This document shows, in pieces, positions 1 to 64,000 of a stretch of DNA of 64,000 nucleotides. The number at the start of each line of letters is the position of its first letter. Within the stretch, counting starts at the first letter, position 1. The notes beneath the pieces are model-generated. The model saw nothing but the letters and a program-made list of their open reading frames with translations, searched no databases and was not told where the DNA came from. The translations under genes and the position numbers were made by a program. Source of the stretch: a virus. The stretch spans positions 32,403-96,402 of the IMG/VR virus record IMGVR_UViG_3300027985_000661; one strand, written 5' to 3'.

Positions 1-3
1 ACA

Positions 4-414
4 GTGAGTTCATTAAGTTCAATCACATTTAAAAATGCGCCACAAACGCTATCTTTATGCAGTATAACAAATACGCAAATAAGTTCATTAGATTTAAGCA
101 ACTTCACCGTAACCGCCTTTTATTGTTATTTTTACAACAATCCTAATTTAAGTAGTGTATCAATGCCTACTATAACTGCAAATATGCAATTAATAAGAGG
201 TTATAATTGTGCATTATCTCAAGCGTCAGTAGATAGCATATTTAGCTATTTAAATACCTTTTTTAGTTCGACAACTCCTATCAAATCATTAGATGTTCAA
301 TTAAATGGCGGCACGAATGCAAGCCCAACAGGAGGGGCGAATAATGCAGATATTTTAAATCTGATCTCAATATATAATGCGGCAGGTTTCACATTTACTT
401 ATACAATAAATTAA
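4..414 (+). CDS. C-terminal part of an LRR-like/surface protein (probably truncated by the window edge)
   Basis: ORF open at the window start; LxxLDLS and NNPNLSSV leucine-rich-repeat-like segments; lies upstream of the tail fibre. Confidence 0.45.
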   Translation: MSSLSSITFKNAPQTLSLCSITNTQISSLDLSNFTVTAFYCYFYNNPNLSSVSMPTITANMQLIRGYNCALSQASVDSIFSYLNTFFSSTTPIKSLDVQLNGGTNASPTGGANNADILNLISIYNAAGFTFTYTIN

Positions 415-469
415 ATCTATATCATATAACAAGTATTAATTATTGAATTTAAATATATAAATAAAAATA

Positions 470-2911
470 ATGGCAAATAACGCATTAGTAAACATTCCCG
501 TACTTTCCGTTAATGGACTTACAGGTAATGTAAATATAACCTATACAGATTTAGGAGCTATAGAAGAAGCTCCTAATGATGGTAGTATATACGCAAGGCA
601 GAATGAAGGGTGGGTGATATCTAGCTCGGGCGTGCCCGCACCTGCATCAGATAACTACACTTATTCATATAGAAATAATGATTGGGTAAGAACAGTATAT
701 AGCAACTACGCTAGTAATATTATTATTAATAAATCTACTTCTGAGACTAGACAAGGTTTACAAAATAAGTTAGATGCTTTACCTAAAGATTTAAATGGCG
801 GTACCTTAACTATAGTTCTAGATGCAGGAACCCATTCTGGAGATGGTACCTCATTGAAGGTATCTGGATTTACAAATTGTACTATTGAAATAAAAGGTTC
901 TGGAATATACACATCTGGGCAACAAGCGCCAACTGTATGGACAGGTTCTTTACTGGAAGTGAATAATATCCCCCATAGTATAACTATAGAAAAAATACAT
1001 TTTTTGGATTCACTAGATCTTAAAAATATTAATAATATATACATAAAAAATTGTTCATTTGGAACAGGGTATGTAAATATTGCTTCAGGTTCTAAAACTA
1101 ATTGTTATATATTTGATAGTTTCTTCAATAATAATATATTAGGGTACTTTAACGCAAGAACCAATAATGTAATATTAGATAGTGTAACAGGGAGCGTAAC
1201 TTCATATTTCATACCTACTTCTCCTGGTAGAGTTTTAAGTATACAATATACAGGTTTTGATTATGTGGCGTTTTTTAGTGGACTAGATCCGGTAGGGGAC
1301 AGTACCGCTAACGATAACTTTTATTTTGGCAAATATGGTGAGAAAATAGAAAGTATTGAAGAAGCCCCTAATGATGGAAATATATATGCTAGGCAAAACG
1401 AAGGATGGTCAATACTCCCAAGTTCAGGCATTTCCGCCCCAGCCGCGGATGGATATACCTACTCATATAAAAATAATGATTGGGTTAGGACAGTATATAA
1501 TAGTCATGGTAGTAATATAGTAGTTACTAAATCTATTGTTGAGACTAGGCAAGACCTCCAGGATAAATTAGATGCACTGCCTAAAGATTTAAATGGGGGT
1601 ATCTTATATGTCTCTTTAGCTGGAGGTACCCATACAACAGACGGTGTAGATTTGGAGATAGAAGGTTTTAGAAATGGATCAGTAATAGTGGCAGGTGGCG
1701 GTACTTACGTACCTGGACAACCAGCTTCAGCAGTATGGGTAGGATCTTTCATAAATATGTCAAATTTAAAAACTTATACTGTTGTAGAGAGGATTCATTT
1801 TTTAAATTCATTAAATATATATAACTGTCCTGATGTATATATAAAAAGTTGTTCTTTTGGAACTGGATATGTATATACTAATAATTCAGCTAGAGAAAAT
1901 ATATATTTATATGATTGTTACTTTGACAATAATATATTAGGCTATTTTAATGGAAAAGAAAGCCATGTCATTTTAGACAGTCTTACTGGAAATATAACAG
2001 CTTACAATTTCCGCACTAATTACGGAAGTACTTTAAAAATGGAGTATACAGGATTCGATTATACTACTTTCTTTAGTGGTTTAGATCCAGTGGGAGATAG
2101 CGCATCCAATGATAATTTTTATTTTGGTAAGTATGGAGAAACTTCACCGGGTATAGAAGAAGCACCTATAAATGGAAGTGCCTATGTTAGAAAAGATGGC
2201 GGTTGGGAAGTAAGTGATGCTAGTTATTTAGAAAACGATGCAGTATATTATATGGTTGCCGGTACAACTCATACCGATATAAATTCTTTTCTAGATACCC
2301 TACCTAAAAATTTGGGGGGTAAGCATGTTAGATTTTATTTTTCAGAAGGTTTTATGGATATGGAATGGACTGACAATGTTAATTTTAATGAGTTTTATAA
2401 TGGTAATATATCCTTTTTGAATAGTGCTTCTATTGACAACTCTTTAAATATATATGAGAGCATTAAGTTTAATAATTGCAGTAGTTTAAATATTAATTTT
2501 TATAGATTTAGTATTACAAAAACTGGAGGGGCTTCTAATACAACCTTTATAGAACTGACAGATAGTTTATCTATTAATGTTGAATTTGATCGAATAGCAT
2601 TTATATATAGTGTTGCTGGGACTTCAAGTTTGGTTTACTCTCCTAATGCAAGTATTATAAATTTTTCCGAGTGTAGTATTACAGGCGTGACAGGATTTGT
2701 AACTACAAGTACTAGAAAGGCAGCCTCTATTGAATTACATATTTATAATTGCACAGGAGATTCTACTTATATTATATATAAATCATTTGCAGAACAGACT
2801 ATATATTCACCTTTCAATATATATACAGATGGGATATCCTCTATATATACTACAGGAGTAGCAGTTTCAGGAGTCCCTTATACATTGTCAACCTACACAA
2901 TAGCACCTTAA
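470..2911 (+). CDS. Tail fibre/spike protein with three tandem ~266-aa modules, each led by a fibritin-foldon-like motif
   Basis: [36 protein letters not shown] and [18 protein letters not shown] resemble the T4 foldon [31 protein letters not shown] repeats; beta-helix-like composition; lies in the tail module. Confidence 0.75.
   Translation: [813 protein letters not shown]
560..2152 (+). repeat. Intragenic tandem duplication (units start at 560, 1355 and 2153; period 795-798 nt)
   Basis: Near-identical peptides in units 1 and 2 ([47 protein letters not shown]); the third unit is more diverged. Confidence 0.9.
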
Positions 2912-2912
2912 T

Positions 2913-3584
2913 ATGATAGGAAATTTAATATCTAATATAAAAGACGCGATCACTATAATATCTATAGTTGTCACGCTAGGCCTAGGATACTGGGGTAAGG
3001 TACAACAAGAAGAGGCAAGTAGGGCTACTAATAACCTTTATTCTAAAACGGTAGAGTGGAAGGACGAGAAAGGGAGGTTAGTGACGGAAGTAACAGAGTT
3101 ACGTTACACTACTAAAGAGTTGAAGGATATAGCTAAACTAGACTCTACTAAATTAAGTAGGGCACAGAAAGATTTGCTACAGGCTAACAATTTAGTTAAA
3201 GAACTTAAACTTAAAGAACGTAATGTAGAAAGTGTTAATATAGCCGATTTAAGAGTACATAACGACTCTTTGGTATCTACTATAACGTACGATAAAAATA
3301 ACAAATTAGAAGCCCTAAAACCTATCAAAACAGAACATTTATATATAGATTTTAAAGTAGAAGGTGATACCGTACTTGTTGATCATAAATATAATGTTAA
3401 TATTAATACTGTAGTTAGAAGGGAAAGGGATAAAGTAACTAAAGCAGGCAATCCTAGATTTTTTATTGCTAGATGGGTAAACCCTAGATGGCAGTATTCT
3501 GCTATTAATGTAGCAGATGATGATAAGGCTAAGATAGACTCCGCTATACATATTAACTTTCAAAATAAAAAAGGAAAGAGATGA
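2913..3584 (+). CDS. Membrane-anchored coiled-coil protein (possible spanin-like lysis component)
   Basis: N-terminal hydrophobic helix ITIISIVVTLGLGYW followed by a coiled-coil; function inferred only. Confidence 0.4.
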   Translation: MIGNLISNIKDAITIISIVVTLGLGYWGKVQQEEASRATNNLYSKTVEWKDEKGRLVTEVTELRYTTKELKDIAKLDSTKLSRAQKDLLQANNLVKELKLKERNVESVNIADLRVHNDSLVSTITYDKNNKLEALKPIKTEHLYIDFKVEGDTVLVDHKYNVNINTVVRRERDKVTKAGNPRFFIARWVNPRWQYSAINVADDDKAKIDSAIHINFQNKKGKR

Positions 3585-4333
3585 TTTTTGAAACATTAAA
3601 TACTATTGTAAATGATATCTTAAAAATAGCTAGGGGATCTGAAGTATCCTCTAGTGAGCCTATATCTAAAAGGCAAGTAGAGAATTGGGTTCATCAATAC
3701 AGAGCGTTACTATTATCTAGAGATTTAGAAAAAGGATATTACCCTAATCCTGCTTATATACAAGAGATACCTTTATTACAAATAGAACAAGTACGAAGAG
3801 AAGGCGGGGGAGCTTTAAATGCCCAGTCTTTTCCTTATACATTTGACTTCCCATTACAGGCTGGGGATAGGCAAGTAGGTAATGAGTATTTTCTTAGGAC
3901 TGTGCTTGATATACCTAAAGTAATAGATATAAATTATAAACCCGGGTTTACGTACATAGGGGATACTTCTGGTAATGAATATCAATTTGTACCACAGCAC
4001 AGGGAAATATGGCAGCAATATAAAAGATATACCTCTAATTCTACTTTGAGCTTTGAATTAAATAATAAGATATATCTTACTAATAACAATCCTGATATAG
4101 AGTATATATCTATAAGAGGTATATTTGAAAATCCTATGGAGGTAGGTAGGTTCCAAAATCCAGTAACAGATTTACCATTAGCAGATTGGGACACTCCTTA
4201 CCCTATCCCTAATAACCTTCTCCCTACTCTAAAAGGAATGATACTTGAGAAAGAATTAAAAATAGAAATATCTTCTCCTAACGATGATAAGAATGATAGT
4301 GATCACGGGTTAAGTAATAAAGCAGAAAAATAA
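3581..4333 (+). CDS. crAss-like tail ring/tubular protein
   Basis: Size, motifs (WVHQYRALL, ISIRGIFENP, YPIP) and position in the ring-IHF-ring-muzzle block typical of Crassvirales. Confidence 0.7.
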   Translation: MIFETLNTIVNDILKIARGSEVSSSEPISKRQVENWVHQYRALLLSRDLEKGYYPNPAYIQEIPLLQIEQVRREGGGALNAQSFPYTFDFPLQAGDRQVGNEYFLRTVLDIPKVIDINYKPGFTYIGDTSGNEYQFVPQHREIWQQYKRYTSNSTLSFELNNKIYLTNNNPDIEYISIRGIFENPMEVGRFQNPVTDLPLADWDTPYPIPNNLLPTLKGMILEKELKIEISSPNDDKNDSDHGLSNKAEK

Positions 4334-4334
4334 T

Positions 4335-4805
4335 ATGGCATTTTATAGCAGAGGACCAAATAAAGTTCAGAAACCTTATGTTCTAAAAGATATGTATTTA
4401 GAATACATTAAAGACAAGGAAGAAGGCTCTCCCTATTATATATCATATAATAAATTTGTTACTATATGTACCATGTATTATAAATCAATGGCAGAGTATA
4501 TTAAGGAAGGTAAACTATATTTATTGCCCTATAAGTTAGGGGAGGTTTCGGTATTAAAGAAGAAACCAAAAAACATGACAAGGGAAACAATGTCATTAGA
4601 TTGGGAACAAACCCAAAAATTAGGAAAGCAAGTCTACCATACCAATGATCATACTAATTACTACAAGTATGTTTTTTCATGGGGAAAATTAAGAGCCCAC
4701 TTTAAACATAAAGGTAGTTATAGAATGGTATTTACAAGAGAACATAAAAGAGATTTGGCAAAGAAGATTAAATCAGGAGAATACGATTATTTTGAAATAG
4801 ATTAA
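4335..4805 (+). CDS. crAss-like IHF/HU-related protein
   Basis: LPYKLGEVSVLKKK, SLDWEQT and YHTNDHTNYY motifs; position between ring-protein genes. Confidence 0.65.
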   Translation: MAFYSRGPNKVQKPYVLKDMYLEYIKDKEEGSPYYISYNKFVTICTMYYKSMAEYIKEGKLYLLPYKLGEVSVLKKKPKNMTRETMSLDWEQTQKLGKQVYHTNDHTNYYKYVFSWGKLRAHFKHKGSYRMVFTREHKRDLAKKIKSGEYDYFEID

Positions 4806-4808
4806 GTT

Positions 4809-5600
4809 ATGGTTTATAATACAGTTAGTGTAAAGCAAGTCATTGCAAAAGTAATGACAGATAATAACATACAAGAGGAAACTCACCGTATACCTGATAT
4901 GATAGAATGGTGCGGAGAGGCATTGGAGAAGATAGGAGCGTTCCCTCAACTAGATACTGTCGTAACTGGTAAAGAAGGGGTTCCTCTATTAGAAATAAAT
5001 AATTATCAAACCCTTTTACCTTCAGGACTGCATACTATTATTCAAGCAGTGTACACTGAAACAGGCAATTATCCTTTTTCTGCTATGAGGTACGGCACTG
5101 GAAGTTTCGATACTAAAAAAGGAATTACAACTAGCGCAGGAGTTAGTAGAGAGGAGTACAATAATGAAACTAGTTTTACTACCGATGTTACATATGTAGT
5201 GGTAGGTAATTATATGAAGTTTAATGTCCCTACTGGATATGTAATGTTGGCATATACTACTATACCTTTAGATGAAGAAGGCTTTCCAGTAGTTCCAGAT
5301 AATATAGGATTTATAGATGCGTTGTATTGGTATATAACCATGAAATTGTTATATCCTAAATGGGCAGAAGGAAGGGTAAGAGATGCTGTGTATTATGATG
5401 CTAGGAGTTCTTGGAATTACTATAGGAAACAAGCATATGGAAATGCGATGATGCCTAATGGGGACCAATTAACTGCTATTAAAAATACATGGAATAAGTT
5501 AATTCCAGAGTTCAATGATCAGAATACTTTCTTTTCTACTACAGGTGAAAAACAAATAAAATATAATACAAATGGAGCAAGTTACACACATATTCTCTAA
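4809..5600 (+). CDS. Tail tubular/ring protein (P22 gp4-like, crAss ring 1)
   Basis: IEWCGEALEKIG, PLDEEGFPVVPD and ALYWYI motifs; directly upstream of the muzzle gene. Confidence 0.75.
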   Translation: MVYNTVSVKQVIAKVMTDNNIQEETHRIPDMIEWCGEALEKIGAFPQLDTVVTGKEGVPLLEINNYQTLLPSGLHTIIQAVYTETGNYPFSAMRYGTGSFDTKKGITTSAGVSREEYNNETSFTTDVTYVVVGNYMKFNVPTGYVMLAYTTIPLDEEGFPVVPDNIGFIDALYWYITMKLLYPKWAEGRVRDAVYYDARSSWNYYRKQAYGNAMMPNGDQLTAIKNTWNKLIPEFNDQNTFFSTTGEKQIKYNTNGASYTHIL

Positions 5601-8600
5601 TGGGATGGACACTGATACTTCTTTTGCTTTAAGAAGTGAAGGTACTTATCTATATGCTGAAAATTTAACTTTTACTAAGAGTGAAGATGGAGATATGGGA
5701 GCTATGCAGAATAGAGTAGGCAATTGGTCTCCTCCTTTTTCCGCAATGGCAACTGACTCTAATATAAAAGGTGCTTGTTATATAGATAATTGCGTAGTGT
5801 TATTTACAGTTAATAATAGTGGCAGTACGTCTAGGATATATAAATATGAAAATGGAGTTACGTATCTATTATATACAGATGCTTCTTCATCGGTTAAATT
5901 AGGGTTTAGAAATGAAAGTGATTACCACATCTCTACTACAGGGGTAAAAGAATCTGAAGAACTCGTTAAAGTATATTGGGTAGATGGGGAGAACGGCCTT
6001 AGAGTTATAAATATAAAAGAAGATGTAACTGGGAAATCCGCTTCTTATTTTGATGCTGTAATGCCAATGTACGCCAGTTTAGATTACACACCTACTATTC
6101 AAGCAGGGGCTGGTAGTTATAAAGCAGGGAAAGTATATCACGCTGTTCAGTTTTATAGATTGAATGGGGGATCTAGTACTATAATATCATTCCCAGAAGG
6201 TAATAACTTATCTAAATATATAGATAAAGATGGGGGTACGGATAAAGGAGAAAGCACAAACTGCGCTATTAAAATAGATATTTCTGGAATAAATAGTTCG
6301 TTGTTAGATTTGTATAATAGGTATAGAATCTATTCTATATTTTATGACACTTATAATACACCACAAGTTAGAGTAGTAATAGAAAATCCATTTGCTTCAA
6401 CTTCTATAAGTACAGTTGACTACGGAGATTATATAGATGAAATAGGATTAGATGAGTTCATAACTAAAAACCAAACATCTTATTCGTCTACTAGTATAGA
6501 AAGCAAAGATAGCGTGTTATTTTTAGCTAATATAAGTGAAACTACTTTTGAAAGTGATATTATAGATGCCTGGGATTCTAGAGCTTATAGGTATAATCTT
6601 AGCGGGAGCGCTGCTATATATGATAGTGTAAATTTATCTAATTATATAGTATTAGGTAATGACTTAAAGATATCTCAAATATACGGTACTGTACCCGGGG
6701 CTTCTATAGGAGGTAATGTTCCTGAAGAATTTGATTGTTATAATAGATATAATCAAATATATACTTTTAGATTAAAGGATAGGAATACTAGTTATGGATT
6801 TAAATATAATAAACTAGGAACAGCATTAGGCGGAAGCGGTTTAAATCTAAGTTATAGTTTTGTAACTAAGAGTGATACTATTGATGATCCGGGAAGTATA
6901 GTAGATATAGGGGATACTAAAGATATAGTAAAGCATATACAGGAAGATAGGTATATAGAATGTGAAGATGGTGAAGTATATAGAATAGGTATAAAATTCT
7001 TTAATAAAAATGGACAATCCAGTCAAGTTAAATGGATAGGGGATGTACTTTGGGAAGAAGCTTATATAGATACCGGGAATCCCGATTCATTTCCAAATGC
7101 CCCTGGATATGTAACAGGAAGTTATAGAGAATACGGGGACACTTTTAAAACAAACCCTTCTGTGGCCCCTCCTTATACAGATACATATGATGTGTTAACT
7201 AATAAAAGTTATAGGATATTAAAAGTAACTATAGATAATTTACCAAATGATCCCAATATAAAAGGATGGCAAATAGTAAGGGCAGATAGGTCTGCTTCCA
7301 CCTGTTCTGTAGTTGGTAATGGACTACTAGTAGCATCCGAGGTTAATGAAACTACTAAGACAAAATGGCCTTCCATTGCTACACAAAGTCCATCTACTAA
7401 ACCTACATGTACTACTTTTAAATTTGTATCACCTGAACTTATGTTTAATGATCCTGAAAATTTATCTTTAAGTGGTTATAGAGTTAGGGTATATAATAGA
7501 GTATCTAGGGATGGGAGTTTACCTCTTAAATGGAATAGTATAAATATAATTCCTAATTCACCTTATTGGGCTACTACAGAGAAACTACCATATTTAGGAG
7601 GATTACCTGTAAGGTTCGGAGTTGGAGGTACTTATAATTATTTAGCATTAACTAATCTTTTTGATATTACTGATTCTGTATACTCTAAAATATCTCACGC
7701 ACAGGATAGTAAAGGTGATTCAAATGTAACTATAAATGGGTATACTTATAAAAATCAAGTTATGCCTAGTAGTGACAGGTCAGGAGGAGGATGTTCTTCT
7801 TTTATTATAGAACTAAATAGACAAATAGAAAGATTGGAAATTAACCCAATTAATGAAGATGGCGTTTATTATTATGGATCTATTATTAGAAATGCTGATT
7901 TTTCTAGATATGGAGGATCTACTTATAATGAGATTTTAACTACGGAATATGTACCTTTTTCTAAAGTTGCACTAGAAACAACTACTAATGTAGAGTGTAA
8001 GTATGGAGATGTATATACACTAATGTATACTCATTACCTTAGTAATTATTACGATGACTCTGGCAATCCTACATTTTCACTAGAACATATTAGAACATTC
8101 CCTGTACAAACAAAAATAGATTTGAGAAAAAGGCAAGATAGGATTTTAGATTACCATATACCTACTAGGCAGAAAGATGCAGGAGCTAAATATTTTATAC
8201 AAGAAACTGTAGCAGAAGGAATAGAGTTTTATGGGGATAATTATCCTACCGAAATCGGAGACTTATATACATTTAATACAGCATATTTGTCACAGCCGAA
8301 ACATGATGTTTCTTTTTCTACCCCTGCTGATTTTATAAATGTATCTGAGAATTCAGTTAAAATAATTAATTCTGAAAAGAAAATTAATGGGGAGCAGGAA
8401 GATAGCTGGTTACAATTTTTACCTACTAATTTTATAGAGGTAGATTCAAGGTATGGGGGTATTACAGAACTTAAAAGAGTAGATAATAAGTTATTTTTCT
8501 GGCAAGAAAATTCTACAGGGTTATTAGCGGTAAATGATAGGGCGATAATAACTGAAAGTAATGGAACTCCATTGTCATTAGGTACAGGAGGTGTACTAGA

Positions 8601-9411
8601 AAGATTTGATTACATCTCTACTACTATAGGTAATAAGTTAAAAAACAATATAGTAAATACAGAGAATGGAATATTTTGGTACAATGAGGGTAAGATATAT
8701 CTATATGACAGTCAGATAAAAGAACTATCTACTACTAAAAGTGTAAATAAATATATTAAAGATATAGGGTATATTCCATCTGTAATGAATGCTGTAAGTT
8801 TAGAAGATAAGAAAGTATATTTTAAATTAGGAGCTGAGTTATTAGTGTACGACACCCTTCAAGGTGCTTTTACAGGAGTATATACTACAGATTCCGATTG
8901 GAATAGTAGTTATGGCAATAAAGTACTAATGTATTTGAATAATAATACAGGTAGGTTATATGAAATGCCTCAGCAGAATGCGGAAAAAGGAAGTTTCTTT
9001 GGTACAGTTTATCCCTCCACAATAAAGTTACTATGTAATGGGAATAAATATCCAGTTACTAAAGTATTCGATTTACTAAGTTGGGAGTCCCAATCTAAAG
9101 ATAGTAATGGCATTGTATACTATGACGATACTTTTAATAATATAAGAGTATATAATAGTTATCAGAATACAGATTGGCAACCCATAGAGTTCAAAAGAAA
9201 AGAGAGAACATTTAAATCTAAAATTCCTAGGGACAAAGTAATAATCAGCGAGATCTTCTCTGGGGATATATTTGATGCTGGTAATTTTGGGACACCTAAA
9301 AGAAGGATGAGAGATAAATATATTATACTAGATTTAGAATACGATAATGCGAGTAACAATACTTTTTCATTTCCGTATATAAATATAAACTATCGTAATT
9401 CAATAAGATAA
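5572..9411 (+). CDS. Tail stabilisation/muzzle protein (P22 gp10-like)
   Basis: 1279 aa; FSNGMDTD start, YWVDGENGLRVINI, GEVYRIGIKF, SEKKINGEQEDSW, LGTGGVLERFDYIST and C-terminal RMRDKY. Confidence 0.85.
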   Translation: MEQVTHIFSNGMDTDTSFALRSEGTYLYAENLTFTKSEDGDMGAMQNRVGNWSPPFSAMATDSNIKGACYIDNCVVLFTVNNSGSTSRIYKYENGVTYLLYTDASSSVKLGFRNESDYHISTTGVKESEELVKVYWVDGENGLRVINIKEDVTGKSASYFDAVMPMYASLDYTPTIQAGAGSYKAGKVYHAVQFYRLNGGSSTIISFPEGNNLSKYIDKDGGTDKGESTNCAIKIDISGINSSLLDLYNRYRIYSIFYDTYNTPQVRVVIENPFASTSISTVDYGDYIDEIGLDEFITKNQTSYSSTSIESKDSVLFLANISETTFESDIIDAWDSRAYRYNLSGSAAIYDSVNLSNYIVLGNDLKISQIYGTVPGASIGGNVPEEFDCYNRYNQIYTFRLKDRNTSYGFKYNKLGTALGGSGLNLSYSFVTKSDTIDDPGSIVDIGDTKDIVKHIQEDRYIECEDGEVYRIGIKFFNKNGQSSQVKWIGDVLWEEAYIDTGNPDSFPNAPGYVTGSYREYGDTFKTNPSVAPPYTDTYDVLTNKSYRILKVTIDNLPNDPNIKGWQIVRADRSASTCSVVGNGLLVASEVNETTKTKWPSIATQSPSTKPTCTTFKFVSPELMFNDPENLSLSGYRVRVYNRVSRDGSLPLKWNSINIIPNSPYWATTEKLPYLGGLPVRFGVGGTYNYLALTNLFDITDSVYSKISHAQDSKGDSNVTINGYTYKNQVMPSSDRSGGGCSSFIIELNRQIERLEINPINEDGVYYYGSIIRNADFSRYGGSTYNEILTTEYVPFSKVALETTTNVECKYGDVYTLMYTHYLSNYYDDSGNPTFSLEHIRTFPVQTKIDLRKRQDRILDYHIPTRQKDAGAKYFIQETVAEGIEFYGDNYPTEIGDLYTFNTAYLSQPKHDVSFSTPADFINVSENSVKIINSEKKINGEQEDSWLQFLPTNFIEVDSRYGGITELKRVDNKLFFWQENSTGLLAVNDRAIITESNGTPLSLGTGGVLERFDYISTTIGNKLKNNIVNTENGIFWYNEGKIYLYDSQIKELSTTKSVNKYIKDIGYIPSVMNAVSLEDKKVYFKLGAELLVYDTLQGAFTGVYTTDSDWNSSYGNKVLMYLNNNTGRLYEMPQQNAEKGSFFGTVYPSTIKLLCNGNKYPVTKVFDLLSWESQSKDSNGIVYYDDTFNNIRVYNSYQNTDWQPIEFKRKERTFKSKIPRDKVIISEIFSGDIFDAGNFGTPKRRMRDKYIILDLEYDNASNNTFSFPYININYRNSIR

Positions 9412-12047
9412 TGGCTAAATCAAAAATAATTAAACCTTTTAAAAAACAACAACTTAAAAATGCTAGAGCCAAGCAAGAACAGTTGCCTGAATATGGTCTT
9501 GGCGGAGATGTCTTCGCCGGGGCTGCTTCTGGCGCTGCGGCAGGCTCTGCGTTAGGTCCCTGGGGAGCAGCAGGAGGGGCAATAATAGGAGGGGCAGTTG
9601 CTTATTTTGGAAGTAAGAAAAAACAAGGGGCGGAAGATGCCGCAAAAATAGCCGCTAAGAAAGCGGAAGAATTTGAACAAGGTAGGCAAACTGCTTTAGC
9701 TAATTATACACCTTCACAAAGTTATAACCCTGTTAATTTTAAAATAGGCGGTATAGTAAAGGCGGGCAATGGACTTAAAGTATCTGACAAGGCCAAGAAA
9801 CAAGCTGATTTTAATTACTATATACAAGATGTATATAATCGTCTAACTCCTGAGCAGAAAGTTGAAATTAGTTCTTTACAAGATATTGTAGATATAGGAA
9901 CTAGATTAGGCAAAGCTGGAGAGTTAATGGAAGAAAGTCCTTCTTTATATACTCCTGTACAGGAAGCCGATTCCTCAGCTGTGAGATCCAGGACAGAGTT
10001 AGAAGGCGAGTATAAAATACCTACAGAAGGAAGATCTAAAGAATCCGATGCATTTGGAGCCAGATCTTTTTCTTATATAAACCCTGCTGTAGTTAAGAGG
10101 TATGATACCAAAGGTAACCTTAAAGAAAGCTACAAAGTAGTAAAAGACCCCAATACTAAAGAGGGGTATAGAAAAGCTACAGAAGGGGAGCCCCTTATCA
10201 AATTTGAAGATGGGGGTGTATTTAGTATGTATACTAATAAGGCCAAAAAAGTAGCAAGGAATGTAATACAACAAGTAGTTCCGCCTAGGGGGTATTCAAA
10301 TAAATTAGAAGATGTAGTAGATGTTGGAAAGGTCTCGATAGGAAATTTATTATCAGGAGAGCCTCGTAAAAGCGAAGGGGACTTAAGAGAGGATATGTGG
10401 AAGTACGCTTTAGGAACAAGTGATTCATTAGAGCACTTTGAAACTTCTCCCTACTCTCCAGCTTCTTCTAAAGACCCTAATGCAGTATATCATAGGGCTA
10501 AAAATATAGATAGGCAAGCTTTTCTTAATAATGCAAAAGAATATTTAGGTAGTAATGAAAGTATAGTAACTAAACAAGGACTTCCACTAAGTGTAGTAAA
10601 TGAAGGGTTTAGAGACGTATATTCAGATGAAAATCCTGATGATGAAAAATTGAAATTTTCAGACGCTATGGGAAGATATACTATAGGTAGAGGGTCTGAT
10701 GACAAAGGTAATTATATATCTTACTATGATAAATGGGATTTAGCAAATCCAATAGCAAATAAGGTACTTAAAAGACAACCTGAAATTTATGATAGGGTGT
10801 ACTATGAAGAAGATGATTTAGGTAATTATAACCTAATAGATGAATTTAAATGTGGAGGTAAAGTGAAAAAACCTAGAATAATGAGAAATGGAGGGGCACA
10901 AATAGATACTGTTAATCCAAATGTAGAGGTAGAAGGAGGTGAGACTCTTTTAACTCCACAAGGTGATAATATAGCAGTAGAAGGCCCTAGCCATGAGCAG
11001 GGCGGTATCCCTATGAATTTGGAAGGGGGCACACAAGTGTTTAGTGATAGTTTAAAAGTACCTGGTACTAAAAAAACATTCTCAGATATTAATAAAAAAT
11101 TAATTAAAAAGATAGATCAGTATACTAAAGATTTAGAGTCCTCTAATTCTACTGGAATTACTAGAAAGACGGCTGAGAGAATGCTTTCTAAATTAAAAGG
11201 TGAACAACAAGATTTATTTGTAACCCAGGAAAGATTAAAGATTCCTACAAAAGGAATGCGTAAGAATGACGTAGCAAAAGCAGAGAACGGCTTATTAGTA
11301 AATAGAGTTCCTACATATAGTCAATTGCAAATGCCTAGCATACAAGCTGGGTTGGCTGATACATCGGCTACTCTAGCTACCCCTCAAGGAGGCTTCCCAG
11401 CATCCCCTGCTTTAGGCGGAGGAGGCAAAGGTCTTAATATGGGTAATGGTATATCTGCCGCAGCTACATTAGCGCCAGCTTTATATAATATCGGTCAAGG
11501 TTTATTTGGAGATGTAGAAATAGAAGAGCCTGTTAGATATGATAATTTTGCAGGGCAGGCTGCTGCTGCTAGATTAAGAGGTTTAAAAACAGATGTATCT
11601 CCTCAATTAGAAGAAGCTAAACAAAGTTACAGAGTAGGGAGGCACAACCTATCTAAGGCAGCTAGGTCTAGAGGAGAATTGTTAAGCGGCCTAGGAGGAC
11701 TATCTGCTATGGAGGCTCAGACTAGAGCAGGTATACTGTCAAATGCTCAGAATTTAGATAATCAATACACTGTACAAGAAGCGCAGCTATCCTCTAATTT
11801 GGGAGCACAACAAGCACAAATGGATTTCCAAGCGCGACAGGCTGCTAATTTAGCTAACCAGCAGGCGCGTACAGCGCAGAGTAATATGTTACGTACAGGA
11901 CTTTCGCAAACTAGTCAAATAGTACAGAATAATCAATTAATGAGGAATCAACAACAGCGGGATGCCATGAGAATGGAATCTTTACAATCCCTACTTCCTA
12001 ATTTCACGGTTGATCCTAGAACAGGAAAGATAATTTATAAAGGATAA
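9411..12047 (+). CDS. Virion cargo/ejection protein 1
   Basis: N-terminal glycine-zipper (GAASGAAAGSALGPWGAAGGAIIGG), EVEGGET...GPSHEQGGI...VFSD motif, Q/A-rich C-terminal helices; follows the muzzle gene. Confidence 0.75.
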   Translation: MAKSKIIKPFKKQQLKNARAKQEQLPEYGLGGDVFAGAASGAAAGSALGPWGAAGGAIIGGAVAYFGSKKKQGAEDAAKIAAKKAEEFEQGRQTALANYTPSQSYNPVNFKIGGIVKAGNGLKVSDKAKKQADFNYYIQDVYNRLTPEQKVEISSLQDIVDIGTRLGKAGELMEESPSLYTPVQEADSSAVRSRTELEGEYKIPTEGRSKESDAFGARSFSYINPAVVKRYDTKGNLKESYKVVKDPNTKEGYRKATEGEPLIKFEDGGVFSMYTNKAKKVARNVIQQVVPPRGYSNKLEDVVDVGKVSIGNLLSGEPRKSEGDLREDMWKYALGTSDSLEHFETSPYSPASSKDPNAVYHRAKNIDRQAFLNNAKEYLGSNESIVTKQGLPLSVVNEGFRDVYSDENPDDEKLKFSDAMGRYTIGRGSDDKGNYISYYDKWDLANPIANKVLKRQPEIYDRVYYEEDDLGNYNLIDEFKCGGKVKKPRIMRNGGAQIDTVNPNVEVEGGETLLTPQGDNIAVEGPSHEQGGIPMNLEGGTQVFSDSLKVPGTKKTFSDINKKLIKKIDQYTKDLESSNSTGITRKTAERMLSKLKGEQQDLFVTQERLKIPTKGMRKNDVAKAENGLLVNRVPTYSQLQMPSIQAGLADTSATLATPQGGFPASPALGGGGKGLNMGNGISAAATLAPALYNIGQGLFGDVEIEEPVRYDNFAGQAAAARLRGLKTDVSPQLEEAKQSYRVGRHNLSKAARSRGELLSGLGGLSAMEAQTRAGILSNAQNLDNQYTVQEAQLSSNLGAQQAQMDFQARQAANLANQQARTAQSNMLRTGLSQTSQIVQNNQLMRNQQQRDAMRMESLQSLLPNFTVDPRTGKIIYKG

Positions 12048-12051
12048 TACA

Positions 12052-14121
12052 ATGGCAATTTCACGTTTCGATAGCCCTGCTGAAGCTCCAGTTATGAACA
12101 CTTATGTTCCTATTCCTTTTCAGGAATTGCAACAGGCGGCTTTAACAAGGCAACAAAGATTTGAAGAAGGTCTGGCAGCAGAAGAAGCCGTTGAGACCGA
12201 ATTAGGCACTTTCTCAGGATTAGGGTCAGTATATTTACCACATAAGGGTAAAAGTGTAGCAGTAGGAGATAGAGATAGGGTATTAGAAAGGGTATCGCAA
12301 TATAATAATCAGATAGACCAGTTAACTTCTAAATACCCTGATAAGTCTTCACCTGAATTTAGAACTGCTATTAGAAGTATAATAAGAAATATGCGAGCTG
12401 ATAAGGCACCTACTGGATTATTTGGTAGGGCTGAGGCTACGACAGCAGCTTATAGAGACATACAAAAAAGGTTATCAGAAAATGAAGATTTGGCTACAAG
12501 TCCACATTTAGGGCAAGATATATACGCCGGCCTAGAGGATTTTGCAAATAAGTCTTTAAAAGAACAAGTAGATTTAGATATACCAGCATCTATAGGCAAA
12601 CCTATGGATGTAGTCGGAGAGTTATCTGATCAGATTAAGAATATGAAAACCATGATAGGCGAGAACGCCTTTACTGAGGACGGTTATATAAAATCTGAGT
12701 ATTTGGAAACACTTACTCCTGAAAGAATACAACAGGCCGCTATGGGAGTTATAAATTCTAGACCTGATTTACAAAGATATGTGGCTAGGGAAAGTCAGTA
12801 TTACGGCAGAGATCCTCAAGAGGCTATCCAAGGATTAGCCAATACAATGGTTGATTTATTCCAAAAACAAGCGTACAAGAAAGATTTAAAAGGAGACCCT
12901 ACTAACAAGGCTAATAAAAATAGATTATTATCTGGTATAGGAGAAGAGATAGCAGTAGCCGTTCCTGGGCAAGTGTATACTCCTAGGAAAGTAGAGGATA
13001 ATATAAAGGATCTTGGCAAATCCATACAGGATAAGGAAACTGAGATATCCCAGTTCAAACTGGATATGAATATACCACAAGGCTCTACTATAGGGGTAGA
13101 TGAGTATGGTAATAAGAAAGACTTTGCATCTACCTTAGCTATTAAAAACAACGAGAAACAAAACATGCTGGATGAGAAGGCTAGGTTTGAAAAATTTAAT
13201 AGTTTAGCTAGGGAGCAGAGTGGCTGGACAGATGAATACTTATATACTAAATTAGAGGATCCTAAAGTTCAAGAAGAAGCTATTAAAGCAGCAGAAAATG
13301 AATTTTACGCTTCCCTTAGATCTTTTAATCCTCATACAGGGGGTATAGATACTAAAAAGTATGAGTCCAAAGAACAAGAGAATGCAGAAAAAGAAGACTA
13401 TATAAATAATAATTGGCAACGTGTAGCTACTAATAAATTAAAGCAAGACGACACTAATTATAAAAAATATGAACAAGTACTACAAGGATTTGGAAATACT
13501 TCTGCTGAAACTGCGGTTGTGTATCCTTTAACAAAGGAGTTAGTAGGTTCGGAAAATGTAGATTTTATAGAAGGTCTTGTTAATAAATATGGAACTTCTT
13601 TTGATATAGCAACTAAAGAAATAGTAAATACTAATACCGGATTGCCTATAGAAGATGAAGGGGAATGGAAAAAAATGAATTTTGAAAAAGCCAAATTCTT
13701 TGGGTACTTATTTGGACCAAGTGGGGAATTGAAACTGAATTATATAGTCCCTTCTAAAGATACAAATGGTGAGAATACTTCTATTGTAAGAAACGCCCCT
13801 AAAGGGTTAGAAAAAGCAGTATTAGAAGGCAATCAAGATTTCCTATTACAGAAAATAATAAAGGATCAAATATCTTATAATTTTAAAGATATAAGTGAAG
13901 ATATGCAGCAAGATACTGTATATTTAGGTCTTGCAGGTCTTAAGAAAGAAATACCTGTTATAGGTCCAAACTTTAATAAAAGAAAAGGCAAATGGACAGC
14001 CGCTTATAAAATAGAAGGCGAAGAGGTGCCTTTAGAAATAGAAGCTGACAATAAAGAGGAATTAGTATCCAAGTTAGCTTTCGCTTATGAAATGGAAGCA
14101 AATAGTAAATATAATAAATAA
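12052..14121 (+). CDS. Putative virion cargo/ejection protein
   Basis: N-terminal TYVPIPFQEL motif; position between cargo 1 and the RNAP gene. Confidence 0.6.
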   Translation: MAISRFDSPAEAPVMNTYVPIPFQELQQAALTRQQRFEEGLAAEEAVETELGTFSGLGSVYLPHKGKSVAVGDRDRVLERVSQYNNQIDQLTSKYPDKSSPEFRTAIRSIIRNMRADKAPTGLFGRAEATTAAYRDIQKRLSENEDLATSPHLGQDIYAGLEDFANKSLKEQVDLDIPASIGKPMDVVGELSDQIKNMKTMIGENAFTEDGYIKSEYLETLTPERIQQAAMGVINSRPDLQRYVARESQYYGRDPQEAIQGLANTMVDLFQKQAYKKDLKGDPTNKANKNRLLSGIGEEIAVAVPGQVYTPRKVEDNIKDLGKSIQDKETEISQFKLDMNIPQGSTIGVDEYGNKKDFASTLAIKNNEKQNMLDEKARFEKFNSLAREQSGWTDEYLYTKLEDPKVQEEAIKAAENEFYASLRSFNPHTGGIDTKKYESKEQENAEKEDYINNNWQRVATNKLKQDDTNYKKYEQVLQGFGNTSAETAVVYPLTKELVGSENVDFIEGLVNKYGTSFDIATKEIVNTNTGLPIEDEGEWKKMNFEKAKFFGYLFGPSGELKLNYIVPSKDTNGENTSIVRNAPKGLEKAVLEGNQDFLLQKIIKDQISYNFKDISEDMQQDTVYLGLAGLKKEIPVIGPNFNKRKGKWTAAYKIEGEEVPLEIEADNKEELVSKLAFAYEMEANSKYNK

Positions 14122-14125
14122 CAAC

Positions 14126-17100
14126 ATGAGTAATAAACTTACTAACGAAAAATTACAGGTTTTATTAAATTCTAAAGTAGATCCGACGACGGGTTTACAA
14201 CAACCTGAGCGTAGTAGTAATCTTACAAATGAAGACTTAGCACGGGGGTTGAAGTACGCTTCACCCTCTTCTTTTTTAGGTGGTAAGGATTTGCAGCAAG
14301 ACCCTACTAAATTTAATTTCGCTCTGAGGACAGATGCGGATAACCAAGAATTAAGGGCTCAAAACCAATCTTTTACACAACGTACTATGCATGGAGCTGG
14401 TAGGTTGATAGGAACTACTGTAACTAAGGCATTGTCAGGTCTAGGTTATGTAGGGTCTGGTATAGGAGCTTTAGCAAAAGGCGATATCAATGTCATGTTA
14501 GACAATGGGTGGTCTGCTGCTTTTAATGAGTTAGAAGAAGACATTAAAGAAGCACTTCCTATACACCATACTAGAAAATACTTAGAAGGAAATGTATGGG
14601 AGCAAATGGGTACATGGGGATTTTGGATGGACGATGTAGTAGACGGAGCAGCGTTTATGCTATCCTCTGCTATAGGAGCAAAGGGTCTAGACAAATTAGG
14701 TACCGCTACTAAAGTATACGGTAACCTTGCAAAAGCAGTATCTAAAGGACTTAGAGCTACTAAATTAGGTAAGGATATAGGTAAAACAAGTATCAGGTTA
14801 AAGAAAATAGCAGATGCGATGGATTTCGCTACTGTTACTGCTTATAATACTACAACAGAAGCTGCATTTGAAGCTAAGGATACTAAAGACCAAGTATTAA
14901 GATCTTTACAATCTAAAGTAGATAGGGGAGAAATATCTAAAGAAGAGGCTGATAAAATAGCTACAGGTGCTGCTAGAAATACATTTTGGTGGAACGCTGC
15001 TGCTATAGGACCGTCTAATGCTCTAGCTTTAGGCCAGATATTTAAAAAGTATGACTTTCTTAAGTTAGGTGCTAAAGGTACAGGACCTTTAAGTAAAACA
15101 CAAGTAGCTAGTATATTTGGCAAGAATGCTTTACTATCTGCTGCTTCTGAAGGGTTGTATGAAGAAAACATACAAAATGCTATTCAGTCTTATAATACAG
15201 ATGTTAATACTGGATTTGGACAGAATGGGGATTGGAAAGATCATTTAACAGGAGTATTAAGCAATGCTGCTAAAAACTTCACTACAGATGAAGGTCAAAA
15301 AGCAATGGCCTTAGGTGCTATTATAGGTCTAATACCAGGAGGTGTAGGTGGAGTAAGAAATGCCCAAGAATCTAATAAAAGAAATTCTATTTTAGCCACT
15401 TCTAGAGGAGTACAGCTTAATTTACTTAAGCAAGGAATAGCTGATTTATACGAACGAGATAATGCAGGTAATGTTGTTCTAGATGAAAATAACAAAGCTA
15501 AACTAAACCTAGACAAAGTACAATCTGACTTTGCTAAATTGTACCAAGAACAGGCAGATCTAACCGCTATGTTAAAGGCCTCCAATTCTGGAAATGAATT
15601 GATGGTAGATTTTCTAAAAGAACGCCAGGTACAAAGTGTGGCTAAACTACAAGCTGCTTCTAATTTAAATATTAATTCTTTTGAAGATTTCATAGATACC
15701 TATGCTCAAAAAGAAATAGAAGAAGTAGGGGAAGAAAGTAGGGATGGAATAGAAGGCCAAGCTAAAGGCTATAAAGAAAGGGCTAAAGAATACTTCAAAA
15801 TATATGATAGTATAACTAATAATTATGGTGGGTTATTTAATTTTGGAAATTCTAAAGAAGCTGTTGCTTTTAAAGAAAGCGTAATAGATTCACAATTTAA
15901 TGAGGCCGCTACTCAATATTTTTGGGAAACTAAAAAGAAAGAGTTAGAGGAGTCTTTAAAAGTAGCAGAGGATTCTGCTAATGTATTGGATTTAGATAAT
16001 AAACTAAACGCATTAAAAAGGGAAAAAGGAGTAGAAGTAACTGAAGAAGAAGCTAAACTTCGCATAGCTCCAGAAGCGGCTAAACGTATAGAGTCTACTA
16101 AGAAACGCATTAAAGAGATTGATAATATTCTATTAGAGTCCTATGAGAATATGAAAGATCTTCTTAATGAAGGTAAGCAAAAAGAAAGATTCGAAGAAGA
16201 AAAAAGACTTATCGAAAATTTCAAACAAGTTGTAGATGATGCAGTTCAGCAACAAAAAACTAATACTAGGAGCGAAGCAGATAAAACATCAACTAAAGAT
16301 AGAAGTGGTAAAGAAGTTAATCTTTCTAAGTTCTCCTACGAAGATGCTTTTAGACAAGGGTATGAAATAGACCAGCCTGCTACTGATATTAATAACAAAC
16401 TTAATAATATCACTCCTGGCGCTATTACAGCGTATTCTATTAAAAATGATGAAGCTAACCATAAACAAACTGTATTTACAAATGGAGATCCTAGTAATGA
16501 TGTATTAGGGGTATCGGATGTATTCTCTAGAAAGTTACAAAATATAAATACAGGCGAGGAAGTAGATGCTAATATAAGATTTAAAAATAATCAATTAGTA
16601 AATATAACTTATAAAGACACCAATAAAGGAGAGGAAGTTTCTTTTACTTTACCTACTAAAGAAGATGGTACTAAATATACACTAGATGACTTCAATGAAG
16701 TATTAGACTTAATCCCTGCTATATCTGCGTTTGAGGTTAAAGAAATAGAAGGTGAATATACATATTTAGGTAGAAAAAAAGTATCTGATTTTGATGCATT
16801 GGCTAGTCAAACAAGACTAGAAATGAAAAGAGGTAATAGAGAAGTGCAACGTAGTATTTCAGACAAGGTCTCACAGATTAAAAGAGATATTGAAAATGGA
16901 ATATCTAAAGGTTATGCTGACAGTAGGTACGGTAATACAACTTTTAAAGAACTGTTTAAAGATGCCGCTATACAGCATTACCCCGCTATTCATGCAGGTA
17001 AAGTAGGTATCCTTTCTTTGGAAGGAGGTAGTGTTATCTTTAAAGAAACTACTTTAGTACAAGATGACCTTAAGTTAGTTAAAAATATATCCGCTGTAGC

Positions 17101-20100
17101 TTCTATAGAGGACACTACAAAGTTAAGTGACCTTGAAATTTATATAGCTAAAGATATACCATTTAATATTAGTATAGAAGAATCTGGAAGTACATATAAA
17201 ATACAGGATAAATTATATACAAATAGGCTTGTAAATAAAATAGATGCTGTAGAAGAAGATAGTAAAGGTAATCCAATATCTGTAACTCTTACAAATGAGT
17301 TAGGAGAAAATATAAAATTCACTACTCCTAATATAGTAGACAGTATAGCTAGTAATTTACTGCTGTTTGAGATGGGCAAGGATAAAACTATTATAGATTT
17401 ATTCGGTACAGATTATTCTGACTTTGTTGTAATTAGAAAAGAAAATACTAAATACCCTGAGAATTACACAGTATATAGAAAAGGAGGTAGGTACACAATT
17501 TATACAGAAAGAGGTACCTTAGTTAAACCTCACTTTAAAAATTATAAAACTATAGCATTTCAAGTAGATAATGAAATTTCTAAATTGGCTATTGCTTACG
17601 CCGATAAATTAAAGTATAACTATAATAAAAAAGAAGTTAAAGATGAACTCACTAGACTTACTAGGATTTTTAACTCCCCAACAACAGGAGAGGCTCTTAA
17701 GTACCCCACTAAATCAGAGGTACTCGCTACTGAAAGAGTGGAGAGACCAAAAGGAGAATTAAAAGAAAAAGAAGAGCAGGATATAGTAAATAGCTCTATA
17801 GAAGATGACGCTATATCTGAAAGTGCTTTAGAGCAGAGAGAAGGGCAGAAGGCTGTAATTGCAGAGGAAGCTACAACTGATGATCTAATTAAACTAACCG
17901 ATAGTATAGAACCTATAGAGCCAAGTGAGGTAGAAGATAGGCAATATGAGAATGAGGTTTTATCTAGAGGTGTAAGACATACAGCTAGTGCTATAGGCTA
18001 TGTAGCTAATATAGACGGGCAGCCTAGACCTATTAATGAAGAGTTTGGTAAGTATGTAATTAATCAAAATATCAAGGGAGATTATGTTACTCCTGATTTG
18101 GATATGGAGAATGATTGGTGGAATACCGACCAAGATTACTCAATAGAAGATAAGCAGAAAGTTAAAGATGCTATAAAAAAAGGATTAACAGCCGAGCAAA
18201 TAGATAGGTTATTAGATTCTAAAAAACCAGGGTTTACAAATTGGGTAGATTCATTACCTATTAAAATAGAGTATGGTGAATTTGATTACGGCATTTATAT
18301 GCATAGGTCAGATTATCCTCATATTAGAGTACCTAAAGATATAGAGTACGCTAACTATAAAAATAACGGTGAATATCTAGATGCTATAGACAAATATAAG
18401 AATAAAATAAAGTCTCAAACAAAAGCGGCTAGGTATAAAATAATAGAATCCCTACTTAAAGGTAATGTTGTTAACATTCCTGTGGAAGGTAAATCTATGG
18501 GTACACCTAACAATATAGGAAATAAAAGAAATCTAGCAGAGGTATTAACCAAGATAGAGTCTAATATAGATCTTAGAGAGGTTACTTTAGGAGTAGCTAC
18601 TAAAGATGGGTCTATTGATAAAGGCAATGGAAGAAAAATGGTAGGTAAGGGTAGTCAAGGGAATATATTCTTAGAGACTTCTTATACTGCTAATGGTGAG
18701 GTAGGGAACTTTAAATTAAATCCTGGATATTTATCTCAAGAGCATGCTATTATTGTGTTAGAGACATTACAGCAAGCTTACGATCGTAAAAGTGGAGGAT
18801 TTAAAGGTAAGTACGAAGGTAAAGGAGTTACAGGTGATTTAACAAGATCTCAGATTTTAAAACTTCTTGTAGTATATGGGGAAGATAATACTAAAGTAGA
18901 AAATGACCCTAATAAACAGCATTTAAAAGAAAAACAACTTTGGGTAAAAAATGCTAGAATACTACATTATGGTACTAAGACTATGCCTTTACATAATCCA
19001 AGTAAAGAGCAGCTATCTGATTTTATAACTTGGGCAACTACTAAGAAAACATACGCTATTAATAGGGATCAACTTAATACAGGTGTTTATAATAAAGACT
19101 TTACAATTGGTAATATAAAGTTCATTAAAGGTAAGGACAACTATAATAGCATGGTATTAAAGTCAGGTATGGTTCTTACAGATTTAGATGTAGTAGAAGG
19201 TACTAAATCTTTAACTAAAGATCCTGCTGTAATAATGGACTTAGAAGCTGCCGGAATTTCATATAGCGAAGTTATACCTACTAAAAAGAATGAGGTAGTA
19301 CCTAAAGAAAGTAAGGTAGTACACACCTCTCCTAAAAAGGTAGCTAACGAGGTTAAACCTAAAGTTACAGAGGCTTCCGAATCTTCATCTGATGAGGTTA
19401 AACAAAAAGTTACTAAAAGAAGAAAAAATGCAGCAGGAGGTGTAGCAGGAGATAAGTTAGGAAACTTTACTAAAATTACTTCCATAGGAGTAGGAGGTAG
19501 TGTATATTTAGAAATAGAAAACGAGGAGGGTGATATATCTAAGAGAGTACTAGGAACAGTTGAACAAGACGAAGAAGGTCTATATTTTAGTTTAAAAGGA
19601 GTTGGTGCCGAATTCATTATTGTAGATAACGCCTTTAAGTCAGAAGGCGGGGATATCAGTTTGAATGATGCTAAAGCTTTCCAACGTATTAATGCTAAAG
19701 TTGGCATATTTAGTCATATGTTTAAGTATGATTCTCCTGGTATATCTGAGAGTAAAGTAGAAGAGTTAGAAAATAAAACTGCTGATATACAAGCGGAAAC
19801 TCCAGAGGTAAAAGTAGTTAATCCGCCATCTCAGGAGCAATCTAATCCTTCCCCTACTAAAGCTTTCAAAAATACAGGTAAGACAGGGTTACATCAGTTA
19901 GGTAGAAGTCCATTTAAAATGGCTACTAAAAAGCCAGGTACTTATACTTTAGCGGATCTCCAAAAGGAAACAAAATGGATTAAAGATAGATTTTCAGATG
20001 TTGAAGTAGATATAATAGATAATTTTATAGAGTTGGCCGGAGATAGAAGAGCTATGGGGCAATCTAGAAGAGATTCTATTTTATTAGCTACAATGGCTGA

Positions 20101-23100
20101 GGCTGGTACAGCATACCACGAAGCTTTCCACCGTGTATCTCTTTTTTACTTAACAGATGAAGAAAGACAAGGTATATATAATGAAGCTAAATCTATATAC
20201 CCAGGCTTAGAAAATAAGAAGGACTCAGAGATAGAAGAATTTTTAGCAGAGCGTTTCCGTAATTTTATTATAAGAGAGCAAGATAAACGTAATTCTAAAA
20301 AGAGTTGGGGAGCTAAAATATGGGATGCATTTAAAAAGATATGGAATGCTATTTCAAATTTATGGATTAAGCCGAGTAGATTTGATGAATTGACCTTGGA
20401 TAGATTATTTAGTGATATAGAGCAAGGAAGGTATAAAAGAACTAAGATAGATCCTACTAAATATAAAGACTTAACTGATACAAGTGTAAACTCTGTAGTT
20501 AAAGGATTTGAATTAAAAGGGACTAGGCTTTATTCTATACAGACTGAACAACAACTTAAAGAAGTTGTGCAATCTATGTTTTATACTTTAGCTGAAACCA
20601 ATTTACTTGTTCAATACGATGAGGAGACAGGTGAACGCACCTTAGGCCTAAGTTCTGTAGAGGATCTTAAAGATATAAAATACGGTCCAATGTTTGAAGC
20701 TATAGAACAGGAGTATAACGATGCCTTATCTATAGGTGAAAGTAATGAAGCTTTCTTATTAGAAATACCCACAGCTACGCCCTCTAGACTTCGTGAAATT
20801 AGAGAACAAGCTTTTGGAGATCCTAATTTCCAAGGAGATTTACAAGCAGAATTAAGACAGCAAGCGGATAGTGCATTTAATATAGGACTTATTTATGAAG
20901 AAATTTTAGACCATAGTGAAGTATTTACAGAGGTATTGGAAGATTACCTTAATGGTCTTAATATTAGAACTGTAAATAAAGATACCGATATAGATTTAGA
21001 CGAATCCCCTGATGAATTAGATGGAAGTACTAGATCAGATTTTGATAAGTATAATAAGATAGCGTTCGAGTCATCGGCTAAACACAATGTAGCAGCCAAT
21101 ATCAAGTTATTATTATCTATTCTCCCTGCTTCTAATGAACGTAGTGAATTGACTGGGTTATATACATTTGCAGAATTTGGGCAGCTAATGTCTAAGATAT
21201 ATAGAGATCTTAGAGGTATTAGAGACGCGCAATCTATGATGGATAAACTTGTAGAATTATCAGAAGGTAATATTACCTATTCTGTTCTTGTTAAGCATTT
21301 AAATAAAGACGAAACACTTAAAACACAGTTCTTTAGAACAGTTAATAAAAATGCTCTTGACTTTGTAAATGCCTTAGTATCAGTAGAAGATGGTAAGCCT
21401 AGGATTACTTTTGGAGCATCTGCTATACAAACAGCAGGGGCAAGGAAGTTAAAAGAATGGAACAATTCTTTGATAAGATCTGGTTTATTTAAACATAGTA
21501 GAGGTGGTGAACCTATCCCTAATATCGAAGCCTTTAATAAATTACAAAATAAATTTATTGATCTATATGATAATATTAAATTTCAGGTAGATAGAAAGAA
21601 GAGTATTAATAATTTAGAAGAATTAAAAACTGATCTTATTTCTATTTTAAATGAAGCTGGTATTGAAATAGATATTAAAGGATTAGAATTAGCTTTATCA
21701 GATATTAACGATATTCAATCAGAAGCTTTATTAGATTTAATTCAAGGAAGTGAGACATTTAAATCTCCTATATATTATATATTAGGTAAAGAGGGAAGTT
21801 TAGATAAACTTTTTAGAAGTAAAAACGGCACTTATAAAAATGATAAAGGAAAGTTTATCAATTTTGAAAATGTCTACACAGATGAAAAAGGAGCCAAATA
21901 CTTATCTAATAAACAAGCTGAAACTAACCCTTATGAAGAGGGAGATTCTATATTCGGAGCTGGTGGAAACAGGTATTACACTATTATGCAGCACACCTAT
22001 ACTAGTAATACTTTTAATGAGTTTGCTAAGAATCCTGAGGTTATAGAAGCTAAATTAAATGCTGTATATAATAAAAATAGTAGATTTCTTAATGCTTTGA
22101 AAGACGACCCTAAATTGGCAGAGATAGTAGGCATGAAGACTATGGCCGCTATAGTTAGGGAGGATGAATATGATACTGGTAGAGAGTACCAAGGAATTAC
22201 TGAATTAGAGGATTATTTGCTTCGTATAGCCGCAAATGAGAAAGGACTATTCACACCCCCTACTCCTGCGGATCGTAGATTTTACGCTTTCTATCAAGGT
22301 TTTAATGACCTTAAATTAGATGGTACTATGGATACAGAAGGCAATATTAATGAGGAAGTATTAGAAGTATTTTCAGATTACGTTAAAGACGAAGAGGCCC
22401 GCATGAGAGTTGTAAGGGCAGATATAGACAAAGTTATCAAGGGACAACGCGATTCCTCTACTTTATTCGAAAATTACCATTATAAATATTTTGGAGCAGG
22501 CGAGACTGTACAAGAAGGGCAAGTGGTTATTGAGGGAAATGATATAGTTCCTGTAGGGAAGAAAGTTAAAAATGGAGGTAAGTTACTTAAGCGGAATAAT
22601 AAATATGTAGGAGGCGGAGCTAACTATACCAACTTTGCATCTTTTAACAACAATACACCTACTAATGTAAAGCAGGCATTACAGAGTATTATAAGAGATC
22701 GTTTAAATGATGAAATTAAATACATTACAGACTTAGGAATTGTAGAATCAGAATTAGATAACGGGAATTATAGAATTACTAAGAATTTACTTTTGGACGA
22801 CGGTATGTTAGATCGTTATAAGAAAGAATTAGTAACAGAAGACGAAGAGTATGCTGCCGAGAATATAGTATTAGACAATTTAATTAATACTATGATGGCC
22901 AGCATTGAGACAGGTAAACTTATTACTGGTGACCCTGCTTCGTATAAATCTCCTGAAGATCATGTTAAACGTCTTCCTGGCTATACCTCTACTGGGGATA
23001 ATACACGGAATGACTTCCCTGCTGAATATTATACAGATAGTCCATTAGTGCATTCTAATAAATATAATGTAACTACTTTCACAAGTAAAATAATAGAATC

Positions 23101-24414
23101 TACATATTACGATACTTTGTTAGATATACATACTAATGCACTTATATCTGAGGGGGTAGTAGCTAATAAAAATGAGGCTAGATCTATAGCAAAATTAAAA
23201 TTGGAAGCTTATTTAAATGTAGATCAAACAGATGCTCAAACTTTTATTACACCTGAAATGTACAGGGCTGTTGCTATCAAATTAGGTGAATGGAATAATG
23301 TAAAAGAACAAGCATATCAGCAGATATTAAATGGAGAGGGTAGTAATATGACAACTAAAGACGTTGTTTTCCAACCTCTTAAAATGACATATGTAAATGT
23401 ACAATATGTGGATGGCCATGCTATAGCAAAATTCGATAAAATGTCTATGGCTACTTTATTTAGAGCGGATATTAAAGGCACTAAAATGGAGAAGTTGTTA
23501 GATAGAATGGAAGCTGTAGGAGAGTTCAAAGGTCTAGAACCTATACACCAAGTTAAATTCCACACTGCTGAAAAAGTAGGGGGTAGAGATAGAAAAGAGA
23601 TATTCCAAGATAATGGTGAATTTGTAGAACTATCTGAGCTTAACTACTACGATCAGGACTTTGATATGCTTAGGTTACAGCTTGTAACAGATCCCCATGA
23701 AGTTAATGAAACTTTAGTAGGTTCTCAGTTTAAGAAAGTGGGTATGTCTAATGTTAAGTTAACCGAGACATACGGTAACGGTAAAACAGGGGCCGAAATA
23801 GTAGAGGAAATAAATAGTATGCTTTCTGAATTATCGAATAGAGGTAAAGATTCCTTATCTGAGGAATTCAATCTAGATAAAAGTAATAAGATAGTAGATA
23901 AGCAAGTATTTATGGATAAATTAAAAGAAGAAGGTAAAAAAGCAGGGATGCCTGATTATATACTTGATACTTTTAAATTGAATGAAAATGGAGATTATTA
24001 CGTAGAACCTGACGCTCATCCTGGTAATAGAAAATGGATACAGAATAGGGTGTTGTCTATAATTAAGAAGGCTACTATTGATTTGAAACTTCCAGGCAAT
24101 GTATTTATTCAAATGTCTAATATAGGTATAGCTAAGGATAAAGAACTTAGGCTTATGGATGAAGAAGGATACATAGAAGCTAAAATATCTGTAAGTGTAT
24201 TTAAAAATATGATACCTTCATATAATACTAAAACACATGCAGAAAGAGTTGAATTCTTGCGTTCTAGACCCGACATCACTGCTATGGCATATAGGATACC
24301 TACTCAAGGACAGAACTCGACATTCGGTCTTAAAGTGGTTGATTTCTTAGATGAGAGAGTGGGAGATGTTATAGTATTGCCTGCTGAAGGTACTGCTGTT
24401 GGAGGTTTTGACTT
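14126..24414 (+). CDS. Giant virion RNA polymerase, exon 1 (likely start MSNK at 14126; ORF track start 14087); includes a zincin HEAFH motif
   Basis: Two-barrel RNAP motifs near the 3' end (GDPASYK...KR, TDAQTFI, FQPLK, YRIPTQG, GGFDF); joins exon 2 to give GFDFDID, the DFDID catalytic motif of crAss-like virion RNAPs. Confidence 0.9.
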
Positions 24415-24444
24415 TAATTATAGAGTCACTGCGTAGAAATACGC

Positions 24445-24471
24445 TGAAACCTTTCAAATATATCAATCGTA
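24445..24471 (+). promoter_or_regulatory. ECF-sigma-like promoter TGAAAC-N17-CGTA for the HNH ORF
   Basis: 21 nt upstream of ATG 24493. Confidence 0.55.
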
Positions 24472-24492
24472 TAACCACATAAAGGTTATACA

Positions 24493-24987
24493 ATGGAAAA
24501 AGAAATATTTAATAATTATAGTATATCGAATACCGGAATTATAAAAAGTAAATTTACCGGTAAAGAAATGAAACAATATATAAGTAATGTAGGATATTCT
24601 GCGGTTAGACTTACAATAGAAAAAGGAAAAACAAAATTATTCCACGTACATGTTTTAATCGCAATTGCTTTTTTAGATTATAGTTTAAGTAGTAATTTAG
24701 TTGTAGATCATAAAAATAATATAAGGACAGATAATAGATTAGAGAATTTACAATTAGTAACTAGAAGATTAAATAATACTAAAGAATTTACAGGGAAAGT
24801 AAAATATCCAGGAGTACATATAGAAAAAGGAAGAAGGCATTATAGAGCTCGGATAAAAAATAAAGATAAGTATTTATCATTAGGTTCCTACTTAGATCCT
24901 AAGGATGCATACAGAGCTTATATGAAATCTTTAAAAGAAATAGATATACAGGCTTATAATTATTATAAAGATATATTTGGAGAATAA
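24493..24987 (+). CDS. Intron-encoded HNH homing endonuclease with AP2-like C-terminal domain
   Basis: YSISNTG N-terminus, HVLIA, VDHKNNIRTDNRLENL (HNH), YPGV...YRARI...LGSY (AP2-like). Confidence 0.85.
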   Translation: MEKEIFNNYSISNTGIIKSKFTGKEMKQYISNVGYSAVRLTIEKGKTKLFHVHVLIAIAFLDYSLSSNLVVDHKNNIRTDNRLENLQLVTRRLNNTKEFTGKVKYPGVHIEKGRRHYRARIKNKDKYLSLGSYLDPKDAYRAYMKSLKEIDIQAYNYYKDIFGE

Positions 24988-25242
24988 ATAACTCCTTTAA
25001 TTGCTGGGAACTCCTATAATAGAGTATAGGGCAATCAGCAGCCAAGCTTCGAAAGAAGAAGGTTCAACGACTAGTCCGGCACGTTAAAAAGTGCGGTAGA
25101 AGGACGTACATCCAAGTGGATGGAAATGGGGAGCACCTTACTAGATAATGCTAAAGGTGAAGATATAGTCTAGTCTGTATGGTAACATACAGCAGTTCAT
25201 AAGAGAACGGGTACAGATTAACGACCTGTATTGAATATTACG

Positions 25243-27922
25243 TGACATTGATAAATTGTATTTTATACGCCATAATTATACCAAAGATGGATATAAGATA
25301 GAGTACTTAACTGATGACAATTCTACTCTTGAAGAAAGAATGGAGGCGTATGCAGAAGAAGTATTAAAAGATAGATTTAAAGATATTAAAAGAAAGTATA
25401 AAGGTGAAGAAATAGATAAGAGGATTAAACTTGAAATACTTAATTGGAAAAACAATAATAGAATTAGTTTTGAAAAAAGAAGTATTAAAGCTCAAAATAC
25501 TAAAGAAGCTGTACAGAATAGGTTATTAGATATGTATTTTGATATTTATAGGGATAGTAAGCATGCTGCACATAGAACTCAACCTTTAGGATATGGAGCC
25601 GACCAATTGAAAAAGCTTGCAAAAGATATAAGAAAATGGAATGGTACTATAAGAACTGATAAAGAAGGAAATGTAATAGAAACAGACGTTGAATCACTTA
25701 AATCTACTACTCCAGTATTTAACTTAGATGTTAAAGCTAGGTATAAATTAGGTAAAGCTTTAGGTTCTTATGCTCTTTCTAACGTTCACCATGCTTTAGG
25801 TCAGACAGTAGGACTTTCCCTTAACCAGAATATAGGATCTGGAAACCTAAATGAATTTGGAAATACCAGTCTTGCAGGATTATTAGGTAGGGATAATGAG
25901 TATATAATGGAGTGGTTCTCTGCTCTTATTGATGCTCACGTTGATATAGCAGCCGATCCTTTCATTTACTTCTTAAATGCCAATGATTATACAGTTAAAG
26001 AACTTTCGTTACTATTAAGAGCCGGTGTTGGCGGTATTAAGACGTTTAAATTTATAGCCCAACCTATACTGTCTTCTATTGCAAAAGAAGTAGAAAATGC
26101 TAAAAATAATATAGGTCTTGATATTCGAATTGCCGATGTTGTAGCTTCAATTAGAAAGAAATATGAAGCACAAGCTAGAAAACATGGAGTTTCGTATGTA
26201 GAGTATAACCCCTCTATAGATAATTTCGATTCTATATTAAATGAAGCAGAATTAGAAGATGCTTTTAAAGAATCTGCAAAAGAGAATCCAAAAGGAAGTT
26301 TTTACGTACAACAATTAAGGGTATTAGATGCTTTCCAAAGTATATCCTTACCTGCCCAGATGCTATCAGAAGCTGTAATGGCTAGTAGGATTGATACTAA
26401 GAAATTTGGTACATCGTTCTCAGAGGTAGAGAATTATACTATTAGAGTACAGAAAGCTTTAGATGACGAGGCAAAAGGAGCGGGAATTCAAGGTTTCAAG
26501 AAGTTTATTGAAGATACTTATTTAGGTGCCTATACCAACAATAGTATAGATCTATCTTATGGTATGTTATCTAATATATCTTTAGAGACCAAGCCTGCTT
26601 TTCGTAAAGCTGTTAGAAATATCTTAACAAGTGTAAATAAGAGGTATACTGCAAGTGAGAAACTAATAAAGACAGTATCTGATGAGATATATACTAACCT
26701 TACTGCTGCTTATTTTAAAGAAAAAGGTATACTTGAAGAAAGTATGATCAAATCGCTTATATATGGAAATAACAGTATTCCTAAAAGAGTAGAGGATATA
26801 AAAAATGGCAGTATTAAAGGATTTGAGAAGTATAAAGACTCAGGATTACTTTCTAAATTAGTACCTTACTATAAGCAGGATGCTCCTGATATGTTAATAT
26901 TTAATAAGCCTGATGATAAGTATGAAAAGGATTCGTTAGTTAGATCTTGGAAAGATATGGCAAACAGTACTAATCCAGATGTTAGAGCTTTTGCACAAGA
27001 TTTATTCTACTACTCCTATTTAACTAGTGGTTTTAAAAATACTCTTAATTCATTTTACGATCTCGCCCCTAGAGAATTATTAATAGATGAGGGCTATAAT
27101 GAGTTTATTAAAGAATATTTTAGTAAACTTAACGATCCTGATTATTTTGATATGTTCTTAGATGAATTCTACTTAAATAGTTGGAATAATAGTGAGTTAG
27201 TACCTGAAATTAAGGATAAGAGTATTAAAAGTAAGAAAAGTGCTAGTAAAGGAGGTACATACATGCTATTTACTGATAATATTTCTTTTTATGTAGGTAA
27301 GAATAATAAAGGCCAGTCTATTTATAGACCTTATATTAAGTATAAAGGGCCTGAAGGTTTAGAACTATATAAGTATACAGGTACTATATCAGAAAGAGGC
27401 AAAGAATTTGCAATTTATTATAGGGTAGAAAAGAAAGGTTATAATAAGAATGGATTTGTCGTAAAAGAGAATTTAACTAAAGGTACAATATTCTCTTCTA
27501 ATAGGACTGGATTACCTGATAGCGTTACTAAATATCTAAACCCTACTAATATATCTTCTATAGCGAATGCTAAAAATAAAGACGGTATTAAAATATTCGA
27601 TTTCCTAAGTAAGGCAGATTTCGTTAATATTGAGGATATGGTAGTGTCCCAATATAAAAATGATATAAGGGATTTCGATTCAGAAACACAGGCTAAAATA
27701 AACAGAATTAGACCTTTAGATTTGACCGATGAAGCCACTAAATTATTTAGTACCCAAGAGATTGTGACTACTAGTTTAGATATACAAAAAGGTTTCTATA
27801 CTTTGAATAATAATAAAATTGTATTTATTGATAAAATAGAAGAAGATTCTTATTTGGTTGAACAGTGGGGATACCAAACACCTACTTCTGAACAGATAGA
27901 TGCTAATATGAAAGAATGTTAA
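25243..27922 (+). CDS. Virion RNA polymerase, exon 2 (spliced product about 4322 aa from 14126)
   Basis: Frame continues DIDKLYF; QNRLLDMY and SALIDAHVDIAADP motifs. Confidence 0.9.
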
Positions 27923-27933
27923 AATAATAAATA

Positions 27934-30900
27934 ATGAGTTGTCCTAATAAGAATTTAATAGATTACCAACGATTGGTCGACAGTCTTGGGGAGAAAGGGG
28001 CATTCCATGTATTTATAAAGAACGGTAATAAAGTTCCCTATATACAAAATAGGGAACAAAACCGTTTTATATGGGATGTAGAAAATAAGTTTGGATTAGT
28101 TGATTGGCCCTCTACAAATATAAAAGGCCTTAATCAAAAACAATATAAAGGATTCGATAGATTCACTACTGAAAAACTTATTAACCAAATACGTGAACAA
28201 TATGTAGGTGACTATACTATTAAACGTGTATCTCCGTATGGGAAAGGGGAATTCGGATTGAAGATAGAGGGTACTCCAGTTTCTAAAGAAGAACTAGATA
28301 GTTTTTACCCTACTTTAGAGCATAGCGAAGCTTTACATAAGTACCTCTATTACAAAGAATTTCAAATAAGGGAAGAAGAGGCAAATGAGGATATACTTCC
28401 TTTAGATACGTATGATCAGAAAATAATGGACTTGAGTTCGGGCAATTCTGATTTAAGAATATCTAAAAGAGGTGTAGAAAAGACACTCCTCAAAATGCAA
28501 GCTACTTTAATGTCTAATATGCCTAGAATAAAAGAGGTTATATATGATAGTACTTTAGAAGTAGCGGGTAGATTAGAGGCAGGAGGAGAGATAATAAAAG
28601 TAAACCCTGAGTACATGACTACTGATACATTAGGTCATGAATTTGGGCACTTACTTATAGATTTGAGAGGAGGATTAAGAGACCCTTTTATACTACAAGC
28701 TATTGAACAATTAGAAAATACTGAATTAGCACAAGGAGTAAGAGAGAGGTACCCTGAATTAAAGGGAACTGAAAAATTGCAGAAAGAGATACTAGCCCAA
28801 GCTATAGGTAAAGAAGTAGTTGATTTATTTCAAGAGCAGGAGGAAAATAATAAATTTGAAAGATGGCTACTTAGATTATTTAGATGGCTAAAGTCTCGTT
28901 TAGGTATTGAAAAAAATAACGCTAGAGAGTTAGCAGGGATGCTAATAGGGGAAGTATCTTTAGATGAGAGTAAGTTTCTATTTTCACCATCCGATTATCC
29001 GCAGGAACAAAAGTTAGCAGAAGATGGGGATATAGTTGATGAAGAGCTTGAAGATAGAAAAGACGCTTTAGAAAATTTACAAACTGCTGCTAAGATTAAA
29101 AATAAGTATCAACAAATACGTGACAAGGCTATTGATCTTATTAACACTCGTATACGTAGAGAGACAAGCGCAGGTAGGGCAGGTAGTTTACAGTCTTTAA
29201 AAGAAGTATTAGAAAAGTTACAAAATGAAGGAATAGATGATAAAATAGCTATCGCTTCCTTTGTAGACAACGCAGTTACAGCTATTAATTCCATATACAA
29301 AGACTATAAAATTAGGAAAGAAGAATATGATAATGGAGACCCTGATGCTATAACTATCAAAATGCTTAATAGATGGACTAATATACTATCAGCATACGAT
29401 ACTTTGGACACAGTCTCCTACTCTATTATGGAGGACGAATTCAACGTGGAAGGTATTTCCAAAGAAGATCTAAATAATATGCGTAGGGATGTGGATGACG
29501 CTATTAAGAAGAAAAACCTAGTAAAAGAACTTTACAAGACTTTAGGGGGAGATTTAATGTCTAAGACATTAGCTAGATATACTACTAAAATATTGGCTGA
29601 GAAGCGTAATCAATTTAAAAGGGAATGGCTGTCTAAAAATAAAAACGATTATAGTAAAACAAAAGATCGTAATAAGGCATTACAAGAAGCTACAGATGCT
29701 TATATGAAGGACAAAATTTCTGACCTTACAGAAGAGACTACTATTAAATTGAGGGCGGAAATGCAGAAAGCCTCTACAGGAGATATAAATATGCTCGCTG
29801 CTTGGTTCGATACTGTATTAGATACTGACGATATGGTTGTTGGCGCTATGGTTAAAAAGTTTGTCATAGCAGATCGAAAAGCTAGACAAAGAGCTATAGA
29901 TTTTAGGAATAGAATGTTGCCAATTCTAAAAGAACTGGAACAATTTACAGGGTATACAACAAATACCGCTCCTGAAAAAATGTACGATTTTATGCTAGAA
30001 AAGAATGAAAAAGGAGAGTATACAGGTCATGTTCTTTCACAATTTAGCAGCGGTCTTATAAACGAATTTGATAGGATTAAAAGAGAGTACCAAGATCTAC
30101 CTGAGAAAGAAAGGCGCATAGAAGTTTATAAATGGAAGCAGGAAAATATGCCCACAAATGAAGCTAAAAAAACAAAAGCTTTTCAAGAATTTTTGGGGGA
30201 ATTGAAAGATAGTAAAATAATAAATGAAGAGGACATTAAAAGGATAAATTCTAACTTGGAATTACCATTCGAAAGGCAGAAAAACCCTGAGTCTTTTTTA
30301 AGTTTTGAAGCAGCTAATGAAATTACAACATGGTTTAGGAGTAATTCATTTAAATTTAGAGAGCCTACATCTAAATGGGAAAATAAAGAATGGAGGCAAT
30401 TAGAACGTATTTTAGAGGATAAAAATGATCCTAGAACTAAATTCTATGAATTAATAGCAGAAGCTAAAAATGAGGCGGACTCACAACTCCCATTTAACAA
30501 GAGACAGCATGATAGACTCCCATTTGTAATAAAAAGTACACGGGAAAGAATGCTATCAGGTCAAACTCTTAAAAATATAGTACAGGATAAAATAAAAGAT
30601 CTTACACAAGTCCGAGAGGATGATACAGAAAGAGGGTCAGTATTAACAGATGAGAACGATAAACCTATAGATTTCGTACCTATACATTATATTAGAAGCT
30701 CAGATTATAATGTGAATGATCAATCTTTTGACTTAGCCACTGTTTACTATAAGTATTTTAAAATGGCAACTAATTATGGGGAAAAATCAGATCTTATAGC
30801 AGAAGCAGAATATACAAAAAAGATAATTTCAGAAAGAGAGATGCCGGTATATGATTCTAAAGGTAATCCTATTAAGGCATACTTGGGTAATTTATCACAG

Positions 30901-32259
30901 AAAGATTTAACTAAAAGTGGTAAAAACTCTCAATTACTTGTTCAATACGAACAGTTTCTTAAATCCCTACTATACGGCCAAACGAAAATAGATCATGGGG
31001 AATGGGACGTGTTAGGATATAAAATAGATAAAGCAAAAGTAGGGGATAACCTTAATAAGTTCACTGCTTATAATATGTTAGGTTTCAATATGTTACAGGC
31101 CGTATCTAACGTTACGTTAGGTGAAACTACTCAAATATTGGAGGCTAAAGCAGGTTCTAAATTTAATATGCAAGATTTACATGATGCTACAGTAGAGTAC
31201 TATGCTAAGATGCCTGAGATAGTAGGTGATATAGGCCTTAGGGCTCCTGAGTCTAAAATAGGCCTATTAAACGAGAAATTCGATATACTTAACGAATATG
31301 AAGGCGGAGTATATAGAAAGAACACTAGGTGGTCTAATTTGATGAATTCTAGTGCGTTATTCTTCATGTCTCATGCAGGTGAGCATTTTATGCAGACACG
31401 TGTAATGATGGCAATGCTAAAGAAGAAAAGGGCATTTGATAAAGAAGGTAACGACATAGGTAGTATATACGATATGTACTCTACTGAAAATAATAAATTG
31501 GTGTTAGACGAGAGGGTAGATATAGTAAAATCAGGATGGGATGAAGAAAATCAAATACTATTTGGAGAGGAAGTAAAAGCTTTACTAATGACCTTGCATG
31601 GTAACTATTCTGATCTTGGAGTAGTGGCTGCGCAAAGGCATGTTCTTGGTAGGATGGGGTTAATGTTCCGTAAGTTTATAGTACCTGGGTTTAAAAGACG
31701 ATGGGGAGGAAGAAGATTCAATAATTTCTTAAATGACTACACAGAAGGATACTATTCCACTACTGGTAGGTATTTTAAAAATCTTATAACTGAGTCTAAA
31801 TCCCTCAGTTTCTCTGCTATGTCGGAGTCATGGAAAGACCTGTTACCAGAAGAACAAGCTAATATAAGAAGAACAATATCTGAATTTTCATTTATGATTA
31901 TTTTTAGTATTCTATCCACTGCTTTCTTAACACTTAAAGGAGAAGCCGACGACGATGATGAAAGAAGGTTTTATTCTGCACTTTCTTATTTAACTCATAG
32001 GGCTAGTTCAGAATATGGTTTTTGGTGGAACCCTAGTGCAGCAATGGAAGTACTAAGGTCTCCCGCAGCTTCAATATCTACATTAGAGAATGTAATAAAG
32101 ATGGCAACACAAATGTTCCATCCTTTTGAGAGGTATGAAAGAGGCAATTGGGGAGGAGAATTAAAGTTGACTAAAAACGCAATACAATTAATGCCTGCTA
32201 TAAAGCAGATATATAGGATAAGGGACGTAGAAGACTTGGCGGAGCTTGTGAATATTTAA
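27934..32259 (+). CDS. Large virion cargo protein with zincin-like metalloprotease motif
   Basis: MSCPN start, TLGHEFGH (HExxH) with downstream EILAQAIG; C-terminal HGNY and YTEGYY region; last gene of the cargo block. Confidence 0.7.
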   Translation: MSCPNKNLIDYQRLVDSLGEKGAFHVFIKNGNKVPYIQNREQNRFIWDVENKFGLVDWPSTNIKGLNQKQYKGFDRFTTEKLINQIREQYVGDYTIKRVSPYGKGEFGLKIEGTPVSKEELDSFYPTLEHSEALHKYLYYKEFQIREEEANEDILPLDTYDQKIMDLSSGNSDLRISKRGVEKTLLKMQATLMSNMPRIKEVIYDSTLEVAGRLEAGGEIIKVNPEYMTTDTLGHEFGHLLIDLRGGLRDPFILQAIEQLENTELAQGVRERYPELKGTEKLQKEILAQAIGKEVVDLFQEQEENNKFERWLLRLFRWLKSRLGIEKNNARELAGMLIGEVSLDESKFLFSPSDYPQEQKLAEDGDIVDEELEDRKDALENLQTAAKIKNKYQQIRDKAIDLINTRIRRETSAGRAGSLQSLKEVLEKLQNEGIDDKIAIASFVDNAVTAINSIYKDYKIRKEEYDNGDPDAITIKMLNRWTNILSAYDTLDTVSYSIMEDEFNVEGISKEDLNNMRRDVDDAIKKKNLVKELYKTLGGDLMSKTLARYTTKILAEKRNQFKREWLSKNKNDYSKTKDRNKALQEATDAYMKDKISDLTEETTIKLRAEMQKASTGDINMLAAWFDTVLDTDDMVVGAMVKKFVIADRKARQRAIDFRNRMLPILKELEQFTGYTTNTAPEKMYDFMLEKNEKGEYTGHVLSQFSSGLINEFDRIKREYQDLPEKERRIEVYKWKQENMPTNEAKKTKAFQEFLGELKDSKIINEEDIKRINSNLELPFERQKNPESFLSFEAANEITTWFRSNSFKFREPTSKWENKEWRQLERILEDKNDPRTKFYELIAEAKNEADSQLPFNKRQHDRLPFVIKSTRERMLSGQTLKNIVQDKIKDLTQVREDDTERGSVLTDENDKPIDFVPIHYIRSSDYNVNDQSFDLATVYYKYFKMATNYGEKSDLIAEAEYTKKIISEREMPVYDSKGNPIKAYLGNLSQKDLTKSGKNSQLLVQYEQFLKSLLYGQTKIDHGEWDVLGYKIDKAKVGDNLNKFTAYNMLGFNMLQAVSNVTLGETTQILEAKAGSKFNMQDLHDATVEYYAKMPEIVGDIGLRAPESKIGLLNEKFDILNEYEGGVYRKNTRWSNLMNSSALFFMSHAGEHFMQTRVMMAMLKKKRAFDKEGNDIGSIYDMYSTENNKLVLDERVDIVKSGWDEENQILFGEEVKALLMTLHGNYSDLGVVAAQRHVLGRMGLMFRKFIVPGFKRRWGGRRFNNFLNDYTEGYYSTTGRYFKNLITESKSLSFSAMSESWKDLLPEEQANIRRTISEFSFMIIFSILSTAFLTLKGEADDDDERRFYSALSYLTHRASSEYGFWWNPSAAMEVLRSPAASISTLENVIKMATQMFHPFERYERGNWGGELKLTKNAIQLMPAIKQIYRIRDVEDLAELVNI

Positions 32260-32289
32260 AGTTCGTTAATATAATAATGCCAAAATTTA

Positions 32290-32320
32290 GGGGGGTATAG
32301 GAAACTATACTCCCTTTTTT
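32290..32320 (+). terminator. Intrinsic terminator of the late module
   Basis: GGGGGTATAG-GAAA-CTATACTCCC stem followed by a T run. Confidence 0.8.
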
Positions 32321-32326
32321 TATATT

Positions 32327-32353
32327 ATAAAAGGGGCATTTAGCCCCTTTATT
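32327..32353. terminator. Bidirectional terminator at the strand convergence
   Basis: ATAAAAGGGGC-ATTTA-GCCCCTTTTAT. Confidence 0.8.
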
Positions 32354-32372
32354 ATTTATATTAATATATTTA

Positions 32373-33056
32373 TTAACAGCAGCTTTCTGCAATACTTTCC
32401 ACCTTTTCAAGTAAGTCTCCTAAAGCTCGAAGACGTTTTTTAGGATCTTTATTTTCTAAGCCTTCTAAAATAGTGATATCCTCAATATAAGATGGAATAT
32501 TCTTAATAGCAATACCGTACTTCTCTGCTAATTCTTTTTCCTTAATATATTTATTTCGTTTTTCTTCATTACGTTTAGAAATTTCGATTTTTTCTTTTTC
32601 TTCAATTTCTAACATTAATTCAAAACGATAATCTTCAAATGCAGCCACGTCCGTTACGATATAAATTTCGTGTAATAGAAATTCATATCTACTTCGCCAA
32701 GAGTATTTGTAATCTCCGTATTGTATACCAAATTCTTTAAGAACATTTTCCATATTCAAAGTGTCTAAACAGGCCTTTTTAAAATCAAAATCTTCTTTTT
32801 CTTTTTTATTTAAACTTAATAAATTAGAATACGATCCTATAATTAATTCTTCGGCAGTATGATAGGCTGCCAATATTTTATTTTTACAGATAGTTTCTAA
32901 TGCTTCATTTAATGCACTTAATGTCATTTTATCAGAATTAAGAACATCTTTACCATATTCTTTTTCTAAAATGTCAGATAAAGGGGTTAAAAATTTAAAT
33001 TCTTTTAAATTTACTTTTCCATTTCCTTTTTTAAGATCTTCTAATGTTACTACCAT
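32373..33056 (-). CDS. Hypothetical protein
   Basis: 227-aa ORF, A-rich leader. Confidence 0.6.
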   Translation of the reverse strand: MVVTLEDLKKGNGKVNLKEFKFLTPLSDILEKEYGKDVLNSDKMTLSALNEALETICKNKILAAYHTAEELIIGSYSNLLSLNKKEKEDFDFKKACLDTLNMENVLKEFGIQYGDYKYSWRSRYEFLLHEIYIVTDVAAFEDYRFELMLEIEEKEKIEISKRNEEKRNKYIKEKELAEKYGIAIKNIPSYIEDITILEGLENKDPKKRLRALGDLLEKVESIAESCC

Positions 33057-33162
33057 TATATATAAAAATTTTTGTTAATATTAAATTAATAACTCCTTTT
33101 TGGAGTAGTGGGTAAAAGGGGTGCTATCCCCTAATACCCTGAGTATTAATAATAGCGGAAAA

Positions 33163-33849
33163 CTATCCTACTTTAGGAAGTAGTAAACGTCCTAATTTAG
33201 ACTTAGCTACTTTACGGTAAGCATTAAGTTCTTCTTTGTCTTTTAAGATTTCTTCTTTATACTTATTACGCATTTTATTTAATTCTAAATTACGTTCTTT
33301 AGAAGCGAACTCGAAATCTTCATTTAATTTACGAATTTCTAAATCATGTTCTCTTTCAAGTATTTCAATTTTATTATCTTTTTCTTTTTTATCGATATAA
33401 TTAGATTCTCTTAATTTTCTAATTTCTAATTCATTATTATTAATAATAGACTTAAAATATTCTACTTTTTTCTGTAATTCAGAAATTTCTTTTTTGAATT
33501 TAATTTCTACATCGGTTTTAATTTCAGCTTTAAGTTTAGAAAGAGCTTCTTTGCCTCCCCATTCAGCTTCAATTTCACCATGTTCTTTATAAACGATTAC
33601 TTTTTTTCCTTCTTTTTCAAGTTTATAATTGTAGGTTACCAATTCAAAATTGCGTTTCTCAGTAGTACTTAATTTAGATTTAAGCTCTTCAATCTCTCTA
33701 TATAACGATTCGATTTTATCCTCACGTTTGGTCAAATCATTTAAAAAGTGATCTACAACTTTATTGTTATTAGTATCAATTGCTGTTTTAACTGCATTTT
33801 CACTTACTAAATTAGCAAGTTCATTAGTACTTACTTTACTTGTATTCAT
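33163..33849 (-). CDS. Coiled-coil hypothetical protein
   Basis: E/K-rich heptads. Confidence 0.6.
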   Translation of the reverse strand: MNTSKVSTNELANLVSENAVKTAIDTNNNKVVDHFLNDLTKREDKIESLYREIEELKSKLSTTEKRNFELVTYNYKLEKEGKKVIVYKEHGEIEAEWGGKEALSKLKAEIKTDVEIKFKKEISELQKKVEYFKSIINNNELEIRKLRESNYIDKKEKDNKIEILEREHDLEIRKLNEDFEFASKERNLELNKMRNKYKEEILKDKEELNAYRKVAKSKLGRLLLPKVG

Positions 33850-33896
33850 TTTATTTTATTTAATGATAAATAGTTAAATTATAATAAGTTTAATTA

Positions 33897-34886
33897 TTAC
33901 GCACTTTCTATAGTAGCGGCCTTTTCAATTTGAGACTCTACTGTTTTTTTAAGTAAACGGATACATTCGTCCTCTTTACCATCCTTTACTTTTAAAGTAG
34001 TATGGATAATTTCATTAATTTCGATAGTATCTTCTTTAACAATAGTTTCTATCTTATTATTAAAATTTAAAACCCCCTTTTTTTCTAAATGGTAGAGTCC
34101 ATTTAAAATAAAAAATCTAAGGTGGTCTATAGTATTAATTCCTTTTTCAATAGCGTTCTTAGAAATAGATAATAATAAATCCTCATTATTTTTATATTTT
34201 TCAGGTAACAGCCCTTTTGAAATGGTGCTAATAACATTAATATCTGAAAAAGTAAATTTATATATTTTTTCAAATCTACCTGGTCTAGATGTTAGAAAAT
34301 CTGGTAAATCTTCTATACTATTAACAGTAGATATAATAACAATATTATCCCGCGAATTAGCCCCGTCTAAGAATCCTAAAAATTTGGAACTTTTAAGACA
34401 CCATTGTGGGTTTTTTTCCAATTCGTCTAATACTATTACAATTAAACGAGAAGGATCATCATTAATTCGTAAATTATCTACCATTTCATCTAACTGAATA
34501 TCTACAATGTTAGATAGTACTACTCCAATACCATTATATTTATCAATTAAATCTTTAGCTACAGTGCAGGCTAAATGCGTTTTACCTGTTCCCGGGCTAC
34601 CGTCAAACATTAAATTTAATTTATTTAGCATGCCCATACTTTTTCTTAATTCGATTTTAATAGGATCGAAATGTTCTGAAATGTATTCGCAAGCTTCGGA
34701 GAATATTCCTGCTTTAATAACCTTAGAATTATCGTATCGGGTCATCTTTTCCACTTTTAAGTAAGGGACCATGGCATTTACTAAAGATAGATTGTACATA
34801 CCTTTTTCTAAAGAGGAATTGATCCCATCTTTTTTTTGTCCGATAATTTTAAAATTATTATCATTAAGTTTTACAAACATAGGCAA
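33897..34886 (-). CDS. AAA+ ATPase
   Basis: Walker A GSPGTGKT, Walker B IVLDELE, FLDG, STVN, arginine finger RPGRFE. Confidence 0.85.
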   Translation of the reverse strand: MPMFVKLNDNNFKIIGQKKDGINSSLEKGMYNLSLVNAMVPYLKVEKMTRYDNSKVIKAGIFSEACEYISEHFDPIKIELRKSMGMLNKLNLMFDGSPGTGKTHLACTVAKDLIDKYNGIGVVLSNIVDIQLDEMVDNLRINDDPSRLIVIVLDELEKNPQWCLKSSKFLGFLDGANSRDNIVIISTVNSIEDLPDFLTSRPGRFEKIYKFTFSDINVISTISKGLLPEKYKNNEDLLLSISKNAIEKGINTIDHLRFFILNGLYHLEKKGVLNFNNKIETIVKEDTIEINEIIHTTLKVKDGKEDECIRLLKKTVESQIEKAATIESA

Positions 34887-34898
34887 ATTTTAATAAAT

Positions 34899-34927
34899 AA
34901 AAAAGGGAACCTGTATAGGCTCCCTTT
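34899..34927 (-). terminator. Intrinsic terminator
   Basis: Minus strand AGGGAGCCT-ATAC-AGGTTCCCT followed by TTTTT. Confidence 0.7.
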
Positions 34928-34950
34928 GTATTAATCTTGTATATATATAT

Positions 34951-35118
34951 TTATACTGCTGTTACAGTATGATCACCACTGATTATGATACCAAAAATTT
35001 TGTTACCATTTGTATCCAAATAATATCCATTATTGGAATTAGTTTTTACATAAACTAATTTACTATCGTGGAATAGCTTAAATCTACTATTAAGCTCAAT
35101 ATCTTTAAATTTCGGCAT
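34951..35118 (-). CDS. Small protein (55 aa) missing from the ORF track
   Basis: ATG...TAA reading MPKFKDIELNSRFKLFHDSKLVYVKTNSNNGYYLDTNGNKIFGIIISGDHTVTAV; fills the gap and is followed by a terminator. Confidence 0.6.
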   Translation of the reverse strand: MPKFKDIELNSRFKLFHDSKLVYVKTNSNNGYYLDTNGNKIFGIIISGDHTVTAV

Positions 35119-35177
35119 ATATCTCTGTTTAATGAGATTCTTAAGTTTGAAATGTTTTATTAAAATTTGCGAAATAT

Positions 35178-35831
35178 TTAGTAAGGTAAGGAATCTTCTA
35201 AGAATAAATTATCATAAAAAAAATACTCAAATTCACTTTTAATAGCGGATGGTTTTCTAGATATTATGTAATTTAAAAAGGCCATGCCATAAAAAGATTC
35301 TACATAATTTTTAAAATCTTCTATTGTTTCTGCAAGGTATTTACCTTTATCTATTCCCGTCCATTTTTTAACAAGGTGCCCATTAAATTTATTTTTTATA
35401 CTTTTAGAGGTTAATCCTTTAGGTTCTAAAAGGTTCAATTTTGAATTTAAGTCGATATAAAAAAATTTACTTATTTTATTTATATTTTTATCGAATTCAA
35501 AATGCTCAGTATATAAAGAAATTGGGTTCCTATTTTTAATATAGTTAACGAATTTATTATATCGTTTGTTAGCTAAACTTGATTTTTTAAAATTCCTAAT
35601 ATTAAAATAAGGAGAGTTAATTATACACATAAATAAACTTTCAAAGTCATTTGTAGGAGTATAAGGTAGCTCTAGAAATCTAAATACTTTTTCAAAATTA
35701 TTAGTAATGAAAAAATTTATATCCCCATACCTTAATTTATGTTTATAATACAAACCTGTTTTATTTAAATTCAAGTTTAGTACTATTAGTAAACGATTAA
35801 GAACTTCTAAAGTTAATTTATCTGCTTTCAT
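35178..35831 (-). CDS. Hypothetical protein
   Basis: 217-aa ORF in the replication operon; KFNGHLV motif. Confidence 0.55.
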   Translation of the reverse strand: MKADKLTLEVLNRLLIVLNLNLNKTGLYYKHKLRYGDINFFITNNFEKVFRFLELPYTPTNDFESLFMCIINSPYFNIRNFKKSSLANKRYNKFVNYIKNRNPISLYTEHFEFDKNINKISKFFYIDLNSKLNLLEPKGLTSKSIKNKFNGHLVKKWTGIDKGKYLAETIEDFKNYVESFYGMAFLNYIISRKPSAIKSEFEYFFYDNLFLEDSLPY

Positions 35832-35842
35832 AAAATCATACT

Positions 35843-36304
35843 TTAGTTATAAATTAAAGTTTCTTTAGAGGTATTTGGTTTAGGCCATATCTCACCTTTT
35901 TTATATAATACAGGCGGTACACCTGATGTTTCATAAAGGTAATCTTTTGGGTAAAGAATATTATGCATTCTACTATGCTTAGATAAATTCCAAAAATTTA
36001 AAATATATGTCTTAGCAAGAGTAGATAATTGTGAATATTTACCTTTCATTATATCCAAAACAGCTTTTTTGACATTGTCTGGCATTTTGAAATAATAAAT
36101 AATTGTATCTTTGTAATTTTCTATAAGTTCAGGTTCAAATATTGATAAATAGTCATTAGGATTTTTATAAACTAATGCAATATATTCTTCTTCAGGGAAT
36201 TTATCATTCCATATATAAGCATTTATAAAATGCTCATTAATTATTTTATCTTTTAAATCAGGAAAAAGTATAGGTAAAATAAACCGTGTAGTATCGTTTC
36301 TCAT
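35843..36304 (-). CDS. Hypothetical protein (TTRFILP...GKYSQLS)
   Basis: Overlaps the stop of the exonuclease gene. Confidence 0.55.
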   Translation of the reverse strand: MRNDTTRFILPILFPDLKDKIINEHFINAYIWNDKFPEEEYIALVYKNPNDYLSIFEPELIENYKDTIIYYFKMPDNVKKAVLDIMKGKYSQLSTLAKTYILNFWNLSKHSRMHNILYPKDYLYETSGVPPVLYKKGEIWPKPNTSKETLIYN

Positions 36305-37269
36305 TGTAATACCTCCTTCCCATTATTTAGGTAGTATTCTTTAGAGTAGTACCATTTATCATTTAGTAAATGCCATTTAGCTCTCGATATTAGTTCTTTT
36401 AATTCTTCAGCTTGGGCCTCAATAACGATACTTGGAATTTCAAACACCCGCACTTCTGAGGTTATTTTATCTACAGCTACTATATATATATTTAAAGTAT
36501 ACTCTTCTATGGCACCATTTAAATTTAAATATTTTTCTCCTACTTTAGCAATAGCACCTGAATAAAATGCAAGTTGCCTACTGTAATCGAATTTTTTAAA
36601 CGAGCTTTCAAATTGCCATACATTAGATGTAGTTTTTAAATCTATTAAAGTTATAGTTTTTGTACTTTCGTCTACTATAACCCTATCCATTAAAGCTTTA
36701 TATTTAATATTGTCTTCGTCTTCCCAAATAAAAGCTACTTCATTAAAAGTATATATCCCAGTATCTATAATGCTATTAGTATATTTAAATAATTGGGATG
36801 CTAAAGAATGTATTTTAATAGAAGCTTCCATTTCTTCTAGTTTAGCCATTTCTTTTTTCGAAATTACTTGGTATGATTTAGAATGTTTTAAATAAGATAC
36901 ATAAGATTTGTATTTATTATATAATGCAGTCGCTTTTTTAAGGATAGTATCATCTTTAGAAGATAAAGAATATACACGTTTGTACACCTCTATTAATCTT
37001 TCATCGGTTATTTTACCCATTCCCATATCTTCACAAAAAGATTTTTGTTGCGCAGATTTAGGAATAGTATATTCTAGCACTTTTACAGTATTATTAAATT
37101 TATTTCTTTCTAATAAATACATATGAAATAATTGTCCAAATTCATAGTATTTTTTATCTTCTTGTTCTAATTCCCCATCTAGAAATTTTTTAAAATTTGC
37201 TGGAGAATCCGATTTTAATATCCCTAAGCTAGAATTAGAGATGTGGTTATTTAATTTATAATAATCCAT
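36301..37269 (-). CDS. PD-(D/E)XK exonuclease (RecE/exonuclease VIII, DUF3799-like)
   Basis: ISNSSL, FGQLFH, KALMDRV, IDLKTT and YSRQLAFY motifs. Confidence 0.8.
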   Translation of the reverse strand: MDYYKLNNHISNSSLGILKSDSPANFKKFLDGELEQEDKKYYEFGQLFHMYLLERNKFNNTVKVLEYTIPKSAQQKSFCEDMGMGKITDERLIEVYKRVYSLSSKDDTILKKATALYNKYKSYVSYLKHSKSYQVISKKEMAKLEEMEASIKIHSLASQLFKYTNSIIDTGIYTFNEVAFIWEDEDNIKYKALMDRVIVDESTKTITLIDLKTTSNVWQFESSFKKFDYSRQLAFYSGAIAKVGEKYLNLNGAIEEYTLNIYIVAVDKITSEVRVFEIPSIVIEAQAEELKELISRAKWHLLNDKWYYSKEYYLNNGKEVLQ

Positions 37270-37670
37270 TATTTACCTTTTCTTTTTTCTAATATTTTAT
37301 TAATTGTATCATCTACTTCCTCTGTGTTAGAGGGGATATAAAGGTCATATTCTATTTTATTTAAGAATAAAAAATATTGAAATATTTTCCATCTCAAAGG
37401 AAAAGATTCATTTGCGAATCCTTTACATTCTATTATAAATTCTTTCCCTACAAAATCAGGAGTATATGACATTTTACGTACAATTTTCCCATTATATTTA
37501 AATGAGTCTAATATAGTAAAAGAAGCAGGTTCGTAATCGGCTTCGATATTATTTTCTTTTAATTTTTTGTAACAGTATGCTTCTAATTTACTTTTAAAAT
37601 TCACACCGTCAATAGTAACAGGAGTAGCGTTTCTTATTTTTCCATTTATAGATCTACCCCATTTTTTCAT
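37269..37670 (-). CDS. PD-(D/E)XK endonuclease (T7 endonuclease I/DUF1064-like resolvase)
   Basis: FKSKLEA, YTPDF and IIECKG motifs. Confidence 0.75.
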   Translation of the reverse strand: MKKWGRSINGKIRNATPVTIDGVNFKSKLEAYCYKKLKENNIEADYEPASFTILDSFKYNGKIVRKMSYTPDFVGKEFIIECKGFANESFPLRWKIFQYFLFLNKIEYDLYIPSNTEEVDDTINKILEKRKGK

Positions 37671-37693
37671 TATATTGCAATTTATATTTTTTC

Positions 37694-37891
37694 TTAGGTC
37701 ATTTTAATATTACAATCGTCTTCATCGTCTAAAAGAGTAATTCCTTTATATTCAAAAGATACCCAAGGGGATCCACAACATCCACATCCTCCTACATTTA
37801 GTTTAATATCATGATTTAAAAGTATTTCTTTTATACATTCTATTTTTTCTTCAAGTGGTAATTCTTTTATTTCATTAAGAAGTAATTCCAT
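37694..37891 (-). CDS. Small Cys-rich protein
   Basis: GGCGCCGSPW motif. Confidence 0.5.
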   Translation of the reverse strand: MELLLNEIKELPLEEKIECIKEILLNHDIKLNVGGCGCCGSPWVSFEYKGITLLDDEDDCNIKMT

Positions 37892-38330
37892 TTTTATTTC
37901 GTTTCCTAAGTTCTTGTTTAAAAGCTTCTCTATATATAGGATGTAAATATTGGTTATTTTTTTTAAAATATTCCAATATATTTAATATATGAGGAGTAGT
38001 TAATTTATTTATAGGCTTTTTAATAGGATTTTTTAAAGGATTTTCATCTGCATCATAAATAGATGTCCATTCTAATAACCCTGTTAAATCTGTACTAGAA
38101 TCATATAATATGTTCATATCCTCGTCGTTCCAGATTTTAAAATCATCTTTTAATATACCTATATTAATAAGACATTGCCCTATTCTTTGATCGGGATATT
38201 TATTCCATTCTTCAAAGAAGTTTTCATTATTCATAAAATCTTCTACCTCATAATCAATTTTCCAACGTTTTTTAAGAAAGTCAGTAGAGATATTACACCT
38301 GAATAACTCAATTCGTTCTATCGGTCTCAT
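37875..38330 (-). CDS. Hypothetical protein
   Basis: MRPIERI...WNKYPDQRIGQ. Confidence 0.55.
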   Translation of the reverse strand: MRPIERIELFRCNISTDFLKKRWKIDYEVEDFMNNENFFEEWNKYPDQRIGQCLINIGILKDDFKIWNDEDMNILYDSSTDLTGLLEWTSIYDADENPLKNPIKKPINKLTTPHILNILEYFKKNNQYLHPIYREAFKQELRKRNKNGITS

Positions 38331-38344
38331 TTTTTATTAAATTA

Positions 38345-38367
38345 AAAGGGGAGAAGTTACTCTCCCC
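38345..38367 (-). terminator. Intrinsic terminator
   Basis: GGGGAGA stem with TTTT on the minus strand. Confidence 0.65.
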
Positions 38368-38380
38368 GATTCATGAAGTA

Positions 38381-39280
38381 TCATAAAAATATTTTAATTA
38401 ATTCTAATACTTTAGAATTAGTATGTTGAGGTAATTTAATTGTCTTTAAATTTACTTTTTTACCTTCAATATTGTTTAATTCATGGTAAATATGCCCTTT
38501 TACAGATAGGGGCAAATCATTTAAATTTAATTCTACGTAATTACCTTCTAAATTAACAATTAAAGAGTTTACAAAAGTGATATTTTCTCCTGGTAGAAAA
38601 GCTGTTACAGGATTGGCATAAACAATAGTTCCTTTTTTTATCTCTACCGGATTTAAAATTTTAATTCCAGATTTTACAGTATCTGGGACACCTTGTATAT
38701 AAGTTCCATTACTCTCAATAAACATTAATCCTTTTATGTTTTTATGCATACTGAATACAAAATTAACCATATCATTAAGTTCGGATTCATTATTTACTTT
38801 AGTAAAGGCTGCTGAAAATATTCTATTATGTAGCAAAGTATTATTTTTACCAAATACATATTCAGAGGTACTTACACAATTTTTTCCTGATAACTCTACT
38901 GTACTTTCTTCAAATACACTCACATTTAAATGCATTTGTAAATCTTTTGGTACAATACCGTTTGGGTTAAATAATGCCATTACTAACTCACTATTATTTA
39001 ATGAATTAGTAGTTAATACTGCATGTACAGTTACACTTTTATCTTTTGAAAGCTTTAATGCCGGTTTAAATAAATTTTGAAAATCTAAAGATAAAATATA
39101 ATAAGGGTACATTAATAGAAATGGCTCTCCTTTACGAATAACAATAGGTAGTCCATTTTTAATAGGGGTTACGTATGCTGGAAATTTCTTTGTTGCTATA
39201 TTTGCAATTTCACCAATAATTTCTGGAAATACACTTGGTATGAAATTGTTAGTTTTGTTTGTATTGGCGGCTTTTAACAT
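38381..39280 (-). CDS. Degenerate ATP-dependent DNA ligase-like protein (probably inactive)
   Basis: YVTPIKNGLPIVI aligns by eye with motif I (xxKxDGxR); IKGLMFIESNGTYIQG with motif IV (EGxxx...Y..G); OB-like C-terminus. Confidence 0.45.
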   Translation of the reverse strand: MLKAANTNKTNNFIPSVFPEIIGEIANIATKKFPAYVTPIKNGLPIVIRKGEPFLLMYPYYILSLDFQNLFKPALKLSKDKSVTVHAVLTTNSLNNSELVMALFNPNGIVPKDLQMHLNVSVFEESTVELSGKNCVSTSEYVFGKNNTLLHNRIFSAAFTKVNNESELNDMVNFVFSMHKNIKGLMFIESNGTYIQGVPDTVKSGIKILNPVEIKKGTIVYANPVTAFLPGENITFVNSLIVNLEGNYVELNLNDLPLSVKGHIYHELNNIEGKKVNLKTIKLPQHTNSKVLELIKIFL

Positions 39281-40235
39281 AATTTAATTTGTTTGAAATG
39301 AGTAAACTAGTTTTATCATGACCGTATTTTAAAAAATAATCACTTAAATCTTTTTCTTTTTTACTATAAGTAAAGCAGAACCCTGCATCTGGGATTTGAG
39401 TTTTAAGTAACTTTTTTGTACTTTTTATTCCTGCTAAATCTTTATCATACCATATAATTATATATTTGAAATTTTCCCTTAAAATTTTTAAAACTTTTTC
39501 AGGTATAGAATGACCTTCTCCATTAGGAGCAATAGCAGTAAAGCCCATTTCATACAAAAGCATTACATCTTTTAAAGATTTTGTTATAATAACAGTATCT
39601 TTAGAGTAATCTAATTGTTCCCAACCTTGAATATCAATATTAGAACAATTTGTATAAAATTTATTTTTATTAAAAGGACGGTATATTTTATTTTTTTCGT
39701 ATACTTCGTAATTAAATATTGGGTTTTTTTCAGTAGAATACCCATGTAATTTTCCATTTACCCAGTATTTAGAAGCTTCGGAAACGTTGAAATATTCTAA
39801 AGTTTTTTTTGAAATTCCATATTTATACCAAAAATTTAAACCTTCTTCTGTAAATTCTTTTTTTTCAACAACTATATCTACAGTGTCATTTTTTCTTTTT
39901 GGTATTGTTTTGGTTTTTTTAAATACTATTTTTTTTGAAATATATTGAGAATGCAGCAATTCATAAACATCATTGATTTTTATTCTTTCAATAATACTTA
40001 CAAATTTAAAACAATTACCTGCTTCTCCTGTTCCTAAATCTTTAAATAATAATGCTCCGTTTGTTGCGTAAAACAAACCAAAAGAAGGGTTAGAATCTCT
40101 TCTAAACGGACTACTATATAAATGACCTACTATAGGTCTAAAGCCTAAATATTGTGCAAATATATCATATTCTGTTGTGAATTTTAATATATCTTTCTTA
40201 GTAGGGGGATACAGATTTCTAGTATTATAGACCAT
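39249..40235 (-). CDS. DNA primase (crAss-type DnaG/TOPRIM)
   Basis: SPFRRDSNPSF, FKDLGTG, KIYRP, IITKSLKDVM and WYDKDLAG motifs. Confidence 0.85.
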   Translation of the reverse strand: MVYNTRNLYPPTKKDILKFTTEYDIFAQYLGFRPIVGHLYSSPFRRDSNPSFGLFYATNGALLFKDLGTGEAGNCFKFVSIIERIKINDVYELLHSQYISKKIVFKKTKTIPKRKNDTVDIVVEKKEFTEEGLNFWYKYGISKKTLEYFNVSEASKYWVNGKLHGYSTEKNPIFNYEVYEKNKIYRPFNKNKFYTNCSNIDIQGWEQLDYSKDTVIITKSLKDVMLLYEMGFTAIAPNGEGHSIPEKVLKILRENFKYIIIWYDKDLAGIKSTKKLLKTQIPDAGFCFTYSKKEKDLSDYFLKYGHDKTSLLISNKLNYVKSRQYKQN

Positions 40236-40248
40236 AAACTATGATTAA

Positions 40249-40279
40249 AATACCTGCCCCAATTAAGGGGCGGGTATTT
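40249..40279 (-). terminator. GC-rich hairpin between the SSB and primase genes
   Basis: AATACCTGCCCC-AATTAA-GGGGCGGGTATT. Confidence 0.6.
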
Positions 40280-40284
40280 ATTAT

Positions 40285-40929
40285 TTAAAAAGGTAAATCT
40301 TCGTTATCTTCAGATTCACTAGTAGTTTCTACACCAGTTTCATCTAATCCTACCAAAGGGTTAACCTTACGTGTTCTAATATCTACTTTTGGGGTAGGAC
40401 GTTCCATAACATCCTTAGATGTAATACGAATTTTAGAATTTTCTACAGATACTAAATCTGCGCGTTCTATCCACTCATTATCATCATCTGTATATGAAGG
40501 GGTAGTTACCCATCCATTTTTATCAAATGCACATTTAATACGTAAAGGTACATTTAGAAATTTACCCTCTAGTTCTGCTTTAACATGGTTAGCCAAAGCT
40601 TCAAAATTAGCATATTCTTTATTTTCAAATATTTTTTTGTCAATAAATAAACCTGCTATTTTGAAAATACGCTTCATCTGAATAGCTGCAATAGCTTGGT
40701 ATTTTTTTTTATCCTCCTCAGATAACGTATTAAAATTAGATGGAAAATTAATTCCCCATTCGGTTTTACTTAAAATTTGACCTTCTTTATTTTCATAATA
40801 AAAAGCCAAATATGGTTTATTATTAGCAGAGATAGCTACTTTTACCTCTGTCATTTTTACTTCATGAATCCCTGCTCCAATAAATTTAGGAGTTCTTTTT
40901 TCTAAAACGTCTGTAGTTACTTTATACAT
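40285..40929 (-). CDS. Single-stranded DNA-binding protein
   Basis: Acidic C-terminal tail ending EDNEDLPF; follows the Sak4-like gene. Confidence 0.7.
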   Translation of the reverse strand: MYKVTTDVLEKRTPKFIGAGIHEVKMTEVKVAISANNKPYLAFYYENKEGQILSKTEWGINFPSNFNTLSEEDKKKYQAIAAIQMKRIFKIAGLFIDKKIFENKEYANFEALANHVKAELEGKFLNVPLRIKCAFDKNGWVTTPSYTDDDNEWIERADLVSVENSKIRITSKDVMERPTPKVDIRTRKVNPLVGLDETGVETTSESEDNEDLPF

Positions 40930-40933
40930 TTTA

Positions 40934-41635
40934 TTATTTTTCGTATGCTTTATAAGTGTCTATAACTAACTTTAGATCATTCGGGATACGTGGCTCTTCG
41001 AATAGACCTAATGGAGTTCTACATGTATTCTTTCCATTATTTTGAGTGCAGAAATAGTATTCAGGCCTGCCCTCTGTTGTTGTGAGTACTTCAGTATAAA
41101 GTACCATATGGAAGAATGATTCAGGTTTAATTTTTTCTCCTACTAATTTACCACCAATTACTTTAAAAGATGTTCTAAGAGCACCCTCGGCATCGTAATT
41201 ATTTTCAATATGAGACATTACAACAACAGTAAGATCGTCCCTTAACTGTCTTATAATTTTAATAATGTCATACGTATCTTTAGCAAAATCTCCAAATTTT
41301 TCAAACCCTTTTTCTTTCAAACGCGACATAAAAGCGTCCGTGCTGATACTTGTAATTGTATCTATAACTATAGTTTTAATATGAGGAGAAGAGGAAGAAA
41401 TGGCTTGTAATAAAGCTAATACTGTGCCTGCATCTGTAGTTTCGTAATAATTTGATTTAGATAAATCAATTTTTCCATTAGTTTTTAAAATAGTTTTGTA
41501 ATTAGTACTAGATTTAGGCAATGGTATCGGCTTCTCATCACACATTATAATAAATGTTTCTTTGGGATCTAAATTACGTATTGACACGGTTTTACCCGTA
41601 CCAATTTCTCCCATGAGAAGTATCGGTGTAGCCAT
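40934..41635 (-). CDS. Sak4-like (AAA_24) ATPase/recombinase
   Basis: GEIGTGKT, IVIDTI, VMSHIE, CRTPLGLF and IPNDL motifs. Confidence 0.8.
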   Translation of the reverse strand: MATPILLMGEIGTGKTVSIRNLDPKETFIIMCDEKPIPLPKSSTNYKTILKTNGKIDLSKSNYYETTDAGTVLALLQAISSSSPHIKTIVIDTITSISTDAFMSRLKEKGFEKFGDFAKDTYDIIKIIRQLRDDLTVVVMSHIENNYDAEGALRTSFKVIGGKLVGEKIKPESFFHMVLYTEVLTTTEGRPEYYFCTQNNGKNTCRTPLGLFEEPRIPNDLKLVIDTYKAYEK

Positions 41636-41664
41636 TGACTATTTATTTATTTTAAGTTTAATTT

Positions 41665-42195
41665 TTATTGAGTAAGTACTCCTAATTTTTCTAAAATTTC
41701 AAATTCCTCGTAAGATAGAATTTTATTCCCCACGCATACAAAACTAGAATGTTTTGTAATTTGTAAAACCGGATTAGGTTTACTTACTTTTTTAATCACA
41801 ATGTCCATACAAACACCGTATTTTTCTAATAGAAAATTAGCAAATCCCGCTAAGACCAAATCAAGGTCTTTTTCTAAATCGTAAATAGGACATAATGTTA
41901 ATAACGGGTGGGGTTTTAAATAAGATAAAGGTTCAAAAGAGATGTCGAATTTGTTAGATACTCCTACAGCAATTACATCCCGTTTAATTTCATGGGTTTC
42001 ACCAATTTCAATTTTAAATTCTTCAGTGAAAATCTCAAGTAATTTTTCTTTTACTAATACAGGTCCTCTATGATTTCCTGTAATTCCTTCTACAGTAAGC
42101 CCTGGTAATTTTTTTGCTGCTTCTGTAAGGAAATTTAGTAAAATATCTTTTTCTTTAGTATTCTTATTATTATATTTAATTGCAAATTTATGCAT
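41665..42195 (-). CDS. Hypothetical protein
   Basis: 176-aa ORF in the operon. Confidence 0.55.
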   Translation of the reverse strand: MHKFAIKYNNKNTKEKDILLNFLTEAAKKLPGLTVEGITGNHRGPVLVKEKLLEIFTEEFKIEIGETHEIKRDVIAVGVSNKFDISFEPLSYLKPHPLLTLCPIYDLEKDLDLVLAGFANFLLEKYGVCMDIVIKKVSKPNPVLQITKHSSFVCVGNKILSYEEFEILEKLGVLTQ

Positions 42196-42223
42196 AGGCC
42201 TTATTTATTTATTTTGTAGAAAA

Positions 42224-43000
42224 TTAAATTACTATGTTGGATGAGGGATCTCCTTTAATAGGCTCCTCTATCCTGTTATACTTTAAATTATTTTCAAATT
42301 CAAGTATTTTTAGCTCCCCTTCTCTGTTTTTTAAAAAGTGAGCGTAAACTTTGTTTGTTGTGGGCCACGCATTCAAGCCATAAGCTGTTATGCCTAATGT
42401 TTCTGGACGATGTAATACGAGAACATAGTCAGAAGCTTGGTATATGCTATCTCCGCCGAAAAGATCTCTTCTCATTGGAAAATGCATAGAATGGTTAAGT
42501 ATTCTATCTTTTTCTTCAATATCTCGATTCATTTGAGACAGTTGAATAATAGTGGTACGTCCTAATTTTTTAACTCTCATAAACATTGTCTGTAAATGAG
42601 TTAAAATAGTACGTTCCGCTTCCCCATTTTTACCTCTAGTTAATAGAGTATGGTCTAATTCAATTATTAGCCATTTATCTTTAGCTACCGTATTTAAAAA
42701 ATGGATAATTGTAGTTTCCATTTGTTCTACTGTACCTGGAAAATCAACATAATATATTTCATATTTTTTAATTTTCTCTAATTCTTTCTCTATATTAAGT
42801 AGGTCTTTATCTTGCAAAGTGACGCTAGAGTCGCCACTATACAATTCTTTTGTAGTTTTATTTAAACTAGAAGATAACTTCCTTCCTACTTGGCGTGAGC
42901 TTAACATTTCAAAGTTAAAAGACAAGACAACAAATTCGGTGTCCGGGTTCAATTCAAATAAATCAGTTTCTAATGAATTCACAAAACTAGATTTTCCACT
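42224..43000 (-). CDS. DnaB-like replicative helicase, exon 2
   Basis: SGKSSF completes Walker A; FNFEM, IIELDH, LSQMNR, SIYQASD and KNREG motifs. Confidence 0.9.
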   Translation of the reverse strand, partial: SGKSSFVNSLETDLFELNPDTEFVVLSFNFEMLSSRQVGRKLSSSLNKTTKELYSGDSSVTLQDKDLLNIEKELEKIKKYEIYYVDFPGTVEQMETTIIHFLNTVAKDKWLIIELDHTLLTRGKNGEAERTILTHLQTMFMRVKKLGRTTIIQLSQMNRDIEEKDRILNHSMHFPMRRDLFGGDSIYQASDYVLVLHRPETLGITAYGLNAWPTTNKVYAHFLKNREGELKILEFENNLKYNRIEEPIKGDPSSNIVI

Positions 43001-43404
43001 CGTACCACTACAGTTTTCACTGCCAGCAATCAGGAGCTGTTTGTGGTCTGGACTATATATTCAATCACCAGCCCAAAGGTCTGTGTCTAGGAGAGTTATT
43101 ATATGCGTCTTTCGCGCTTCCTATGTAATGGATTCTAGAATCTTAACCCATAATGATTGTATCTGCATCTAGTCTCTACGGCTGGAGCATTATCCCCTAT
43201 GCCTCGGTATTACCTCTGACCTAATAATCACCGTAGTGGTTACTACCTCACAATCACATTTATACTTTAGTTTATATCAGCTAAAGTCCCGTGATCAGGT
43301 GCTAACTGTATTAGGTTTTAGGATTTCTTACCAGCTTATTCGTCCTGTTAATCAGACAGGTTATATTTTTACCTTAGTTCAGCTGTGACCGATATTCAGA
43401 TATT

Positions 43405-43974
43405 TTATTCCGGCAGTTTTTCAGAATATTTAAAAATATATTGATGTTCTCTATTATGCTTTTTATGGTTGCCTGATAGAGATTGTTGTACAGATCTGTA
43501 CTTTACACCTAGTTGTTCTGAAGCTTCTTTTAAAGAATCAAACTCTCCTACATATTCTTCCACTAAACGGTATACTTTTACTTTTTTGTATACGTTTTTA
43601 AATTTCTTATTTCTCCACATTTGTTTAGAGTATTCGGAAATTTTCTTTTTAGTTTCTTCCGTAGGTACATAAGTAGGAAATATTTTTCTATTTATGTTAT
43701 ATTCTGGATTAACTTTATTAATCCATTTTTGCTCTTTTTCTATTAAAAGATTAACATCACATTCTTCAATCATAAAACAACTAAATCCTTCAGAATTTTT
43801 ATTCCAAGAATTTTGTAAATGAGGATTAGAATGTATCCCTCTTTTTAATTGTGATTTATGTTTATGAAGCCTATGATAGACATCTTTAGAACTTCCAATA
43901 TATTTTTTAGAATTATGTAAATTAACTATTACATATATTCCTGATTTTTTCCAAAGGCAACTTTTAATTTTCAT
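43405..43974 (-). CDS. Intron-encoded GIY-YIG homing endonuclease with NUMOD-like C-terminal modules
   Basis: SGIYVI...YIGSS...R...H, EQKWI, PEYN, EETKKKIS and FDSLKEASEQLGV motifs. Confidence 0.9.
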   Translation of the reverse strand: MKIKSCLWKKSGIYVIVNLHNSKKYIGSSKDVYHRLHKHKSQLKRGIHSNPHLQNSWNKNSEGFSCFMIEECDVNLLIEKEQKWINKVNPEYNINRKIFPTYVPTEETKKKISEYSKQMWRNKKFKNVYKKVKVYRLVEEYVGEFDSLKEASEQLGVKYRSVQQSLSGNHKKHNREHQYIFKYSEKLPE

Positions 43975-43993
43975 ATACTAGTTTTATTTTTTA

Positions 43994-44018
43994 TACGAAA
44001 TTATGTGGTTAAAGTTGC
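43994..44018 (-). promoter_or_regulatory. ECF-sigma-like promoter GCAAC-N16-CGTA for the GIY-YIG ORF
   Basis: About 20 nt upstream of ATG 43974. Confidence 0.6.
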
Positions 44019-44026
44019 GCCTATTC

Positions 44027-44218
44027 ACCGGATGTTCCAGCAATAGTATATATGGCATTAGGCTCAATGCCTCCCATGCAAAGATTGTTAAATTTGTTCC
44101 ATCTTGTTTTTAAAGATTTTATTTCGCCTTTTTTACGAAGGTGTATATAATCTTTAATTTCATTTGCCGCTTGGCTAATATGAATAAATTCCAATGGTTT
44201 AACAAAGCTCTGTTCCAT
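44027..44218 (-). CDS. DnaB-like helicase, exon 1 (spliced product 322 aa)
   Basis: LKTRWNKFN...GGIEPNAIYTIAGTSG. Confidence 0.88.
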
Positions 44219-44753
44219 ATCCTAAATTTGTTTCAACTATGCTTTCTTTGGTATCATTTAGTTTCTCTCCCCATTCTGTCCAGCCTTCGCTGTCTAGCCA
44301 ATTAGGGAGTCTTTTCATCCATCCTAAAGTACCATTTCTAGTACGTTCTTGAACTTCAAATTTTAAACAAGATAATATATAATCATGAATATCTTTCCTA
44401 TTTCTAGTAAGTCTCATGTACTTTCTCTTGCTTTTTGTTTTGCTTATTCTTAGGTAATCCTTACTACCGTCTTTTCTTATAACACTTATTGGAAAGTTAG
44501 ATATAAGTTCTTCGAAAGAATCTTTGTCCTTTAAGGATTCTAGTATGCTTTCTTCGATAGTATATTTATTTTTATTAGTTGTTAGAATACCATTTTTTAC
44601 TAACTCTTCTAAATCAAAAGTAGGGTCTGAATTAAATCTTCCAAATTCTTTTTTAATTCCGGCAACCCCTTTACCCTCTATTATAAGTGTTAATATATAA
44701 AACTGATTTGGTGTTACTTTTTGGTTTCTTAAAAAATCTAATTTTATTTCCAT
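44199..44753 (-). CDS. Putative replication initiator/helicase loader (HTH)
   Basis: HTH-like N-terminus, WMKRLPNWL motif; overlaps the helicase start. Confidence 0.55.
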   Translation of the reverse strand: MEIKLDFLRNQKVTPNQFYILTLIIEGKGVAGIKKEFGRFNSDPTFDLEELVKNGILTTNKNKYTIEESILESLKDKDSFEELISNFPISVIRKDGSKDYLRISKTKSKRKYMRLTRNRKDIHDYILSCLKFEVQERTRNGTLGWMKRLPNWLDSEGWTEWGEKLNDTKESIVETNLGYGTELC

Positions 44754-44826
44754 ATAAGAACTTTTAATATAGTTCTGAAATATGTATGAAATAAATTAGC
44801 CAGCTCTGATATTAATATTCATTTCT

Positions 44827-44970
44827 TTAATGACCCCAAACTTTGCCAACTACAGGTTCTGTAATCATAGGAATAGAGGTGAAAAAATATTTCCCTGCTT
44901 TTTCCATTGCCCATTTTAGGATTTTTTTCGCTTCTTCTGCATACTCAGATAGCGCTTCTAAAACAATTTC
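44827..44970 (-). CDS. polA: DNA polymerase A, exon 3
   Basis: EIVLEALSEYAEEAKKILKWAMEKAG...GKVWGH stop; completes motif C HD-E. Confidence 0.88.
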   Translation of the reverse strand, partial: EIVLEALSEYAEEAKKILKWAMEKAGKYFFTSIPMITEPVVGKVWGH

Positions 44971-45037
44971 CAAATATGTTACGAATATACCGATTCCGTA
45001 TACTCTCTTATAATTTCTTATAAGTTCGGACTATATC

Positions 45038-45727
45038 TTATAAAGTAATTTTAGCAAATAATTTACCTAATTGCATATTGCTGTATACTTTATCAGTGCT
45101 TTTCAACTTCTCTTGAAGCTTACTCCATTTAAGGATAGTCTCTGAACTCCATAATTTATATTTAAAACAATTTAATGGATAGGTAGAAAGTATTTTATTT
45201 ATCTCGTAGGCTCCGTCATATTTACCTATTCTTAGATAATAAAACACTCTTCCATCTTTTTTTGTTTCTTTTGTTACTTTAGCTTTTATATTATATTTTA
45301 ATAAAAAATTAGCGATTATTTCGTTTTCTTTTTTTGAAAATTTATGTGTATTTAAATTATAAAATAATTTAGTTTTATGTAAACTTCCATCATCATAAAA
45401 CCACAATGCTAATCCTAAAGTACTTAAAAGATTTAATTTAGATTTTAAATCTAAATTTGCTATTTTAGTTATACTTTTATTTCTTTTAGTTGATAGTGTA
45501 TATATAGGTTTTTGTTTATATCCATTTTTAGAAATAAATCCTATATTAAAACTTAAATCTTCTAATAATAGTTTTTTAAATTCTAAGTATTCTTTATGTA
45601 TGCAATTTGTACTCATTAAATAATTATGAGTTTCTTTTTTTCTATATAAATTACCATCTCCTAAAGTAGATGAAAGTATAACTTGTAATTGTTTTTCATT
45701 TAAATTATAAAGCTGCTGATTGTCCAT
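45038..45727 (-). CDS. Intron-encoded LAGLIDADG homing endonuclease (two motifs)
   Basis: ILSSTLGDG and LALWFYDDGS motifs. Confidence 0.88.
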   Translation of the reverse strand: MDNQQLYNLNEKQLQVILSSTLGDGNLYRKKETHNYLMSTNCIHKEYLEFKKLLLEDLSFNIGFISKNGYKQKPIYTLSTKRNKSITKIANLDLKSKLNLLSTLGLALWFYDDGSLHKTKLFYNLNTHKFSKKENEIIANFLLKYNIKAKVTKETKKDGRVFYYLRIGKYDGAYEINKILSTYPLNCFKYKLWSSETILKWSKLQEKLKSTDKVYSNMQLGKLFAKITL

Positions 45728-45753
45728 TTTAAAGTAATTTAATTTACTTATTA

Positions 45754-45778
45754 TACGTAAAATTATTACATAAGTTAC
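45754..45778 (-). promoter_or_regulatory. ECF-sigma-like promoter GTAAC-N16-CGTA for the LAGLIDADG ORF
   Basis: Sits between the intron P and Q elements, 26 nt upstream of ATG 45727. Confidence 0.6.
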
Positions 45779-45854
45779 ATGACAGTAGTGTACTTAGTAT
45801 TTACGTCTTTAGGAGTTTCCAGCAATTAACACTGTTTTAACACAACAAAATTTT

Positions 45855-45968
45855 ATCGTGCACCACAATTACTATTTTAATAGGAGAGTTAAGAGTAGGG
45901 GGAAATCCTAAATCTTTTATGCGCTTTTTAATTAAAATTAAGGCAATTTTAGTCATATCCCCAGCTGT
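45855..45968 (-). CDS. polA: DNA polymerase A, exon 2 (38 codons, absent from the ORF track)
   Basis: TAGDMTKIALILIKKRIKDLGFPPTLNSPIKIVIVVHD. Confidence 0.9.
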
Positions 45969-45975
45969 CAATATG

Positions 45976-46566
45976 TTATCGTAAAGGCTCTTTATCCTTT
46001 ACTTCTACAGATTTATTATTCTCTGTAGTTCGGACTATATCTTCAAATGATTCTATATAGTTAAATATATTATGTGCAAATTTTTCAAGTTCACTGAAAT
46101 CAGCGTCGTTTTTCATTGTGTTTGCTTTTTTAGATATAACTCTTACATTTCCTGGAACATAACCTAATTCAGGTTTTATCCTATCTAAAGTAGGAGAATA
46201 TCTATCTTTATCAAATTTAACTATTAAAATAGGGCAATATTTTGGAATTATTATATCTTTCAATTCAAGTTCAAATTTAATTTTTTTTCTTTTTGCTCTT
46301 GATTTTGTAGAATATAACAGTCTTCCTTCTATATTACTCCAGTAACTTTTTTTCTTTTGTTCAGAGATTTTTTTACGATGTTCTAGATTATTAGCCCTGC
46401 GTTCTCGCCTTTTACGATTACGCTCATCTTTATTTTTATCTCTTATTTTTTTAGCTATTTCTTTTTTACATTTAATGCAATAATGATCATAGCCTAGAGG
46501 TTGCGCTTTATTTTTATAAAATTCACTATCCCCTTTTTCTTGCTTACATTTACAACATATTTTCAT
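45976..46566 (-). CDS. Intron-encoded Zn-finger/His-Me-finger (HNH-like) endonuclease
   Basis: CCKC...CIKC zinc finger; CPIL...SPTLDRIKPELGYVPGNVRVIS..AN. Confidence 0.75.
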   Translation of the reverse strand: MKICCKCKQEKGDSEFYKNKAQPLGYDHYCIKCKKEIAKKIRDKNKDERNRKRRERRANNLEHRKKISEQKKKSYWSNIEGRLLYSTKSRAKRKKIKFELELKDIIIPKYCPILIVKFDKDRYSPTLDRIKPELGYVPGNVRVISKKANTMKNDADFSELEKFAHNIFNYIESFEDIVRTTENNKSVEVKDKEPLR

Positions 46567-46575
46567 ATATTCATG

Positions 46576-46600
46576 TACATACCTTTTATTTAAAAGTTAC
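46576..46600 (-). promoter_or_regulatory. Variant promoter GTAAC-N16-TGTA for the polA intron 1 endonuclease
   Basis: 9 nt upstream of ATG 46566. Confidence 0.45.
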
Positions 46601-46748
46601 TGACATTTGCCATGCGCTCGTGGGTTTTCATATTCTGTTCTAGAACGTATAACCTAGTCTCTGAACCTTTATAGTATCCCTACTATACTTGGCTGCTGAT
46701 CGACATTTCAGTTTTCCAGCAATTCACATGGTTTAGACAGGGCCGCTG

Positions 46749-48461
46749 ACCCTGTATAGGGGTATTCATCCCTTTTCTTTCAATACTTCCTTTTAATTTT
46801 CCTATTTTGCTTCTATCTTCTTTAGATAGAGACCAGTAATCTTTGGATTTTAATTTTTTATATTCTTCGTATTCTGGGATCCAACGTATACGATTTGTAA
46901 TTGGATTTGTCCGTATAACTCCATCTGTAATAGCTTTCTTTTTATTATTGTTAAAAAGTGTTTTTAAAGTTGGAAATCCCTCGTAAAAAGATTGAATTAG
47001 CTTCTCAGCTTCATCTATTGTTATTTTTAATGTTTTAGATAAGGTAAATGCACTTCCCCCAAATGAAATCATAAAGTTAAGTATTTTACCTTTTTGCCTA
47101 TACTCTTCGTTTTCTGTTTTAGAAACTTTAAATTCTCTTCCGAAAGCAGCCGAGAACATTTTTGTAGCGACGAAACTATGCACATCTCCGTCTCCGTTAT
47201 TAAAGAAATTAATATAATCGTCATCCTTTGCAAAGGCAGCCATTATTCTACCTTCTTGGTTAGCATAATCCGCAGTAATTAAGTCTTTTCCTTCAGGGGC
47301 TATAAAAGCTCCTCTAAACTCATCTCCGGCGGGTATTTGCTGCATATTTGGATTTCGACTACTTACTCTACCTGTATTAACAATTTGGTTAAAGTAAGTT
47401 CGCAATCTACTATCATTACTTATGTGTTTGTTAAGAAATTTCTCACCAAAAGAACTAATAATTTTAGATTCTACTCTAAACTGAATTAATTTTTCTACAA
47501 AAGGCGGCCTTTCATCAAGCATTTCGAGGGCCGGTGTTCCTGAACTAGGTTTGCCATCCTTGTCTTCAGGGTAAATTTTAAATGTATTTGTAAGTATTTT
47601 GTAAACTTGTATATCACTATTCCAGTTTACATTGGTAAGCCTTTCTTTAACTAAATCTGAAAATAAATTTAATTGAAAAGCTTGTTTTTTATATTTTGGA
47701 TCTTTAGCGATTAGTAATTCATCTAATTCTAATAATGTATTTTTTAAATTAGATTTGTATTTTATATGTGTATTTAACCATTTTTTTTTATCTATATAAA
47801 ATCCATTATACTCTATATCGCCTAGTACTAAGACAGTAGCATTTTCAAGATTTACAACTTTTGTTAAATTATATTTATTAATTAACTTTAATTGCGTTTC
47901 CCTTATTTCTAAGGGGTACCTTACGTCTAATGCCCCATATTTAATTTGTTCGTAAGTAAAAGGTTTACTTCCCCATGTTGAAAATTCCTCTCTTACAGTT
48001 TTACTAAGTGTTTTATCAAAATAGTATTTATATACGCCCGCTAAAGAATATCTTTTTTCTTTTACTATTTGGGCTGTAGAATATCTACCATTATGTATAA
48101 CCCTATCTATTACCATTGTATCGTAAACATTATTTAAAAATATGTTATATTTTTTTAACATATTGTAATCAAATTTAATGTTGTGCCCTACAAAAGTAAT
48201 ATCTTTACATTCTAGAAATTCTTTTAAAATAGAAAAATCGAAACCTCTAGTATCTATTACAATTTCGTTTATTCCGTTACCTAATTGAAGCATTACAATA
48301 TCGTTAATAAATGGGTTAAGTCCATTTGTTTCACAATCTAATGCAATTATATTAGTATTACGAAAAGAATTTATAATATCAAGAAGTTCCGATTTATTAA
48401 TATATTCTATTTCTATTTCTTTTTCCAGAAAATTAGTTTGTTGGCTAAAGTAATATACCAT
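46749..48461 (-). CDS. polA: DNA polymerase A, exon 1 (3'-5' exonuclease plus polymerase; spliced product 656 aa)
   Basis: ExoI DCET, ExoII HNIKFD, ExoIII YGALD, TGRVSSRNPNMQQIP, motif A DYANQE, motif B RQKGKILNF. Confidence 0.92.
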
Positions 48462-48721
48462 ACATTTTTTCTTTCTATTTCTAAAACTTCTATATTAAAG
48501 AATGTTTTTTGTTTTGAAAATTTAGAAATAAATATGGAATGTTTCTTTATATTAGGTTTTATTAAAAGTCCTAAGTTTTCTATAAAAATATGATACGGGG
48601 AATTAAGAATTATTTCTCCCTCTTTTTCAGTTTGTTTATTAGTTATTAAATATAATTTAATTTTATTATCAATTTTAAGAGTTACTTTATCCCCGCATTG
48701 AAGTGCGAGTTTACGTTTCAT
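48413..48721 (-). CDS. Hypothetical protein
   Basis: 102-aa ORF. Confidence 0.5.
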   Translation of the reverse strand: MKRKLALQCGDKVTLKIDNKIKLYLITNKQTEKEGEIILNSPYHIFIENLGLLIKPNIKKHSIFISKFSKQKTFFNIEVLEIERKNVWYITLANKLIFWKKK

Positions 48722-48733
48722 TTTTTTAAAATT

Positions 48734-49267
48734 TTAAACTATATAAAGTTTTATTTCGACTTCTATAGTTTTATTATACTCTTTCCGGTAATTGTCATGG
48801 TATTTATGAATTTCTTTATTTTTAGAAATATCTTCTTTTAAGGATTTCACCATGTTTTTGTAATCCTCTGAGTTGAAACTTTCGTATTTTTTAATTAAGT
48901 TCAAAATAAGAGCATTTTGTTCTTTAATATCCCCTAATTGATAAATTGACCCATTAATTCCGGTAATTTTTTCTGATTCTGCTGTTCCTGCATTTGCGAT
49001 AGCCATTAGTTGTTTAATTACAGTAGAATTCGCATACAAGGCTTCTAATTTAGCTAATGTCATTAGAATATCATCGCTGCTCAAGTTACTGGCCCCCATA
49101 AGGATTCCTTTATAACTTTTAATTTTATTTATTGTTCTTGTTTTAAGATTTACTAAACCTTTTAAGGAGCATTTCTTGGTAACTGTTTTAAAGTTTTCAA
49201 GTTTAGTAGAATTTATAATTACAGCTCCTTTTTTAATTTTATTATTAATTGAGTTATTATTCAACAT
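48734..49267 (-). CDS. Hypothetical coiled-coil protein
   Basis: 177-aa ORF. Confidence 0.5.
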   Translation of the reverse strand: MLNNNSINNKIKKGAVIINSTKLENFKTVTKKCSLKGLVNLKTRTINKIKSYKGILMGASNLSSDDILMTLAKLEALYANSTVIKQLMAIANAGTAESEKITGINGSIYQLGDIKEQNALILNLIKKYESFNSEDYKNMVKSLKEDISKNKEIHKYHDNYRKEYNKTIEVEIKLYIV

Positions 49268-49922
49268 GTTTTCTGAGATTTTTTTGATTTAACATTTTTG
49301 AAATTAATTTATCCTTTTTGTTTTCTAAATCTAATAAACATAAAGGATTTATTGGAATATTGTCTATGCGTACTTCATAATGTAAATGAGGTCCTGTAGA
49401 CCATCCTGTGTTGCCTAGTGTCCCAATAGTATCATTAATTGTTACTTTTTGCCCTTTTACTATGTTAATATGTTGTAAATGAGCATAGTAGCTTTCAATT
49501 CCTTTCCCATGATTTATTATAATCAAGTTTCCGAAACTGAATGACTTTTTTACCTCTTTTATTACTCCAGTCGCAGCAGGATAAATAGGAGTCCCTATGT
49601 TACCTGAGAAATCTATTCCATTGTGGGATGATTTTATTTTTAAAACTGGATGTATTTCTCTAATACCGTAATATTCACTTATTCTTTTTATTCCTTCTTT
49701 ATCTACAGGTAGACAAATAGGTATATTCTTAGTTTTAATATTGTATTTATTTTTAAGAATGTTAAAAGACAATGAATAGACATTGAAAGCTTCTATTGTA
49801 GAAATTTCCGCTTTTTTAAATGATTTTGAAATTGGTTTAGAAGAATTTAAATTTATTGATGCGGTTAAAAATAGTAAAAAAGCTACAAATAACTTTTTCA
49901 TATGAATTATTTTAGTTAACAC
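49257..49922 (-). CDS. M23 family metallopeptidase with N-terminal signal/anchor (likely start 49901)
   Basis: HNGID, YYAHL and GWSTGPHLHYEV motifs; MKKLFVAFLLFLTAS leader. Confidence 0.9.
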   Translation of the reverse strand: MLTKIIHMKKLFVAFLLFLTASINLNSSKPISKSFKKAEISTIEAFNVYSLSFNILKNKYNIKTKNIPICLPVDKEGIKRISEYYGIREIHPVLKIKSSHNGIDFSGNIGTPIYPAATGVIKEVKKSFSFGNLIIINHGKGIESYYAHLQHINIVKGQKVTINDTIGTLGNTGWSTGPHLHYEVRIDNIPINPLCLLDLENKKDKLISKMLNQKNLRKHVE

Positions 49923-49977
49923 TGGTGTATTTCATTTGTCAACGTTTTGAACAAGTATATACACATAAACTTAATTT

Positions 49978-50002
49978 TACGATAAATTATATTCAAAGTT
50001 AC
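49978..50002 (-). promoter_or_regulatory. ECF-sigma-like promoter motif GTAAC-N16-CGTA
   Basis: Same motif and spacing as upstream of the intron endonuclease ORFs. Confidence 0.55.
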
Positions 50003-50006
50003 GGAG

Positions 50007-50084
50007 TCGGGAGACAGGGCACGACCCCTGCATCTTTAACATTTGATTTATGTATGCTAATGTAGATCATTTCTACTTCTCCCG
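50007..50084 (-). ncRNA. tRNA-like cloverleaf with non-canonical anticodon and T loops
   Basis: CGGGAGA/TCTCCCG acceptor, GTAGA/TCTAC arm, TTAGCAT/ATGTTAA arm with 11-nt loop, CAGGG-GTCGTG-CCCTG arm. Confidence 0.5.
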
Positions 50085-50222
50085 TTAAAATAAAAATACA
50101 ATGGATTTTGAAATGTATGTGCTATTCGGTATACGCCACCTTCCTTTCTTTACATTTTCCTACATGACTTTAATCCTAAGTTCACCTCTTTTGTTAAAGC
50201 AATGAGGCCAACTGCTGATAGT

Positions 50223-51515
50223 TTATGTATTTTTATTTTTTCTTTTATTTATAATACTTTTATATTTTTTGGTAGTAATGAACTTCCAATTTTTATCTTC
50301 TTTTATAGTGTCTTTACAAGAGTCTAAATTTATAGAAACTGTTATATTTCTATTTTCAGTATTATATATATAGTATCTTTTTTCTGGTTTTTCTACTTTA
50401 GTTACTTTTTTATTTTTAGTAACATTTACAGGCTTTGTATTTTTAACTAGCCTTCTCATTTTTCGATTTGCACCTTCACTGCTATTCATTACTGGTAAGG
50501 AATCATAGTAACCATTACCTGCTTTTTTCGCATCTTTCCATGCTTTTTTCGTGCAGTATTCCCATTCTTTATCTTTTGATATTAATATATCTGCGTTTTT
50601 TCTTGAAGTTCTAATACAATTAACTCCTTTAACTAGACATACTAATGATTTTGGGTTTTTAGTAATTTTTCTTTTACTTTTTTCATTTTTTAAAGTGGTA
50701 TAATCAATGTAATCGCATTTTATTTTTGTACCCTTATCTTTATTATAAAGGGCTAACATTTTGTTATATTTCCCTTTAAACAAGTCTTTTAAAATGTCTT
50801 TTTCTTCAGTATGCGTAGTTTTCGGGTCCAAATATTTTAAAATCCCTACTACAGAACTAAGTCTTTTTGGGTTATTTACATTTTCGTATTTTTTACCCAA
50901 ATTTAGTTTATTTGTAGTTTCTTTTTTATTAGTAAAATTAGGTTTAGAAGTATAAATCCATTCTTCTAATTTAGGGTATCTTCTTTTCCAATATTTAGGA
51001 CGTTGACCATAGTCTTCCACTACATACCCAAGCAGCATTTTTAGCCTCTCCATTAAATCTGGGTTTATCTTTTTTTTAAGCTTATCTAATGGGGATTCTT
51101 TTTTAAGTACAGAATATTTGTATAAAGCTAAATAATCGTTTGTTTGTACTTCTGCGTACTCTTCATCTACTACTATAAAAATAGTATTATGTTTGCTAAT
51201 TTCTTTTTTTAACTCTTTAAGAGTAGGGGTGTAATTAAGGTCTATATGTTCTAAAGGAGATAAGTATTTTTTACCCTCTTTATTTGTATCGTATAGTTTT
51301 AACATTCGTTGAGTTTCCCTAGCCGTCTTAATGTTTAATTTATGTAGCATATTTCCAGCAACTATACTATTAGCTACTTTTTTAGCTTTTTTTCTTTTAG
51401 CTTTTTTTACTTTTCTATTTTCAGATAGCGTATTGTTTTTTTTAGATGCGGTAGTATTTAAGTGCTCCAGCTCCGCCACTTTTTGTATCTTTGCGAATTT
51501 AGCCTTCATTGCCAT
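50223..51515 (-). CDS. Lysine-rich hypothetical protein (likely start MAMKAK at 51515)
   Basis: Long basic ORF; the upstream ATG at 51563 falls inside a tRNA-like element. Confidence 0.6.
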   Translation of the reverse strand: MAMKAKFAKIQKVAELEHLNTTASKKNNTLSENRKVKKAKRKKAKKVANSIVAGNMLHKLNIKTARETQRMLKLYDTNKEGKKYLSPLEHIDLNYTPTLKELKKEISKHNTIFIVVDEEYAEVQTNDYLALYKYSVLKKESPLDKLKKKINPDLMERLKMLLGYVVEDYGQRPKYWKRRYPKLEEWIYTSKPNFTNKKETTNKLNLGKKYENVNNPKRLSSVVGILKYLDPKTTHTEEKDILKDLFKGKYNKMLALYNKDKGTKIKCDYIDYTTLKNEKSKRKITKNPKSLVCLVKGVNCIRTSRKNADILISKDKEWEYCTKKAWKDAKKAGNGYYDSLPVMNSSEGANRKMRRLVKNTKPVNVTKNKKVTKVEKPEKRYYIYNTENRNITVSINLDSCKDTIKEDKNWKFITTKKYKSIINKRKNKNT

Positions 51516-51556
51516 AATATATATATTTAAGTTTAAAATAAGGATATTATATCCTA

Positions 51557-51620
51557 GGGGCATTGCTGGGTTCGAACCAGCCTGCTAAATATCTATTTAG
51601 TTTTCTCCTCTGAAATGCCT
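51557..51620 (-). ncRNA. Truncated tRNA-like element (acceptor plus T arm)
   Basis: GGCATT/AATGCC acceptor; perfect T arm GCTGG-TTCGAAC-CCAGC; no D stem; CTAAAT-AGAT-ATTTAG in place of the anticodon arm. Confidence 0.6.
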
Positions 51621-51651
51621 ATGGTATTAAAAATTAAATTTCAAACTTAAA

Positions 51652-52794
51652 TTAGGGTATGCCATACCCTGCCGCACAAATTCTTAAAATACGAGGGATT
51701 CTTTCGTCATCCTTAGTATTTAATGTTAGTATTCTACCTACTATTTCAGTATTAATAGCAATGTTTCTGCTATTAAAAAATTCTTCAAATGATATTAAAT
51801 TAGTAGTAGTGATAGATTTTAAAGTGGATATATTAATTTCAGTTTTTTTAAAAGACCGATTAATATATTCATTAATAGCCAATTTGTATTGTACTACATT
51901 TTCTTTAAAATTAGATTGTAAAATAACTTTATAATCATTTAACCTTTCTTTGAATGTCAAATGGTCGTTATTTTTAAGCTCCCAACCTTTAAAATTAACT
52001 TCTTTTATAAAATCAAAAAAGAATTCATAAGCTGTGTTAATTTCATTTCCTATACTCTTTTTTTTAGCGTTAACTAACTCTGCCATATATAGCTCTCCTA
52101 CATTTTTAGCGCGATTATTAACTTTAAAAGCGCGAGGAATCGCGCTCTCAAAGATTTCATCTAGAGTTAATACAGTTTTATTTAAACTGTACCAATGTTT
52201 TTTAATTACAATTTTGTTAGATTTGATACTAACATAATTAACATTGTTATATAACGCTTTCACTAGTCTTTTTAATTTTTTTTTATCTGTATTTAACATG
52301 GTGAAATGCTTTTTGTTTATATAACTATTTGATAATATAGAAGGATCCCCCAGTAATCCGGGGGACCTTGCTCTACTTATAGGTATAATTAAGGAAGCAA
52401 TGCTATCTAAATTAGCTTTGTTTTCCTTTGTTATTACGTCATTTTTTATATATACTAAGGTATACATTGTAGGTAATGACATTTTCGGACTAATTAAAGT
52501 ATCTTTATTTTTATAAACATACTTTTTATTTTTAATGGCTGTACAATACTTTGGAGTTCTATTAAGGATGCCATCCCTATATTCCGAAAGAGAATCAGTA
52601 ACTTCCTGTTTCTCAACATCCAAAGTATTTTTAATAACCTCTACTTTTTTAATTACAATTTCTTCAGTTTTAGTTTCTGTTATTGTAATTTCATCTTCTT
52701 TAGATATATTTTCATAAACATTATCTAAAATAAGGCCTAATAAAACGCCTAATGTAAAGATTATGATTTTAAAAAATACTTTCTTTTTATACAT
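51652..52794 (-). CDS. Membrane-anchored hypothetical protein (possibly two fused genes; second start at 52299)
   Basis: N-terminal TM helix; strong internal hairpin at 52341-52369. Confidence 0.5.
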   Translation of the reverse strand: MYKKKVFFKIIIFTLGVLLGLILDNVYENISKEDEITITETKTEEIVIKKVEVIKNTLDVEKQEVTDSLSEYRDGILNRTPKYCTAIKNKKYVYKNKDTLISPKMSLPTMYTLVYIKNDVITKENKANLDSIASLIIPISRARSPGLLGDPSILSNSYINKKHFTMLNTDKKKLKRLVKALYNNVNYVSIKSNKIVIKKHWYSLNKTVLTLDEIFESAIPRAFKVNNRAKNVGELYMAELVNAKKKSIGNEINTAYEFFFDFIKEVNFKGWELKNNDHLTFKERLNDYKVILQSNFKENVVQYKLAINEYINRSFKKTEINISTLKSITTTNLISFEEFFNSRNIAINTEIVGRILTLNTKDDERIPRILRICAAGYGIP

Positions 52795-52814
52795 GTTTGA
52801 TTTTTAAGTTTTTA

Positions 52815-53041
52815 TAACTTACGATAATCTCTCCTAGTTATCATTGAGCCCCTTTTCAATTTACTGGCGTTATGGTTTCCACCTAGGGGAACGAACATGG
52901 TATCGTATCAGCTTGCTTTTTCATGTTACTTACTAGGCAAGAACCTTTCGTCTCGTGCTCCGCTGCTCGCTTTTTTCTACTATAGCAGGCTATGCCTTTT
53001 TCTTAGTACAGTGGCCGACAGGCATATACGTTACGCTATAA
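52815..53041 (-). ncRNA. Candidate structured intergenic RNA
   Basis: GC-enriched gap with no ORF; TATAGC/GCTATA, TATGCCT/AGGCATA and TACGATA/TATCGTA stems. Confidence 0.35.
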
Positions 53042-53051
53042 TATAGTTTGA

Positions 53052-53528
53052 TTAAGAATTTAAGATATATGTAATTGCATCAAATATTGATCTTTTTTGC
53101 AATTTTAACATTTGAATTTTATCTTTGTATTCTTTTTGTCTTAATTCAAAGAAGTCTATCTCCTTAACAAAAGGGTTGAATTTTCTGTACGCTTCATATT
53201 CCCTATCAAAAGGGCTATAATTATAAGCGGTCTCTACCCATTCTTCATCAAAGCTTTTTTTGAATTTATGAAAATGTAGTTTTAAACTTATATAGCTTCG
53301 TTGTTCTTTGCAATAATTACAATTACAAGAATTATACTTACTCTTACTATTAAAATAAAAACAATTCCTATCTTCCATATTAAAATTGTACTGTACTTCC
53401 AATTTTCTTTTTTTATCTTTTCTTTTTTGGGATAGTTCTTTTATTATTCTAATTGATTCTTCAGAGTTTTCTTCAAATTCTTTTCTTGCTTTTAATTTTG
53501 CTAATAGAACTACATTAACTAAACTCAT
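53052..53528 (-). CDS. Hypothetical protein with CxCxxC
   Basis: CNCNYC motif. Confidence 0.55.
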   Translation of the reverse strand: MSLVNVVLLAKLKARKEFEENSEESIRIIKELSQKRKDKKRKLEVQYNFNMEDRNCFYFNSKSKYNSCNCNYCKEQRSYISLKLHFHKFKKSFDEEWVETAYNYSPFDREYEAYRKFNPFVKEIDFFELRQKEYKDKIQMLKLQKRSIFDAITYILNS

Positions 53529-53530
53529 TT

Positions 53531-53944
53531 TTATGATTTAATGCTTTTTAAAAAGCTTTCTAAAGCATTAAAATCGGATTTCTTACTTCCGGTAGTCATT
53601 GCTTTATCGAAAAGTTCATTTAATTTAGCTAGTTTTTCTTCAATCTTTTTGCGAGATTTAATTTTTTCATCGCTATATTGAGAAATAGCTACTGTTTCTT
53701 CGCCATCTCCAAGTTGATTGTGAACTACTTTATCTGGTTTTTTTGTAGCGGCCAGGTCGCTTTCTAATTTTAAAATAGCCTCTTCTGCTTTATCAAATAA
53801 AATTGATAATTCATTTTGCAAAGAAGCTAAATATGTATTCTTTTTTTCATTGAATACTACTCCGGACGCATCGTTGTTATTGTCTGCGTTTTTTTTGAAA
53901 TCTACAAATTGTTGATGGATAGACTTTGTTTTATCTTTTGACAT
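53531..53944 (-). CDS. Hypothetical coiled-coil protein
   Basis: 137-aa ORF. Confidence 0.6.
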   Translation of the reverse strand: MSKDKTKSIHQQFVDFKKNADNNNDASGVVFNEKKNTYLASLQNELSILFDKAEEAILKLESDLAATKKPDKVVHNQLGDGEETVAISQYSDEKIKSRKKIEEKLAKLNELFDKAMTTGSKKSDFNALESFLKSIKS

Positions 53945-53991
53945 ACTTTATCTTTTTAAAATTGTAACTTTATTTTTAGAATAGTAAAAGA

Positions 53992-54085
53992 GGGCCTAAC
54001 CTCTTATGTAAATCGCGCTATTTACACGGGTACGTTCAGCTTTTCCTTTAAGGGAGAACAGTCCATATCCAAGATCATTAGGCCC
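53992..54085 (-). ncRNA. Candidate 94-nt multi-branch RNA element
   Basis: Closing stem GGGCCTAA/TTAGGCCC; internal GTTC/GAAC and TGTAAAT/ATTTACA stems. Confidence 0.45.
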
Positions 54086-54092
54086 GTAGTTT

Positions 54093-54542
54093 TTATCCCA
54101 ATTTTTCGTTTAATAACTCACAAAATTGAGAAAGTTCTTCTAATTTCTTAATTGCACGCATAGTGGCATTACGCATGCTTGTGTTGAAATCTTTTGCATA
54201 AGCTTCGGCTACTGCCGCATCTCCTGCCCAAACATTTGGTCCCATAGCAATTTTAGTTTGGTCTAATGGGATTTCGATTTCTTCAATTCCTTTGGCAGCG
54301 TTTTCGCCTTCATGCACCGGTTTTCCATCTTCTCTTACATGAACCCCTACTATTTTTAAAGCAGTGTTTGCATCATTAATTGATACTGCTTTTACCATAA
54401 ATCTTTCAACTGTAGCAAATACTAAAGATCCTGGTTGAAGTAATTTGACACCTTCGTCATCTTTTGTATGTGTTCTTACTGTGAAAATTACTTGAGTACA
54501 GTGAATTCCTGTTACGTTTTGAAATGGAGTGTTAGTAACCAT
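54093..54542 (-). CDS. Hypothetical protein
   Basis: 149-aa ORF. Confidence 0.6.
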   Translation of the reverse strand: MVTNTPFQNVTGIHCTQVIFTVRTHTKDDEGVKLLQPGSLVFATVERFMVKAVSINDANTALKIVGVHVREDGKPVHEGENAAKGIEEIEIPLDQTKIAMGPNVWAGDAAVAEAYAKDFNTSMRNATMRAIKKLEELSQFCELLNEKLG

Positions 54543-54906
54543 AATTTTGATTTTTTAAAATGTTATTTAATAGTAAAAATTTTTCTTGTTTCGAGTTGCT
54601 ATATATCTCTTTGATTTCAACTCTAGAAGAAAGAATGTCTTTCTTATAATCTATAATAGGATAAAGTAATCTATACCAATTCCTGCTAAATATTTCTTTT
54701 GTTTCCCTATCGAATATTGAAGCTAAGGGTTTCCAATAATATGTAGCTTGGCCTTTTAATAGCACTTTAAAGAAGTAAAAATTATATATTTTTTTTACAT
54801 TAAGTAATTCAATTAATACTCCTCCTATTTTTTCTGTTTTATCTACCCCACCTATTATATAAGTAGGTATAGAAGTTTCACTTGAGATAATTTTATATTT
54901 TTTCAT
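54532..54906 (-). CDS. Hypothetical protein
   Basis: 124-aa ORF. Confidence 0.5.
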   Translation of the reverse strand: MKKYKIISSETSIPTYIIGGVDKTEKIGGVLIELLNVKKIYNFYFFKVLLKGQATYYWKPLASIFDRETKEIFSRNWYRLLYPIIDYKKDILSSRVEIKEIYSNSKQEKFLLLNNILKNQNYGY

Positions 54907-54924
54907 TTTTCTGAAGTTAAAAAA

Positions 54925-56025
54925 GGGGAGAACACTAGTTATGTCCGATAAAAGTGATGGCTCCCCCTATGTTATTCGATTTTCAGTTTTTTGAGTTATA
55001 TTACCTCTTCAAATTTTGTTCTTGTTACGAATTAATCGTTTAAGGCGTTTGCCCATAAAATATGTAAATTAAAAAATTACTCGATTTAAATGTTTATAGC
55101 ATGACTTGTAGGGATCTTGTTGATCTGGTTTAAATAAAATATAATAATTTTTCTCTATAATGTGCTGACTTTACACCATTAGACACCTATGCGAATGCCC
55201 TTAAAGATTCGAATTTCTCCGCCTGCTTTTCTTTTTTAGATATTATTATTATTTTTTAAATACTAGTCTGTAATTATTCGTCAATATATTATTACCTACT
55301 ATATAAAAGGTGGGATTTAAACTCTTTATACCCAACACATTTGGTAAACCAAGTGTTAGTCACGACGGTACCATAAGATACAAAATGCTTCGTTCACTTG
55401 CATACTTTTATATATTTACTATAAAATTTAAATTTTTTCATTCTTTGTTCCCTACTAACTTCTTTTTTAAAAAGAAATACTATATTACTTACGTTGTTAC
55501 ATAATATATTATTTACTTTACGCTTTTGGAGAACGGTTATATCTAGACTTACTTGCTTAAAGCTTTCTCATCTTAACCAAAATACCATTAAATAAAATAT
55601 CTATTCTAAATTTGTATCAATACAACCTACAATGTTCTTTTATTCTTATACATCCTACTCCCGACTATACTATATATAAAAACTTTTGGACAGTTTCTAG
55701 TCGCATTCAACAGGCTATCTTTCAAGCTTTTCCCTTAAGTAGTTGAAATATATAGTTTTAAGAGATATAGTTTACCTTCCTCCGTCATCCAAATGCGTAT
55801 TTAAATCTCCTCTCGGAATCATTTACTCTATACTATCTGCCGATTTAGTATAAATTCATGCCCTGAGTATCTTAGATAAAGAATAAAATAAGTATTGTTA
55901 CCAGACTTGCACTGGCCCTACCTCCTTGTTACAATTTATGAATTATTTTAATAATAATATTCCTATTTACTTGTTTACTTCGCTAATCAGTGCAGCGAAG
56001 CCTAACATATGGCACATTAGGTTTT
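54925..56025 (-). ncRNA. Candidate large structured non-coding RNA region
   Basis: About 1.1 kb with no sense-strand ORF of 60 aa or more; many nested inverted repeats. Confidence 0.4.
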
Positions 56026-56035
56026 TGGATATTCT

Positions 56036-57685
56036 TTAAAAATAGCGCGAATCTACTTTTTTATAATTTTTTCTAATAATTCCATCAGGGTTTGTATATG
56101 GGTACACGTTTCCTAATTTTGAGTAGTTGTCCACATATTTATTTATTCTCCCTTTTAGAGTTTTTAGTTCCATCATCACTTCAGTAGGGGAAAGCTCTTT
56201 ACTTTCTCCATAACTAAAGTCAGGCTCTACGATTAAAATAAGCTCAGGTTCTCCGTTTTTATTTGTACCTACTATGATAGTAGCACTTTTTACAAGCGGT
56301 TCTCTATATGCTATATCTAATATTTTTTGAGTTTGCACTGTTTTACCTTCTGAAGTAAGATACATTGATATATTCTTACCCAAAAGATATAAAGCGCCAT
56401 TTTTAGCATAGCCTATGTCTCCTGTTCTTAATTTTCCTACATAATTTTCATTTAATAAGAAGTTCTTTCTAGTGTGATCGGATGTTAAATATCCATCTGC
56501 CATATCTACACATTCTATAAAAACTTCCCCAATTTCACTTTCTGTATCTTCGCTTATAGTTATTTTATCCTCAATTTTAGGAATAATACCTATATTTTTT
56601 GGTAAATAAAAATAAGATTTTTTGCCTACATATGTTGCAACTTCTGTCATTGTATATAATACAGTATATTTGACTTTAATTGCGTTTAATATGCCTCTTC
56701 TTTTTATTTTACCATTAATGAAAATTTCTTTTAATTTTAATCCAAAACGTTTTTTGAATTCTTTTAAAACTAATAAATGTCTTAAAGGTTTCCAGAACCT
56801 TAGTAGTGGTGTTACCTCCCTTTCGAGAGCAGTTAAAATGTATTCTAATTTTTCCGCATTGATATACATTTGATCCACGTTTTTATTTTCCATACTTTTT
56901 AATATGGTATAATAATCTAAAGGATCCCCTATTATTACTTTCGCTCCCTTTAGCATAGGTATAATAATACCATTTGTAATATCGTAAAGTGAATTAAAAG
57001 GTTCAAAAGTTATAAATGTATCTTTGATTTTATGAGAGTCATCTTCTATTACTGTCCTTAGTCCTCTATAAATAGAGTGGTGGGATATTTTAGAAGCGTT
57101 GAACACACCTTTACTAATTCCATTATGAAATATAATACCATAATATTCTATTTTTTTAGGTGTAATGAATTCATTTTTAATAGGGATGGTTTCTTTGTTT
57201 TCCCATAATTTTTCTGTATTAATAAGATCTTTGAGCTCATTAAAGATTTTATCATAAGTTCTTATGGTACTTATATTCCCCATTTTATAATTAATTCCTT
57301 TTACAATAACATTTAATGTTTTAGGATTAATTGTTAATGTATTTCCTTCATTAGGGTTTTCCAATGCTTCTTCTGAAAGAAGTAATCTTTTAGAAGAACT
57401 TGGTTCAGCTACTGCCAATTTAGCTAGACTATCTGATTTAGGTTCTGTATTATCTAAAATAGTAAAATTAATTCCGTAACTTAAACATGCTATTATAGAT
57501 GCAGTCCCTACTAAAGGGTCGTCTGTTAAAATGGCAACTAAATCTTTAGAATCTATATCTAAGGATTGAAATAAATCTGAATATGTTTTCGCCCTAACTA
57601 ATATTTGTTTTCCAGTAATAGGTACTCCATCCTTCCCTATTATTGCAATATTATTAGATATTTCTCTTAAATATTTTTTGAACAT
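56036..57685 (-). CDS. Divergent AMP-binding (acyl-CoA synthetase/ANL superfamily) protein
   Basis: YTMTE (YGxTE-like), GEVFI, MADGY and LRTGDIG...LYLLGK motifs; P-loop degenerate (FHNGISKG). Confidence 0.7.
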   Translation of the reverse strand: MFKKYLREISNNIAIIGKDGVPITGKQILVRAKTYSDLFQSLDIDSKDLVAILTDDPLVGTASIIACLSYGINFTILDNTEPKSDSLAKLAVAEPSSSKRLLLSEEALENPNEGNTLTINPKTLNVIVKGINYKMGNISTIRTYDKIFNELKDLINTEKLWENKETIPIKNEFITPKKIEYYGIIFHNGISKGVFNASKISHHSIYRGLRTVIEDDSHKIKDTFITFEPFNSLYDITNGIIIPMLKGAKVIIGDPLDYYTILKSMENKNVDQMYINAEKLEYILTALEREVTPLLRFWKPLRHLLVLKEFKKRFGLKLKEIFINGKIKRRGILNAIKVKYTVLYTMTEVATYVGKKSYFYLPKNIGIIPKIEDKITISEDTESEIGEVFIECVDMADGYLTSDHTRKNFLLNENYVGKLRTGDIGYAKNGALYLLGKNISMYLTSEGKTVQTQKILDIAYREPLVKSATIIVGTNKNGEPELILIVEPDFSYGESKELSPTEVMMELKTLKGRINKYVDNYSKLGNVYPYTNPDGIIRKNYKKVDSRYF

Positions 57686-57978
57686 AGTTTTTTGTTTTTG
57701 ATTGAATATTCCATAGAAACTCCTATAGTAGGATCTCCTATTTTAAGAGAAATTTCAAGATCGTTTTCTTGACTTTTTAAAATGACTTTTCCGTTTTTTA
57801 TCTGTCTTATTTTTGAAATTAAGCTTAATTTTATAGAATCATAGTAAAAGAAATTGGTAGTGTCATTTTCTTTATATTCATCGGGATCTGTAGAGCTGAT
57901 TAGCGCGAGTTCTTGCATTACAAATCCTAATACTATTCTTTCTATCCTTTTATTGCTTATAACGTCTCCTTTTTTCAT
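57667..57978 (-). CDS. Hypothetical protein
   Basis: 103-aa ORF overlapping the next start. Confidence 0.5.
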   Translation of the reverse strand: MKKGDVISNKRIERIVLGFVMQELALISSTDPDEYKENDTTNFFYYDSIKLSLISKIRQIKNGKVILKSQENDLEISLKIGDPTIGVSMEYSIKNKKLCSKNI

Positions 57979-58057
57979 ATTAATAAAAATGATAGGCCTT
58001 AAAGCCTGTTAAACAATAAGGCCTACCATAGGCCAGTTATTTTACAATAACTTTATA

Positions 58058-59962
58058 TTAAACAGCTTTTTCTAACTTCATGAAATCAATATTATTGAAT
58101 TCTAAGCCGGAAGGAATCATGGTCATTACTGTTCCTTTTCCTCCTTTTGCTTTAGCTTTGTCATTGTTTTCTCTTACTTTTTTAATGTAAGCATCCATTG
58201 CTTTTTTGAATTCTTTTTTCAAATCTTCATATTTAGCTACTTGGATTACTTTAATTTCGTTTTCAAATCCTTCTAAATGGCAATCCCATCCGATAGTTTT
58301 ACCTGTGGATTTTTCTACTCTTTGGGTAATTACAGCTACATATTTAGTTTCTTTTTTCTTTGCTGTATTTCCATTTCCACTAGCAGTCTTTGACTGGGCA
58401 TGTACCTTATTTTCCTTTCTTTTTTTTGTGTCGTTGTTATTGGTTTGTTTATTACTCCCAGTAGTTGCGGGTAACGCCTTCTCTCCTTCCTTTTTCTCAA
58501 TTGAAGCAGGTTTTCCTGGAAGTTCATTTTTAACTTTTAATTTAATTTTAAGTGAATCTCCCATTTCTTCTTCAGTTAATAATCCAGAAGAATGCATTTT
58601 TTTAATAACCCTGTTCATAATGTTATCAACTTTTGAATTGGGCCATTCTACTCCTGTTTCTACTGTAGCGGTTGTTTTTCCAGCTTTTGGTTTTTGAGCT
58701 GGTACTGATTTAATGCTATAAGAATAAGCTTTAATTAATTTGCGGATCCCTTCTTCTGCCTTTCTAAAGTCTTTGTCTTTTTCTTTATGGTAAAGAAATA
58801 GATTTTCGATTAACTTATCTAACATTGGGTTTCCTTTATTTTCCTTACTAATTAAATTAAGGAAATTAAGAGCTTTTTCTTTATCCCATACATGTCCATT
58901 CTTTTTATCTGAATAAAAGTGAATTAATTCTTGAATAGCCACGTGGTCTTTTTTAATACTTCTAAAATATAAAGCTCTTGCTTTTACAAGATCATCCGGG
59001 TTGCATGAATCCATACATTTTGTAGGGTTATTGAAATCTGAAGTTCCTACAAGTAGAGTAGTATTGAATTCATTTTTTACAGCTAAAGGTACTTTTTCTT
59101 CTGCTAATTCTTTACCTGAAATTAATTTATTCAAATCAACCCCTATTTTACCGGTTAATTTTTGAGCTTTAAACTCTGTTAAAAGTTCTTTTTCTTTTGT
59201 GTCTTTGTTTGCGTTTTTAAATTTAGTAGTTAAATTATTGATTGTAGATCTTAGATCTCTAATGCCTAAACTATAGTTATTCATTAGATCACATACTTTA
59301 TAGTAAATGGCTGCTTTTTCAGGCTCCCCTTTACTTTTTTCCCAGCTTTCTACTAATTCTTTTTGTTCCTCTTTAGTTAAAGGAACGTCCACTAATTGTG
59401 TGTATACTTCTTTTGTAGTATCGCTTACTTTTTGATCAGGGGCATAAGCGAGACCCTGTTCTATTTTTTTTTCTAGTTCGGTTTTTTCTTCTTTATAACC
59501 GGCTCCAGGTGATAAATTTTTTGTTTCTTCTTTGTTTGCTTTTTTTTCTTTGATTGCACTTGTTTTACCTAGAAAATCTGGGTTAAATGGAATTTTAATT
59601 TGTTTCGCATCTGGCGTTTTTAGTACATCTACAGTAGGGACAAGTTGTTCAAGTGTTTTCCCTTGTGTACTTACTTGCATTTTATCTTTTAAACGTGAAA
59701 TAGATAAAGCCATATATTTTTCAATAATAGCTTCAATTTCCATTTTTTTGCGGTAATAAATATTAGACGAAGTATTTGCTAAATTTTCAAATACTTTATC
59801 GTTGTTTTCGAATGTTACTCCTTTTTGAGTTAGTCCAGATAAAGCAATAGGTCTTGCTGATTCTCTTACTGAACATTCTCCATAATAAGTTGCTAAAGCA
59901 ATTAAATCTTGTATTGATGCGGCTTCTATTTTTTGCATATTTTTTAAATTTAAGTTTGACAA
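58058..59962 (-). CDS. Large K/E-rich hypothetical protein
   Basis: 634-aa ORF. Confidence 0.65.
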   Translation of the reverse strand: MSNLNLKNMQKIEAASIQDLIALATYYGECSVRESARPIALSGLTQKGVTFENNDKVFENLANTSSNIYYRKKMEIEAIIEKYMALSISRLKDKMQVSTQGKTLEQLVPTVDVLKTPDAKQIKIPFNPDFLGKTSAIKEKKANKEETKNLSPGAGYKEEKTELEKKIEQGLAYAPDQKVSDTTKEVYTQLVDVPLTKEEQKELVESWEKSKGEPEKAAIYYKVCDLMNNYSLGIRDLRSTINNLTTKFKNANKDTKEKELLTEFKAQKLTGKIGVDLNKLISGKELAEEKVPLAVKNEFNTTLLVGTSDFNNPTKCMDSCNPDDLVKARALYFRSIKKDHVAIQELIHFYSDKKNGHVWDKEKALNFLNLISKENKGNPMLDKLIENLFLYHKEKDKDFRKAEEGIRKLIKAYSYSIKSVPAQKPKAGKTTATVETGVEWPNSKVDNIMNRVIKKMHSSGLLTEEEMGDSLKIKLKVKNELPGKPASIEKKEGEKALPATTGSNKQTNNNDTKKRKENKVHAQSKTASGNGNTAKKKETKYVAVITQRVEKSTGKTIGWDCHLEGFENEIKVIQVAKYEDLKKEFKKAMDAYIKKVRENNDKAKAKGGKGTVMTMIPSGLEFNNIDFMKLEKAV

Positions 59963-59979
59963 TATAAGGTAAGTAAAAT

Positions 59980-60582
59980 CTAAGAAGTATTTTTCCTAAT
60001 TTTACTTATACCTGGATTACTAATGCTTTTGTGGGCGTACTTAACATTAGTTTCTTTTTTTAAAATGTTGTATTTTATAATAGGCATTTTTAAATCTATA
60101 ATTTTAGTTATATTTTTCAAAGGCTCTATTATATAAACGGTTTCTTTAAATTTACATTTTAAAGCAGGAATTCGTATGTGTGTATTATAATATGTAAAAG
60201 ATATACTATCATAATTTTCCTTTTTTAAATATTCTTTAAATAATGTATAATCTAAGATACCAGTGTCCCTATAAGGGTGTGAACTTTTAATGGAATCAAT
60301 TTTTTCTTTATTAAAATTTAAATGGGACATGTATATTATTCTAAGTCTTACATCTTTTATATATAGATGTGAATTAAAATAAAGGGATGTTCCATCTCTG
60401 AAGTGCACTACTTGATAAGTAATGCCTTTAATTTCTTCCATAGTGACGCTGTCAATATACTCTTTTTCTGAAGTTTGAAATGCATACTCCACGTCCTCTA
60501 TTTCTTTTACTTTATCTTTGTTATCGCATCCGAATACAAAAAATAGTAAAAACATTAGTACTAAAATAATTAATTTTTTCAT
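59980..60582 (-). CDS. Putative lipoprotein
   Basis: MKKLIILVLMFLLFFVFG-C lipobox followed by DNKDK. Confidence 0.65.
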   Translation of the reverse strand: MKKLIILVLMFLLFFVFGCDNKDKVKEIEDVEYAFQTSEKEYIDSVTMEEIKGITYQVVHFRDGTSLYFNSHLYIKDVRLRIIYMSHLNFNKEKIDSIKSSHPYRDTGILDYTLFKEYLKKENYDSISFTYYNTHIRIPALKCKFKETVYIIEPLKNITKIIDLKMPIIKYNILKKETNVKYAHKSISNPGISKIRKNTS

Positions 60583-60622
60583 TTAATTTGATTTTTGAAA
60601 ATTTATAAATTGTTGAAGTGAG

Positions 60623-60655
60623 ATTAAAGGCCCACATAATGCGGGCCTTAATAAA
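60623..60655 (-). terminator. Intergenic hairpin
   Basis: AAGGCCC-ACATAATGC-GGGCCTT. Confidence 0.5.
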
Positions 60656-60667
60656 AAGCAAGTATTC

Positions 60668-61084
60668 CTACTTTTCTAGTAGTGAGTTCAAAGCAATCAT
60701 TATTGCTTCCGGAATTTCTTCGTTGAATGCTGTTGCTTTTTCAACTAATTTGTCTTCCCTTAAATTTGTTTTAGCAAAAAAGTATTTTTCTACTTCGGTA
60801 TTTCTATCATCTTGTTCTTTTACAATTTGACAACTAACACCTAGGCTTTCTAATACTTTCTTAAGTAATTCTAATTCTGTTGGTGGAGTATTTTCTTTTT
60901 TTACAAAAGAGTGAATAAAAATAGGACTTTCATTGTTAATACCAACAGATTTTTTTAATGCTTCTTCTGTTAGAGATACAATGTTTTTCATAATTTTATT
61001 CTTTTCTTCTTGTTTTATTCTTCCAACAAGATCTCGTAAATCAAAGGCAATGCCTCCCCCTACTAAAAGTGCGACTTTTTCCAT
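60668..61084 (-). CDS. Hypothetical protein
   Basis: 138-aa ORF. Confidence 0.55.
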   Translation of the reverse strand: MEKVALLVGGGIAFDLRDLVGRIKQEEKNKIMKNIVSLTEEALKKSVGINNESPIFIHSFVKKENTPPTELELLKKVLESLGVSCQIVKEQDDRNTEVEKYFFAKTNLREDKLVEKATAFNEEIPEAIMIALNSLLEK

Positions 61085-61159
61085 TTAAGTAAATTTAAAT
61101 TTGAAATATGGTTTATACCATGTGGTATAACCTTTAATTAAAAAGATTATACCTTTAAA

Positions 61160-61495
61160 TTACAGTTCTATATATTTTGAAGAACATTTCCGTATTAATT
61201 TTTCAAATCCTCCACTTATCTTACATCTTCCGCATTTACACCATACAGTATGGTAAGTATATCTACTTTCGATTGCTGAATTGCAAGATAAACAGAATAT
61301 TGCATTTTTTTGAATATTTTTACCGATTAATTCTTCTTGTATAAAAACTATATTTTGTACTTTAATTTTATTTTTTTTACTTATAGCGCTTCTTGTAATT
61401 ACATAGGTTGTTGGATCTTTTTCTTTTTTTAGTATTTTTACATATTTAAGACATGCTATTGGTCTTGGGATAATAATATTAAAATTGTTATCCAT
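61160..61495 (-). CDS. Small Zn-binding phage protein
   Basis: CLSC...IES...WCKCG...GG pattern. Confidence 0.6.
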   Translation of the reverse strand: MDNNFNIIIPRPIACLKYVKILKKEKDPTTYVITRSAISKKNKIKVQNIVFIQEELIGKNIQKNAIFCLSCNSAIESRYTYHTVWCKCGRCKISGGFEKLIRKCSSKYIEL

Positions 61496-61512
61496 AAATT
61501 AATGTTTTGATG

Positions 61513-61731
61513 TTACACTTGTATAACTAAAGTATCTTTAATTAATGGGTTATCTAATTCTACACTTCCCACTATCTTTTCTCCTTGTTTACAAATTATT
61601 TTATTAAAATCCTTATTATTACTTGTAATTTTATCCATAATTTGAACAAAAGAAAGTTTAGAGTTTGTAGTATGTTTAATGTAGAATATAAGATTTTCAA
61701 TTTTCTTAACGTTTTTTTTAGTTGTACTCAT
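61513..61731 (-). CDS. Hypothetical protein
   Basis: 72-aa ORF. Confidence 0.5.
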   Translation of the reverse strand: MSTTKKNVKKIENLIFYIKHTTNSKLSFVQIMDKITSNNKDFNKIICKQGEKIVGSVELDNPLIKDTLVIQV

Positions 61732-61732
61732 T

Positions 61733-62380
61733 TTACTTTATTTTTTTATATACTCCATTTTCAATTACATTTATAAAAGAGTTATTTTTATTTACTGCTA
61801 TTGAATGGCCGGGGTAGATAAAAAATGTGTCTACAGGCAAAATTTTAAATAAAGTAGAATAAATTTTACGTTGCTTTACTAAATCTTTTAATAGAGGTCC
61901 TCCAATTAAAATGGTTTGTAAATTAGAGCGCATTACATCTTTAGTTAAATGTTTGAAGAAATAATCTAATTCTTCTGTTATAGTATAAAGGTGAGGATGT
62001 ATTTCTTTTACTCCTAAAATATTTAATATTTTTGAAGCTTTTGTTACAGTATCCAAATCTCTATCAATAAGAATTACATTTTTTACTTCCATTTTAAATT
62101 CTTTTCTTTTTGCTAAAAGAAATTCTCGCATAGCAGTAGTTAGCAATGCAGAGTTATTCCCTATTCCACATCCAAGGTCAATTATTTGCAACCCTTCATA
62201 TTTATTTGGATCTAGATAAGGATAAATAGAGGGGATTACGTCTTCTATGACATCAAATTCTGTCATCATAGTAGGTGGATACGCTACAGGATCTGGTTTT
62301 ATTTTTAAAGATTCTGCTTCTAATTTTAAAATAGCCGCTGCTAATACTTTATAGCAAGTGGAATACGTAATTCTTTTCAT
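61733..62380 (-). CDS. Class I SAM-dependent methyltransferase-like protein
   Basis: IIDLGCGIG motif I and ILID acidic motif II. Confidence 0.7.
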   Translation of the reverse strand: MKRITYSTCYKVLAAAILKLEAESLKIKPDPVAYPPTMMTEFDVIEDVIPSIYPYLDPNKYEGLQIIDLGCGIGNNSALLTTAMREFLLAKRKEFKMEVKNVILIDRDLDTVTKASKILNILGVKEIHPHLYTITEELDYFFKHLTKDVMRSNLQTILIGGPLLKDLVKQRKIYSTLFKILPVDTFFIYPGHSIAVNKNNSFINVIENGVYKKIK

Positions 62381-62400
62381 TTTATTTGATTTAAAAGATG

Positions 62401-62607
62401 TTACATGTAAATTTCATCAGGTGAAAGTCCGTATTTAGTTAATATCTTATCTGTTTTACGCCTTTCTTCTTTTTTTATAATATTGATATTCCATAGTAGG
62501 TATAATATTATAAATGCTAGAATTAGGCATATTCCTAATAACGATATAAAATAAATATCGAACTTCATCAAGATGATTTCTAATTTATTTTTTAATAATT
62601 CTGACAT
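62401..62607 (-). CDS. Small membrane protein
   Basis: Single long hydrophobic helix. Confidence 0.55.
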   Translation of the reverse strand: MSELLKNKLEIILMKFDIYFISLLGICLILAFIILYLLWNINIIKKEERRKTDKILTKYGLSPDEIYM

Positions 62608-62992
62608 AATAATTACTATTTTTTACTTTATTAATGTCATCTCTTAACTTGTAAACATTTTTAAAAATGATTTCAGGTTCTTGCAATTTAGCATGCGTAT
62701 TATACAGCTCTTTATAGATATTCATTGCTTTATTAGAGCCTACATCTTGCAAAGTTTGCATTACTTCATTGCTTTCTGATATTAATTTTTTAATTTCGAG
62801 CATATTTATTTTTTGCCCTTGACTGCCCATTAATCCAGTGTTGATTGTAATGTCTCTTCTGCGTAATGTTACTATTTCGTTTAATATTTTTTTTAATTTC
62901 TTTTTTTCTTTACTATAAAGAAAAGCTAAAGTAAAGATTAACATGGAAGCAATTATCATTGCCGCATGCATTAGATTTACGTCTATAATCAT
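62585..62992 (-). CDS. Membrane-anchored coiled-coil protein
   Basis: N-terminal TM helix. Confidence 0.55.
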   Translation of the reverse strand: MIIDVNLMHAAMIIASMLIFTLAFLYSKEKKKLKKILNEIVTLRRRDITINTGLMGSQGQKINMLEIKKLISESNEVMQTLQDVGSNKAMNIYKELYNTHAKLQEPEIIFKNVYKLRDDINKVKNSNYYVRIIKK

Positions 62993-63006
62993 AATTTTTT
63001 GATTTA

Positions 63007-63270
63007 TTATAGTAAATAAAAAATACGGAGCTCTCTAAATACACCCCCTATAAATATATTTACATGGTTATTGAAATATTCATCTTTAGGTTTATATTTT
63101 TTAATTTCTGAATTTTCATCAGCTAATACTAGTATTTCATCTCCTGCTTTTAAAGATAAAAAGGGTAAATCAAATCTCATAGTACGTTTTATAAGAGTTA
63201 GTTCTGTTTCCATATGTTTATTTTTTGATTTGTAAAAGGGGCCTAAGCCCCCATCACACAACAACAACAA
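63007..63270 (-). CDS. Hypothetical protein (likely start METE at 63213)
   Basis: A-rich leader before the ATG; hairpin upstream. Confidence 0.5.
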   Translation of the reverse strand: MLLLCDGGLGPFYKSKNKHMETELTLIKRTMRFDLPFLSLKAGDEILVLADENSEIKKYKPKDEYFNNHVNIFIGGVFRELRIFYLL

Positions 63271-63275
63271 TTATT

Positions 63276-63524
63276 TTACCAATTCCATATTTTTTCAGTT
63301 TTTTTTATTTTATTTTTTAAATAAGTAGAACAGTATTTATATAATTCTACTAATAATTCTGGATTATCAGTTAAAAAAGTAAAGATAGTATTTCCAAATC
63401 TTTCTTCTATTTTATTTTGAACGTATGAAAGATTATTTTTATTATCTTGTCTAATTATATCAATTAGATCTAGCCAGTATAATACAATTTCTACTTCTTG
63501 ATTAGTAAGATTATTTGCATTCAT
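63276..63524 (-). CDS. Hypothetical protein
   Basis: 82-aa ORF. Confidence 0.5.
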   Translation of the reverse strand: MNANNLTNQEVEIVLYWLDLIDIIRQDNKNNLSYVQNKIEERFGNTIFTFLTDNPELLVELYKYCSTYLKNKIKKTEKIWNW

Positions 63525-63545
63525 GACTTTTAGTTTTGGTTAGTG

Positions 63546-63608
63546 CCCCATTAGAGAGAATCGAACTCTACATTTTATTATTTCAATGGCTTTCCTGGCC
63601 TAATGGGA
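63546..63608 (-). ncRNA. tRNA-like element with degenerate anticodon arm
   Basis: CCCATTA/TAATGGG acceptor, GGC-CAGGAAA-GCC arm, AGAG-TTCGATT-CTCT T arm. Confidence 0.55.
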
Positions 63609-63798
63609 TGTTTTAAAATAAGCAGAGTTTAAATTTGATTTAAATATACCCTGCTTATTTATTTTTTCTATCAATATTCAGTCTTATTATTATATTATAT
63701 TATATTATATTAAATTATTTAACCTGGCGACCGAATATGAATTTGGTTTAAGTTAACATTGTAGACCATATATATATAATTTTGATTAAGGATCTAAT

Positions 63799-63999
63799 TT
63801 AACTTATATTTAATATTTTAAACACTTCTTCAGTTAAATACTTTCTACAAATATCTGCTGTTTGTTGTCGATTTTCTTTTAAAGCAGCAGCATTAGCATT
63901 AGCGGCAGCATAAGCAGCATTAGCGGCAGCATAAGCAGCATTAGAGGCATCTGCGTAAGTATTAGCAGCATTAGCGGCAGCATAAGCAGCATTAGCGGC
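63799..63999 (-). CDS. C-terminal fragment of an Ala-rich repeat (AAYAAAN) phage protein
   Basis: Reads AANAAYAAANAANTYADASNAAYAAANAAYAAANANAAALKENRQQTADICRKYLTEEVFKILNIS stop; 21-nt tandem repeat GCATTAGCGGCAGCATAAGCA. Confidence 0.7.
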   Translation of the reverse strand, partial: AANAAYAAANAANTYADASNAAYAAANAAYAAANANAAALKENRQQTADICRKYLTEEVFKILNIS

Positions 64000-64000
64000 A

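Follow-up and report, generated by a model that had tools for sequence, protein, structure and literature searches.

A recurrent promoter-like motif of ECF architecture precedes intron endonucleases, an M23 peptidase gene, and virion genes of a phage

The 96.4-kb crAss-like phage genome IMGVR_UViG_3300027985_000661 carries a recurrent, oriented, and conserved promoter-like signal with the architecture of ECF sigma promoters, as an earlier note on this DNA had suspected and as counts, sense bias, and related phages bear out. Judging from sequence, we favor with moderate confidence a phage-wide promoter class that would be read by the host RNA polymerase with a host ECF sigma, and that the phage's intron endonucleases would have adopted. 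Positions given here are those of the window, i.e., the 64,000-nt stretch that was analysed, unless genome positions are indicated.

Five sites formed the starting point, and their letters were found to be exact at 24445-24471 (plus strand) and at 44018-43994, 45778-45754, 46600-46576, and 50002-49978 (all minus strand; Table 1). The continuation AACTT claimed for four of the five was also present, and the genes said to lie downstream were confirmed as HNH_3 + NUMOD4, GIY-YIG + NUMOD1, LAGLIDADG_2, and endonuclease VII/HNH-like endonucleases and a Peptidase_M23 protein. The 24445 site lies 8 nt past the stop at the end of the first exon of the giant virion RNA polymerase ORF, and the HNH ORF begins 21 nt downstream of the site. 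The 44018 site begins 3 nt past the stop of DnaB exon 1, with the GIY-YIG ORF 19 nt downstream, while the 45778 site is followed after 26 nt by the LAGLIDADG ORF of polA intron 2. The 46600 site, which has a perfect -35 box and a deviant -10 box (TGTA) and is the weakest of the five, lies 9 nt upstream of the ATG of the endonuclease VII/HNH-like ORF in polA intron 1. The candidate promoters stand 9-26 nt upstream of all four nuclease ATGs, within the introns. The 50002 site is followed after 76 nt by the M23 peptidase gene, counted to its in-frame ATG (49901).

Table 1. Promoter-like sites and associated genes, in window positions.
Feature	Position	Strand	Score or evidence
Promoter-like site GTAAC-N16-CGTATAT	9353..9380	+	17.0 bits
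878-aa virion protein gene	9411-12047	+	PHROG matches
Promoter-like site TGAAAC-N17-CGTATAA	24445..24474	+	18.8 bits
HNH (HNH_3 + NUMOD4) homing endonuclease ORF, within group I intron	24493..24987	+	Pfam
Group I intron catalytic core	24946..25192	+	Rfam RF00028, 95.1 bits, E 4.5e-25
DnaB-like helicase gene, split by GIY-YIG intron (parts 44753-44241, 44218-44027, 42961-42260)	42260..44753	-	
GIY-YIG + NUMOD1 homing endonuclease ORF in DnaB intron	43405..43974	-	
Promoter-like site GCAAC-N16-CGTATAA	43991..44018	-	20.3 bits
DNA polymerase A gene, 3 exons (48461-46749, 45968-45855, 44970-44827)	44827..48461	-	
LAGLIDADG_2 homing endonuclease ORF	45038..45727	-	
Promoter-like site GTAAC-N16-CGTATAA	45751..45778	-	19.5 bits
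Zn-ribbon endonuclease VII/HNH-like homing endonuclease ORF	45976..46566	-	
Weaker promoter-like site GTAACTTT-N13-TGTACAT	46573..46600	-	15.4 bits, leave-one-out 11.2
Peptidase_M23 gene	49257..49922	-	E 8.7e-31; start GTG 49922 or, likelier, ATG 49901
Top-scoring promoter-like site GTAACTTT-N13-CGTAAAA	49975..50002	-	21.4 bits

The four endonucleases are unrelated, as had been claimed, and are borne by introns, as indicated by their families, the RF00028 core, and the joined exons of the split genes. No sequence kinship beyond the two boxes was found among the nucleases and their introns. By megablast, the RNA polymerase intron resembles intron DNA that adjoins endonuclease genes in other phages. 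The polA gene is interrupted by two endonuclease-bearing introns, and its joined exons give one open frame of 656 aa; exon 3 matches exon 2 of the cr116_1 polA, and the endonuclease VII/HNH-like ORF, which has PHROG matches and no Pfam match, is homologous to the cr116_1 polA intron ORF (46% over the C-terminal half). The parts of DnaB, located by tblastn with the helicase parts of cr118_1, flank the GIY-YIG ORF, Pfam DnaB_C is truncated at profile position 49, and cr118_1 has an ORF-less gap where the GIY-YIG intron ORF sits here. Rfam gave no match to the cores of the polA and DnaB introns.

A weight-matrix scan of the whole genome, proposed earlier as a check on the motif, came out far above shuffles, with 12 sites at >=13.3 bits (2.07 in shuffles), 10 at >=15 bits (0.53), and 8 at >=17 bits (0.08). 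GTAAC-N16-CGTA occurs seven times in the genome vs. 0.23 expected from 200 dinucleotide shuffles, and six times vs. 0.05 when followed by [TA]A. All 12 weight-matrix sites have the orientation of the genes around them, and 10 are intergenic in a genome of which 7.2% is intergenic. The -35 box is G(T/A/C)AAC in every site, with the AAC of ECF promoters; the -10 box has their CGT, as CGT(A/T), in 11 of the 12, the exception being the TGTA at 46600; and the spacer from AAC to CGT falls within their 16-17 nt (N16 in 10 sites, N17 in 2). The extended phage consensus is G(T/a/c)AAC(T/C)TT-N13-CGTA(T/A)A(A/T). In leave-one-out scoring, 9 of 11 seed sites outscored every non-site of the genome, while the 46600 site (11.2) and one further site, at genome position 5264 (9.7), were within noise on score alone. 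Chance could account for about two of the 12 sites.

On the plus strand, the motif heads the structural/virion-protein block and several accessory genes. The 9353 site falls within the final codons of the preceding gene, with the 878-aa virion protein gene starting 33 nt further on, and another copy is upstream of the gene that precedes the terminase gene, at the head of the structural block. Further copies were found before a ferritin-like gene, small ORFs, and one ORF-less stretch; five sites are grouped within the genome's left 4-10 kb, where small, early-looking genes adjoin them. The proposal of a co-regulated nuclease set proved too narrow: the motif does precede all four nucleases, but it is not specific to them. 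Since at least six further copies belong to non-nuclease genes, the structural block among them, the nucleases appear to have joined a general phage promoter class. In the replication block, which has the opposite orientation, the motif occurs only before the four intron endonucleases and the M23 peptidase gene, and we therefore propose that these five would follow the transcription schedule of the structural genes and not that of polA, dnaB, and the RNA polymerase genes, in which the nucleases are housed. The identity of the motif-bearing genes suggests that this timing is late. Transcription would be expected to start at the sites themselves.

Hairpins at the nuclease starts may add translational gating. 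At the HNH ORF, an 8-bp hairpin (GTATAACC/GGTTATAC) pairs the -10 box with the bases just before the ATG and so could form only on read-through RNA. Accessibility of the start region rose in every short RNA form (e.g., 0.53 to 0.83 and 0.41 to 0.89), a length-biased comparison; because longer RNAs always pair more, the hairpin argument is a weak one.

The Bacteroidota housekeeping (sigma A) promoter, TTTG/TAnnTTTG, was rejected as the phage's class since it is not enriched, and the motif is distinct from it, as the earlier note had held. TAnnTTTG was observed 145 times in the phage vs. 141 expected; 12 copies are intergenic (8.3% vs. 7.2% of the genome), most of them antisense, and no TTG was found 17-21 nt upstream of the intergenic boxes.

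The same motif is present in bacterial chromosomes. The strict form gave 44 matches in 34 of 401 Bacteroidota genomes, and 23 of the 37 loci inspected were intergenic, sense, and <=100 nt from a start, against a background for this placement of 2.9% of positions (8.6% for AT-rich words). Distances to the gene start were mostly 18-45 nt. The genes behind the motif encode, among others, an ECF sigma, rpoD, SPFH/Band 7 proteins, a STAS + anti-sigma kinase operon (partner-switching), a PP2C phosphatase, and LiaG-like proteins. Among 11 orthologues of the ECF sigma (64-99% identity), 10 have GTAAC-N16-CGTA (one CGTT) 30-50 nt upstream; their boxes mostly continue T(T/A)A, and one orthologue has a spacer of 17. 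The motif stands before its putative cognate ECF sigma gene, as in autoregulation, in genomes of the presumed host phylum. This ECF sigma clade (e.g., L086, G295) is related to NCBIfam NF058625 (the GFO_1088/PG0214 family), below its cut-off, and its upstream motif is GTAAC(T/A)(T/A)(T/A)-N12-nCGTAT(T/A)A, with a spacer of 16. The true PG0214-family (NF058625) sigmas have instead GTAACAAA-N12-TCGTCTTG, in which the -10 box is CGTC (TCGTCTTG) and not CGTAT. The clade's sigma gene shares its operon, of three genes in all, with genes for a putative anti-sigma and for a secreted protein. At E <= 1e-48, only 16 of the 301 genomes sampled had a member of the clade.

Since the motif occurs at gene starts in phage-free bacterial chromosomes, a host factor able to read it should exist, and since the phage motif equals the promoter before a Bacteroidota stress sigma gene, it is probable that a host stress sigma serves the phage to turn on structural genes, intron nucleases, and a cell-wall peptidase. 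The option of a host ECF sigma has gained support from this conserved clade and from the stress-type genes. Because AAC/CGT boxes are common to many ECF groups, a match to the motif does not identify the sigma. The reader would be the host RNA polymerase with an ECF sigma from the clade that has the identical motif before its own gene, and stress on the envelope or of another kind, possibly the infection itself, would free this sigma from its anti-sigma. A broader joint reading is more tentative, and we regard it as somewhat doubtful: an environmental crAss-like lineage may have given up housekeeping-type promoters and placed virion genes, a cell-wall peptidase, and selfish intron nucleases, together its late programme, under an infection-triggered host envelope-stress ECF sigma with an undescribed Bacteroidota stress regulon. 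If so, the host's alarm signal would be the phage's developmental timer, and the regulon would include the sigma's own operon, rpoD, SPFH proteins, partner-switching regulators, and LiaG-like proteins.

A search of related phages, also proposed in the earlier note, gave a divided result, with a sense-biased motif in environmental relatives but chance levels in phi14:2, cr116_1, cr118_1, and two other crAss-like genomes. Upstream of the terminase-proximal gene, vent phages whose TerL is 64-69% identical retain xxAAC-N16/17-CGT(A/T), with differing spacers, and in four relatives a conserved leader (TAATTGCTTTGCC...) starts 7-8 nt after CGTA, the position expected of a start site. Relatives with 57-65% DnaB identity had 34 coding-strand vs. 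4 antisense sites in 431 kb, while more distant relatives had 2 vs. 3 in 416 kb. Several of the relatives' sites precede endonuclease VII-HNH, GIY-YIG, or T5orf172-type endonuclease ORFs. The strict motif was absent from one relative of 68 kb whose DnaB is 70% identical, and its distribution among relatives is patchy. The sequencing runs that contain the phage are DNA runs only, from a hydrothermal-vent metagenome.

Such patchiness would suit a phage gene gained in some lineages and lost in others, and the promoter class might instead be read through a phage-encoded specificity factor, either a strongly diverged sigma, of the kind of T4 gp55/gp33, SPO1 gp28/gp34, or phiEco32 gp36, or an activator that retargets the host polymerase. 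We consider this unlikely. Phage ECF-like sigmas exist (phiEco32, 7-11; PMC8948821), and many ORFs of the phage are without a family match, several of them of 110-230 aa in early-looking regions. However, the phage sigma that the earlier note had offered as an option outside the window did not appear: in six-frame searches of the complete genome, sigma region 2 (PF04542) had no match at E <= 10, and the only weak match to region 4 (PF08281) was the HTH of the GIY-YIG nuclease (E 0.022), while a profile from 29 Bacteroidota ECF sigmas reached a best E of 1.4 against all phage ORFs. A strongly diverged sigma like T4 gp55 would elude these profiles, but the gene-proximal placement of the motif in phage-free bacterial chromosomes also argues against a phage factor.

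It is very unlikely that these sites are promoters for the phage's two-barrel RNA polymerase (the giant virion enzyme, 14087-27922, or a processed form). Two boxes with a 16-nt spacer are the design of sigma-70-family holoenzymes. The crAss-like virion polymerase does transcribe early genes (bioRxiv 10.1101/2020.03.07.982082), and the left-end group of five sites would fit this role. However, transcripts of the phi14:2 virion polymerase have no common upstream motif, with the host polymerase reading middle and late genes, and the motif here heads structural genes rather than the replication block and is found at Bacteroidota chromosomal gene starts as well. That the motif is no promoter at all, but an operator of a phage protein, a shared piece of intron RNA or mobile endonuclease cassette, or partly chance in AT-rich spacers, is scarcely credible, for although T4 intron endonucleases bind operators overlapping their promoters (PMC2988022), four of the five starting sites in the window are intronic, and the 46600 site is weak, 7 of the 12 sites lie outside introns before non-mobile genes, the nucleases and introns share nothing but the two boxes, counts far exceed shuffles, sense bias is strict here and in relatives (34 vs. 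4), and in bacteria the motif mostly keeps a distance of 18-45 nt from the start.

The preferred reading, a promoter class served by a host ECF sigma, has parallels in several known systems. Intron endonucleases of T4 are preceded by T4 promoters (PMC2988022), and the parallel drawn in the earlier note was borne out: here as in T4, endonuclease ORFs lie within group I introns of DNA-metabolism genes, each behind the phage's own promoter class, and this class would, on sequence alone, be embedded in the transcription unit of another. The hairpin at the HNH ORF, if it forms only on read-through RNA, would resemble the T4 hairpins that sequester the ribosome-binding site. Unlike T4, whose late promoters are a single TATAAATA box read by gp55, this phage has two ECF-like boxes, it belongs to another phage family with another host phylum, and four nuclease families occupy three of its genes.

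In phi14:2, middle and late promoters are read by the host primary-sigma polymerase, and the virion polymerase handles the early genes (bioRxiv 10.1101/2020.03.07.982082). Candidate two-box promoters of the host-polymerase type likewise stand before putative middle/late genes here (virion, terminase-proximal), whereas phi14:2 uses (C/T)TTGCA ... TAnnTTTG, which is not enriched here, and has GTAAC/CGTA at chance. In phiEco32 and 7-11, a phage ECF-family sigma on the host core polymerase drives middle and late genes (PMC8948821); there the sigma is a phage gene, unlike here, where Pfam and the ECF profile found none in the complete genome. The PM2 of Bacteroides thetaiotaomicron is a non-canonical promoter motif (PMC7366714) and a proposed ECF recognition element (PMC12596196). 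As with PM2, the present motif would represent an additional Bacteroidota promoter type, having its boxes near -30 and -10, associated with genes of stress and stationary phase, and ascribed to ECF sigmas, a comparison by description only since the PM2 sequence is published as a figure.

The SigW promoter of Bacillus subtilis, TGAAAC-N16-CGTA, is an ECF sigma promoter. The phage sites share with SigW-type promoters the AAC -35 box, the CGT(A) -10 box, and the spacer of 16-17 nt, and differ in a -35 box that is mostly GTAAC(T/C)TT, in a -10 box extended to CGTA(T/A)A, and in bacterial examples from Bacteroidota rather than Firmicutes. With the Bacteroidota ECF clade (L086, G295), by comparison, the upstream motif equals the phage consensus, the sigma being a bacterial gene and not a phage gene. 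In Bacteroidota, the genes behind the motif (SPFH/flotillin-like and LiaG-like envelope genes, together with the operon of the sigma itself) resemble an envelope-stress regulon.

The phage record is a complete genome of 96,402 bp with direct terminal repeats, a crAss-like layout and a giant virion RNA polymerase gene; the window covers its bases 32403-96402. Its DnaB shares 59% identity with the one encoded by the Suoliviridae phage cr118_1. The public runs containing its DNA were hydrothermal-vent metagenomes only, with no RNA runs listed. Re-reading of the window returned five promoter-like motif copies exactly as the earlier note had given them, and domain and PHROG searches agreed with its naming of the genes behind them (see table). 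The conserved stretch exceeds the one described there and reads G(T/a/c)AAC(T/C)TT-N13-CGTA(T/A)A(A/T). Across the whole genome, GTAAC-N16-CGTA was observed 7 times, compared to 0.23 in dinucleotide shuffles, and 6 times compared to 0.05 when (T/A)A followed. A two-block weight matrix found 12, 10 and 8 sites at thresholds of at least 13.3, 15 and 17 bits, respectively (2.07, 0.53 and 0.08 in shuffles), and the top non-site in the genome scored 12.7 bits. On leave-one-out, 9 of 11 seed sites outscored all non-sites; since the other two, window 46600 (TGTA for CGTA) and genome 5264, did not score above every non-site, they are uncertain by score alone. All 12 sites were sense to local genes and 10 were intergenic, with intergenic DNA comprising 7.2% of the genome. 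De novo dyad enrichment of upstream regions over the genome gave AAC-N16/17-CGTA a p of ~3e-4 among ~54,000 dyads, which is not significant alone; showing the signal took the full-length pattern and the weight matrix. The motif exceeds chance, and shuffles, matrix, orientation and relatives together bear out the proposal of a recurrent promoter-like class of ECF type.

The same proposal had treated the motif as the mark of a nuclease set, and this part was not upheld, as copies also precede structural-block, ferritin-like and virion protein genes; the motif is not a nuclease-specific mark. The 172-aa gene behind genome site 10239 is the first of the long plus-strand structural block, and the minus-strand replication block holds copies only ahead of the four nucleases and the M23 peptidase gene. 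A strong hairpin and then a T-run (GCCTGTAT...ATACAGGCTTTTTT) stand between site 10239 and the gene that opens the structural block, and relatives (loci L010, L011, L012 and L015) show the same order of promoter, conserved ~45-nt leader, hairpin with T-run, and gene. By analogy with lambda PR'-tR', this arrangement resembles a late operon under antitermination control. Directly downstream of another strong site (GTAACCTT-N13-CGTAAAC) is a ~370-nt ORF-less stretch that matched no Rfam family and folds with a z-score of -0.97. It may yield a non-coding RNA comparable to the abundant transcripts reported from intergenic regions of phi14:2, a crAss-like phage with studied transcription. Past the predicted start site, a mini-ORF of 10 codons (ATG TGT ATA TAC ... 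TGA) lies in the 76-nt leader of the M23 gene.

Motif sites and associated features in the phage genome
Feature	Genome position	Window position	Strand	Gene or remark
Motif site	4247			before ferritin-like gene (phrog_16594)
Motif site	4862			before ~370 nt without ORF
Motif site, weak	5264			before 58-aa Zn-ribbon ORF
Motif site	7614			before 114-aa ORF
Motif site	10239			before 172-aa gene that precedes terminase large subunit
Motif site, spacer N17	26313			within a gene
Motif site	41755	9353		before 878-aa virion protein gene
Motif site		24445	+	HNH_3/NUMOD4 nuclease
Motif site		44018	-	GIY-YIG/NUMOD1 nuclease
Motif site		45778	-	LAGLIDADG_2 nuclease
Motif site		46600	-	endonuclease VII/HNH-like Zn-ribbon nuclease
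Motif site		50002	-	M23 peptidase
ORF-less stretch	4890-5260			
Hairpin and T-run	10239-10384			before structural block
Group I intron		24946-25192		RNA polymerase gene
Helicase ORF overlap		44199-44218		
M23 leader mini-ORF		49966-49934	-	
Hairpin and T-run gene start		33897-34950	-	
Hairpin and T-run gene start		37875-38380	-	
Hairpin and T-run gene start		39249-40285	-	
Hairpin and T-run gene start		54532-54960	-	
Hairpin and T-run gene start		57667-58057	-	
Hairpin and T-run gene start		59980-60667	-	

Fragments of relatives with 64-69% TerL identity kept xxAAC-N16/17-CGT(A/T), with differing spacers, upstream of the terminase-proximal gene, and in four of them a conserved leader (TAATTGCTTTGCC...) starts 7-8 nt past CGTA, at the expected start-site position. 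Every additional GTAACTTT...CGTA copy in these relatives was on the coding strand. A DnaB search yielded 80 loci, which were grouped by identity. In the 57-65% group (431 kb), 34 matrix sites were on the coding strand versus 4 antisense, and sites preceded two GIY-YIG nucleases, an endonuclease VII-HNH nuclease, a DUF1064-like nuclease, a T5orf172-type protein, PolB and small ORFs. Loci at 43-48% identity (416 kb) gave 2 coding-strand and 3 antisense sites. In phi14:2, cr116_1, cr118_1 and two further crAss-like genomes the motif was no commoner than expected by chance, and a 68-kb relative with 70% DnaB identity lacked it; its distribution among relatives is patchy. A polA query of viral contigs returned one distant relative, which lacked the motif, and an M23 query returned no viral relatives and only two weak Bacteroidota matches among the genomes, which did not reveal the host.

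A focused Rfam search placed a group I intron core (RF00028, 95 bits) just downstream of the HNH ORF, where it splits the gene for the giant RNA polymerase. Joining the three polA exons gives a single open 656-aa frame, and the GIY-YIG ORF is flanked by DnaB parts, with an ORF-less gap at the same point in cr118_1. The four nucleases, which represent four separate families, are therefore intron-borne. No Rfam match was obtained for the polA and DnaB intron cores in the focused search. At the gathering threshold, Rfam found no match in the entire window and so missed the RNA polymerase intron, whose score in a 0.9-kb search far exceeded the gathering score of 50; Rfam speed filters can conceal strong matches. 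The ORF for the helicase N-terminal part shares ~20 nt, read in another frame, with the ORF for helicase exon 1, as is also the case in cr118_1 (L008:5448-5473); this hints either at two distinct genes or at a conserved frameshift. The polA-intron nuclease of the gut phage cr116_1 is homologous (46% identity) to the endonuclease VII/HNH-like one of the present phage but lacks the GTAAC/CGTA motif; instead, CTTTGCAT...ATAAA precedes it and the other intron ORF of cr116_1. This contrast fits a scenario in which each nuclease would take up the promoter of its resident phage. The cr116_1 copies of CTTTGCAT-N-ATAAA (L001:3440-3505 and L002:2205-2255) lie unusually near the ATG, and the element resembles the -33 box of phi14:2 middle promoters.

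The strict pattern GTAACYTT-N13-CGTAWA was searched in 401 Bacteroidota genomes, giving 44 matches in 34 of them. Among 37 inspected loci, 23 matches fell in intergenic DNA, in sense orientation and at a distance of 2-74 nt (mostly 18-45 nt) to a start, positions with a background of 2.9% of Bacteroidota DNA (8.6% for AT-rich words), and 10 were within ORFs. Downstream lay genes for an ECF sigma, the primary sigma rpoD (2 genomes), SPFH/Band 7 proteins (3), a PP2C phosphatase with a DksA-like zinc finger, LiaG-like secreted proteins, a TetR regulator and an IS1595 transposase, as well as an operon of STAS and anti-sigma kinase genes (3 genomes; boxes kept, spacer changed). In one genome, G332, the motif heads six IS1595 transposase gene copies. 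The rpoD, SPFH, STAS with anti-sigma kinase, PP2C and LiaG-like genes, drawn from loci L031-L033, L037-L040, L047 and L050-L053, look like an undescribed Bacteroidota stress regulon marked by the strict motif. Orthologues of the ECF sigma (64-99% identity) carried GTAAC-N16-CGTA (one CGTT; spacer 17 in one) 30-50 nt upstream in 10 of 11 cases, mostly followed by T(T/A)A, and the eleventh locus is probably truncated. In this clade, the sigma shares a conserved operon with a putative anti-sigma and a secreted protein. True PG0214/GFO_1088 sigmas differ in having GTAACAAA-N12-TCGTCTTG upstream. Since ECF sigma genes are usually autoregulated and the motif stands upstream of the clade's own gene, the clade is a concrete candidate reader of the phage motif. 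No link between GTAAC motifs and Bacteroidota ECF sigmas was found in the literature searched.

The earlier note had allowed for either a host ECF sigma or a phage-encoded one. The Bacteroidota self-promoter match argues for the former, and against the latter, profile searches found no sigma gene in the complete genome, nor was one present among ~45 phage proteins scanned; a host ECF sigma is thus the favoured reader. A FliA-like promoter, TAAAGTTT-N11-GCCGATAA, was also weighed, and was not preferred because the bacterial motif matches precede an ECF sigma gene. Readings as a primary-sigma promoter (TTGACA-N17-TATAAT; 0 observed versus 1.9 expected) or as a sigma-54-type promoter were rejected. 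In phi14:2, early RNA is made by the virion polymerase and the remainder by host primary-sigma polymerase (bioRxiv 10.1101/2020.03.07.982082). Its middle and late promoters, which are of the Bacteroidota housekeeping type, we read directly as (C/T)TTGCA...TAnnTTTG upstream of g070, g075 and g108. TAnnTTTG was not enriched across the present genome (145 versus 141 expected); 12 copies were intergenic, mostly antisense, and none had an upstream TTG. At many minus-strand genes of the replication block, a GC-rich hairpin and T-run stand 15-30 nt ahead of the ATG, where no promoter is recognisable. These hairpins may be terminators with read-through or may serve as virion polymerase start signals, much as phage N4 uses hairpin promoters.

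We propose that host polymerase carrying a stress-released ECF sigma would initiate at the motif sites and thereby drive the structural block and a few accessory genes. Within the replication block, such initiation would reach the nucleases and M23 peptidase only and, as the sole motif-driven genes there, these would be made on a late schedule; timing, start sites and sigma identity are what we infer. T4 intron nucleases are transcribed from middle or late promoters of their own that lie within early units, and their read-through RNA is kept from being translated by hairpins (PMC2988022). The intron nucleases of the present phage would be arranged in the same way. At the HNH ORF, an 8-bp hairpin (GTATAACC/GGTTATAC) pairs the -10 box with bases preceding the ATG and, since one arm is in the -10 box, would be absent from promoter-initiated RNA. 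Start accessibility rises for the other ORFs too, in a comparison biased by RNA length.

In the literature searched, an ECF-type promoter signal was not reported for crAss-like phages and no lytic phage was linked to a host ECF sigma. If confirmed, these results would describe a lytic phage that relies on a host stress sigma for its late genes. They would also supply a concrete example of unrelated homing endonucleases that have each gained the promoter of the phage they reside in, and would suggest a recognition motif and a regulon for an uncharacterised ECF group, in a phylum with few known ECF targets. The motif could also help to annotate uncultured crAss-like genomes, both their late operons and their nucleases, free-standing or in introns. 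T4-type promoter adoption by intron nucleases is known already, as are host-polymerase late promoters of the phi14:2 kind. What is known of transcription control in crAss-like phages comes from a single model, phi14:2, and the present genome points elsewhere, to a phage without housekeeping-type promoters whose ~10 ECF-type promoters agree with the self-promoter seen in a clade of Bacteroidota ECF sigmas.

Follow-up and report, generated by a model that had tools for sequence, protein, structure and literature searches.

The virus record analyzed here is a complete genome of 96,402 bp with 144-bp terminal repeats, and the window, the whole stretch of DNA that was analyzed, is its last 64 kb. 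The phage belongs to a crAss-like, vent-derived lineage. The phage has no working tRNA genes: ARAGORN made no tRNA or tmRNA call across the whole 96-kb genome, and Rfam gave no tRNA call in it either. Three structured elements, termed elements 1, 2, and 3 (Table 1), lie in intergenic regions of the window on the sense (minus) strand. The initial annotation had described all three as tRNA mimics without a usable anticodon, and inspection of the sequence and the folds showed that the described stems and loops are all present on this strand at the positions given. It was also correct in stating that CCA is absent from the tRNA 3′ position, as none of the three elements has CCA after the discriminator. 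The distances to the next start codon, which had been given as 20 to 105 nt, were confirmed and are about 42 nt for element 1, about 21 nt for element 2, and about 85 to 105 nt for element 3. The three elements do not form one class: the term "mimic without a usable anticodon" fits elements 1 and 2, which are probably tRNA-derived and cannot decode, but does not hold for element 3, which is tRNA-like in shape only.

The G+C content of the region around elements 1 and 2 is 27%. The flanking genes are ORFans, and both proteins encoded beside element 1 were unmatched among 5.8 billion proteins. No close relatives were found; the sole relative detected, G001, has a DNA polymerase that is 33% identical, and its synteny with this phage is absent at the element loci. 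Searches of the complete genome for Phage_integrase and Resolvase gave no matches while the positive controls worked, which excludes elements 1 and 2 as tRNA fragments of an attachment site.

Both of these elements follow a terminator-like hairpin. The one upstream of element 1 overlaps the stop codon of a 380-aa ORF and lies 33 nt before the element. In addition, a 15-bp inverted repeat encloses element 1 together with a small hairpin and ends 11 nt before the ATG at 51515; in a longest-stem test, 15 bp was reached by 2 of 100 shuffles (mean, 10.4 bp). The hairpin located 8 nt upstream of element 2 has a 3′ arm that enters a T-rich stretch, and its 13-bp stem was likewise reached by 2 of 100 shuffles (mean, 9.0 bp).

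Table 1. Positions in the window of the three elements, their parts, and neighboring features
Feature	Position	Strand	Basis
Promoter-like motif GTAAC-N16-CGTA	49978..50002	-	regex scan
Element 3, four-way junction closed by CGGGAGA/TCTCCCG	50008..50084	-	fold
Element 3, T-position arm with 6-nt loop GTCGTG	50030-50015	-	
Element 1, probable tRNA-derived relic	51558..51620	-	sequence, MFE fold, Rfam, alignment
Element 1, acceptor strands	5′ 51620-51614; 3′ 51564-51558	-	
Element 1, D-loop remnant	about 51613-51601	-	
Element 1, closed hairpin at the place of the anticodon arm	51600-51585	-	
Element 1, T arm	51581-51565	-	
Element 1, discriminator C	51557	-	
Terminator-like hairpin AGGGTAT-GGC-ATACCCT	51654..51670	-	terminator scan, fold
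15-bp A/U-rich inverted repeat	arms 51652-51638 and 51540-51526	-	MFE fold
Element 2, probable tRNA-derived relic	63547..63607	-	sequence, acceptor/T-arm scan
Element 2, acceptor strands	63607-63601 and 63553-63547	-	
Element 2, T arm	63570-63554	-	
Element 2, discriminator G	63546	-	
13-bp terminator-like hairpin	63616..63660	-	fold

tRNA signature of elements 1 and 2

In element 1, the acceptor stem (GGCATT/AATGCC) has six of the seven pairs, A1-C72 being mismatched, and the T arm GCTGG-TTCGAAC-CCAGC is perfect, the sole perfect G53-C61 TTCRA T arm in the genome. The D stem is absent with a loop remnant left, and the anticodon position is occupied by a 6-bp hairpin with a 4- to 6-nt loop, which is fully paired rather than eroded and is followed after 3 nt by the T arm. 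The pair probabilities of acceptor and T arm in the MFE fold were mostly >0.9. In element 2, the acceptor stem CCCATTA/TAATGGG is completely paired (7/7), and a T stem with four of five pairs carries the loop TTCGATT. The middle of this element is A/T-rich with little pairing and a loop of about 10 nt, and a D-like stem of 3 bp abuts the acceptor without the 8-9 linker. The tRNA-like fold of element 2 has an energy of -13.0 kcal/mol versus -13.4 kcal/mol for the MFE fold, and its T arm is a minority conformer present in ~18% of the thermodynamic ensemble (T-stem pair probability, ~0.18). Both elements had ordinary folding energies (z values of -1.1 for element 1 and -0.8 for element 2), and the antisense strand was at least as stable in both cases.

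The whole genome was scanned with a strict criterion comprising a TTCGA T loop, a 7-bp acceptor stem abutting a 5-bp T stem, at least 11 Watson-Crick pairs out of 12, and tRNA spacing. Elements 1 and 2 were the only two matches, compared to 0.03 matches per order-2 Markov shuffle, whereas element 3 failed. When 587 kb of real control DNA was scanned in the same way, 87 of 89 matches were located inside ARAGORN tRNAs, demonstrating the high specificity of the criterion for sequence derived from tRNAs. It is highly improbable in view of this specificity that all three elements are fortuitous stem combinations picked by eye from AT-rich intergenic DNA, and their uniformly intergenic, sense-strand location also argues against chance. 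Some results would nevertheless fit a chance origin. ARAGORN, for which pseudo or undetermined calls had been expected by the initial annotation, called none of the three elements even at relaxed thresholds (down to -ps80), and cloverleaf-shaped folds overall were not enriched (37 in the real genome versus 28 to 63 in shuffles). The Rfam tRNA model RF00005 matched element 1 at model positions 1 to 71 with 14.9 bits, below the gathering score of 29 (E = 1.2 in a 161-nt search), which after rescaling of the E value corresponds to ~0.2 expected matches per genome for this single family.

The model gave no match to element 2, and the weak Rfam support for element 1 and its absence for element 2 speak against a tRNA origin. 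The antisense strand of element 2 showed a weak match to an antisense-tRNA-like Rfam family, and its 3′ part resembles the 3′ ends of phage tRNA-Thr/Arg, with non-significant E values of 2 to 7. The 3′-terminal 21-mer of element 1 was identical in 63 betaproteobacterial sequences, and five out of five carriers checked with ARAGORN were tRNA-Val(CAC) genes. Element 1 could be aligned end to end with viral tRNAs having the same acceptor stem, leaving three short gaps of ~7 nt in the D arm, 1 nt in the anticodon loop, and 3 nt in the variable loop. Together with the A1-C72 mismatch, these three small deletions amount to ~4 disabling events. Relative to the length of a tRNA, some 14 nt are missing from element 2, and one or two deletions could thus account for its lost middle. 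The motif GGTTCRANYCC is present exactly in element 1, is missed at both ends by element 2 (AGTTCGATTCT), and has no match in element 3.

These results show that elements 1 and 2 carry a tRNA-type signature and that decoding by them is impossible. A 7-nt anticodon loop with U33 and a plausible anticodon on a 5-bp stem was found in none of the three elements, which makes it extremely unlikely that they are unconventional working tRNAs whose rewired or armless layouts were missed by standard finders. The 3 nt between hairpin and T arm of element 1 are too few to accommodate a displaced D strand, and pattern scans of viral contigs yielded no homologues of the elements that would indicate a conserved family.

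Element 3 and its promoter-like neighbor

The closing stem of element 3 encloses, besides the T-position arm, a 5-bp hairpin with a 5-nt loop and a 7-bp "anticodon" stem with an 11-nt loop. The full cloverleaf is the MFE fold (-27.3 kcal/mol; z = -4.55), a stability reached by 0 of 200 shuffles and exceeding that of the antisense strand (-24.1 kcal/mol). Element 3 was also the best tRNA-geometry cloverleaf in the genome, with -26.2 versus -24.1 for the best one in 16 shuffled genomes, a rank that speaks against chance but is suggestive only. tRNA identity nucleotides were absent from its T loop and D loop, and the 5-nt loop at the D position lacks GG. A 201-nt search with the Rfam tRNA model gave no match, and no tRNA was among the blastn matches. 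A tRNA-derived element 3 was rejected, as the element has the shape only and fails every test of tRNA-likeness.

The closing stem of element 3 belongs to a type, GGGAG...CTCCC, that is enriched in the genome (11 versus 2.9 expected). The stem GGGAGA/TCTCCC is shared with the phage's intrinsic terminators and is found in T-run hairpins at genome position 4840 and window positions 38366 and 54965. Element 3 differs from these terminators in having a 63-nt insert of three hairpins where they have a short loop, and in the sequence following the closing stem, GACTCCGTAAC, in which a T run is absent. The missing U tract sets it apart from canonical intrinsic terminators. The promoter-like motif starts 6 nt past the closing stem, upstream of an M23 peptidase gene (49257-49922; Peptidase_M23 match, E = 8.7e-31). 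Seven exact copies of GTAAC-N16-CGTA occur in the genome compared to 0.39 expected, all of them co-oriented with the local genes, and the arrangement of hairpin and promoter was seen again at genome positions 4840 to 4886, where the hairpin occupies the same slot before the motif as element 3. As element 3 is located upstream of the motif, it is not part of the peptidase leader, and the previous assignment of the elements to gene leaders does not apply to it. The position and the stem family of element 3 instead suggest a unit-boundary or 3′-end structure, presumably a branched RNA at the 3′ end of the upstream transcription unit.

Origin and possible processing of elements 1 and 2

Elements 1 and 2 probably represent what is left of two tRNA genes. 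The best overall explanation, to which we assign a probability of roughly 0.55, is that they are recent tRNA relics that are perhaps still cut by RNase P/Z, and that element 3 is an unrelated boundary element. The crAss-like lineage would once have carried tRNA genes, of which elements 1 and 2 remain. Through small deletions, the D stem would have disappeared, the anticodon loop would have become shorter or been re-zipped, and the variable loop would have lost some nucleotides, with the consequence that neither relic decodes. The stack of acceptor stem and T arm appears still intact in both. Host RNase P, RNase Z, and the CCA-adding enzyme recognize this acceptor/T-arm half, as is evident from minihelix substrates. 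Should read-through transcripts span the elements, the relics would probably still be excised as a side effect, and the upstream hairpin-ended mRNA would be parted from the downstream ORF. As no syntenic relative with an intact tRNA at either site was found, we infer the tRNA-gene origin from sequence alone, and transcription and any cleavage of the two elements are presumed.

Pseudogene decay had been named by the initial annotation as the alternative to selection on the acceptor/T-arm half. Decay turned out to be the better-supported origin, given the disabling events in element 1 and the one or two deletions in element 2. The proposed selection lacks support, because one of the ~4 events in element 1 falls within the supposedly protected half, which matches the prediction for random decay. 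Two observations speak against decay, namely, the perfect pairing of the hairpin at the anticodon position of element 1 and the persistence of GC-rich, near-perfect acceptor and T stems in an AT-rich region of a genome with no intact tRNA left. The retained stems would be expected both if inactivation was very recent and if selection had kept them; nothing yet shows purposeful retention of any element.

Retention by selection is conceivable if RNase P/Z cleavage punctuated polycistronic phage RNA, leaving the upstream mRNA hairpin-ended and providing the downstream ORF with a defined 5′ end. The decoding half is lost but the half recognized by the enzymes is intact, GC-rich stems have survived in an AT-rich genome, and each relic is situated on the sense strand, preceded by a terminator-like hairpin and followed by an ORF. 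Further arguments are the inverted repeat flanking element 1 and the fit of this element to GGTTCRANYCC, the search motif for t-elements (PMC1920247). On the other hand, there are two cases only, the number and placement of the disabling events, one of which hits the 1-72 pair, match random decay, and only a minority of the conformers of element 2 form the T arm. Moreover, the energies are unremarkable, the antisense strands fold at least as well, and many junctions in the same strand block have plain GC-rich terminators without such elements. On balance, we regard retention for this function as possible but unlikely, and the specific proposal that a tRNA-less crAss-like phage kept the RNase P/Z-recognized halves of two tRNA genes as inter-cistron cutting marks as somewhat less likely still. 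The preferred reading remains that of recent relics.

Comparison with known systems

Phage tRNAs are reported to neutralize tRNA-cutting defenses: PARIS is countered by the tRNA-Lys of phage T5 (PMC11464382), and a phage tRNA mediates evasion of retron effectors (PMC11555353). Like these, the elements would be phage-borne tRNA-shaped RNAs with a role beyond codon supply, and their partly kept tRNA shape would suit decoys or sponges for host defense nucleases or toxins acting on tRNA. In the available parts of both reports, however, the countermeasures are specific, whole tRNAs, whereas elements 1 and 2 have no normal anticodon loop, the target of anticodon nucleases, and the decoy idea raised in the initial annotation is weak for this reason. 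As the elements are also single-copy, have no promoter motif of their own, and reside in a phage in which tRNA-repair and CCA-adding genes were not found (the RNA-ligase search lacked a positive control), we consider such a function very improbable.

An acceptor stem and T arm without an anticodon arm are also characteristic of the tRNA-like domain of tmRNA and of the bacterial YrlA (Y-RNA-like) mimics. The elements differ from these by the absence of a tmRNA call, a G3-U70 pair, an mRNA-like or Ro-binding module, and an Rfam match. Identity with either was rejected, as ARAGORN predicted no tmRNA and Rfam gave no match to a tmRNA or YrlA family at E values up to 10.

The closest parallel in a phage is provided by G001, which carries 19 tRNAs and three degenerate tRNA-like elements whose T arms are still good, showing that tRNA arrays and decaying copies occur in such phages. 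Like elements 1 and 2, these copies combine damage to the D and anticodon parts with a canonical T arm and a paired acceptor, score below the Rfam gathering threshold, and are co-oriented with genes and located shortly upstream of ORFs. In contrast to them, the relics described here are isolated, without an array and without an intact tRNA in the genome. If they are nothing but decay products, they show that the loss of its own tRNAs by this vent-derived crAss-like lineage was recent, and they also caution that acceptor/T-arm look-alikes need controls before being named mimics.

The t-elements of plant mitochondria are non-canonical tRNA-like structures with the T-arm motif GGTTCRANYCC that adjoin mRNA ends and are proposed or shown substrates of RNase P/Z, with mapped transcript ends coinciding with their borders (Forner et al. 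2007, PMC1920247). Element 1 shares the exact motif, whereas element 2 fits it only loosely, the setting is a phage genome, and the borders are read from DNA here rather than from mapped RNA ends. To our knowledge, the transcript architecture of Crassvirales is poorly known. If the RNase P/Z signals have been kept, elements 1 and 2 would be a phage counterpart of the t-elements, tRNA punctuation of mRNAs would extend from organelles to phages, and Crassvirales would gain a simple, testable mechanism of operon processing.

Genomic setting and structure of the three elements

The virus record is complete (96,402 bp with terminal repeats of 144 bp), and the window represents its final 64 kb. The record has a crAss-like layout: its virion proteins are very large, its DNA polymerase belongs to family A and its genes form two opposed blocks. 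The public runs containing it originate from hydrothermal-vent metagenomes. The minus-strand block, which has a G+C content of 26-30%, houses elements 1 to 3, each on the sense strand. Three runs from two studies, possibly of the source sample, gave DNA contigs identical across window positions 49500-64000, with zero variation.

The initial annotation had described these elements as tRNA mimics in the leaders of accessory genes, and its structural description proved correct in each detail when we inspected sequence and folding (see table). Element 1 is without a D stem and carries a 6-bp hairpin with a 4-nt loop at the anticodon position, and element 2 has a D-like stem of 3 bp and an A/T-rich middle. 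As had also been reported, CCA is absent from all three elements, and the next start codon follows at a distance of about 42 nt (element 1), 21 nt (element 2) or 85-105 nt (element 3). Elements 1 and 2 each lie between a terminator-like hairpin and the following ORF.

Coordinates of the tRNA-like elements and of other features discussed in the text
Feature	Coordinates	Strand	Description
Element 1	window 51620-51558	minus	acceptor stem 6/7 pairs, A1-C72 mismatch; perfect T arm, loop TTCGAAC
Element 2	window 63607-63547	minus	acceptor stem 7/7 bp; T stem 4/5, loop TTCGATT
Element 3	window 50084-50008	minus	complete cloverleaf fold; 7-bp stem with 11-nt loop; T-position loop 6 nt
Inverted repeat	window 51652-51638 / 51540-51526	minus	15 bp, A/U-rich; encloses element 1 and a small TATAAT-containing hairpin
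In-frame ATG	window 51563	minus	inside element 1 acceptor 3' strand; 48 nt upstream of database start 51515
GGGAG(A)...(T)CTCCC stems	genome 4840-4857	plus	at gene boundaries
GGGAG(A)...(T)CTCCC stems	window 38366-38349, 54965-54926, 50083-50009	minus	at gene boundaries
GTAAC-N16-CGTA copies	genome 4247, 4862, 7614, 10239, 41755	plus	
GTAAC-N16-CGTA copies	window 50002, 45778	minus	
Group I intron	window 24946-25192	plus	within giant virion RNA polymerase gene region
ORF-free stretches	window 54907-56035, 52795-53051, 42908-43404	minus	long, sense strand; partly G+C-rich, structured-looking
Record-end ORF (~208 aa)	window 63799-64000, continuing to genome 145-576	minus	bridges record ends
(TATAA)5 run	window near 63700-63725		between record-end ORF and element 2
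Degenerate tRNA-like elements of G001 (L012/L017)	1537-1610, 102961-103018, 103101-103197	minus	beside real tRNAs
Acceptor/T-arm match on L082	6288-6382	plus	95 nt; outside ARAGORN calls

An inverted repeat surrounds element 1, and about 2% of shuffles attain an equal length; it may form a long-range RNA stem, e.g. a site for a double-strand-specific RNase, or represent an insertion footprint. If the in-frame ATG inside element 1 is used, the structure of the element would overlie the start codon. The ORF bridging the record ends encodes tandem Ala/Tyr/Asn-rich repeats (AAYAAANAA...).

Probable tRNA origin of elements 1 and 2

ARAGORN, for which pseudo or undetermined calls had been expected, returned zero tRNAs or tmRNAs in the window and in the whole genome, and relaxed thresholds gave noise elsewhere only. 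Rfam at gathering thresholds, run with fast filters, likewise gave zero matches. When 161-201-nt sequences were searched by E-value, element 1 showed a full-length alignment to the Rfam tRNA family with 14.9 bits and E = 1.2 (gathering score, 29), element 2 gave only a weak antisense match to a family resembling antisense tRNA, and element 3 had no match. Rfam searching by E-value also detected a group I intron (95.1 bits, E = 3e-23) that was missing from the gathering-threshold run, and the three ORF-free stretches had zero Rfam matches at E up to 10.

Both strands were then scanned for a TTCGA T loop on a 5-bp stem abutting a 7-nt strand that pairs 55-95 nt upstream, with a minimum of 11 of 12 Watson-Crick pairs. 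Exactly two matches, elements 1 and 2, were present in the genome, against a mean of 0.03 in order-2 Markov shuffles. Because this pattern had been devised after the elements were seen, the scan was also applied to a control set of real bacterial and viral DNA totalling 587 kb, where 87 of 89 matches fell inside ARAGORN-called tRNAs, indicating that the acceptor/T-arm signature is highly specific for tRNA-derived sequence. The other two matches were a degenerate tRNA-like element of G001, a distantly related phage (DNA polymerase 33% identical), and a site on L082, a tRNA-rich viral contig; the L082 match may represent an unconventional tRNA. Element 1 has the sole perfect T arm of this type in the genome. 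Thermodynamics adds nothing for either element: the folding z-scores were -1.1 (element 1) and -0.8 (element 2), the antisense strands were at least equally stable, and in element 2 the T arm formed in only ~18% of the ensemble.

The 3'-terminal 21-mer of element 1 is identical in 63 betaproteobacterial sequences, and all five of those checked with ARAGORN were tRNA-Val(CAC) genes. As genuine viral tRNAs of the Val, Ile, Met and Lys isotypes share its acceptor stem, the isotype of the element is not assignable. Compared with the viral tRNAs sharing this stem, element 1 is missing ~7 nt of the D arm (a D-loop remnant is kept), one anticodon-loop nucleotide and three variable-loop nucleotides, and a G1-to-A change disrupts the 1-72 pair. 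One of these about four disabling events lies inside the acceptor/T-arm half, which constitutes ~40% of a tRNA, as expected for random decay; for element 1, the proposal that this half was retained by selection thus has no statistical force. Element 2 is ~14 nt under tRNA length, and one or two deletions could have removed its middle at once. Elements 1 and 2 are most likely recent tRNA relics without decoding ability.

Several other origins were considered. Attachment-site tRNA fragments were excluded, as integrase and resolvase are both absent from the genome, and a tmRNA or YrlA-type mimic was rejected because ARAGORN called no tmRNA and Rfam matched no such family at E up to 10. Rewired functional tRNAs were rejected for all three elements because the layout does not match and searches found no family, and tRNA halves parted by a homing cassette were rejected since no D-arm or other T-arm remnants occur elsewhere in the genome.

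A blastn search of a 4-kb region against phage records gave no match, and the proteins on either side of element 1 had no homologue except themselves. Protein-based locus searches of viral and metagenome contigs found G001 alone (L002-L003; 25-37% protein identity), without synteny at the element sites. This phage has 19 tRNAs and, in addition, three degenerate tRNA-like elements that score below threshold and have good T arms, showing that tRNA arrays and decay products occur in such phages. It also carries seven minus-strand copies of a repeated promoter-like motif, ...ATTGTTGA-N8-AGTTACTTC, one of them inside a tRNA-like element that succeeds a duplicated tRNA 5' half. Viral contigs scanned with exact and degenerate patterns contained zero copies of elements 1 and 2 and yielded only ordinary tRNAs with the element 1 acceptor stem, on contigs unrelated to the phage.

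Element 3 at a gene boundary

The initial annotation was thus borne out in part: the structures were confirmed and standard tRNA calls were not obtained, and a tRNA derivation is supported for elements 1 and 2 but not for element 3. The latter lacks the identity nucleotides of T loop and D loop, receives no Rfam tRNA score and does not resemble tRNAs by blastn, and the label of a tRNA mimic does not apply to it. It is the most stable cloverleaf of the genome, with a tRNA-geometry energy of -26.2 versus a best value of -24.1 in 16 shuffled genomes; cloverleaf shapes in general were not enriched relative to shuffles. Its four stems are all perfectly paired and its loops are non-tRNA, a combination that favours an independent structured RNA over a decayed tRNA.

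The closing stem of element 3, GGGAGA/TCTCCC, is common to three other hairpins of the genome, each followed by a T run, and 11 GGGAG...CTCCC pairs were observed versus 2.9 expected, both strands counted. The sequence GTAAC-N16-CGTA occurs in seven exact copies versus 0.39 expected, all upstream of ORFs and in the orientation of the local genes, and near-variants stand before intron-borne endonuclease ORFs; it probably represents a phage-specific promoter class. One copy, upstream of an M23 peptidase gene (window 49257-49922), begins 6 nt after the closing stem of element 3, and at genome position 4840 a simple GGGAGA hairpin has the same placement before another copy. On the basis of stem type and motif placement, we assign element 3 to the 3' end of the preceding transcription unit and not, as initially proposed, to the leader of the peptidase gene. 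A U tract is absent, and the element may serve as a terminator, as a 3'-end stabiliser or in another role.

Possible processing of the probable tRNA relics

RNase P, RNase Z and the CCA-adding enzyme accept an acceptor/T-arm minihelix by itself as a substrate, and for this reason the relics would probably still be cut out of read-through transcripts. No tRNA-repair or CCA-adding genes were found, a result that is uninformative for RNA ligases, as that part of the search had no positive control. The alternative that the relics act as decoys for tRNA-targeting defence is a weak one, since the published phage countermeasures are described as specific, whole tRNAs (PMC11464382, PMC11555353). Cleavage of the tRNA relics, if selected, would resemble that of the t-elements of plant mitochondria, tRNA-like structures adjoining mRNA ends (PMC1920247).

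Follow-up and report, generated by a model that had tools for sequence, protein, structure and literature searches.

Introduction

Large ornate RNAs such as GOLLD and ROOL are known from phages and prophages, where they often lie near tRNA genes. RNAs that enable RNA polymerase to read through terminators have been described as putL and putR in phage HK022 and as EAR in Bacillus, and the early transcripts of T7 and T4 carry intercistronic hairpins that are RNase III sites and 3' stabilisers. The crAss-like phages rank with the most abundant of all known viruses, and to our knowledge no function is known for the long non-coding RNAs that they make. In the crAss-like Cellulophaga phage phi14:2, abundant and persistent long non-coding RNAs come from the intergenic regions g004-g005 and g005-g006 (Drobysheva et al., bioRxiv 10.1101/2020.03.07.982082). 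By analogy, this pair of RNAs appears to be the closest known case to the locus that we describe here, and it is found in the same genome arm. Both phages are crAss-like and have long gene-free stretches in the DNA-polymerase arm, several kilobases upstream of the polymerase and with the same reading direction, and the stretch in our phage is likewise a long intergenic region with the reading direction of the early or replication genes next to it.

Results

The window, that is, the whole stretch of DNA that was analysed, covers the right-hand 64 kb of an IMG/VR virus whose genome of 96,402 bp has a terminal overlap of 144 bp. The phage is very abundant in a hydrothermal vent metagenome, and the stretch is present in three DNA runs (probably the source samples), all identical and without variants; no RNA run is listed. 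In the phage collection all matches of its 1279-aa virion protein are to Crassvirales, with 26-28% identity, which points to a deep-branching crAss-like phage. Every gene from 32373 to 62992 is carried by the minus strand, and in this block an ORF-free region of 1129 nt (54907-56035, read on the minus strand) separates an ANL-like gene at 56036-57685 from a 124-aa gene at 54532-54906. The initial annotation had called it the largest non-coding gap of the window, and this is true for the whole 96,402-bp genome, where the runner-up is 603 nt long. The G+C content of the gap is 0.295 against a genome mean of 0.316, which is slightly under the mean and no enrichment. In A/T-rich genomes, structured RNA usually shows itself by a raised G+C; two other, short ORF-free gaps of the window, at 52795-53051 and 24988-25255, reach 0.40-0.41, compared with 0.32 for the genome.

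The gap contains no ORF, whether it is read with the standard code or with TAG as Q, TGA as W or TAA as Q, and no ATG-started ORF of at least 20 aa on either strand. The period-3 signal is 0.57, compared with 9.5-28.8 in genes of similar size, the three minus-strand frames hold 28, 33 and 38 stop codons against 34 expected at random, and the codon log-odds are negative throughout, so that the early judgement that about 1.1 kb are without a credible ORF is confirmed by alternative codes, periodicity, stop counts and codon usage alike. A decayed gene or paralogue was rejected, as neither the phage's own ORFs compared with the gap (tblastn) nor the gap compared with the genome (blastn) gave a match, and period-3 is missing. 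A group I or group II intron was rejected too: no intron model matches in the gap, and the ANL protein is full length in comparison with its relatives, to the invariant C-terminal SRYF. The Rfam intron model does detect an intron in a distant relative of the phage, a group I intron of 71 bits just after a polA fragment (L002, 12229-12445), and within the 64-kb window no group I intron was found by Rfam at gathering score.

The long-range stems, which were offered as evidence for a large RNA, do not hold up as such. The nested inverted repeats exist, but they are nearly pure A/T with 0-1 G-C pairs, and they do not exceed what dinucleotide shuffles give: the longest arm is 12 nt, which 15% of the shuffles reach, and the stems nest to a depth of 5, which 74% of the shuffles attain as well (their mean is 5.1). 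They are also absent from L012, the one syntenic relative of the locus that was recovered (see below). The folding energy of the whole gap against shuffles, a check that had been proposed together with an Rfam search, was ordinary (z -0.43 for the minus strand and +0.31 for the plus strand), and among 120-nt folding windows over the gap only those at both ends stand out. Rfam gave nothing at gathering score in the whole 64-kb window, only chance snoRNA-like matches at E up to 10 in 54700-56250, and nothing in L012 at E up to 5; the other large RNAs in Rfam (OLE, HEARO and raiA) have no match in the window or in L012. The search for a known family thus came out negative for window, gap and relative. 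On stems, folding energy and Rfam alone, the candidate would be rejected by the standards that the initial annotation had set for itself, ordinary folding energy being among the signs that it counted against an RNA.

No tRNA or tmRNA was detected by ARAGORN in the 64-kb window, and no tRNA in L012; the output of a relaxed run, a "tRNA with a 913-nt intron", is meaningless and was discarded. ARAGORN and RF00023 find no tmRNA in the gap, and this negative is meaningful since the same tools do detect one in phi14:2. In that genome (L011, KC821624) ARAGORN calls a tmRNA on the plus strand at 4031-4502, with the tag GSSVQKLAMVA*, which RF00023 scores at 46 bits (gathering score 47, E 3.8e-16) and for which no RNA feature is annotated in the record. 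The call sits in the left-arm region from which the abundant long non-coding RNAs were reported, the gene numbers of that paper not being mapped to coordinates. Another long intergenic stretch of phi14:2 (1620-1983) has a T-arm-like sequence, GCGAAGGUUCGAAUCCUUC, at about 1820-1845 on the plus strand that is not called as a tRNA. The window has a similar feature on the minus strand at 51564-51585, a perfect T-arm-like GCUGG-UUCGAAC-CCAGC one base before the ATG of a 446-aa gene (50223-51563), and here too ARAGORN finds no tRNA.

The gene upstream of the gap (56036-57685, minus strand) encodes a protein of 549 aa that is like ANL or AMP-binding enzymes, with 24 bits for Pfam PF00501, below the cut-off of 29.9. 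A word-based search found just two relatives of it, and a HMMER search with a profile of three sequences brought the family to 18 cluster representatives at E below 1e-30. Several of these are on contigs of 72-88 kb, so the members probably belong to phages. The family is small and environmental, with no member in the GenBank phages or in IMG/VR. One member, P0007, is also present in JGI and led to L012, a JGI contig of 5158 nt. The neighbours of 634 aa (58058-59962) and 149 aa (54093-54542), both on the minus strand, had no relatives among 5.8 billion proteins in the word-based search, yet the 149-aa protein matches a 152-aa ORF of L012 with 31% identity; the word-based search therefore misses relatives at the distance of L012.

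The synteny of L012 comprises a small ORF overlapping the start of the ANL gene, the ANL gene itself, a gap and three of the four downstream genes, with amino-acid identities of 31-39%. Its gap is 1128 nt long (2187-3314), ORF-free, and situated directly after the ANL-like gene, in the same place as the gap of 1129 nt in our phage. It has no period-3 signal, and stop codons at or above the random rate, and its G+C content is 0.39 against 0.27-0.31 in the coding flanks. The whole-gap folding z is -0.68, and local folding z follows the same pattern in both phages, with three peaks at the 5' end, in the core and at the 3' end only. The near-equal lengths are partly a coincidence, as the first spacer between the conserved parts is 59 nt shorter in L012 and the second 41 nt longer. 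L012 also has three pairs of inverted repeats of 10-12 nt, between 2189-2316 and 2965-3104, with spacings of 764, 771 and 777 nt; because the spacing is almost constant they cannot nest, and the trio may be due to chance or to a pseudoknot-like arrangement.

The two gaps share a core of 115 nt at 55300-55414 on the minus strand, a closed domain of three helices according to the RNAalifold consensus and the alignment with L012. The alignment pairs 55421-55304 of the window with 2738-2875 of L012 (blastn, E 6.8e-11), and compared with dinucleotide shuffles it has a z of 12.6 when global and 16 when local (121 nt in our phage and 139 nt in L012). In the RNAalifold structure the core is closed by helix P1 of 9 bp (55405-55414 with 55300-55309, minus strand), inside which there are a 3-bp hairpin in block A whose loop of 11 nt is invariant, a variable hairpin and the 15-bp P4. 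Block A, GUAUGCAAGUGAACGAAGCA (55386-55405, minus strand), holds the 11-nt loop AAGUGAACGAA and an AUG and is identical in L012 at 20 of 20 positions, although the adjoining proteins are only 31-33% identical. Block B, UAUAAAGAGUUUAAAUCCCACC (55309-55330, minus strand), is identical at 21 of 22 positions and mostly unpaired in the consensus fold. The hairpin P4 (55328-55363, minus strand) has a 2-nt AU bulge on its 3' arm, and both its architecture and the bulge are the same in L012.

All 54 cells of the 27 core pairs form standard pairs in both sequences, and nine of the pairs are changed on both sides, compared with 0-1 when the partners are slid by 1-3 columns, a contrast that is inflated by the fact that the structure was derived from the same two sequences as were tested. 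Even so, the double changes, four in P1 and five in P4, are hard to get by chance, and the G-U pairs of P4 are kept in both sequences. Seven cells of the core are G-U, which would be A-C mismatches on the opposite strand; they fit one strand only, and the core fold thus belongs to the minus strand, which is the sense strand of the genes.

With R1, a covariance model built from the core, one copy is detected in the phage genome and none in phi14:2 or in the distant relative G001. The latter has neither the ANL gene nor the gap. It does have an ORF-free gap of its own downstream of polA, 1345 nt long with a G+C of 0.39 (L002, 19857-21201), in which there is no tRNA, no Rfam match and no similarity to 54907-56035. 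The phage collection, searched by DNA and protein, holds no homologue of the gap; one candidate (H1) was dismissed, as it is located within an ORF and is not recognised by model R1. No homologue was found in viral_contigs with the ANL protein, the alignments A1 and A2, polA or four DNA patterns, nor in metagenome_contigs with A1, and genome_contigs searched with A1 and block A gave one match only, a chance one in Sphingobium. Eight matches to block A in viral_contigs were discarded as chance matches in coding DNA, and so were weak R1 matches in loci that had been picked for the exact block-A word, which are biased and lie in coding DNA.

The other two modules are found at the ends of the gap. 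At the 5' side a pair of hairpins (55978-56021 on the minus strand, made up of 56001-56021 and 55978-56000) begins 14 nt after the stop codon of the ANL gene and has no U-tract, with -15.9 kcal/mol and a z of -2.83. The 5' module, 91 nt in our phage and 89 nt in L012, gives a global alignment z of 3.1 against dinucleotide shuffles, and the twin hairpins are kept in L012 by compensatory changes, CCUAA/UUAGG corresponding to CCUAUC/GAUAGG and UUCGCU/AGCGAA to CCGCU/AGCGG. Two local hairpins pointed out earlier, the one at 55978-56000 and AACAC-TTGG/CCAA-GTGTT, are thus real, and both are conserved in L012. The terminator-like GGGGAG/CTCCCC-T6 is equally real. It is a compound hairpin at 54919-54968 on the minus strand that ends 12 nt before the ATG of the 124-aa gene (-15.6 kcal/mol, z -2.95), and it has the features of an intrinsic terminator, an 8-bp outer stem with five G-C pairs followed by U6; a simple terminator scanner missed it because the loop is longer than 8 nt. 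L012 has a hairpin of 13 bp at the corresponding end (3250-3301), 13 nt before the next ATG, without a U-tract, and the 3' hairpins of the two phages show no sequence similarity (z 0.0; 68 nt in our phage and 69 nt in L012).

Between the modules, Spacer I (527 nt, 468 nt in L012) and Spacer II (322 nt, 363 nt in L012) show no similarity, with z of -0.9 and -0.4 against shuffles. About 280 of the 1129 nt are conserved, and the approximately 850 nt between the modules are without detectable conservation. In the spacers, folding windows stay within about 1.7 sd of the shuffles, and a crude matched-helix test with anchored positions reached p 0.01 with one of its four settings, the other three giving 0.20-0.76. 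In the two sequences compared, covariation is seen solely in the 5' module and in the core.

A scan of the gap for sigma-70-like promoters gave the level of shuffles, the ECF-like motif G(T/A)AAC-N16-18-CGTA that is present elsewhere in the genome is absent from the gap, and no Bacteroidota-type TTTG/TAnnTTTG is found on its minus strand. GTAACAA, the -35-like half of the ECF-like motif, is found four times in the gap in the sense of the minus strand (55028, 55500, 55901 and 55932) and 17 times in the genome, the CGTA half being missing in the gap; as a signal of the gap it was dropped, since it is not enriched in L012.

Discussion

With proteins that are about 32% identical, neutral DNA must have been randomised many times over, and invariant blocks of 20-22 nt together with helices that are maintained by compensatory changes indicate purifying selection on RNA of the gene-sense strand. 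We think that the gap may well be a conserved region of non-coding RNA with short structured modules, which is read from the minus strand like all the genes around it. Transcription through the ANL-like gene most likely runs on into the gap, which is the simplest explanation as the first hairpins come 14 nt after its stop codon, too close for a promoter to fit in between. The product would be an untranslated RNA of about 1.1 kb that has the twin hairpins towards its 5' end and a large hairpin towards its 3' end, the latter being a U6 terminator in our phage. These structures could delimit or shield the ends of a stable RNA that is made by processing, and the functional part would be the central three-helix domain of 115-133 nt. 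In the consensus fold two invariant stretches of this domain are mostly or wholly unpaired, namely the loop of 11 nt and some 18 nt that precede the closing helix, and we hypothesize that a protein or a complementary nucleic acid is bound there. Between the terminator and the ATG of the 124-aa gene there is no space for a promoter, which makes some read-through necessary. The RNA may be a stable one that works in trans, or it may work in cis, for instance on termination.

The proposal of a phage non-coding RNA in the initial annotation has therefore to be divided. A conserved RNA element does exist, with three modules in a gap of the same size in a syntenic relative, but the A/T stems offered as evidence are a matter of chance and the ornate kilobase kind is not supported. 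This is also a methodological caution, since folding energy and conspicuous long-range stems both missed the parts that are actually conserved.

A narrower reading makes the core a regulatory RNA that acts in cis on the downstream genes, for example by allowing processive antitermination past the hairpin with U6, and takes the remainder as leader or spacer. It would account for the read-through that is required when the terminator leaves the downstream gene no promoter room, and a compact, conserved RNA of several hairpins does lie 330-370 nt upstream of the 3' hairpin in both phages; in addition, hairpins with T-runs precede many genes of this phage. Other genes that are preceded by terminators are however without the core, which is present in a single copy, the 3' hairpin of L012 has no U-tract, no antitermination RNA of Rfam matches, and about 500 nt of upstream spacer would be left unexplained. 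We consider this reading rather unlikely.

That the whole 1.1 kb should be one ornate RNA of the GOLLD, ROOL or OLE kind, with its helices kept while the sequence has diverged beyond recognition, is not supported and in our opinion quite improbable. The size of about 1.13 kb in both phages, the G+C enrichment of the L012 gap over its entire length and the single matched-helix setting with p 0.01 could be taken in its favour. Nor is an ordinary z decisive, since a folding z of -0.3 to -1.4, which is likewise unremarkable, was obtained for three ORF-free stretches taken from the left arm of phi14:2 (chosen by arm and not by the gene numbers of the paper), so that the z of a whole region discriminates poorly here. 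Against it are the ordinary folding of both gaps (-0.43 and -0.68), spacer windows that hardly depart from shuffles, three null settings of four in the matched-helix test, long-range stems at chance level, sequence conservation confined to the modules, and the missing Rfam match. The suggestion of a GOLLD- or ROOL-like RNA near tRNAs is thus left without support: besides folding energy and Rfam, the window has no tRNA, and some 850 of the 1129 nt are without sequence conservation and without robust structural conservation.

A DNA-level element is a further explanation, and the gap would then be a replication origin, a priming signal or a packaging site, with the blocks as protein sites and the hairpins formed in single-stranded DNA. 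A long A/T-rich non-coding stretch within the arm of the replication genes would be a fitting place for it, the invariant 20-22-nt blocks could be such sites, and perfect inverted repeats of at least 8 nt are somewhat over-represented (37 against 24 +/- 5 in shuffles). The gap has no iterons or repeat families, though, and the cumulative GC and AT skews show no inflection in it, their extremes being at genome positions 4040 and 64703. The conserved G-U pairs suit one strand only, and P1 encloses both invariant blocks, as it would in a folded transcript. Taken together, we find a DNA element very improbable.

Highly speculative is the thought that the RNA and the upstream ANL-like enzyme form a functional pair, in which the RNA core would be substrate, scaffold or regulator. 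The ANL gene is followed by the 1.1-kb RNA region in both genomic contexts that could be read, and we mention this long shot because the pair, if true, would be a phage RNA-enzyme module of an undescribed kind. It is hardly credible, finally, that block A is a tiny protein gene surrounded by untranslated regions, encoding MQVNEA plus nine residues in our phage and plus seven in L012: the ATG is at the same place in both and is followed by six identical codons, but the identity extends to every third codon position, even in the rare codons GTG and AAC, and to two nucleotides before the ATG, which fits a constraint at the nucleotide rather than the protein level, the peptides diverge completely past residue 6 and differ in where they stop, the reading frame of the conserved CGUGAYUAA downstream is not the same in the two phages, and block B and the covarying helices would be left unexplained.

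As a conserved non-coding RNA region, the locus offers a small and defined handle, a domain of about 120 nt with invariant unpaired stretches that has survived a divergence which left the neighbouring proteins a third of their residues. The core occupies a fixed place after the gene of an unusual adenylate-forming enzyme, and with further members it would define a new RNA family and a target for pull-down, deletion or antitermination assays.

Among known systems, the region differs from the RNAs of phi14:2 in that there is no similarity by sequence (blastn, phage collection) or by covariance model (R1), that the stretches of phi14:2 are about 360-690 nt long compared with 1.1 kb here, and that one of them holds a tmRNA-like gene, of which ours has none. 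Expression has been shown for phi14:2, and for our region it is predicted. With GOLLD and ROOL the locus has in common a large non-coding stretch in a phage with conserved RNA structure in at least a part of it, and it is unlike them in having no match to their models, no tRNA nearby, only about 280 of 1129 nt conserved and an ordinary folding energy. The core could be compared with putL and putR of HK022 and with EAR of Bacillus, which are also compact RNAs with several hairpins and a conserved bulge or loop, placed in cis upstream of a terminator that is to be read through; this resemblance is one of structure, as no model matches, the core is more than 300 nt from the terminator, and it is a single copy amid many terminators. 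The twin hairpins, finally, would flank a kilobase of non-coding RNA and do not separate two genes as the intercistronic hairpins of T7 and T4 do, but they are like these in being stable, without a U-tract and directly after a stop codon in what would be a polycistronic phage transcript.
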